From: Geotalea uraniireducens Rf4
GTDB lineage: Bacteria; Desulfobacterota; Desulfuromonadia; Geobacterales; Geobacteraceae
Assembly: GCF_000016745.1 (NCBI RefSeq)
Contig: NC_009483.1
Coordinates: forward strand, 3,780,001-3,812,000
Reading direction: 5' to 3'
Length of the DNA: 32,000 bases
The notes under the pieces were generated by a model. It had not been told where the DNA came from and made no database searches. It was given only the letters and a program-made list of their open reading frames with translations. Both the position numbers and the translations under genes were made by a program. Of this stretch, positions 1-32,000 are shown piece by piece (position 1 is the first letter of the stretch; every line of letters starts with the position of its first letter).

Positions 1-534
1 GTGCGATTTGATTCGATGAAGACCCGATGGCTGTACAGATCAATCACATTCATCGAGTAAAATCTGCCGTCACTCTTGATGTAGCGGGGGCCAACAAGAT
101 CCATCTGATGGATGTTGTTGCAGCACAGGGCTTCGGTAAAGTACGGGTACTCGACCCCTTTGGGGGAATATCTCGTTTTTTTTAACGAGTCCTTCCCGCT
201 TCAGGGTCCGGTTAATGGTGCTGTCAGAGCGAAACGGTAACCCCAGCTTATGCAGCTCCCACTTGATAGCGGAAACGCCAATCTGTGCAAATGGTGACGA
301 GTCCAGGCGGTTTCTGGTGGAGACAATAATCTCCTTATCTACGATGCTGAGTTCAGACGGTCTTTTAAGTGGCGCTCTTGAGTGTTCCTTGTACCAGTCA
401 GTCGCGCCAGATTGATACCGGTTCAACCACTTAAAAAACCACTTCTTGGAGCGATCAAGGCTTGTATAGACTGCCTTGGGTGATTCGCCTGCAAGATGGC
501 GCTGGACTGCTTGTTTCCTGAGTTCTTCTTCCAT
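1..534 (-). pseudogene. rve (integrase-core) transposase, partial and frame-broken. The HTH N-terminus is ORF 70..534. The catalytic core continues in the +1 frame from about 175 to position 1.
   Basis: The N-terminus MEEELRKQAVQRHLAGESPKAV...HSRAPLKRP is HTH-like. Hand translation of the other frame below the A8 run gives KGVEYPYFTEALCCNNIHQMDLVGPRYIKSDGRFYSMNVIDLYSHRVFIESNR, which is the first-Asp region of a DDE/rve core. The two frames join if the T8 run at 176-183 (A8 in gene sense) is one base shorter. Confidence 0.7.
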
Positions 535-549
535 GCGGATGTTCTCCCC

Positions 550-1290
550 TCAAGTTGAAATCACAGAGAACATTGTAGCTGATATTTCTAATGAAGGTAA
601 CCGATGTCTTGACACAAAAAAGGGCGTTAAGGGTAACCGATGTCTTGACACATCCGGGTAACCGATGTCCTGACACTTGTCAGTTAACAGATAGATGAGC
701 AAGTCGGGGCCAGCACCATGGTCGGCAAAATTTTTTATTGTCGGCGATGTAATTTTCGAGACAAGGTTGCTCCGCAGATCAGTCAGGCGAAAAATTGCGC
801 CCCCTGGGGAAAAAGGAACATCAAAACCGAAATACGCTTCGTCAATATAATGTTTGCTAGGGAAAATACCGGTCTCCGGCCTAAAATTATAATAAATCTT
901 ACCGCTCCCAGGTTCATTACCTATGAGCACAGAAGAAAAAACAAAACCAATCTCGTCGTTTTGCATGAACGGCAAGGTTTTTTCCAGAAAATCTGGTTCC
1001 ATCAAGTCGTCTGAAAATAGCAGCTTTCCATACTCGCCCTTGGCTTCCGCTATGCACCTCCGCCAGTTCTCGACAGGTCCAATATTAATGCTGTTGCAAA
1101 ATACACGCACACGGGAGTCTTTGGCAGCATGCTCTCGGCATATCGCCAAGGTCTGATCAGAGCTAGCATTGTCCACAACAACGATCTCAAGATCAGTATA
1201 AGTCTGATCGAGGGCTGACTGAATACATGGCCCTATAAATTTTTCCCTGTTGTACACTGGGATAAGTATACTGACAATAGGTAGCTTCAT
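550..1290 (-). CDS. GT2-family glycosyltransferase, 3' end replaced by the IS insertion. The native coding part is about 678..1290.
   Basis: The N-terminus VSILIPVYNREKFIGPCIQSALDQTYTDLEIVVVDNASSDQT and the LFSDDL (DxD-like) motif are GT2-type. The last ~40 residues (CQDIGYPDVSRHRLPLTPFFVSRHRLP...) are a translation of the IS repeats. Confidence 0.7.
   Translation of the reverse strand: MKLPIVSILIPVYNREKFIGPCIQSALDQTYTDLEIVVVDNASSDQTLAICREHAAKDSRVRVFCNSINIGPVENWRRCIAEAKGEYGKLLFSDDLMEPDFLEKTLPFMQNDEIGFVFSSVLIGNEPGSGKIYYNFRPETGIFPSKHYIDEAYFGFDVPFSPGGAIFRLTDLRSNLVSKITSPTIKNFADHGAGPDLLIYLLTDKCQDIGYPDVSRHRLPLTPFFVSRHRLPSLEISATMFSVIST
596..676. repeat. Three direct copies of GGTAACCGATGTC[T/C]TGACAC (596-615, 632-651, 657-676). 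Likely subterminal transposase-binding repeats of the IS end.
   Basis: Read directly. Copies 1 and 2 are identical and copy 3 has one mismatch. Start-to-start spacing is 36 and 25 nt. They lie between the transposase start (534) and the junction with the disrupted gene. Confidence 0.9.
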
Positions 1291-1360
1291 TGTTTAGCCT
1301 AAAAGCAAGTGTGTTGATTAATCTTTCCAGGAATAAAGCCAATCAGGTTAATGTCGATAT

Positions 1361-2281
1361 TCATCGCCCACCCTTTCTCTTCATACGGTGGACAACCTTT
1401 CTAATTAAGTTGCGTTCAATGTACTTCAAGGCTTTTCTCAACACATACTGGTAGTATATGAATCTGCCAAAATACTCCTTCAGGATATGGCATCGATCTC
1501 TTTCGAAATCGGGATCACCGGCAGTTGCGCTTACTCCCCCGGCATCATCAAAGATGGCAACCAAGATAGGGAGATATACGTAGGTAAAGTCCTGATCGTT
1601 ATAACAGACAAGATTGAAAAAATAATCACCGGCAGACTTGTATTTCAGATCGTATGAGTGCTTTCGGAACAACGCCTGGGGATAAAAGGTAGCCTGGTGG
1701 GGAATGTTGATCTTCATCAGCTTGTAGGGCGTAAACGGACCATCGTAAATCTTGTGCCATTTAGGAAGGTAGACATCACCGTAATACACTTCGTTTTCCT
1801 TTTGCAAGTAGGCTGCAACCTTGTGCAATACATTCAAGAGGATGTCGTCGCTGCCCAGGAAATAGAGCCAGTCACCACTGGCCGCTCGAGCCCCTTTGTT
1901 CATGGCATCATAGATTCCATTGTCAGGGTTACTGCACCAATAATCAATGTAATCCTCGTATTTTTTAATAATTTCCACTGTCCCGTCGATTGAACCGCCA
2001 TCAATAACAACAATTTCCACGTTGTCGTACTGCTGATGCAAAACGCTTCTGACAGTTTCCTCAAGAGAACCAACCCGGTTCAAAACCGGAATGATCACGC
2101 TAATAAGCGGTTTGCCAGGCCATGATTTTTTTAAATAGCCCCTGCACCGCAAGCCGCCCGTCGTCAAAGATACAGACTCTGCGCTTGTTCTGCAATCAAC
2201 ATCACCTTTTTCTTCAATAAGCAATCTTGTGGTAGAAAAACCATCGTCAAGTGAAATAAAGCTTTTTTCAGTATCTGGCAA
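1361..2281 (-). CDS. GT2-family glycosyltransferase with a ~55-aa N-terminal extension and a TTG start
   Basis: LISVIIPVLNRVGSLEETVRSVLHQQYDNVEIVVIDGGSIDGT, PDNGIYDAMNKG and FLGSDD are GT2-type. There is no in-frame ATG before residue ~127. The TTG at 2281 has a GGAG 7 nt upstream. Confidence 0.75.
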   Translation of the reverse strand: MPDTEKSFISLDDGFSTTRLLIEEKGDVDCRTSAESVSLTTGGLRCRGYLKKSWPGKPLISVIIPVLNRVGSLEETVRSVLHQQYDNVEIVVIDGGSIDGTVEIIKKYEDYIDYWCSNPDNGIYDAMNKGARAASGDWLYFLGSDDILLNVLHKVAAYLQKENEVYYGDVYLPKWHKIYDGPFTPYKLMKINIPHQATFYPQALFRKHSYDLKYKSAGDYFFNLVCYNDQDFTYVYLPILVAIFDDAGGVSATAGDPDFERDRCHILKEYFGRFIYYQYVLRKALKYIERNLIRKVVHRMKRKGGR

Positions 2282-2343
2282 AGTTAGACTCCATCATTAA
2301 AAAGCTTTCCCTGTTCAATAGGACAAATAAGCAAAGTGAAGAA

Positions 2344-3438
2344 CTATCGGCATCCCCGGAGAAAACTATCCAGTGCAGTTACCGCCCGCTCCCAAGTAAA
2401 CTGCTGGATGTGGCGATGCCCTTCCCAGGCCAGTTGCAGCCGCAATGCCTCATCCCGCAGCAGACGCAGGACGTTATCTGCAAGGCTGGTCGGATCCATG
2501 GGTTGAGACAGCAATGCCGTTTTCCCATGTTCGGCATATGCCCGAACCCCCACATTATCGGTTGATAACAGCGCCGAGCCGCATGCCATGGCTTCAGCAC
2601 CAGGCAATCCCCATCCCTCATAGTGTGAAGGCACGATAAAGATCCGTGATCGGTTGTAAAGGTCGCATAGCTCCGTGTCGGAAGGACGCTCATGGTACGC
2701 GACCCAATCAGGCATGTAATCGGGACATTTCCCGCCAAACGACCACACCTCAAGGTCAGAGCCGATGTTGGAACGAACGATTTCCAAAGCTCTGAGAGCA
2801 TCTTCGGTCCCCTTGAAGTGCTCCGGCCGAGTGGGAAATCCGATCAGTAGCCGCTCGGCACTATCGACACCCCGCGCCAGCTTGTAGATACTGAAGTCTA
2901 TCCCGTTTGGAATATAGGCGTCAAAACCGGCGCTACAGCCTTTCAGCATTTCATCACCAGCAGGCGAGGTAACAATGTTGCGCATTCCTGCCAGATAAGT
3001 CTCCTCCATGCGTCGCTTTACAGCTGGGTCAGCAACCATGTAGTATTCATAATCATGAATTAAATAAAACCTATCGCCCTTTTGAACAGGATAAGACCGG
3101 GCCCATTCCGCAGTTTGCCATGCGGTTGCCACAACTGCATCTCCTTCGGGAATCCAGCGAGAATGGAGGCTGGGCACCCAAATCATTCGTACACGGGGGT
3201 CTACAGAGAACCAACGCTTCGGATGGAAACCGCCCTCAAATCCCATAGCCCTGCTAGTAAACTTCGCCATCATTTTGATCTGACAAGCAAGTGACAAATT
3301 GCCGAAGAGGGTTGGAGGAGCATGGACCACCGTCACATCGTTCCCTCGCCGCACAAGACCGTTTGCGTACTCGTACACGACCTTGAAGCCCCCAATGGGC
3401 CTATTTCCTGAGCGTGGGAGGAGAAAAGTTATCCTCAT
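2344..3438 (-). CDS. GT4-family (GT-B fold) glycosyltransferase
   Basis: 364 aa. The C-terminal motif IFIVPSHYEGWGLPGAEAMACGSALLSTD is typical of GT4. The stop lies after a 4-nt overlap (ATGA) with the upstream gene. Confidence 0.85.
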   Translation of the reverse strand: MRITFLLPRSGNRPIGGFKVVYEYANGLVRRGNDVTVVHAPPTLFGNLSLACQIKMMAKFTSRAMGFEGGFHPKRWFSVDPRVRMIWVPSLHSRWIPEGDAVVATAWQTAEWARSYPVQKGDRFYLIHDYEYYMVADPAVKRRMEETYLAGMRNIVTSPAGDEMLKGCSAGFDAYIPNGIDFSIYKLARGVDSAERLLIGFPTRPEHFKGTEDALRALEIVRSNIGSDLEVWSFGGKCPDYMPDWVAYHERPSDTELCDLYNRSRIFIVPSHYEGWGLPGAEAMACGSALLSTDNVGVRAYAEHGKTALLSQPMDPTSLADNVLRLLRDEALRLQLAWEGHRHIQQFTWERAVTALDSFLRGCR

Positions 3439-4421
3439 GATGTTATCCCTTTTGAAAACTCTCCTCTCGCCCCCTCCACAGGAACAACCTTTTCCGTTCT
3501 GCGCAAAATAGCCTGATCACTCAACAGTAAATTATCAAGCACGCTCCTGCGCATCCTTGCAACATCTCTGACCCGAGCCATGGCACTCCTCAAAGCGGCA
3601 TAGTAGGTAAAATCAAACCAGAGGAAACAGAACGCCAGCCGCAGGAACGTATGCACAGCATTCAAGAAAATAAAGGAGGGATCGGTCAGATTGATCCAAT
3701 GAAAAAGGAAACGGTTACGAAAATATATCGTGCGTTTCTGCCTTTTTTTCGTCTTGCCGATAGTGGCGCTTGAATAATGATAAACCGTCGCCCCCGGTTC
3801 GTAGATGCTTCGCCAACCGCGTTTCCAGGCACGATAAGAAATATCAACGTCTTCAAACAGATAGGGTGTGTAGATTTCCGCATACCCTCCGAGCGCCCGG
3901 AACTTGATCATGTCGTAGGCGACACAGGCACCGATGGCGTACAGGTTTTCCCGCACTCCGCACCGTTCATCCAAAGCGGCAAAGCCGCCCTTGATAAACC
4001 CTTTCCCGTACAGGCCATAGACAATACCTTGATTCCGCCCCTCTCGCTCCGCCAGGATGTTGGGGGTAACGGCAAAGATCGACGGATCGTCGAAGTGCGC
4101 CAAAAGCGGCGCTACAAAACCAGAAGTAACCCGCACGTCATTGTTAAGACAAATTGTCACAGGATAGCTCGCCTCTCGCATCCCTTTGTTGCAGGTGCGC
4201 GAGAACCCCTCATTCCGTACATTTTGCAGCAGCTTTACACGCGGAAATAGCTCTCTTAACATGCCGACAGTCTCGTCAATGCTGCAGTCATCGACAACGA
4301 TTACTTCATGAGAGCCACTCCATTCGTCCAGAGCGGCAAATAAAGGGGGAAGGTTTTCTTCAAGGAGGCGTATGCCGTTATATGTGGGAATGACGATGCT
4401 GACGCCTCGCGTATAAGCCAT
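3435..4421 (-). CDS. GT2-family glycosyltransferase with a hydrophobic C-terminal segment
   Basis: VSIVIPTYNGIRLLEENL...HEVIVVDDCSIDETV...NEGFSRTCNKG are GT2-type, and the C-terminus is hydrophobic (FLRLAFCFLWFDFTYY). Confidence 0.85.
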   Translation of the reverse strand: MAYTRGVSIVIPTYNGIRLLEENLPPLFAALDEWSGSHEVIVVDDCSIDETVGMLRELFPRVKLLQNVRNEGFSRTCNKGMREASYPVTICLNNDVRVTSGFVAPLLAHFDDPSIFAVTPNILAEREGRNQGIVYGLYGKGFIKGGFAALDERCGVRENLYAIGACVAYDMIKFRALGGYAEIYTPYLFEDVDISYRAWKRGWRSIYEPGATVYHYSSATIGKTKKRQKRTIYFRNRFLFHWINLTDPSFIFLNAVHTFLRLAFCFLWFDFTYYAALRSAMARVRDVARMRRSVLDNLLLSDQAILRRTEKVVPVEGARGEFSKGITS

Positions 4422-4477
4422 TAATATTTCACTCCTCAGAACATTTCCTGAATTTGCATGCCACCACCATTTACTGT

Positions 4478-5575
4478 TCAGGAGCTCATAACTTCAGCAA
4501 AAAAATCCAGATAGCCGCGCCCCATCGTTGCCAAAGAAAAAGAGGAACGCACCAGATTAAATCCCTCATGCCCCATGGCAAAGCGCCTCTCATTGTCACG
4601 CAGCAGGCCAGCCACTGCAGCAGCAAACTCTACCACTCCCCCCTCGACAAGCACTCCAGCGTCATTGCCTTTAAAAATATCAACCTGCCCCCCCTCATTA
4701 TAGGCGACTACAGGCGTTCCAGCTGCCATGCTTTCCAAGTGGACCAGCCCGAACCCCTCGTTGCGGAAGGTGCTGGCCGAAAGGTCAAGGTCGAAATAGA
4801 CATCAGCCAACCGTTCATGGGGGACTTTACCAGTGAAGATAACGCTGTCCGCCACCCCGAGCTGCTTTGCCTTCTCCTTGATGGGCCCGGTCAGGCCGGG
4901 ATCAGCGTCATCCCCAACCAAAGCCACCTTTATAGACGGAAACTCCCGTCTCAAGAGCGGTATGATCTCGATCAGCTCTCGCTGGTTCTTGAAGAACGCC
5001 CCCACCATGCCGATCAGGGGAAAACCTGTTCCATGGAAAAACCGGCGCTGCCGCCCGACGGCGAATTTTTCAGCCGAAGGTTCTCCCGACACGGGTATGC
5101 CGTTCGGCAGTATGGTGATCGGTGAAGCAATGCGGGGGTTGCCCGCAAGGAGCCTGTCGCGGATGAACGAGGAAACGCAGACCACCGCGTCCGCAGCGCC
5201 GAGAAAGAACTGCTTCCGTGCAGTCGCGGTATGGTAACACATTATCAGCTTGCCCCGACTCCCGAACGGAAAAGCCAGCTTCCAGGCAAGCACGGTACGG
5301 AGCAGGTCATGCTCCCTGGTCACCATGACAATGTCGAACCTCTCCCGCCGTAACAGTGCGGCAGTGTCAAGGATCGGCTCCAGGATAAACTTGCTGCGCG
5401 CCCACAAATCCCAAACCGGAAATCCCATGGATGAAAAGTTATGAGCGGAAGGCGAGTTCGCGCTGCAGAGGAAGTGAGGGGAAAACCCACGTGCGGCCAG
5501 TTGGATCGACAGAGACTTAAGCTGCTCCTGGCCACCACCCCATCCCTTATCATTGTTGACAAGCAATATCTTCAT
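4478..5575 (-). CDS. GT4-family glycosyltransferase
   Basis: MKILLVNNDKGWGGGQEQL at the N-terminus and FRNEGFGLVHLESMAAGTPVVAYNEGG near the C-terminus. Confidence 0.85.
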   Translation of the reverse strand: MKILLVNNDKGWGGGQEQLKSLSIQLAARGFSPHFLCSANSPSAHNFSSMGFPVWDLWARSKFILEPILDTAALLRRERFDIVMVTREHDLLRTVLAWKLAFPFGSRGKLIMCYHTATARKQFFLGAADAVVCVSSFIRDRLLAGNPRIASPITILPNGIPVSGEPSAEKFAVGRQRRFFHGTGFPLIGMVGAFFKNQRELIEIIPLLRREFPSIKVALVGDDADPGLTGPIKEKAKQLGVADSVIFTGKVPHERLADVYFDLDLSASTFRNEGFGLVHLESMAAGTPVVAYNEGGQVDIFKGNDAGVLVEGGVVEFAAAVAGLLRDNERRFAMGHEGFNLVRSSFSLATMGRGYLDFFAEVMSS

Positions 5576-5631
5576 AGGATTATTCAGTATAAAATCATTG
5601 GTCCGGTTCCTATTTCAGGAGATGACGTCAA

Positions 5632-6612
5632 TCAACTCCCCAAAAGTCTATCTATCAAGGGATATACCTCTTGCGGACTTTGTGGGCGCATGACGACCGT
5701 ATTATAGTCGCCAAACAGGGGGGCATGATAGTCGTCCCTGAAATAGATGCCAAGCGAAGGCTTTCTCACCAGATTCGCAACATGCAAGGGCCCGGTATCG
5801 TTGCCCACATAGCCGCGGGATGCATGAAGGGTCTGGGCAAGCTGCTTCAGATTCAATTTCCCTCGCAGGTCAATGAAATAATCTCTTACCGGGAGGGAGG
5901 GCTGAGTATTAATGCCAATGAATATCGATCTGCAGCCGTGCTGGCGATACACCCTTTCAGCTATGTCAAAATAACACCCTTCCTGCCAGCGCCTGTCTGA
6001 ATTATGCCTGACCCCGCCGTACGCAGCTTCCATGCAGACAACGAGATAGGAGGCATCGACAGGTGGACGCCAATCAAAAAATTCATCGGCCAGCAACAGG
6101 CTTTTGCCGGAATAATTAAACGATGAGCAGATCTGATCGACCGTGAAGCCCAGCTCCAGACAGATGCCGAACAGCCGGACAGCATAGAACGGCAAACCAT
6201 GCCTCTCCTGAAGGAATGTGACAAGATCTGCCGGCAATCCGGAACTTTCCGGCGAAAAATTCAGGCAAGACATATCTACAGAATAGCGGATGAACTTCTT
6301 GTTCTGAAGCATCAACCCATAGGTTTTCTTGGCGTGAAAACCGAAATGCTTACTGGTGGTGGTCAAAAAAAACGCTTTATCCGCAGGGTGCAGCCATGAA
6401 TTAATTTTGGCGGAAAGGTTAACCGACTTGATGTCAAAAAGGTTTGCCGCCGTAACAATATCGACCACCGGGACATGGGTATAGAGCGTGACCGCATAAT
6501 GGTCCGGAGCATGTGCGTTAATAAGCTGCTTCAGGCACAAAATGGCCGGCAGAGACAACAGGGCATCACCGATACGATTTGGCAGTATGATCGCTATACG
6601 CTCTTTAGACAC
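5632..6612 (-). CDS. GT9-family glycosyltransferase (heptosyltransferase-like). The alternative long ORF start at 6759 is less likely.
   Basis: RIAIILPNRIGDALLSLPAILCLKQL and GNDTGPLHVANL are GT9 hallmarks. The GTG at 6612 is preceded by GGAGGA at 5-nt spacing. The 49 residues added by the ATG at 6759 are Cys/Ser/Trp-rich and overlap the upstream gene by 25 nt. Confidence 0.7.
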   Translation of the reverse strand: MSKERIAIILPNRIGDALLSLPAILCLKQLINAHAPDHYAVTLYTHVPVVDIVTAANLFDIKSVNLSAKINSWLHPADKAFFLTTTSKHFGFHAKKTYGLMLQNKKFIRYSVDMSCLNFSPESSGLPADLVTFLQERHGLPFYAVRLFGICLELGFTVDQICSSFNYSGKSLLLADEFFDWRPPVDASYLVVCMEAAYGGVRHNSDRRWQEGCYFDIAERVYRQHGCRSIFIGINTQPSLPVRDYFIDLRGKLNLKQLAQTLHASRGYVGNDTGPLHVANLVRKPSLGIYFRDDYHAPLFGDYNTVVMRPQSPQEVYPLIDRLLGS

Positions 6613-6734
6613 CCTGCTCCTCCGTAAACCGTTTTTAACGAAAAACCAATCAGAAGAAGTCTCTACCGGTTCGAAATTGCAGCTGAAACGAGATAGTCCC
6701 ACAGAAGAGCTACACCCATCAGCAGCAGATAAAT

Positions 6735-7556
6735 CTATTGGATACCATTGACACAGCATGGCTGTCGAAAAGCTTTCCGTTTCTCCAGGATCTGCATGTT
6801 ATGCTGATAGATTTCATTGCCGGTGCTCCATGAAGCCTTATGCCAGAGGTGAAAAACAATCGCCAGAAACCTGACCGACTTCAGCTTCCCCCCGGAATTC
6901 AGGACCCTGATGCCGAGATCGTTATCCTCCACGGAACCGTCACGAAAATCCTCATCACAGCCGTTAATTGCATAAAATTGATCTTTACGGACACTGAAGT
7001 TACACCCCCAGATACCATCGTCGCTGATCTGATCCTTACGCAACAGCTTGCGCAGCAGAGGATTCTTAATCCGAACCGCCTCTTCGACCTTTCTGCTGTT
7101 GTGGGCAAAGGAATCCAGCAACAACCTGATTGAAAGTCTGCTTACAAGCTGTTGTTCACGGAGTGCATACTCAGAAAGAAGCTGGCCGACTTCCACCCTT
7201 TTTCCACCCAGCATTACTTTGGGTTCTGCGGAAAGGAGGTGTGATCTGACAAAATCCGGATGGGCCATGCAATCGCCATCGATAAAGACCAGGTAATCGC
7301 CGGTTGCATTTCTCACCGTTTCGTTAATGATTTTCGGTTTGCGAAAGCCGACGTTCTCCTGCCAGATATGCTTGAGCGTGAAATGACAGTCCGGGGAATG
7401 GCCAAAAGCTTCGATAGTCCGACGCGTTTCTTCGCCACTCCCATCGTCGGCAATGAGGACTTCGTCAGGCAGCCGGCTCTGCCCCGCCAGACTCATAAGG
7501 CAGAGGCGGAGGGCTTGCGGCCGGTTAAAGGTAGGTACGATGACTGATACTTTCAT
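6735..7556 (-). CDS. GT2-family glycosyltransferase
   Basis: VSVIVPTFNRPQALRLCLMSLAGQ, LIADDGSGEET, FIDGDC, and a C-terminal CDEDF...EDNDLGIR segment. Confidence 0.8.
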   Translation of the reverse strand: MKVSVIVPTFNRPQALRLCLMSLAGQSRLPDEVLIADDGSGEETRRTIEAFGHSPDCHFTLKHIWQENVGFRKPKIINETVRNATGDYLVFIDGDCMAHPDFVRSHLLSAEPKVMLGGKRVEVGQLLSEYALREQQLVSRLSIRLLLDSFAHNSRKVEEAVRIKNPLLRKLLRKDQISDDGIWGCNFSVRKDQFYAINGCDEDFRDGSVEDNDLGIRVLNSGGKLKSVRFLAIVFHLWHKASWSTGNEIYQHNMQILEKRKAFRQPCCVNGIQ

Positions 7557-7569
7557 TGAACGCCTCCCA

Positions 7570-8355
7570 TCATGATTTATCCGGGAAACGCATCAGACGG
7601 TGCTGGATCTCGTACAATTTCATGTATTTCATGAAGACACAGTGGGCTTCCATGACACAGATGGTAAAGCCGGCCAGGCCGTCAAGAAAGCCTAGACGGA
7701 TAAAGTAGCGCGACATGAAGGCGTGAAGCGGCCGGAGCGTAACATGAAGGAGGGTCGCCTTTCTGCCGTTTCGATTGTGGTCAATTGACGTCAGGGTTGA
7801 ATAGGAATTCTTGGTGGCAGCGAAATGCGCCAGATCACGATAGATATAATGGAAAAGGTCCCCCTTCAGCGTCCCCAGCGACCCCGGCACCTGGATCTTG
7901 TCATGTGGCGCATACCCTCCCCAGTGACAGCGATCCTTGCGGAACAGGCGGATGTTGCGGTCGGGATACCAGCCGGAGTGTTTAATCCAGCGCCGCATAA
8001 AATAATGGAAACGGGGCATGTCGAAGGCATCGTGGGTAGTCGAATCCAGATCGAGGGCCAGGATCTCGTCACGCAGGGGAGGAGAAACACGCTCGTCAGC
8101 GTCGATGCTGAATACCCACAGGTTGGCGGCCTGGTCGGTGACAAACTGGCTGGTGGCTATGTGGCCTGCCCACGGCCGGACGATTACCTTGTCGGTGTAC
8201 TCCCGGGCGATGGCAACGGTATCGTCTGTGCTCTGCGCATCGACAACGATGATTTCATCGGCCCACGCGACACTCTCGAGGCAGTCGCGAATGTTATTCT
8301 CCTCGTTGAAAGTTCTGACCGTAACGGTTATTTTGGGTTTATTGCTCGTTACCAT
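7570..8355 (-). CDS. GT2 LPS-core glycosyltransferase of the WaaE/KdtX type
   Basis: SVAWADEIIVVDAQSTDDT, SIDADERV, HSGWYPDR and GFLDG match, from memory, the conserved blocks of enterobacterial WaaE/KdtX. It overlaps the upstream waaF-like stop by 17 nt. Confidence 0.75.
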   Translation of the reverse strand: MVTSNKPKITVTVRTFNEENNIRDCLESVAWADEIIVVDAQSTDDTVAIAREYTDKVIVRPWAGHIATSQFVTDQAANLWVFSIDADERVSPPLRDEILALDLDSTTHDAFDMPRFHYFMRRWIKHSGWYPDRNIRLFRKDRCHWGGYAPHDKIQVPGSLGTLKGDLFHYIYRDLAHFAATKNSYSTLTSIDHNRNGRKATLLHVTLRPLHAFMSRYFIRLGFLDGLAGFTICVMEAHCVFMKYMKLYEIQHRLMRFPDKS

Positions 8356-9433
8356 ACTTACCTTCTTTGCTCAAATTCAACAGTCGCATACCTTCACTGA
8401 AAACCTCGTCCACCGTAATCGCCTCGACGCAAGCGGGTCTCATGCGCGGAGACGGCTCGCACTCGGTAAAAAATTTCTGCCGGCACGGGGAGCAGGCGAA
8501 TTTTTTATAGGCGACAACGGCTTTGCCGCTCCATGGACCGAATTTTACCGGCGACTGGGGACCAAACAGTGCCACCAATGGAATGCCTGCCGCGGCAGCC
8601 AGGTGCATGATGCCGCTATCATTGCCGACGAAAAGCGAACAATCTTTCAACAAAGCCATGGTGACCCTGAGAGAACACTTCCCCACAAGATCAACAGTTC
8701 CGGCACCGAACAGGCGCCGTGCATCGTCAAAGGTTTTCCTGTCACAGGGAGCGCCCAGTACCAGCGGAGTTAAACCTTGTTCTTGAAAGCGCGCGGCGAG
8801 TGTTGCAAAGTTTTCCAGGTGCCAGCCACGCTGTGCTATTGACGCAAATGGATGTAGCGCCACCAGCCCGTTTCCCGCGTTCGCACCCGCACCGGACAGC
8901 AGTTGTACGGCAGCCGCCTCTTCCTCGGGGGTGCTCCAAAACTCCAGAAAATCATCCTCCACTGCCACACCATCCGACTTCAGAACATCGAGAAAGTTCT
9001 CCACCTCATGGCGGTCAGAGCAGTACGGTACCCGTTTAGTCAGGAGGAAACCCCTCCCCTCGGTATTAAAGCCGATCCTTTCCCGCGCACCGCTGAGTAA
9101 GGCCATGATGGCGCTGGAAAAGGAGCGCTTCAAAACATAAACTTTTGAAAAGTGCCTGGCCCGCAACGCCCTGATAAAAGCGAGTTTATCGGAGAACGTC
9201 CGGTGTTTCCCCTGGCTGTCGGCATGGATGGTGACCGGATCCCAATAGATCAGCTCATCAACATAGGGAATACCCTTGACCACCTCAGCGGAACCGGGAG
9301 CCACAACCCAGGCAATGTGGGCATCGGGCTCGGCCCGCCGCAGGTTTCTGAGAAACGGCACCGTCAGAATGGTATCGCCGATGAAACGGTAGCGGAGTAC
9401 CAGGATTCTGTTTTGCTTTTTACCAACGACCAT
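8339..9433 (-). CDS. waaF: ADP-heptose:LPS heptosyltransferase, WaaF-like (GT9). The track ORF start at 9469 is the alternative.
   Basis: RILVLRYRFIGDTILTVPFL, YVLKRSFSSAIMALLSGARERIGF and FVGNDSGIMHLAAAAGIPLVALFGPQSP resemble E. coli WaaF blocks more than WaaC. The ATG at 9433 has GGTGGA 6 nt upstream. Confidence 0.7.
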   Translation of the reverse strand: MVVGKKQNRILVLRYRFIGDTILTVPFLRNLRRAEPDAHIAWVVAPGSAEVVKGIPYVDELIYWDPVTIHADSQGKHRTFSDKLAFIRALRARHFSKVYVLKRSFSSAIMALLSGARERIGFNTEGRGFLLTKRVPYCSDRHEVENFLDVLKSDGVAVEDDFLEFWSTPEEEAAAVQLLSGAGANAGNGLVALHPFASIAQRGWHLENFATLAARFQEQGLTPLVLGAPCDRKTFDDARRLFGAGTVDLVGKCSLRVTMALLKDCSLFVGNDSGIMHLAAAAGIPLVALFGPQSPVKFGPWSGKAVVAYKKFACSPCRQKFFTECEPSPRMRPACVEAITVDEVFSEGMRLLNLSKEGKYGNEQ

Positions 9434-9446
9434 CAACAATCCACCA

Positions 9447-9617
9447 TCAACCGATCTGTTCCGCCTCATCCACCAGCATTACCGGTATCCCGTCCCTGAT
9501 CGGAAATCTTAACCGGCAGGTTTCGCACAAAAGCCCCGCATCGTCTGCCAGAAGTCTCAGTTCGCCTTTGCATTTGGGACAGGCAAGAATATCAAGTAAT
9601 TCCTGTGATAATGCCAT
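9447..9617 (-). CDS. Trm112/YcaR-family small zinc-ribbon protein (56 aa), not in the supplied ORF track
   Basis: Hand translation gives MALSQELLDILACPKCKGELRLLADDAGLLCETCRLRFPIRDGIPVMLVDEAEQIG. The CPxC...C..C and FPIRDGIPVML blocks match E. coli YcaR. The ATG is preceded by GGGGGA and lies 9 nt after the lpxK stop. Confidence 0.85.
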   Translation of the reverse strand: MALSQELLDILACPKCKGELRLLADDAGLLCETCRLRFPIRDGIPVMLVDEAEQIG

Positions 9618-9626
9618 AGTTCCCCC

Positions 9627-10709
9627 TTACTTATAAAGCAGTTTTTCGAGCTGCGCCACAACCACACCCTCATCGAGAAACCTCACCTCAAGCACCGCGG
9701 CATAAATAGGACCCAGCCTGTCCAGGTAGGACGCGAGTTTTACCGCATCTTTTTCCGTGGTAACGATATATGAAGCGCGGGAAGCCTCTTTGAGGCGGCA
9801 AATAGCAGCAATCTCGTCCTCGCCATACCCGGCATGGTCGGCAAAGGCAAGGGTGGCGATAATGGACAGCCCTTCTTTCTCCATCGCGTCAAAAAAAGCC
9901 GCTGGGTCGGCAATGCCGGCAAAGGCCAAGCCCTTCTTGCCCGCAAGATGTGCAAAGGGTTGCGCTTGACCGCCCGGCAAAGGAACAACCCCGGTCAAGA
10001 CATGGGAGGCGCGACAGATGGGCTTGTCGATCGCGACTCCCGCCTTCGGGGGATCACCCTCAACACAGCGGGTAAAGATGACGATGTCTGCCCGTTGCAA
10101 CGCTGACTTCGGTTCCCGCAACAGGCCGGCGGGGAAGGTCCGGCCGTTGCCGAAAGGCGATCTGCTGTCGAGGAGCAGTATGTTCAGGTCGCGGTGCAGG
10201 CGAAGGTGCTGAAAACCGTCATCGAGGATGAATATGTCGGGGTTGAGGCGATCTTCCGCCAGCCTCCCGGCACGGTAACGGTCGGCGCCGACGACCACCA
10301 TGAGACGGGGAATGGACGCAGCCAGCAAATACGGTTCGTCACCCGCTTCTTCGGCTGTTGCCTGAAGGGTCTTCCCGTCCGAAACGATGCGTATCTCACC
10401 GGCAAGCGACCCGCCATAGCCACGTGAGAGAACCGCCACCCTTTTCCCCCGCGCCATGAGAAGGCGCGCCAGCGTTGCCACCGTCGGCGTCTTGCCGGTC
10501 CCGCCGGCAACGATATTCCCCACCGAAATAACCGGCTTCCCCAGGCGACGGACGGGAAAAAGCCCCGATGCATAGGTTGCCCGGCGCAGGCGCATGAGCA
10601 GCGCGTAAACCAGGGAAAAGGGAGTCAAAAAAGCCAGCAGGAGCCGATCCGCTACAGCTTTTCGCCTGCCGTCCACAAGCTCCTTGAAATATGTCTCCAG
10701 ATCAGCCAT
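9627..10709 (-). CDS. lpxK: Tetraacyldisaccharide 4'-kinase
   Basis: 360 aa. N-terminal membrane segment, then the P-loop [18 protein letters not shown] and DDGFQH. Confidence 0.95.
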
Positions 10710-10718
10710 GGGAAACCT

Positions 10719-10999
10719 GTGAACTGGGATCGGGGAACGGGGAACGACAAAAACTTAAATAATCCCTATAATTATTCGGAACTATAACCCAAACAAATGC
10801 TGAATGTAACGCAGAGACGCAGAGACGCAAAGAAAGGCACTTCAAAAAAATCTCTGCGCCTTTGCGTCTCTGCGTTAAGACAAGTTTTTGTCGGTCTTGC
10901 ATTGCACTCTTCATACATTCCTTTCTTTGGTTATGTTGCCGCAATTATTTCTGATTTAACTGTGCGGCGCTTGATCCCTGACCCATGATCCCTGATCCC
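10719..10999. repeat. Composite intergenic repeat element. The outer inverted arms are tandem heptamers (10719-10746 and 10972-10999). They enclose an octamer-repeat hairpin (10807-10877).
   Basis: The left arm is GTGAACT GGGATCG GGGAACG GGGAACG. The reverse complement of the right arm is GGGATCA GGGATCAT GGGTCA GGGATCA. The centre reads TAACGCAGAGACGCAGAGACGCAAAG ... CTTTGCGTCTCTGCGTTA. TTTAACTG lies at 10955-10962. Confidence 0.8.
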
Positions 11000-12282
11000 A
11001 GGAATTGCTCGATAACCGCCATGTGCCGCTCTGTCGAGCCGCTGTTCTCTGCCAGGAGCCGAGCCCCGTTGTTTCCCATTTCCTGGCGCTTTGCCTCGTC
11101 ATCGAGCAGGGAACCGAGCATTGCCGTAAGCTCCCCGCCATCGGCAACCCGGACACCTGCTCCGAACTCGATGAGCAGTGCGGCAATCTCCTTGAAGTTG
11201 TTCATGTGCGGACCGAACAGGACCGGCACGCGCAGTGAAGCGGGCTCCAGGACGTTGTGGCCGCCGTTCGGCACGAGGCTGCCGCCGACAAAGACCAGGT
11301 CGGAAACGGCATAGACATTCAATAACTCTCCGACGGTGTCGAGCAAAAGGACTTCACCGGAAGAAAACGGCTCCTGTCGCGCATCGAGGGCGGAACGCCG
11401 GGTGTAGGGAAAACCGGCTCGGCCGAGCAGCTCGGCGACCTGAGCTGCCCTCTCGGGATGACGGGGGGCCAGGACCATGATCGCGTTTCGCCCCCCGGCG
11501 AGAACAGCCGTGTACGCCTTGATTACCATCTCTTCTTCACCGTTGTGGGTGCTGCCTGCGGTAAAGAGGAGGATGTCGGCAGGAATCCGGTAACGATTTC
11601 TCAGTTCCGCCCTATCCTGCCCTGTTTGCGCCGGGACGGCAATGTCATATTTCAAGTTGCGGGTAATATGCACACTCTCGGCAGGCGCGCCGATCGCGGT
11701 TATCCGTCGGGCGTCCTCGGCACTCTGCATGCAGAGGGCAGCAAGATTGCGCAAGATCGGCTGGAAGAACCAGCGCAAGCGCAGATAGCGGTGGAAGGAT
11801 TTATCGGAAATGCGGCCGTTCACCAGCAGCATCGGAATCGCTAACCGCCTGGCAGCCCGGATAAAATTGGGCCATAGCTCTGTTTCCATGACGAGGATCA
11901 AGGACGGTCTCACCTTGCGCAACACCCTGTTGACGGCGAAGGGGTAGTCGAAGGGGAAGTAGAGGCAGAGGTCGATCCCGGCGATTTTGCCGGCAACCTG
12001 CCGGCCGGTTTCGGTGACATTGGAAATCACCAGCTTGCTGTGGGGATAGCGCTTGCGCAACGCCTTGATGAGGGGGATGGCGGCGACGGTCTCGCCGACG
12101 GATACCGCATGCACCCAGATCACATCGCTTCCCGCGAGTTTTGCCAGATCGGATGCAGCAATGAAACCGAAACGTTGGGCAAAAGCAGTCGGCCGTCCCC
12201 GGGTTATGGAACGGTAAAGGTGGTAAGGAACGACAAAGATGATGGAAATCAGTGCCAGTAGATTATAGAATAAATTTATCAT
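10945..12282 (-). CDS. waaA: 3-deoxy-D-manno-octulosonic acid (Kdo) transferase. An alternative upstream ATG lies at 12348.
   Basis: From the ATG at 12282, MINLFYNLLALISIIFVVPYHLYRSITRGRPTAFAQRFGFI aligns with the E. coli WaaA N-terminus. VHAVSVGE and FVGGSLVPNGGHNVLEP blocks are present. The last ~17 residues are encoded by the heptamer repeat arm. Confidence 0.9.
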   Translation of the reverse strand: MINLFYNLLALISIIFVVPYHLYRSITRGRPTAFAQRFGFIAASDLAKLAGSDVIWVHAVSVGETVAAIPLIKALRKRYPHSKLVISNVTETGRQVAGKIAGIDLCLYFPFDYPFAVNRVLRKVRPSLILVMETELWPNFIRAARRLAIPMLLVNGRISDKSFHRYLRLRWFFQPILRNLAALCMQSAEDARRITAIGAPAESVHITRNLKYDIAVPAQTGQDRAELRNRYRIPADILLFTAGSTHNGEEEMVIKAYTAVLAGGRNAIMVLAPRHPERAAQVAELLGRAGFPYTRRSALDARQEPFSSGEVLLLDTVGELLNVYAVSDLVFVGGSLVPNGGHNVLEPASLRVPVLFGPHMNNFKEIAALLIEFGAGVRVADGGELTAMLGSLLDDEAKRQEMGNNGARLLAENSGSTERHMAVIEQFLGSGIMGQGSSAAQLNQK

Positions 12283-12354
12283 CGATATATCTCGGGTTTC
12301 GGCCACTAGTTTTACCGCTGGCCCTTTTCCGGGACTGAGCGCTGACATTGCAAG

Positions 12355-13311
12355 TCAAGGCTGGGGGCTGTTTTTCCACCGTCTGTGTATCCAGTACCAT
12401 TCGGTCGGATGACGCACGATATATTGTTCGATGGCTGCGGTCAAGCGTGCCACGTCCTCACGCCCACCTTCGTCCCCATCCTTTTCCAGGTTGGGGAGAA
12501 TTTCAGGAAATATGGTTATGACGTGACCAGTACCCTCACGGTGGATAAATACCGGAAGGAGTGCCACGCCGGTCTTCCGGGCGATAAGCGAGGGCATCCT
12601 TATGGTCCAGACATCCCGCCCGAGAAATCCGACCCGGTATCCATCATCCGGCGAGACCGCCTGGTCGATCAGCACACCAACAATGCGGTTTTGGCGAAAT
12701 TCACTGATCATCGCCTTGAGGGCGCCACTCTTGTAGATGACCCGATTACCGAACTTTATACGGATCTTTTCCATCACATTGTGCAGATAGATGTTATTTT
12801 GCCGCCTGGCAACCACTGAGACATTACGGAAACGAGCTCCTGAGGCAAGCGCCATTAATTCCCAGTTGCCGCAATGACCACCGATAAAAGCAATACCTCT
12901 CTGCCTGGCCTTAGCTTTTTCAAAGTGCTCAATACCGCGGAATTCTACCGATTCGACTATGCTTCGACCAAAACCGTGGTAGACCTTGAATATCTCCACA
13001 AGGGACATGCCCAGGTTTTCAAAGGTTTTCCTCGCAATCTCCTCCGGAGTGTCGCTGGTCGGAATCCAGCCTTCCTGGCGCGTCATAAACGGCAGTGCAG
13101 CGGTAATGTTGGCAATGGCAATAGACCGTCTCCTCTTCAGGATACGAAAGAGGAATCGCCCAAGCCTTTTCCCCGCACCCAGGGCGATTCTTTTGGGAAT
13201 CAGCGCGATCGAGAAAGAAACGATGAGAAACAGCGCCACTTCCAGTAACCAACGCAGCTTTTTCATCATGGCAACGTCACTCTTCACTTTTACCTTATCG
13301 GGTTTGCTCAT
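12355..13311 (-). CDS. Lipid A biosynthesis (Kdo2-lipid IVA) late acyltransferase, LpxL/HtrB family
   Basis: N-terminal TM segment. The HX4E motif GGHCGNWELMA is present, at 318 aa. The start overlaps the msbA stop by 4 nt (ATGA). Confidence 0.8.
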   Translation of the reverse strand: MSKPDKVKVKSDVAMMKKLRWLLEVALFLIVSFSIALIPKRIALGAGKRLGRFLFRILKRRRSIAIANITAALPFMTRQEGWIPTSDTPEEIARKTFENLGMSLVEIFKVYHGFGRSIVESVEFRGIEHFEKAKARQRGIAFIGGHCGNWELMALASGARFRNVSVVARRQNNIYLHNVMEKIRIKFGNRVIYKSGALKAMISEFRQNRIVGVLIDQAVSPDDGYRVGFLGRDVWTIRMPSLIARKTGVALLPVFIHREGTGHVITIFPEILPNLEKDGDEGGREDVARLTAAIEQYIVRHPTEWYWIHRRWKNSPQP

Positions 13312-15026
13312 TCCTGAAACTGCATGTCGTAAAGCTTGCAGTAGAGGCCGCCATGGGCCAGCAGGCTTTCGTGGTTACCGACTTCCACGACCTCTCCCTT
13401 GTCGAGCACGACGATCCTGTCGGCATGGAGAACGGTGGAAAGGCGGTGGGCTATGACAAACGTGGTACGGTTAGCCATCAGGTTATTCAGGGCATTCTGC
13501 ACCATCTGCTCACTCTCGGTATCGAGTGCGCTCGTGGCTTCATCGAGGATGAGAATCGGCGCATCCTTCAGGATCGCCCGGGCAATGCAGATCCGCTGGC
13601 GCTGGCCGCCGGACAGCCTGACGCCACGGTCACCTATGTTGGTTTCATATCCTTCCGGCAGCTCTGCGATAAAGTCGTGGGCAAAGGCGGCCTGCGCCGC
13701 AGCCATCACCTCGGCATCGGTGGCATCGGTCTTGCCGTAGCGTATATTGTTGGCAAGTGTGTCATTGAAGAGGATCGTCTCCTGGTCAACCAGGGCAATC
13801 TGCCGGAGCAGACTCCTGAGGGTCAGGGTGCGGATGTCCCTGCCGTCGACAAGGACCGCTCCTTCTGTCGGGTCGTAAAAGCGGGAAAGGAGCGATACGA
13901 GAGTGGTTTTGCCGCCGCCGGACGGGCCGACAAAGGCTACCACTTCGCCCCTTCGGGCAGAGAGATTTATGTTCTTCAGTACGTAGTCATCGTTGTACCT
14001 GAAGGAGACCCCCCTGAATTCCACGTCGCCGCTGGCCCGCACAATCTCCTCGGCATCCGGCAGATCCACGATCTCCGGCTTCTCGTCGATGATCTCGAAG
14101 ACCCGCTCACCGGCACCGATGGAACGCTGAAAAATATTATACAGGCTGGTGATTCTCTTGACCGGATTGAAAACCAGTACCATTGCAGTGATGAATGAGA
14201 AAAACTCCGAAGCGCTCATTTTCCCCTGGATCACGCTGTTGCCGCCGACCCAGATAACGGCCGCGATACCGAAGGAGATGATGAACTCCATTACAGGCGT
14301 AGAAAGCGCCTCATACTTTATGGATCTGCGGGTGAAATCATAGTAATCCCGGTTGCGGGAGAGGAACTTTCCGATTTCCCAGTTCTCCATGCCGAACGCC
14401 TTGATCACCTTGATGCCGGAAAATGTTTCCTGGAGGATGCTGGTAATATCCCCCATCCGTCCCTGGCTCTCCTTGGAGATGTTCTTTATCCGCTTGCCGA
14501 TCTTCTGGGCAGGATAGATGGTCAGTGGGATGACCACAAAGGAGATAAGCGCCAGCTGCCAGTTGCGGTAGAAGATCACCCCAAGCAGGGACACGGCCGA
14601 AATCCCTTCGCGGAAAACACCGGTGACGATGCCGCCGACACCATCCTGCATCATGTTCACATCATTCAAGACCCGCGACATGAGCACGCCAGTCGGATGC
14701 CTGTTGAAAAAACCGAGGCCCAGATGCATGTTCTTCTGGTAGATTTCGTTTCGCACATCCTGTACCGCCAGCTGTCCCGCAGTGCGCATGAAATAATCGT
14801 TGGCAAAGCGGCAGATGCCGCGGATCACGAATAAAAGGACAATGCCGATCGGCAATACTGCAAAAATCGTCATATCCTTGCCGGCAAAAACCTTTTTCAA
14901 TACCGGTTCCACCAGAAAGGCGATAGCGCCGTCCAGCGCCCCTACCGCGATGGATGCCAGGGCAGCCACCAGGATGCGTCGCCAGTAAGGCAAACTGTAT
15001 TTGATCAGTCTCTTGAATGTGTTCAT
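13308..15026 (-). CDS. msbA: Lipid A export ABC transporter (fused permease/ATPase)
   Basis: The N-terminal half has six TM segments. The NBD carries GPSGGGKTT, LSGGQRQR and ILILDEATSALD. It sits inside the lpx cluster. Confidence 0.9.
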   Translation of the reverse strand: MNTFKRLIKYSLPYWRRILVAALASIAVGALDGAIAFLVEPVLKKVFAGKDMTIFAVLPIGIVLLFVIRGICRFANDYFMRTAGQLAVQDVRNEIYQKNMHLGLGFFNRHPTGVLMSRVLNDVNMMQDGVGGIVTGVFREGISAVSLLGVIFYRNWQLALISFVVIPLTIYPAQKIGKRIKNISKESQGRMGDITSILQETFSGIKVIKAFGMENWEIGKFLSRNRDYYDFTRRSIKYEALSTPVMEFIISFGIAAVIWVGGNSVIQGKMSASEFFSFITAMVLVFNPVKRITSLYNIFQRSIGAGERVFEIIDEKPEIVDLPDAEEIVRASGDVEFRGVSFRYNDDYVLKNINLSARRGEVVAFVGPSGGGKTTLVSLLSRFYDPTEGAVLVDGRDIRTLTLRSLLRQIALVDQETILFNDTLANNIRYGKTDATDAEVMAAAQAAFAHDFIAELPEGYETNIGDRGVRLSGGQRQRICIARAILKDAPILILDEATSALDTESEQMVQNALNNLMANRTTFVIAHRLSTVLHADRIVVLDKGEVVEVGNHESLLAHGGLYCKLYDMQFQE

Positions 15027-15039
15027 GATAATTTCTCTA

Positions 15040-16158
15040 TTAATCCATCATCTTAAGCGCCAGCTCGGCCAGCCGCCTGGAACAGCCACCACTGCCGAGT
15101 TTTTGCTCGATCGTGCCGAGCTTCCGGGTTATAGCTGCGGCATACTCGCTGTCGGTAAGAATGGCGCCAATCTCGGCCGCGATCTTCGCCGGTTCGGCGT
15201 CATGCTGGATCAGTTCCTTCACCACCCGCTCGCCGGCGACGATGTTGCAGATCCCGATGTGATCCACCTTTATCAGGCGCTTGCCCACGGCATAGGTCAA
15301 AGGGGAAACACGGTAGATAATCACCATCGGCACCCCGATCAGTGCTATCTCCATGGTAACGGTCCCGGAAACGGTGACAACAGCATCACAGACCTGCATG
15401 ACGTCGTAATTCCTGTCCTGCACCACGAACACCTGCAATCCGGATTTTTCCAGTTCCGGGGCAATGTCCGCGTGCTTCAGGCTCGAAGCGAGAGGGAGGA
15501 TGAACTGGACATCCGTAAATCGGCTCTGCAGCAGTTTTGCCGACTCCAGGATGACAGGGAAAAGGCTTTTGATCTCGCTTCGGCGACTCCCCGGAAAAAG
15601 GCCAATTGTCTTTTTGTGGGGGTCGAGGCCGAAGAACGACACGGCTTCCGCACGCCCCATGGTGGGCCGAACCATGTCCAGCAGAGGATGGCCGACAAAG
15701 GTGACGGGTACGCGCTCCTTTTCATAGTATGGAACTTCGAAAGGGAACAACACCGCCATATGGTCGACGATACGGGCGATCTTTTTTACCCTGCCGGCAC
15801 GCCAGGCCCAGACCTGCGGGCTGATATAATAGAGGACCTTGACGCCGCAAGCCTTGGCAACGGCCGCCAGCCGCAGATTGAAGTCCGGATAGTCGATGAG
15901 GATGAGAAGGCTCGGCGGTGTCGTCTTTATGACCCGCTTCAGGGAGGTGAAAGCGTTGGCAATCACCCGGAAATTGGCGACAACCTCAACGAGACCGACC
16001 ACCGCCATGTCATTGGCGTCGATGAGCGTCTCCACGCCGGCGGCGCGCATTCCGGCTCCACCCATGCCGATAAAGGCGATATCCCGGTCGAGCCTGCGGA
16101 TCTCTCGGGCGAGCATGGCGCCGTACATATCGCCGGAAGCTTCCCCGGCTACAATCAT
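15040..16158 (-). CDS. lpxB: Lipid-A-disaccharide synthase. The track ORF uses a TTG at 16182, but the ATG at 16158 is more likely.
   Basis: MIVAGEASGDMYGA..., ~372 aa, with GT19-type blocks (DYPDFNL, GTVTMEIAL). Confidence 0.9.
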   Translation of the reverse strand: MIVAGEASGDMYGAMLAREIRRLDRDIAFIGMGGAGMRAAGVETLIDANDMAVVGLVEVVANFRVIANAFTSLKRVIKTTPPSLLILIDYPDFNLRLAAVAKACGVKVLYYISPQVWAWRAGRVKKIARIVDHMAVLFPFEVPYYEKERVPVTFVGHPLLDMVRPTMGRAEAVSFFGLDPHKKTIGLFPGSRRSEIKSLFPVILESAKLLQSRFTDVQFILPLASSLKHADIAPELEKSGLQVFVVQDRNYDVMQVCDAVVTVSGTVTMEIALIGVPMVIIYRVSPLTYAVGKRLIKVDHIGICNIVAGERVVKELIQHDAEPAKIAAEIGAILTDSEYAAAITRKLGTIEQKLGSGGCSRRLAELALKMMD

Positions 16159-16214
16159 TATTTTCTTACCACCGTCAGCCAATTAATGCACCATACCCAC
16201 GGGTTATTGTATAG

Positions 16215-16256
16215 GTAAAAATCCGCGAAGGCGACGATCCCGATCGCCGCCTTCGC
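16215..16256 (-). terminator. Rho-independent-terminator-like hairpin between lpxA and lpxB
   Basis: In gene sense: GCGAAGGCGGCGAT-CGGG-ATCGTCGCCTTCGC (14-bp stem, one mismatch), followed by GGATTTTTAC. Confidence 0.55.
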
Positions 16257-16295
16257 ATTAATGAATACTGTAACCCTCTGATTATTCAGACAGGA

Positions 16296-17072
16296 TCAGC
16301 GGCAGATTCCCCTCTGCGCCGTCTCGACGAAGGTTGTAAAATGATCGACCTCCGGCGATGAGGGAACTTCGTTCTTGATCCGCTCAAGGGCATCCTTCAG
16401 TTTCAGATCGGAGAGGACAAGGATCTTATAGGCCTTCTTCAGGGAGGCTATGACCTCGTCACTGAACTTGTGCCGCTTAAGGCCGACGAGATTAAGTCCC
16501 CGCAGGCGGGCATCGCGCCGATCTCCTGTTGTGATGGTATACGGCGGTATGTCCATGCCGACGAGGGTGCCACCGCCGATCATGGCGTGGGCGCCGATCC
16601 TGGTAAACTGGTGGATCGCCGACAGGCCGCCGAGGATGGCGTAGTCTTCGACTTTCACATGTCCGGCCAGGGTTGCGGCATTGGCCATGACGACTCCGTT
16701 GCCGATGCTACAGTCATGGGCCACGTGGGAATAGGCCATGAACAAGTTGCCGCTGCCGACGGTGGTCTCGCCGTTCCCGGTCACCGTCCCCAGGTGGAGG
16801 GTAGCAAATTCACGAATGATATTCCTGTCCCCTATTTTCAGATAAGTTTCTTCCCCCTTGTACTTCAGGTCCTGGGGGACGGCGCCGACTGAAGCCAGGT
16901 GAAAGATCTGATTGTTTTCACCGATGGTTGTCCAGCCGTCTATGACCGTATGGGCACCGACCTTGGTGCCACGTCCGATCTTGACGTGCTCGCCGATGAT
17001 CGCATAAGGACCGATTTCAACGTCGCTGTCGAGTTCCGCTTTCGGGTGTACTACTGCAGTTGCATGTATCAT
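16296..17072 (-). CDS. lpxA: UDP-N-acetylglucosamine O-acyltransferase
   Basis: 258 aa. Left-handed beta-helix hexapeptide repeats followed by a helical C-terminal domain. Positioned after fabZ. Confidence 0.95.
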   Translation of the reverse strand: MIHATAVVHPKAELDSDVEIGPYAIIGEHVKIGRGTKVGAHTVIDGWTTIGENNQIFHLASVGAVPQDLKYKGEETYLKIGDRNIIREFATLHLGTVTGNGETTVGSGNLFMAYSHVAHDCSIGNGVVMANAATLAGHVKVEDYAILGGLSAIHQFTRIGAHAMIGGGTLVGMDIPPYTITTGDRRDARLRGLNLVGLKRHKFSDEVIASLKKAYKILVLSDLKLKDALERIKNEVPSSPEVDHFTTFVETAQRGICR

Positions 17073-17087
17073 TGTCTTCTCCGACCC

Positions 17088-17528
17088 TTATTTCGCTTTT
17101 TCGGCGAAGGTTGCCTTCAGCTCAGCTTCCGTGGCGAGAACGCCGTCCACATACGCCTTGCCCGCTACGCTCCAGATACCGCGGCGACTGAAGATGGTTT
17201 CCACCTCGATGCGCAGCTGATCTCCGGGGAATACCGGCTTCCTGAATTTGGCATTGTCGATGGCCATGAAATAGCTCACCTTCTTGCGGGTTTCATCGTC
17301 GGAAGCCAGGTAGGCCATGATCCCTGCCACCTGGGCCATCGCTTCGACAATGAGAACCCCCGGCATCACCGGGTGACCGGGAAAATGCCCCTGGAAAAAG
17401 GGTTCGTTGATGGTGACGTTTTTGAGGCCGACGCACCGCTTGCCCGGTTCCATTTCCACAATTCTGTCCACCATGAGAAACGGGAAACGGTGAGGCAATA
17501 TTTTCATTATTTCATTGATATCCATCAT
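17088..17528 (-). CDS. fabZ: 3-hydroxyacyl-ACP dehydratase
   Basis: 146 aa, with LPHRFPFLMVD and FFQGHFPGHPVMPGVL. Confidence 0.95.
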   Translation of the reverse strand: MMDINEIMKILPHRFPFLMVDRIVEMEPGKRCVGLKNVTINEPFFQGHFPGHPVMPGVLIVEAMAQVAGIMAYLASDDETRKKVSYFMAIDNAKFRKPVFPGDQLRIEVETIFSRRGIWSVAGKAYVDGVLATEAELKATFAEKAK

Positions 17529-17582
17529 AACAATAACTCCTTGAACATATTATAAAATTACAAGAAGGGGCATGTGCCCAAA

Positions 17583-18629
17583 TCACTTTTCGTTGGTATT
17601 AGAGGCCAACATTTTTTCAAGCTCCGCCACCCTTTTTTCCAGGGCGCCCAGGGTCTTGCGATATTCCGGCAGGCGGGGAAAGATACCGGATGCCTTGAGC
17701 CATTCGCGATGGGGAATAGCGGGGATGCCGCTGATGATCTGGTTGGCCGGGATGTTGCCGGGGACGCCGGATTTTGCCCCGACCATGACGTTATCACCGA
17801 TCTGGATGTGGCCTGCCACCCCGACCTGCCCCCCCATGGTCACATGGCTCCCCACCTTGGTGCTGCCGGAGATCCCCACCTGTGAACATATCATGCCATT
17901 TTCACCGATAACGCAGTTATGGGCGATCTGCACCAGGTTGTCGATCTTGGTGCCACGCCTGATCAGCGTGACTTCCAGTGCGGCCCGGTCGATGACCGTG
18001 TTGGAGCCGATTTCAACATCATCCTCAATCATGACGATGCCGATCTGGGGTATTTTGTACCACTCTTTGCCGTCGGGGGCATAGCCGAACCCGTCGCATC
18101 CTACGACCGTCCCGTTATGGATCGTCACCCGGTTGCCGATCCGGCACCGCTCGCGCACGCTCACATTGGCGTGGAGCGTAACGTCGTCGCCAAGTATCAC
18201 CCCGGGATAGAGCACTACGCCGGGGTAGAGGGTCACCCGGTTCCCGAGCCTGACCCCATCGGCGACAAAAGCCCCCGGGTAAACCGTCACATCGTCCCCC
18301 ATGGCCACGGCCTTGCCGACAAAAGCCCCGTCCATGACCCCATAGGCCTTGGCCGGCGCAACATAAAACAGGGTAAGAAGCTTGGCGAATGCAAGGTAGG
18401 GGTTGGCAACCTCGACGACATTCCGTCCGTGACCATCGGCGCCCGGCGGGAGAATGACCGCAGCCGCGTTGGTAGTGGCGACTTTTTGCGCGTACTTGGG
18501 ATTTGCCAGGAAGGTGATCTGCCCATCCCCCGCATCGTCCAGGGTGCCAAGACCGCGAACAAGGGCGCTCTCGTCACCGATTACCCGCCCACCCAGGTAC
18601 TCTGCCAGTTCTTTTAAGGATTTTTCCAT
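17583..18629 (-). CDS. lpxD: UDP-3-O-acylglucosamine N-acyltransferase. The true start is the ATG at 18629, not the track ORF start at 18704.
   Basis: [20 protein letters not shown]... followed by hexapeptide repeats, 348 aa. The 25 residues added by the longer ORF are a translation of the repeat arm. Confidence 0.93.
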
Positions 18630-18644
18630 AATGTCACCTGAAAG

Positions 18645-18734
18645 CAGTAAATAGTGAGTAGTAAGTCGTAAGTAGTAAATAAAGAAATTGGGCGATATTT
18701 CCACTTCTCACTTCTTACTTCTCACTTCTAACTG
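18645..18734. repeat. Inverted pair of tandem-heptamer arms (18653-18678 and 18702-18729) with a CAGTAAAT / TCTAACTG terminal pair, in the skp-lpxD spacer
   Basis: In gene sense: CAGTTAGAA GTGAGAA GTAAGAA GTGAGAA GTG ... TTACTAC TTACGAC TTACTAC TCACT ATTTACTG. By hand alignment, 19 of 25 arm positions are complementary. Confidence 0.85.
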
Positions 18735-18739
18735 TTTTT

Positions 18740-19264
18740 CTATTTTTTCTTGGTTGCGTTGAACAGTTTCAGTATTTCTTCAGTCAGATCCGCTTTATCG
18801 TCAAGATAAATCATGGTTTCGTTTCTGACAAATACAGCTGTGTAGGCATTTTTGCGGCCGTATTCCTGGGTCACCTTGACGATCTCGTCGACTATCCGGT
18901 TCGTCAGCTCGTCGTTTTTTGCCTGAAGATCATCCTGGGCATCCTTGAGAAAGCGCTGATATTCCTTAAGCCGCTGCTGGTAATCCTTCTCTTTTGCATT
19001 GCGGGCCGTCTCAGAAAGAAGAACGCTCTGTTTTTCAAGCTCTGCCTTCAGTTTTTTCAATTCATCTTCTTTGGCATTCTTCTCGGTTTCATACTTGTTG
19101 GCCTTCTGGGCAAGCTGCTCTTTGGCATCTTTCCCGGCATTGGAAAGAAGCAGCACCTTCTGGATATCCACAGATCCTATTTTCACTGCATCTGCAGCAA
19201 AAGCAGCAGATGTAAGAGCGATGGAGGAAAGAGATATGGCCAATGCAACGATGATCTTTTTCAT
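18740..19264 (-). CDS. skp: Periplasmic chaperone Skp/OmpH
   Basis: Signal peptide MKKIIVALAISLSSIALTSAAFA, then a K/E/Q-rich coiled-coil body, 174 aa. It sits in the canonical position between bamA and lpxD. Confidence 0.9.
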   Translation of the reverse strand: MKKIIVALAISLSSIALTSAAFAADAVKIGSVDIQKVLLLSNAGKDAKEQLAQKANKYETEKNAKEDELKKLKAELEKQSVLLSETARNAKEKDYQQRLKEYQRFLKDAQDDLQAKNDELTNRIVDEIVKVTQEYGRKNAYTAVFVRNETMIYLDDKADLTEEILKLFNATKKK

Positions 19265-19284
19265 GTGTTTCTCCTTTATATGAG

Positions 19285-21594
19285 TTAGAAAAAGCTTCCG
19301 ATTGAAAATTCAAACCTGCCGCTGGCTTTGTCGATACCATCGCGTGGGTTGACGGGAATGCCGTATTCCAGGCGCAACGGGCCGATCGGCGAAAACCAGC
19401 GAATGCCGCCGCCATAGCTGGCTTGAAACTTGGTGAAAATGTCCCGGGTGCCGCTATAGGCATTGCCGGCGTCGAAGAACACCACACCCTTCACCCCAAC
19501 ATCCTTCAACAGCGGGAATTGGTACTCGGCGTTGAACACAACTTCCGAGTCCCCACCGATGAAAACCCTGTTGGCGGCGGTGGCAATACCTGTTACACCA
19601 GCGGGAACGGGGGGAGGGACAATGGACGGGCTGACGGTCCTGCCGCTGTAGCCGCGCAATGTGTTGATCCCGCCCAGATAGAATTTCTCATCGATCGGCA
19701 CGTCTTTTCCCACATTCTGGATATAACCGAACGTGCCGCGCAAGGAAAATACCGTGCCCAAGCCAACGGGATAAAATAGTGCATTTTCACTGATATAACG
19801 CGCATACCTGTTGCTGCCGCCAATGCCGGCAAATTCAGCGGACAAGGTGTTCATCATGCCGCTGGAAGGGTCGAGGCGATAGTCGGTGGTGTTTCTCGTT
19901 ATGCTGGCGCTGATTGCGCTGGTGGTTCCCGACGTTTCGGTCGTCACCGTGCCGTTTCTTATACTGTCGAGCAACGCCTGGGATTCGTTGAAAATTTCTT
20001 TCTTCTCGAATTTATAGATCCAGAAGGTGCTGAGGTTGTCGCTCAGGGGATAGCCTGCTTTGATGTCAGCGCCGGTAACGCGGCGGGTAAAATCCAGATA
20101 TTCACGCTCCGAGCGATAAACGTCGGTGCCAAGGGTCCATCTGCTGTCGAGAAAATATGGATCGGTAAGCCCCACGTTATAGGTCTGCGTTTTTCCACCG
20201 ATGGAAGCAGCAGCGGTTGCCTTGAGACCGAGGCCGAGAAAATTTGCCTGCTGTACCGATCCCTGGCCGATTATACCGTCGAGGGAACTGTAACCGGCAC
20301 CGATACTGAAAGTCCCGGTCGGCTTCTCCTTGACGTCGACATTCAAATCCAGTTTGTTGTCGGCGCTCCCCTTGACGGTGGCGAGATTAGCCTCCTCGAA
20401 GAAACCGAGGTTCATCAGGTTCTGCTTGCTCCGCTTCAAGGCGGTGGAACTGTACAGGTCGCCTTCCGCAAGCTTCAGTTCGCGGCGCACCACCTTGTCA
20501 CGGGTCTTGGTGTTGCCGCCTATGTTTATCCGGTCGATATAGACCTTTTCACCTTTTTCCATATCAAAGGTTATGTCGATGGTCTTCTGTTCCGGATTTA
20601 CCTTCGAGAGCGGAGTGATATTGGCAAAAGCATACCCCTTGTCGGCATAGAGGTCGGTCAGGGTAAAGACGTCGCCACGCAATGTGCCACGGCTGAATAC
20701 CTCGCCTGTCTTCATCTTTATCTTTTTGTTCAGGTCTTCGGCGTTTTCCAGCAAATCCCCTTTAAAGCCCAGAGCACCGGTCCTAAACTGTTCACCCTCG
20801 GTTATGCCGATGATCACGATCAGCCCGCTCTTGTCCTCAAGGACCCCGACCGTCGGCTCGCCAATCTTGACATTAATATAACCGCTGTTGAAATAGAGAT
20901 CGGCAATGAGATTCACATCATTTTTCAGGACCTCTTCCTTGTAGGTGCCTGCACTGGTAAGCCAGGAGAACATCCACTGTTCCGATGTCTCCATCACTTT
21001 TTTGAGTTTCTTGGCGGGAAAAGCCTTGTTACCTTCAAACTGAATGGTCTTGATAAGGACCTTTTTCCCTTCCGTTATCTTGAAGAGAACCTTGACTTCG
21101 GTTTCGGAACGTTTCTCTACGGTTCCGTCCACCTCTGCCAGGTAATACCCGTCATCAGCATAAAGCTTCTTGATCTTTTTGATGCTCTTGGTCAATTCCT
21201 TGGGTGAAAAAATGGTGTTCGACTTGATTTCAACGGCTTCCTTGATCTTGTCCAGGGAAAGCTCCTTGTTGCCGTCGATCTTGATCTCCCGAACAACCGG
21301 TTTTTCCACCACGATATAGGTTAGAACCAACCCCTTATCGCCTTTTTCCCGGGTTGCTTTTACATCCTGGAAATAACCAAGTTTGAAGATGGCGCGAACA
21401 TCATCGTCCACCTTCTCGGAAAAGAAGCTATCACCATTCTTCAGTTTTATACTGTTCAAGATAGCCGCGGTTTCGATCCTCCGGTTCCCCTTAATCAGAA
21501 CCTGGTCAATCTTCTCCTCTTCGGCAAAGGCTGTGCAGCAAAAAAGGGCGACAACCGTCACTATGAAAACTATTCTCTTGATAACCTCGAACAA
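19285..21594 (-). CDS. bamA: Outer membrane protein assembly factor BamA (TTG start)
   Basis: 769 aa. Signal peptide, POTRA-type repeats (IKGNRRIE..., FEGNKAF..., INIGGNTKTRDKVVRREL), and a beta-barrel ending in FEFSIGSFF. Confidence 0.93.
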   Translation of the reverse strand: MFEVIKRIVFIVTVVALFCCTAFAEEEKIDQVLIKGNRRIETAAILNSIKLKNGDSFFSEKVDDDVRAIFKLGYFQDVKATREKGDKGLVLTYIVVEKPVVREIKIDGNKELSLDKIKEAVEIKSNTIFSPKELTKSIKKIKKLYADDGYYLAEVDGTVEKRSETEVKVLFKITEGKKVLIKTIQFEGNKAFPAKKLKKVMETSEQWMFSWLTSAGTYKEEVLKNDVNLIADLYFNSGYINVKIGEPTVGVLEDKSGLIVIIGITEGEQFRTGALGFKGDLLENAEDLNKKIKMKTGEVFSRGTLRGDVFTLTDLYADKGYAFANITPLSKVNPEQKTIDITFDMEKGEKVYIDRINIGGNTKTRDKVVRRELKLAEGDLYSSTALKRSKQNLMNLGFFEEANLATVKGSADNKLDLNVDVKEKPTGTFSIGAGYSSLDGIIGQGSVQQANFLGLGLKATAAASIGGKTQTYNVGLTDPYFLDSRWTLGTDVYRSEREYLDFTRRVTGADIKAGYPLSDNLSTFWIYKFEKKEIFNESQALLDSIRNGTVTTETSGTTSAISASITRNTTDYRLDPSSGMMNTLSAEFAGIGGSNRYARYISENALFYPVGLGTVFSLRGTFGYIQNVGKDVPIDEKFYLGGINTLRGYSGRTVSPSIVPPPVPAGVTGIATAANRVFIGGDSEVVFNAEYQFPLLKDVGVKGVVFFDAGNAYSGTRDIFTKFQASYGGGIRWFSPIGPLRLEYGIPVNPRDGIDKASGRFEFSIGSFF

Positions 21595-21608
21595 AGGTCC
21601 CCCGAAAA

Positions 21609-21730
21609 GCGGTCGGCAGTCGGCGGTCGATGGTTTACACCGCCCATCCCTTTACCGTCCAACGACCGATTTTAACTGATTTTACCGCCGACCGCCGACT
21701 GCCGACCGCCGACCGATTCTAACTGATTTT
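21609..21730. repeat. Perfect 21-bp inverted repeat of heptamer arrays (21609-21629 and 21689-21709; the right array spans 21685-21715), plus a 20-nt direct repeat (21664-21683 and 21711-21730), in the lolD-bamA spacer
   Basis: GCGGTCGGCAGTCGGCGGTCG is exactly the reverse complement of CGACCGCCGACTGCCGACCGC. The arms are built from TCGGCGG/TCGGCAG heptamers. GACCGATT[T/C]TAACTGATTTT occurs twice. Confidence 0.9.
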
Positions 21731-22390
21731 CCCATCTACCAGGCGTATGGTCTTGCCCATTCTGTCAGCAAGCTTCTCGTTATGGGTTACTATTATGAGT
21801 GTCAGCCCTTTTTTCCGGTGGATCTCGTTCAAAAGGTCATGAACCTCGTCGCTGGTTTTCATATCCAGGTTACCGGTCGGCTCGTCGGCCAACAGCAGTT
21901 TCGGCGAACGCACCAGGGAACGGGCAATGGCGACCCGCTGCTGCTCTCCGCCGGAAAGCTCGCCGGGCTTGTGAGTCAGGCGATGTGACAAACCCACATC
22001 CCGCAACAGTTCTTCCGCAATCGCTTCAGCTTCGCCCCGCTTCATCCCGCCGATCAAAAGGGGCATCATGGCATTTTCCAATGCGGAAAATTCGGGGAGA
22101 AGATGATGAAACTGGAAGACGAAGCCGATGGAACGGTTTCTGAATGCCGCCAGCGCCATCCCGCCCAGCCTGAAGATTTCCTCTCCGTTGAACAGCACCG
22201 TACCTGACGTGGGAGTGTCAATGGTTCCAAGCACGTGGAGCAGGGTGCTTTTGCCGGCGCCGGAAGCCCCAACAAGAGCTATGGTCTCGCCGGCAGTGAC
22301 GTTAAGGCTGATGCCACGCAACACCTCCACCTTTGCCGCACCGGTTCCGTATGACTTGTAGAGATCGCGGACCTCCAGCAGGTTACTCAT
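21719..22390 (-). CDS. lolD: Lipoprotein-releasing system ATP-binding protein
   Basis: [17 protein letters not shown] and [12 protein letters not shown]. The ATG at 22390 overlaps the upstream stop by 8 nt. The track start at 22453 adds 21 non-homologous residues. Confidence 0.88.
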
Positions 22391-23657
22391 AGCGAAGCGC
22401 CTCCGCGGGGGCCATCCGTGATGCCTGCCATGACGGGTAAAGGGTCGCGACAAAGGAGATCAGCACTGCGGTGACGGAAATGAGGATCACATCCGACGGA
22501 ATCACCAGCGAAGGGAAATGGTCCAGATAGTAAATGTCCTTGCTGAACAATTGGAAACCGGTCAGCCGCTGAACGGCATTAACAATCGGCTCCAGGTTCA
22601 GCGCCACGAGCAGGCCGCTCAACACGCCGATCACCGTGCCGAGCACGCCGATAATAATACCCTCGAAAACAAAGATACGCATGACGCTTCTGCTGGTGGC
22701 ACCCATGGATTTAAGGATGGCGATATCTCGTGTTTTTTCCATCACCACCATGAACAGGGTGGAAGCGATGCCGAAAGCCGCTACCAGAACGATAAGGGTC
22801 AAGATGATAAACATCACCATTTTTTCGGTCTTCAGCGCAAAGAGGATGTTCTTGTTCATCTGCATCCAGTCCCTGGCAAAATATGGATAGCCGATTTCGC
22901 TGTTGATCCTGCGAACAAGCATACCGGTTTTATAAACATCCTCGACCTTAAGCTGGATTCCGGTAACGGCCTTCCCCATCCCGAGGAACGCCTGGGCCTC
23001 ATCAAGCCCCACGTAGGCAAGCGTTGAATCGTATTCGTACATACCGGTATTGAATATGCCCACAACCCGGAACCGTTTCATCTTCGGCATCATCCCCAGC
23101 GGCGTGATGTTTCCCATGGGGGACACCACGTTAACCGTATCGCCGAGGAACAGGTTGAGGTTTTTCGCCAGTTCCTTGCCTATCACCACGCCGGGGGACG
23201 GAGCTTCGCTGCTGTTGAGCGGCAACGGCGCCGGGCGATCCAGGTCTGCCAGTTTTCCCTCGACAACGGCCTTGTGCAGATTGGTCACCTGGGCATCGGA
23301 CTTTGTATCTATGCCGCGGAGGACTACGCCCGACACATTCTTGCCGGTGGTGAGCATCACCTGGCTATAAATGAACGGCGTTGCCGCAACAACACCCTTC
23401 AGCCCCATCAGCCGTTCCGTAAGACGCGGGTAATCTTCGATGCCGTCACTGCTCTTCAGCACCACGATATGGGCGTTGGTGCCGAGGATCTTATCCTTCA
23501 GGTCCTCTTCAAAGCCGGTCATAACCGCCAGGACGATGATCAGGGCCATCACCCCCAGCGCCACACCGGCAACGGAAATAAGGGTTATCAGCGAAATGAA
23601 GGTAGATTTGCGCTTCGCCTTGAGATAGCGGAGACCGATGAAGAGTTCAAATGGCAT
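22383..23657 (-). CDS. Lipoprotein-releasing system permease, LolC/LolE family
   Basis: 424 aa. MacB-like topology: TM1, a large periplasmic domain, then an FtsX-type 3-TM C-terminus. It sits immediately upstream of lolD. Confidence 0.88.
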
Positions 23658-25142
23658 TTATTTCACTTCTTTCCGCAATTGCGGGAAGAGAATGACGTCA
23701 CGGATTGAAGGCGCATCGGTAAGGAGCATCACAAGGCGGTCTATGCCGATCCCCTCGCCCGCAGTGGGCGGCAGGCCGTATTCAAGAGCCCGGATGTAGT
23801 CCTCATCCATGTAGTGGGCCTCTTCGTCGCCTTTCGCCTTGGCCGCGACCTGGGCAAGGAAACGTTCCTTCTGATCCACCGGATCGTTGAGCTCGGAAAA
23901 TGCGTTGGCCATTTCCCGTCCGGCGCAGAAAAACTCGAAACGGTCGACAATCTCCGGGTCATGGTCGTTTTTGCGGGACAGTGGGGACACCTCGGTTGGA
24001 TAAGCGGTGATGAACGTCGGCTGGATCAGTTTGGTTTCTGCGACCTCCTCGAATATTTCGGTAACCAGCTTGCCGTAGCCGATATCCTCTGGGAGGTCGA
24101 GCCCGATCCGTTTTGCATAGGCAAAGGCCATGTCGCGGTCTTCGAGTGATTTGGCATCGATATCCCCGTACTCCAGGATCGCTTCCTTGACGGTAAATCG
24201 TTTCCAGGGGCGCTGAAAGCTGATAGGCATTCCCTGGTAACTAAAATCGAGTGTGCCGAGCACGTCATGCGCCACATGGCAGAGGAGCTCTTCCGTAAAG
24301 TTCATCAGGTCTTCGAAGGTAGCGTAAGCCTGGTAAAACTCCATCATGGTGAACTCGGGGTTGTGGCGGACGGAAATCCCCTCGTTGCGGAAGTTGCGGT
24401 TGATTTCAAAAACCCGGTCGAGCCCTCCCACCACCAGCCTCTTCAGGTAGAGTTCCGGCGCGATGCGAAGAAAGAGTTCCATATCGAGCGCATTGTGGTG
24501 GGTAACGAAAGGGCGTGCCGTGGCTCCCCCGGGAATCTGCTGCATCATCGGCGTTTCGACTTCGAGGAAGTCGTTTTTTACCATGAAGGCACGGATCAGA
24601 TTAACAATCCTGGAACGCTTGGCAAAAACCTCGCGCACTTCGGGATTGACGATGAGATCCACATAACGCTGGCGGTAACGGGTCTCCACATCGGTAAGAC
24701 CATGAAACTTCTCGGGCAAAGGAAGAAGGGATTTTGTCAACAACCTTATCTCCAGTACATGGAGAGAAAGCTCGCCGGTTTTGGTGCGAAACGGGTAGCC
24801 GACAGCGCCGACAATATCGCCTATATCAAAGGACTCAAACTGGCCGAAAACCTCATCGCCGATTGCGTCTTTCTTCACATAGAGCTGGAAGCGCCCCTTG
24901 CGATCCTGCAACTGGACAAAAGCCGCCTTGCCGAAAGAGCGGCGGGCAATGATCCTGCCGGCTACTACAAAATTGGGCGGATCTTCATCAATGGTCTCCG
25001 AACCGCCATAGGCGGCAAACAGATCAGCCGAAGTATGCTGCGGCTTAAAGTCATTGGGATAAGGGTTTACCCCCGCCTCCCACATGGTGTCAACCTTACG
25101 TCTTCTCTGCAACAACAATTCACTCAACTCTTCTATCGCCAC
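23658..25142 (-). CDS. lysS: Lysine--tRNA ligase, class II (GTG start)
   Basis: 494 aa. N-terminal OB-fold anticodon-binding domain and class II core with FRNEGIS and [19 protein letters not shown]. The stop codon directly abuts the lolC/E ATG. Confidence 0.95.
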
Positions 25143-25190
25143 ATTAACACCTTTCTCAAAACGCCCGTCCAGTCGGTTTCACAAACCGAC

Positions 25191-25220
25191 AAATTAGCGT
25201 ATTTCATCGCGTTAAGTCAA
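25191..25220 (-). promoter_or_regulatory. Candidate sigma70-type promoter for lysS
   Basis: In gene sense: TTGACT, an 18-nt spacer, then TAATTT (or GCTAAT with a 16-nt spacer). Motif match by eye only. Confidence 0.3.
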
Positions 25221-25275
25221 GGAAAAACGGGGTAACCGAACCGGCATAAATATGCGATGTACAGGCAAAGAGATG

Positions 25276-25306
25276 TTGACACATAACTGGATGCACGTGT
25301 AAAAAT
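25276..25306 (+). promoter_or_regulatory. Candidate sigma70-type promoter for ettA
   Basis: TTGACA at 25276-25281. TGtAAAAAT (extended -10-like) ends at 25306. It lies about 38 nt upstream of the ATG. Confidence 0.4.
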
Positions 25307-25343
25307 AAAGCCATAATTTATCAGGAGGTCACAGAACAAGAAT

Positions 25344-27029
<1,686 letters not shown>

Positions 27030-27050
27030 AATCTGGTTCTTCCAGAAAAG

Positions 27051-27232
27051 CCGAGAAGCTGGCGGAGGCTCGGGAGTGGAGGGAAGGGACCGAGCGGCGA
27101 GCGGACACCCGACCGCCGCTTCCATAGTCAACGACGAATAGCGCCAAGACCATCACGAATAGTAGGAAACCGATGAAGGTCCGCAGCTCGGGCTCAACCG
27201 AAATGGACGAGTCTCCGCCAGCTCCTTACCGG
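27051..27232 (+). ncRNA. Candidate structured RNA or MITE-like element in the ettA 3' region. Identity unknown and strand uncertain.
   Basis: 27055-27072 pairs with 27208-27225 (18 bp: one G.U and one A.C). Inner helices are 27090-27095/27186-27191 and 27101-27106/27179-27184, flanking a 17/16-nt internal loop. A terminator follows at 27249-27287. Confidence 0.3.
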
Positions 27233-27248
27233 TAATGCTCAACGAATG

Positions 27249-27287
27249 AAAAAAGGCCATCTCACTTAGAGGTGGCCTTTTGTTTGT
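27249..27287. terminator. Bidirectional rho-independent terminator shared by the convergent ettA side and hisG
   Basis: An A6 run, GGCCATCTC-ACTTA-GAGGTGGCC (9-bp stem with one G.U), then TTTTGTTTGT. The A-run gives the U-tract for the minus strand, 22 nt after the hisG stop. Confidence 0.8.
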
Positions 27288-27309
27288 GATGCATCGTGAA
27301 TAGCACAAG

Positions 27310-28185
27310 CTAAATGATCTTGTTCAGCGGATACTCCACAATCCCCTCCGCCCCCATCTTCAAGAGCTTCGGTACAATGGAACGAACCTCCTTCTCGGGG
27401 AGGATGCTCTCGATGGAGACCCAGTCGGAGTTATACAGGTGGGAAACCGTCGGGTTGTTCAGGCTGGGGAGGATTTCGGTGATGGCGTCTACCGCACTGT
27501 TCGGCGCATTCATCTTGAGCCCCACCATCCCCTCGGCGGCCAGAGCCGACTTGAGCAAGGTGGCTATCTGCTGGATTTTGGCTTGTTTCCAGGGGTCTGC
27601 CCAGGCCGCCTTGTTGACGATCAGCACCGGCACCGACTCCATCAGATCGCAGACGATGCGCAGATTGTTGGCCCGGATGGTGGAACCGGTTTCCGTGACC
27701 TCGACAATGGCATCGCAGAGACCGTCCACTACCTTAGCTTCGGTCGCCCCCCAGGAGAACTCCACCGTCACCGGGATGTTCCGCTCGGCGAAGTAGCGCT
27801 TGGTGAAACCTACCAGTTCGGTGGAGATAGTGGCGCCGTGGAGGTCTTCCGGCTTTTGCACCGGTGAGTCCTGACTCACTACCAGCACCCAACGGACCGG
27901 TCGGCGTGACACCTTGGAGTAGACCATCTCGCAGACTTCAATCACATCGGAATCGTTTTCCCGCACCCAGTCGCGGCCGGCAATCCCCACGTCGATGGTG
28001 CCGCGCTCCACGTATTTGCCCATCTCCTGGGGACGGATCAGCTTGCAGTTCATCTCCTCGTCGTCGATGGTGGGAAAGTAGCTGCGGGATGATATCCCCA
28101 CCTGCCAGCCCGCCTGCTTGAACAGGTCAACGGTTGCATCTTCCAGACTACCTTTAGGAATACCGAATTTCAGGATATTGGACAT
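27310..28185 (-). CDS. hisG: ATP phosphoribosyltransferase, long form
   Basis: 291 aa. [15 protein letters not shown] is at the N-terminus, the catalytic domains follow, and a C-terminal regulatory domain is present by length. Confidence 0.9.
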
Positions 28186-28236
28186 AACGTTCCTTTCATG
28201 CTGCGTGCTGCGTTCAGGGTGCTTCTACGTCGCACG

Positions 28237-28614
28237 TCATTTTTTGTAGACTTCGTTCGGATCAAAGAGCGGGTTCGAATGCTCGACCCATTCACCGTTT
28301 TCCCATTTCACGTAAAAACAGCTCCTGTTGCCGGTGTGGCAGGCGGCAGGGCCGTTCTGCTTCACCTTGATAACCACCGTGTCCGCATCGCAGTCGGTGA
28401 GGACCTCCTTCACCTCCTGGGTGTTCCCAGACTCCTCGCCCTTCATCCAGTACTTGTTGCGGGTACGGCTGAAGAACCAGGTTTTCCCGGTTTCCAGGGT
28501 CAGGTTCAGGGTCTTCTCATCCATGAAGGCCACCATCAGTACCTCGCCGGATTCATGGTCCTGAATGACCGCTGGAATCAATCCTCCCATCTTTTCAAAA
28601 TCAAGCTTGATCAT
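28237..28614 (-). CDS. hisI: Phosphoribosyl-AMP cyclohydrolase (monofunctional)
   Basis: 125 aa, with [41 protein letters not shown] and [10 protein letters not shown]. Confidence 0.93.
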
Positions 28615-28657
28615 GTCTTTTTCAATCCTTCCTTGGCGTATTGCTTAAAAATATCTT

Positions 28658-28687
28658 CTAATACACCGGCGGCATGGCCGATGTCAA
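28658..28687 (-). promoter_or_regulatory. Candidate sigma70-type promoter for hisI-hisG, overlapping the bioC stop codon
   Basis: In gene sense: TTGACA (28687-28682), an 18-nt spacer, then TATTAG (28663-28658). It lies about 44 nt upstream of the hisI ATG. Confidence 0.35.
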
Positions 28688-29526
28688 CAGATTAACGCGG
28701 AAACCTCTTTGTGCTGTTTTCTCCCAGCCCCATACACCACCTCGTAAGTGGCGGGTATACCATCTGCATTTGCGTATTTACTTCGATAAACATCCATCAT
28801 TTCCAGCATGACTCTCCGCCCGGCAAGGCCACGCGGGGCAACAGGCGCGGCATTTCCCGCACCGATCCGCTTCAGGGAGCGCAGTAACGCAGACACATCG
28901 GCATGATATTCCAGTTCAAGCTCGGCATCTGCCCGACAATGGCTGAACCCGGCGCATTCCAGCGCGGCTGCGACATCAGTCGCTGCAAAGAAGCGGTGGG
29001 TCCGGTCCTCGCCCTGCTGTGACGCATTGTTTAACGCCAGGCGGTAGGAGTCCTTTAATTCAAAGAGGGTGCGTTGGCCGAAGAGTGCAAAGCAAAAAAG
29101 CCCTCCCGGCGCCAACACCCGCCACGCCTCCTTGAAAGCCAGTTCCAGGCTGGTCAGCCATTGGTAGGTCGATGTGGAAGTAACCAAGTCGAATACACCG
29201 TCAGCAAAGGGAAGTGACTCGGCATCGGCTGTGACGAGTTGCACACGTCCGCAGTCCTTGAAATTGGCCCGCGCCGTCAGACACATACCGAAAGCAAGGT
29301 CTGCTCCGACGGCCCGCAACTTCGGATATATCCTGTGTAAACCAGCCAGCAACCGGCCCGTGCCGGCACCGACATCGAGCACAAGTTGCGGTTCGCCCGC
29401 TTCCCGCTGCACCTCTTTGAGCACGTGTCCAACCACCCGTTTCTGTACCAGGGCATGGCTGTCGTAATCTTCCGCCTGCCGATGAAAGGCAGCCTTTACC
29501 CTTTTTCTGTCGATAGTTTCAGTCAT
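28684..29526 (-). CDS. bioC: Malonyl-ACP O-methyltransferase
   Basis: 280 aa. AFHRQAEDYDSHALVQKRV, the SAM-binding VLDVGAGTG motif, and a position next to bioH and bioF. Confidence 0.85.
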   Translation of the reverse strand: MTETIDRKRVKAAFHRQAEDYDSHALVQKRVVGHVLKEVQREAGEPQLVLDVGAGTGRLLAGLHRIYPKLRAVGADLAFGMCLTARANFKDCGRVQLVTADAESLPFADGVFDLVTSTSTYQWLTSLELAFKEAWRVLAPGGLFCFALFGQRTLFELKDSYRLALNNASQQGEDRTHRFFAATDVAAALECAGFSHCRADAELELEYHADVSALLRSLKRIGAGNAAPVAPRGLAGRRVMLEMMDVYRSKYANADGIPATYEVVYGAGRKQHKEVSALIC

Positions 29527-29584
29527 ATATTTCTTATATTGTATGCATGGAATGCATTTTGGTGAACGGTCTTATTTGAAAATA

Positions 29585-29710
29585 CTCTGTGATTTTCTCT
29601 GTGTCTCCGTGGCTCTGTGGCCTAACTGCCGTTTTAAGGTTTAACGACAAAAAACCTATGATTTTAATCCGCTTTTTCTGCGTTAATCTGCGTCCGTTTG
29701 CTCTTTGCTT
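29585..29710. repeat. Low-complexity short-tandem-repeat element in the bioH-bioC spacer
   Basis: CTCTGTGA tttt CTCTGTGT CTCCGTGG CTCTGTGG (29585-29620) is followed by CCTAACTG (29621-29628). Then come TCTGCGTTAA TCTGCGTCCG (29677-29696) and TTTGCTC TTTGCTT (29697-29710). Confidence 0.8.
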
Positions 29711-29727
29711 TTCTCCATTTCTGTGCA

Positions 29728-30543
29728 TCATCGACAAATGTTTTCCTGGAACTCCCGCAGAATGCGGTTAAACTCAGCAGGCTTGGTCATGAACGGCGCA
29801 TGGCCGCTCCCTTCGATGATCCGCAATGTGGACAGAGGAAGCCGTTCCGCCATGAAGCGTGAGGCGGCCGGCAGACAAATGTTGTCTCTGGCGCCATGGA
29901 TAAGGAGCACCGGCCGGTCAACCAGGCCAAGTTGAGGTCGCAAGTCTGCATCGGCCAGGGTTTTAAGCGATTGTCTCGCCGGCTCCGGCCCAGGCGAGCG
30001 CCCCCCCATTAAGATCTCGTGGACGATCCGCTGGTACTGCTCCCGGTCCAGCTCTTCCTCGGCGAACATTCCACGGAAAAAATCACCCATGGTTTTCTGG
30101 TAGTCACGCTTGAGGCGAAGCCCCATTCCCTTCACCTCCACCGGCGGCAGCCCGAAGGGGTAATCCTCGGCAGCACTGAATTTTGGTGTTCCTGACACGA
30201 GCACCAGCCCGGCAAGTCGGGGACGGAGAGCGGGGAACGCCTGCAATACCACCTGCACCCCCATGGACCAGCCGACCAGAACGGCATCAGTCAAGTCAAG
30301 AGAGGTGAACAGCGCAACAACGTCATCGGCAAAATCATCGATAGCATATCCGTCCATCGGCGCAGTCGACTGTCCATGGCCGCGCAGGTCCATGGCAATA
30401 AACCGGCGGGAAGCTGCCAGTTCCTGCTGGAAACGCCACACCCGACCCGACATGGCCCAGCCGTGGATAAAGACCAGCGGACGGCCTTCACCGACATCTT
30501 CATAGTGGATGGTTACACCATCTCTTGATGCAAAATTCGGCAT
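29728..30543 (-). CDS. bioH: Pimeloyl-ACP methyl ester carboxylesterase (alpha/beta hydrolase)
   Basis: 271 aa, with LVFIHGWAMSG and the nucleophile elbow GWSMG. It lies between bioF and bioC. Confidence 0.8.
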   Translation of the reverse strand: MPNFASRDGVTIHYEDVGEGRPLVFIHGWAMSGRVWRFQQELAASRRFIAMDLRGHGQSTAPMDGYAIDDFADDVVALFTSLDLTDAVLVGWSMGVQVVLQAFPALRPRLAGLVLVSGTPKFSAAEDYPFGLPPVEVKGMGLRLKRDYQKTMGDFFRGMFAEEELDREQYQRIVHEILMGGRSPGPEPARQSLKTLADADLRPQLGLVDRPVLLIHGARDNICLPAASRFMAERLPLSTLRIIEGSGHAPFMTKPAEFNRILREFQENICR

Positions 30544-30581
30544 TATTCACATCCTGAAATTCGAATACACAGCCACAACCG

Positions 30582-31757
30582 TTAAATTACCCCCAGCTTC
30601 TCTCCTATTGCCGTGATTGCTGTGATCGCCTGATCCAGATCGTTCTCGCTGTGGGTCGCCATAAGTGTGCAGCGCAGCCGGCAACTCCCGGCAGGAACTG
30701 TCGGCGGCCTGATCCCCTGGACAAAGACCCCCTCTTCCAAAAGAAGCCGGGAAAACTCCATGGTTTGCTGCGCACCTCCGACATAGACAGGAACGATCTG
30801 GGTTTCGCTCCCCATGGTGTCAAAACCGACAGCCTGGAGTCCAGCCTTGAACCGTATTGTGTTTGCCGCTAACGCCAGCCTGAGTGCTGCACCTGACGGT
30901 GAATCCACCAGTTCGAAAGCGGCCTGGGATGCAGCCAGAACCGCCGGCGGCAGCGAGGTGGAAAATATGAAACTGCGCGCCCGGTTGACCAGGTAATCAA
31001 TGATTTCCCTTGAGGCGGCGGCATAGGCGCCGAAAGAGCCTAAAGCCTTGCCAAGGGTCCCCATATGAATATCCACCTCCGCCATCACCCCGCACTGCTC
31101 GGCACTCCCCCGCCCACCGTCGCCAAGAACGCCTGTGCCGTGCGCATCATCAACCATAAGCAGGGCATCGAATTCCTTTTTCAGGGCAACCAGTTCCGAA
31201 AGCTTCGCCAGGTCTCCGTCCATGCTGAACACCCCATCGGTAACGATGAGACGCCTGCCGGAAGCAACCTCCGTATCCTCCAGCAATCGGCGCAGCACTG
31301 AAATATTGTTATGGGGATAGCGGACAAACCGCGCCCGGGAAAGGAGAGCACCGTCAACGATGCTGGCATGGTTGAGCCTGTCTGAAAAGATCACGTCTCC
31401 CCTGCCGGCGATGGCAGAAATGATGCCGGTATTGGCAGCATAGCCGGAATTGAAGACAAGCGCGGAGTTCGTCCCTTTGAATGCAGCAATACGCGCCTCC
31501 AGCGCTTCATGGAGTTCCATCGTGCCGGAAACAAGACGCGATGCGCCGCTGCCGACCCCATAACGCTCAACCGCCCTTATTGCAGCTTCCTTAAGCAGAG
31601 GATGGTCCGCAAGCCCGAGGTAGTTGTTGGAACAGAGCAGCAGTACCTCTCGGCCATCAAGTACAGCCCGTTTTGACTGATTCCCTTCCACCAACCGCAT
31701 CGAGCGGAAAAGCCCTTCCATGCGCAAAGCAGCGAGTTCTTCGGCAAATGTCTGCAC
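30582..31757 (-). CDS. bioF: 8-amino-7-oxononanoate synthase (GTG start)
   Basis: 391 aa. PLP-dependent alpha-oxoamine synthase blocks [21 protein letters not shown] and [13 protein letters not shown] lies 5 nt upstream of the GTG. Confidence 0.9.
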
Positions 31758-31858
31758 AAAAGCTCCTTTACCAGGATATGATATCCCTGCTTAAACCTTG
31801 TAGCACAGACACACCCGCTTCGTCAACCAGCCAGGCTGCATAGGTTAACAATCGATGG

Positions 31859-32000
31859 TTATGACGGAATAAGTTCGATCACGGTGACTTCCGGCGGGGA
31901 GAGAAAACGGATGGGGGGGCCCCAAGTGCCGGTACCCCGGCTTACATAGAGGGAAGAATATTGCGTCATTTGAGAATAACCGCTTTTGACCGGGTAGAAG
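31859..32000 (-). CDS. C-terminal 46 residues of a metallophosphoesterase (YkuE-like), partial at the window edge, not in the ORF track
   Basis: Hand translation gives FYPVKSGYSQMTQYSSLYVSRGTGTWGPPIRFLSPPEVTVIELIPS*. The LYVSRG.GT...P.R...PE block is the usual C-terminus of this family. Confidence 0.6.
   Translation of the reverse strand, partial: FYPVKSGYSQMTQYSSLYVSRGTGTWGPPIRFLSPPEVTVIELIPS

Follow-up and report, generated by a model that had tools for sequence, protein, structure and literature searches.

Inverted tandem arrays of 7- or 8-nt units occur between several co-transcribed cell-envelope genes of the window (the whole 32,000-nt stretch of DNA analysed here) far beyond chance expectation, and the array pairs can fold into long hairpins. 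The reading we favour, with moderate confidence, is that they are slippage-generated hepta- and octanucleotide SSRs of the STRR or long-SSR type, arranged as inverted pairs and tolerated or self-neutralised as intercistronic stem-loops.

Arrays and hairpins of the window

TRF finds period-7 arrays at 10721-10746, 10972-10999, 18642-18678, 18702-18733 and 21684-21715, and period-8 arrays at 10809-10833, 10851-10875 and 29597-29621; together with inverted-repeat searches it recovers every arm of the original prediction, whose arrays and inverted arms are therefore real. The window spacers are 100% identical in two independent public assemblies, so the arrays are not an assembly artefact. All features described below lie on the (-) strand.

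The waaA/lpxK spacer folds at -108.6 kcal/mol on one strand and -105.1 kcal/mol on the other. Its outer 5' arm (10972-10999; TRF), sense (GGGATCA) x4 with four G3 tracts, sits in the waaA ORF (10945-12348), within its 3' tail; the WaaA profile match stops at residue 450 of 467, and the array is an intrusion into the 3' end of the gene. In the fold it pairs with the outer 3' arm (10721-10747; TRF, fold), which reads CGTTCCC twice and then CGATCCC and ends 12 nt ahead of the lpxK ATG at 10709. The arms are complementary, although the match, formerly put at 19/25, is weaker than that: 12/13 at the base and about 16/25 ungapped by eye. Two further inverted repeats, absent from the original prediction, are nested in the same spacer. 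The middle one joins 10882-10896 (5' half, sense GACCGACAAAAACTT) to 10742-10756 (3' half, sense AAGTTTTTGTCGTTC) with 93% identity over 15 nt and is paired in the folds of both strands; GTTTTTGTCGTT of its 3' half recurs in the bioH/bioC spacer. The inner octamer hairpin is the stronger, with ACGCAGAG-type units in its 5' arm (10851-10877) and CTCTGCGT-type units in its 3' arm (10807-10833), both found by TRF, inverted-repeat search and fold and matching at 89% over 27 nt (-44.2 kcal/mol, z -8.8).

At skp/lpxD, the skp stop codon is followed, 5 nt on, by the 5' arm (18702-18734; TRF), which consists of CAGTTAG, AAGTGAG, AAGTAAG, AAGTGAG and AAGTG, in that order, while the 3' arm (18642-18678; TRF) carries CTTAC/CTCAC units, then TTTACTG, and is followed by the lpxD Shine-Dalgarno AGGTGA. 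The arms are complementary at 24/32 positions (75%), and the hairpin folds at -31.3 kcal/mol (z -3.7).

In the lolD/bamA element, the 5' arm (21684-21718; TRF, inverted-repeat search, fold), (GGTCGGC/GGTCGGCA) x4.6, is directly preceded by the lolD stop codon TAG (21721-21719), and the 3' arm (21609-21634; inverted-repeat search, fold) is followed by CTTTTCGGGGG, the bamA Shine-Dalgarno region. The arms match at 92% over 26 nt (21609-21634/21684-21709), with a perfect 21/21 stretch; the hairpin folds at -66.7 kcal/mol (z -5.8). Reading the sequence also reveals a 21-nt direct duplication: copy 1 (21710-21730, AAAATCAGTTAGAATCGGTCG) holds the lolD end with its stop codon, and copy 2 (21663-21683, AAAATCAGTTAAAATCGGTCG) is where the second CAGTTAA site comes from.

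The bioH/bioC spacer carries a lone octamer array (29597-29621; TRF), sense CCACAGAG CCACGGAG ACACAGAG, for which, as had been proposed, the search found no inverted partner. In this spacer a 200-nt insert is flanked by both retained halves of a 17-nt bioH/bioC overlap.

The original prediction had also placed YTAACTG beside each array, more often than chance would allow. The five sites exist, as CAGTTAA at 10956-10962 (given there as TTTAACTG; 10 nt 3' of the waaA/lpxK outer 5' arm, inside the waaA tail); CAGTTAG at 18728-18734, which opens the skp/lpxD 5' arm as a degenerate unit, its CAGU being paired with ACUG at the foot of the stem; CAGTTAA at 21672-21678, inside copy 2 of the lolD duplication; CAGTTAG at 21719-21725, which contains the lolD stop codon and is present in the closest relative (L001) too; and CAGTTAG at 29622-29628, 2 nt 5' of the bioH/bioC octamer array. 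Their association with arrays is weak, however: the whole window holds 6 such motifs versus 4 expected, two of the five sites come from the one 21-nt local duplication, which supplied the second CAGTTAA, and some 7-mer with one degenerate position common to all four spacers was reached in 9/300 shuffles (post hoc p ~0.03). Among the relatives the expected enrichment failed to appear, the motif lying within 15 nt of just two arrays, one in L023 and the other the L001 orthologue. The array class does not include YTAACTG among its features.

Frequency, placement and units in Geobacteraceae

The comparison set comprised 81 related Geobacteraceae sequences, with dinucleotide shuffles as the baseline. 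The excess over shuffled non-coding sequence, on which the original prediction depended, is strong: 63 period-7 and 17 period-14 arrays stand against 3.3 and 0.3 in shuffles (~20-fold for period 7; pooled, 80 versus about 3.6), and 22 period-8 arrays against 3.7 (~6-fold). In the same test on non-coding DNA, period 12 was only modestly enriched and periods 9-11 were at or near chance. This specificity for periods 7, 14 and 8 matches the heptamer excess of prokaryotic long SSRs (Mrazek, Guo and Shah 2007, as later papers summarise it), which has been put down to polymerase slippage. The commonest copy number is four units per array. An inverted partner scoring above every shuffle accompanies 55/86 arrays, about two thirds, at distances of 0 to 259 nt between the arms; the other 31/86 are unpaired.

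Placement is narrowly defined. In the paired arrays of the Geobacteraceae set, the median distance is 5 nt from the stop codon to the beginning of the 5' arm and 15 nt from the end of the 3' arm to the next start. Arrays occupy 54/373 co-directional spacers versus 2/122 others, a tenfold enrichment (p = 2e-5), with 2/67 among divergent, promoter-bearing spacers and 0/43 among convergent ones; these context counts are approximate because the gene calls are crude. The G-rich arm is 5' and the C-rich arm 3' in 42/44 pairs, and 49/60 arrays follow the same polarity.

The three window spacers do represent one design with different units at each locus. The units are nevertheless constrained: across Geobacteraceae they come from a restricted set and recur at unrelated junctions, the same unit turning up at different sites 35 times as often as random heptamers would. 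The 32-kb window alone holds at least five unrelated units, and no single consensus beyond a loose SRRRRNT unites the arrays.

These observations bear on two further readings of the arrays. Tandem heptads are a known binding format of some repressors, which would suit cooperative heptad readers. In G. metallireducens, moreover, the repeat classes have been published as putative sites for nucleoid-associated or global regulators, labelled 'predicted global regulator binding sites' with an IHF/HU proposal (Aklujkar 2009, PMC2700814). That label is a guess, not favoured by the present data: the unrelated units within one window, the want of a common consensus and the depletion from divergent promoter-bearing spacers leave binding sites of either kind with very little probability. 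We attach next to none to G-quadruplex formation, an idea put forward for the GGGNATC repeats of Xanthomonas and Nostoc. The four G3 tracts of the waaA/lpxK 5' arm are separated by loops of 3-5 nt, several relatives carry GGGGACT, GGGGATT or GGGACTC arrays, and four is the commonest copy number; but four of the five window unit types, and 100/146 period-7 arrays in the data set, contain no GGG or CCC run, and such arrays keep the four-unit mode (median 3.6 versus 3.7 copies), so the architecture is independent of quadruplex capacity.

Pairing, turnover and origin of the arrays

Orthologous spacers of related genomes retain the design while the unit changes, and the compensatory changes anticipated by the original prediction are present: GTGAG/CTCAC alternates with GTGAA/TTCAC, and GTTCGA/TCGAAC with GTTCAA/TTGAAC, pairing being kept. 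At skp/lpxD, GTGARRN-type hairpins persist with such both-sided changes in relatives down to 74% BamA identity, which fits selection for structure and runs against the reading we favour. The earlier proposal of selection, or a generating mechanism, acting on structure rather than sequence is partly supported by these changes, but nothing favours selection on sense-strand RNA structure over a DNA-level generating process. Arm mismatches are concentrated in a single phase of the 7-nt unit (61/107 versus 40 expected, maximum 48 in 2000 trials), and RNAalifold shows 6-bp helices split by a single unpaired base, a periodicity to be expected if each arm were homogenised independently. No excess of G·U is seen, with 32 G·U-type versus 40 A·C-type mismatches between arms, and both strands fold equally well; together with the periodic mismatches, this leaves selection on the sense-strand RNA unsupported. 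A U-rich tail follows only 10/43 pairs and is matched by an A-rich leader before 13/44. We see no U-tract and no sign of a terminator.

An unlikely alternative is that the arrays are purpose-built intercistronic RNA stem-loops, positively selected to set the relative expression of operon genes through 3' exonuclease protection, RNase III/E sites, partial termination or stop/ribosome-binding-site coupling. Strong predicted stability (z -3.7 to -8.8), the exact fit between stop codon and Shine-Dalgarno, the co-directional enrichment and the pair-preserving differences among orthologues all agree with it, as do the lpxA/lpxB junction, where the window has an ordinary GC hairpin and four relatives have heptamer hairpins, and the similar proposal made for STRR between hupS and hupL. 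Occupancy, however, is sporadic: most genomes have hairpin-free junctions of 7-11 nt at the same sites, arrays being present at skp/lpxD (median junction 11 nt) in only 9/82 genomes and at g23658/lolE in 15/74. L001, the closest relative (BamA 90% identical), has lost or degraded two hairpins; its skp/lpxD spacer measures 27 nt and holds array remnants only, and its lolD/bamA hairpin is degraded as against the perfect 21/21 of the window. The missing G·U preference, the equal folding of the antisense strand, the scarcity of U-rich tails, which A-rich leaders match in number, an RNAalifold covariation term of about zero in the orthologous spacer alignments and the unpaired third of arrays also speak against purpose-built stem-loops.

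Another reading is that the arrays began as dispersed or mobile elements, small and non-autonomous in the manner of MITE, REP or REPIN, which landed at gene junctions and then underwent local slippage. Identical units at different junctions are 4.6 times commoner within than between genomes, one junction may be occupied by different unit families in different genomes, two window spacers have sequence modules in common with each other and with L003, and the waaA/lpxK layout is nested; the G. metallireducens classes number 16-49 copies each, with IS elements always the same distance away from those of class 1 (PMC2700814). The elements nevertheless have no conserved termini, internal sequence or fixed length, their arm distance varies over the full range given above, and the first unit often includes the stop codon. 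L001 still retains remnants of both arms in place in its skp/lpxD spacer, and the duplicated flanks are copies of gene ends of 17-21 nt rather than short fixed target-site duplications. A mobile origin is accordingly distinctly improbable.

The favoured reading, slippage-generated repeats tolerated as stem-loops, would work as follows. Replication slippage at the DNA level may add, remove and homogenise units within an arm, and local plus inverted duplication, or template switching between arms, may generate a second arm and maintain its match to the first. The arrays build up where they are observed, in the untranslated stretch that, inside operons, separates a stop codon from the following ribosome-binding site. 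Inverted arms would then give a compact transcript stem-loop in which G-rich and C-rich tracts mask each other and which keeps the stop codon and the next start close together; pairing could thus be kept by purifying selection against unpaired tracts, the hairpin not being a purpose-built signal. Effects on expression, such as stabilisation of mRNA segments, modulation of coupling or mild attenuation, are probably secondary and locus-specific. Fast turnover and sporadic occupancy, with elements coming and going between close relatives, support this reading, as do the period specificity, the frequent inverted partners, the placement and co-directional context, the one-phase mismatches, the lack of a strand-specific RNA signal and the array inside the waaA 3' end. 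The spacers also grew by local duplication of gene ends, judging from the 21-nt lolD end, present as a single copy in L001, and the 17-nt bioH/bioC overlap. Slippage or template switching was not seen directly, the two other assemblies of the organism being identical to the window. Pure tolerance also leaves unexplained the empty convergent spacers (0/43, as against 16% of Xanthomonas arrays between convergent ORFs; PMC4692102), the near-universal polarity and the 35-fold recurrence of a restricted unit set.

Comparison with known repeat systems

Whether the class had already been catalogued was a question left by the original prediction, and it had (Aklujkar et al. 2009, PMC2700814; Rehm et al. 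2015, PMC4692102). In G. metallireducens, sites of classes 1-3 come in pairs, one on each strand, and consist of 3-5 tandem repeats of 7-9 nt; the published families, with consensus units GTTGCTYN, TCTCCGTS[Y], MTYCTGA and GGGACCG, were defined by BLAST as multicopy within one genome (PMC2700814). Together with the Gmet_H4 heptanucleotide elements, classes 1-3 resemble the present arrays in bacterial family, repeat number and length, opposite-strand pairing, variable arm distance (~70-115 bp in class 3), intergenic position with occasional extension into genes, and the purine-rich array coming first. The bioH/bioC array shares the class 2 core: its + strand contains TCTCCGTG, matching the consensus TCTCCGTS. 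The three main hairpins of the window differ in using GGGATCA, AAGTGAG and GGTCGGC.

The GGGAATC and GGGGA(C/T)T heptamers of Xanthomonas and Nostoc are over-represented in non-coding DNA with a four-unit mode; they form 70-75 pairs per genome, convergently oriented and stem-loop capable, and differ widely in length and sequence among close relatives (Rehm 2015, PMC4692102). Paired architecture and placement rules are common to both, the 5'-neighbour rule being met in the 49/60 arrays noted above. Unlike those repeats, which are one unit family per genome and are read as G-quadruplex formers, the present ones comprise several units per genome, mostly unable to form a quadruplex.

REP, BIME and REPIN sequences and intrinsic terminators likewise lie outside genes, often in the gaps within a transcription unit, and give transcript hairpins. 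Neither identity fits, as REP units are imperfect palindromes with a genome-wide consensus and terminators have short loops and a U-tract. Cyanobacterial STRR, from another phylum, share the 7-bp tandem repeats and the hairpins between genes transcribed together, as between hupS and hupL, where a role in stabilising the transcript or coupling translation has been proposed. Each genome has few STRR units, in very many copies. The GGGGACT arrays of L023 and L068 are the complement of the STRR1 unit, CCCCAGT.

TAACTGA direct repeats of marine Beggiatoaceae, cyanobacteria and Bacteroidetes are sense-strand tandems of 2-43 copies just upstream of starts (MacGregor 2015, PMC4679880). They are, similarly, intergenic heptamers near gene starts; TAACTG is part of YTAACTG, and at two of the five window sites the sequence reads TAACTGA, but the motif occurs there in single copy, antisense to the genes, and 1.59 Mb of related sequence holds no tandem TAACTGA. 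Heptamers are the commonest long-SSR unit in most prokaryotic genomes (Mrazek, Guo and Shah 2007, as summarised in later papers), a fact attributed to polymerase slippage on a ~7-nt segment; the period preference is the same, while the survey, as so summarised, does not deal with inverted pairing or with placement from stop codon to ribosome-binding site. The array architecture itself is already published, in G. metallireducens, in Xanthomonas and in cyanobacterial STRR and Nostoc repeats.

Tandem arrays and their pairing in the window

All genes of the window lie on the minus strand, which is the sense strand throughout. NCBIfam confirms the names bioF, bioH, bioC, hisG, lolD, bamA, lpxD, waaA and lpxK; the skp ORF has no NCBIfam match and is backed by Pfam OmpH. 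Every array of the original prediction was recovered by Tandem Repeats Finder, at five period-7 sites with copy numbers of 3.7-5.3 (10721-10746, 10972-10999, 18642-18678, 18702-18733 and 21684-21715) and as three octamer arrays (10809-10833, 10851-10875 and 29597-29621). An inverted-repeat search likewise confirmed that the arrays pair as inverted arms. At lolD/bamA the arms 21609-21634 and 21684-21709 show 92% complementarity along 26 nt, including a core of 21 perfect base pairs, the skp/lpxD arms are complementary at 24 of 32 positions, and arms in the window stand 17, 25, 49-54 and about 225-242 nt apart. The beginning of the window (1-2000) has a G+C content of 0.44-0.47, against 0.52-0.62 in the remainder, and may represent an envelope-biosynthesis segment that is variable or was gained laterally.

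The waaA/lpxK spacer proved more elaborate than first described and contains three nested inverted repeats: an outer one formed by the GGGATCA/GGGAACG arms, a middle one at 10742-10756/10882-10896, and an inner octamer hairpin at 10807-10833/10851-10877, which is the most stable predicted element of all (-44.2 kcal/mol, z -8.8). The entire 301-nt spacer forms one nested structure in the predicted fold. Its 5' outer arm sits within the waaA ORF, which reads through 10945-10999; WaaA residues 451-467 are a repeat-encoded 17-residue C-terminal tail outside the WaaA profile, and the array seems to have pushed the native stop codon out of place. Over the spacers studied, two independent public assemblies agree with the window at 100% identity. 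One of the two, L081, from the source organism (Logan SRR29904084), has its contig end at window position 10853, within the octamer hairpin. Such repeats thus break short-read assemblies and can lengthen ORFs, which calls for caution from annotators. A short sequence, GTTTTTGTCGTT, has direct copies at 10742-10753 and about 29648-29659 and an inverted one at 10882-10896.

Local duplication has left traces of growth in two spacers. The 21-nt end of lolD, stop codon included, is present twice (21730-21710 and 21683-21663). Among relatives having both bioH and bioC, the two closest, L001 (1990-2110) and L002 (1300-1420), show a 17-nt overlap of these genes; in the window (29527-29735) they are about 200 nt apart, and diverged copies of the 17-nt overlap are kept at both edges. 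The same spacer has a promoter-like site at 29566-29538 (minus strand); bioC may have gained its own promoter here. It also has a module of about 50 nt, GGACGCAGATTAACGCAGAAAAAGCGGATTAAAATCAT (about 29660-29710, sense strand), common to an apparently non-orthologous spacer of the related locus L003 (2955-3000). A BirA operator was dropped after a check by eye, which showed a single half-site-like GTTAAACC without a suitably spaced partner.

The motif YTAACTG, said to flank each array on the plus strand, is indeed present at five sites, but its association with the arrays is weak. The whole window has six matches, with four expected. Two of the five sites are copies within the 21-nt lolD-end duplication, one holds the lolD stop codon and is present in L001 too, and one is the degenerate first unit of a skp/lpxD arm, whose CAGU forms the base of the stem with ACUG. 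In a post hoc test, some 7-mer with one two-fold degenerate position was shared by all four spacers in 9 of 300 shuffles, and in related loci the motif comes within 15 nt of two arrays only. At all five sites TAACTG reads antisense to the genes. The idea of a longer module common to the CAGTTAG surroundings was rejected, as there is one partial match, in L003, and none beside arrays elsewhere.

Lineage-wide excess, placement and turnover

A BamA scan with one genome per species yielded 80 syntenic Geobacteraceae loci, the source genome not among them; the closest relative, L001, has a BamA 90% identical. Period and pairing statistics cover these loci and the window, 1.49 Mb in all, with 8.8% of bases called non-coding. 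Genes in the related loci were called with a simple custom ORF and codon-usage caller, a few of whose calls are wrong, and the context counts are approximate. Arrays of periods 7, 14 and 8 are concentrated in non-coding bases, and those of periods 6, 9 and 12 lie nearly all in coding sequence; 75 of 115 period-7 arrays are in or at the edge of non-coding DNA. Non-coding segments contain 63 period-7 arrays against 3.3 in dinucleotide shuffles, 17 against 0.3 for period 14 and 22 against 3.7 for period 8. Enrichment at period 12 is modest (5 against 1.35), and periods 9-11 have no or nearly no non-coding excess over the same shuffles. An inverted partner within 300 nt, scoring above all 40 shuffles, accompanies 55 of 86 non-coding arrays, and the paired arrays of relatives and window reduce to 44 distinct pairs. 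The observation of arrays is therefore real and statistically overwhelming, and the period excess together with the inverted partners across 81 loci makes the design lineage-wide rather than peculiar to the window.

Placement follows rules. Of the co-directional spacers of at least 40 nt, 54 of 373 hold an array, compared with 2 of 122 among divergent, convergent or opposite-strand ones (Fisher p = 2e-5). From the upstream stop codon to the start of the 5' arm the median distance is 5 nt, and from the end of the 3' arm to the following start codon it is 15 nt, which is just wide enough for a ribosome-binding site. G exceeds C in the 5' arm of 42 of 44 pairs, and 49 of 60 arrays, read on their G-rich strand, are nearer to the ORF on the 5' side (p = 8e-7). 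Since an inverted repeat has equal polarity on both strands, this is not a sense-versus-antisense effect. Two simple roles for the arms were rejected. Mimicry of Shine-Dalgarno or anti-Shine-Dalgarno sequences is not reflected in any enrichment of SD-complement 5-mers (22 against 18.7 in composition-matched shuffles). Stops in all three frames are provided by 11 of 44 left arms, and 23 have no stop at all; closure, where seen, results from the repeat period and is not a rule.

The units themselves are not arbitrary. The complete difference of units between loci is true of the window, where no heptamer unit is found in more than one spacer and recurrence is limited to the octamer type (10807-10877 and 29597-29621), but it fails across the family. 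The window's GGGATCA array has a counterpart in L013, at another junction, the AAGTGAG/AAGTAAG array has a match in L029 and the octamer hairpin one in L007. When units are compared irrespective of rotation and strand, two different sites carry an identical one in 11.5% of comparisons within a genome and 2.5% between genomes; composition-matched random heptamers do so in 0.07%. Profiling with optimised rotation yields, for the G-rich strand, the loose generic unit S-R-R-R-R-N-T, whose information content of 4.66 bits exceeds the maximum of 3.87 for internally shuffled units. GGGGACT/GGGGATT arrays in three relatives (L023 12849-12875, L068 14469-14488 and L072 21718-21759) are identical to the GGGGA(C/T)T (STRR1-type) unit of Nostoc, a member of another phylum; convergence could account for this likeness, as could a generating bias common to both.

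Occupancy of orthologous junctions is sporadic. At skp/lpxD (82 genomes compared, median spacer 11 nt) arrays occur in 9, at g23658/lolE (74 genomes, 7 nt) in 15, out of 29 whose spacer reaches at least 40 nt, and at lolD/bamA (82 genomes, 27 nt) in 4; at waaA/lpxK, where the genes overlap and a median spacer is not meaningful, they occur in 10 of 42. One junction has different unit families in different genomes. Within the window's own clade the skp/lpxD hairpin, with GTGARRN-type units, is found in the window, L083, L003 and L002; L001 has only 27 nt there, with remnants of both arms, which is read here as a loss. At waaA/lpxK, many relatives have unpaired (GGAGTGA)n-type arrays over the waaA stop and lpxK start codons (L002 20439-20465, L006 20875-20909, L007 20577-20606, L009 12530-12559, L023 21753-21778, L025 20967-20992 and L066 11786-11847), so that each unit includes a Shine-Dalgarno-like GGAG, GTG and TGA. 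As to the compensatory change between orthologous arms that the original prediction had expected, both-sided changes that keep the pair affect 3 of 16 pairs for one set of hairpins and 3 of 18 for another. The RNAalifold covariation term is about zero in these small samples of 4 and 5 sequences. An exact-protein look-up for closer relatives returned two contigs only, both 100% identical to the window, and a metagenome scan returned 11 loci, with Skp identity reaching 85% in the best.

Origin and possible roles of the hairpins

Mismatches between arms are periodic, 61 of 107 falling in one heptamer phase (40 expected, maximum 48 in 2000 trials), and the consensus fold of five orthologous hairpins consists of three 6-bp helices with single unpaired bases between them. 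There is no wobble preference (32 mismatches of the G·U type against 40 of the A·C type), and selection on a sense-strand RNA, tested via wobble pairs, is not backed. The predicted folds of the two strands of the waaA/lpxK spacer have energies of -108.6 and -105.1 kcal/mol. Slightly better than an even chance is given to the reading that the arrays are simple-sequence repeats made by slippage, whose two arms would be kept matched by a process at the DNA level and which would remain in operon junctions because, once paired, they fold away in the transcript. On this view the hairpin would neutralise an insert rather than act as a designed signal. The favoured reading is in keeping with the periodicity of the mismatches, the absence of wobble bias, the strand symmetry and the existence of unpaired arrays, and also with fast turnover, the duplication of gene ends and the array that intrudes into waaA.

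Four observations fit it poorly and keep its rivals alive: there are no arrays in convergent spacers, polarity is fixed, the unit set is restricted, and the skp/lpxD hairpin persists across deep divergence. A stem-loop selected as a regulatory signal, a reading kept alive by such persistence and set against the even G·U and A·C counts, is unlikely. The intrinsic-terminator reading is rejected: there is no U-tract bias (at least 5 T within 8 nt past the stem in 10 of 43 pairs, an A-rich leader in 13 of 44), a terminator scan of the window lists no array, and arms in the window are at least 17 nt apart against a terminator loop of 3-8 nt. Known RNA families are rejected too, as the whole window has no Rfam match at the gathering score. 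The scan does list an ordinary terminator-like hairpin in the lpxA/lpxB spacer (16224-16257, minus strand; GC-rich, followed by T5, -26.3 kcal/mol). GTGAARN heptamer hairpins stand in its place in L003, L013, L018 and L023, which suggests that either kind of stem-loop is able to occupy the site. A palindromic site between hisG and the next gene (27251-27281, AAAAGGCC...GGCCTTTT) looks like a conventional two-way terminator marking an operon boundary.

Quite unlikely, in our estimate, is an undescribed strand-asymmetric process that would template one arm on the other and be common to Geobacteraceae, Xanthomonas and Nostocales, for example snap-back synthesis on nascent strands rich in G, after which slippage would proceed seven nucleotides at a time. 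If true, it would explain together the fixed polarity, the unit of six paired bases plus one unpaired and the joint change of arms, and the hairpins would count as a class of genome feature that renews itself, distinct from passive junk and from classical regulatory signals alike.

Relation to known repeat families

The architecture, placement rules and polarity of these elements are already published, and their match to the Geobacter, Xanthomonas and cyanobacterial reports makes the class a known one. Of the original interpretation, the design common to the spacers stands, lineage-wide, but the complete difference of units fails across the family and the flanking motif is weak. A search of published Geobacter repeats, also foreseen there, found the class as the paired sites of G. 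metallireducens (Aklujkar et al. 2009, PMC2700814), which lie on opposite strands at variable distance with 3-5 tandem repeats of 7-9 nt, in classes 1 (GTTGCTYN), 2 (TCTCCGTS[Y]) and 3 (MTYCTGA), besides 49 elements with four GGGACCG repeats. The window shares the repeat number and length, the opposite-strand pairing and the variable distance. However, its three paired heptamer loci (GGGATCA/GGGAACG, AAGTGAG and GGTCGGC) depart from the class consensus sequences, and TCTCCGTG occurs only in the unpaired array 29597-29621. The same authors guessed that the paired classes bind IHF or HU. A protein-binding site is very unlikely here: comparison of the same operon across about 80 genomes, with hairpins carried, lacked or swapped, argues against a global-regulator site.

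REP, BIME and REPIN elements are imperfect palindromes of about 20-40 nt with a genome-wide consensus, whereas the arms here are tandem heptamers with no internal palindrome and no spacer consensus. Unlike MITEs, in which terminal inverted repeats enclose a conserved core, the elements here have no such core, and the flanking duplications are 17-21-nt gene-end copies rather than short target-site duplications of fixed length. A dispersed mobile element, to which the recurrence of units within a genome might point, is thus decidedly improbable. Resemblance to the TAACTGA direct repeats of Beggiatoaceae (MacGregor 2015, PMC4679880) is superficial: those are on the sense strand a few nucleotides upstream of start codons, and the five sites here are antisense to the genes. 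Tandem TAACTGA (at least two copies) is absent from the window and from 1.59 Mb of related loci.

The GGGAATC repeats of Xanthomonas and GGGGA(C/T)T repeats of Nostoc (Rehm et al. 2015, PMC4692102) have a mode of four units, are mostly between same-direction ORFs and rarely between divergent ones, and stand close to the 5'-side ORF; Xanthomonas has 70-75 convergent, stem-loop-capable pairs per genome, with wide variation between close relatives and function left open. The elements described here share the same-direction ORFs and the G-rich strand beside the 5'-side ORF, but a G3-4 heptamer in at least four units is found only in the arm 10972-10999 (GGGATCA x4), the other window units being without G tracts. 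A G-quadruplex element, suggested by such G-rich units, is extremely unlikely, as most units in the comparison of about 80 genomes are quadruplex-incapable. Heptameric SSR/STRR arrays agree in having at least three head-to-tail 7-nt copies, a non-coding excess and hairpins between co-transcribed genes. For the cyanobacterial STRR hairpins between hupS and hupL, built of 7-bp repeats, transcript stabilisation or translation coupling has been proposed, and the heptamer excess among long prokaryotic SSRs is credited to polymerase slippage by Mrazek 2007, as rendered in two papers summarising it.

The function of heptamer hairpins is a question dating from the cyanobacterial STRR description and extends to the Geobacter and Xanthomonas versions. 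An essential lipid A/outer-membrane operon whose junctions vary in their hairpins among about 80 Geobacteraceae genomes offers a convenient comparative case, in which the question narrows to two measurables: the generator of fixed-polarity 7-nt inverted arrays and the need of operon transcripts for folding. To the systems already described, this case adds the coexistence of several unit families in one genome, most of them unable to form G-quadruplexes yet having the same four-unit mode, and the recurrence of hairpins, throughout the family, at identical junctions within one operon that is essential and conserved.
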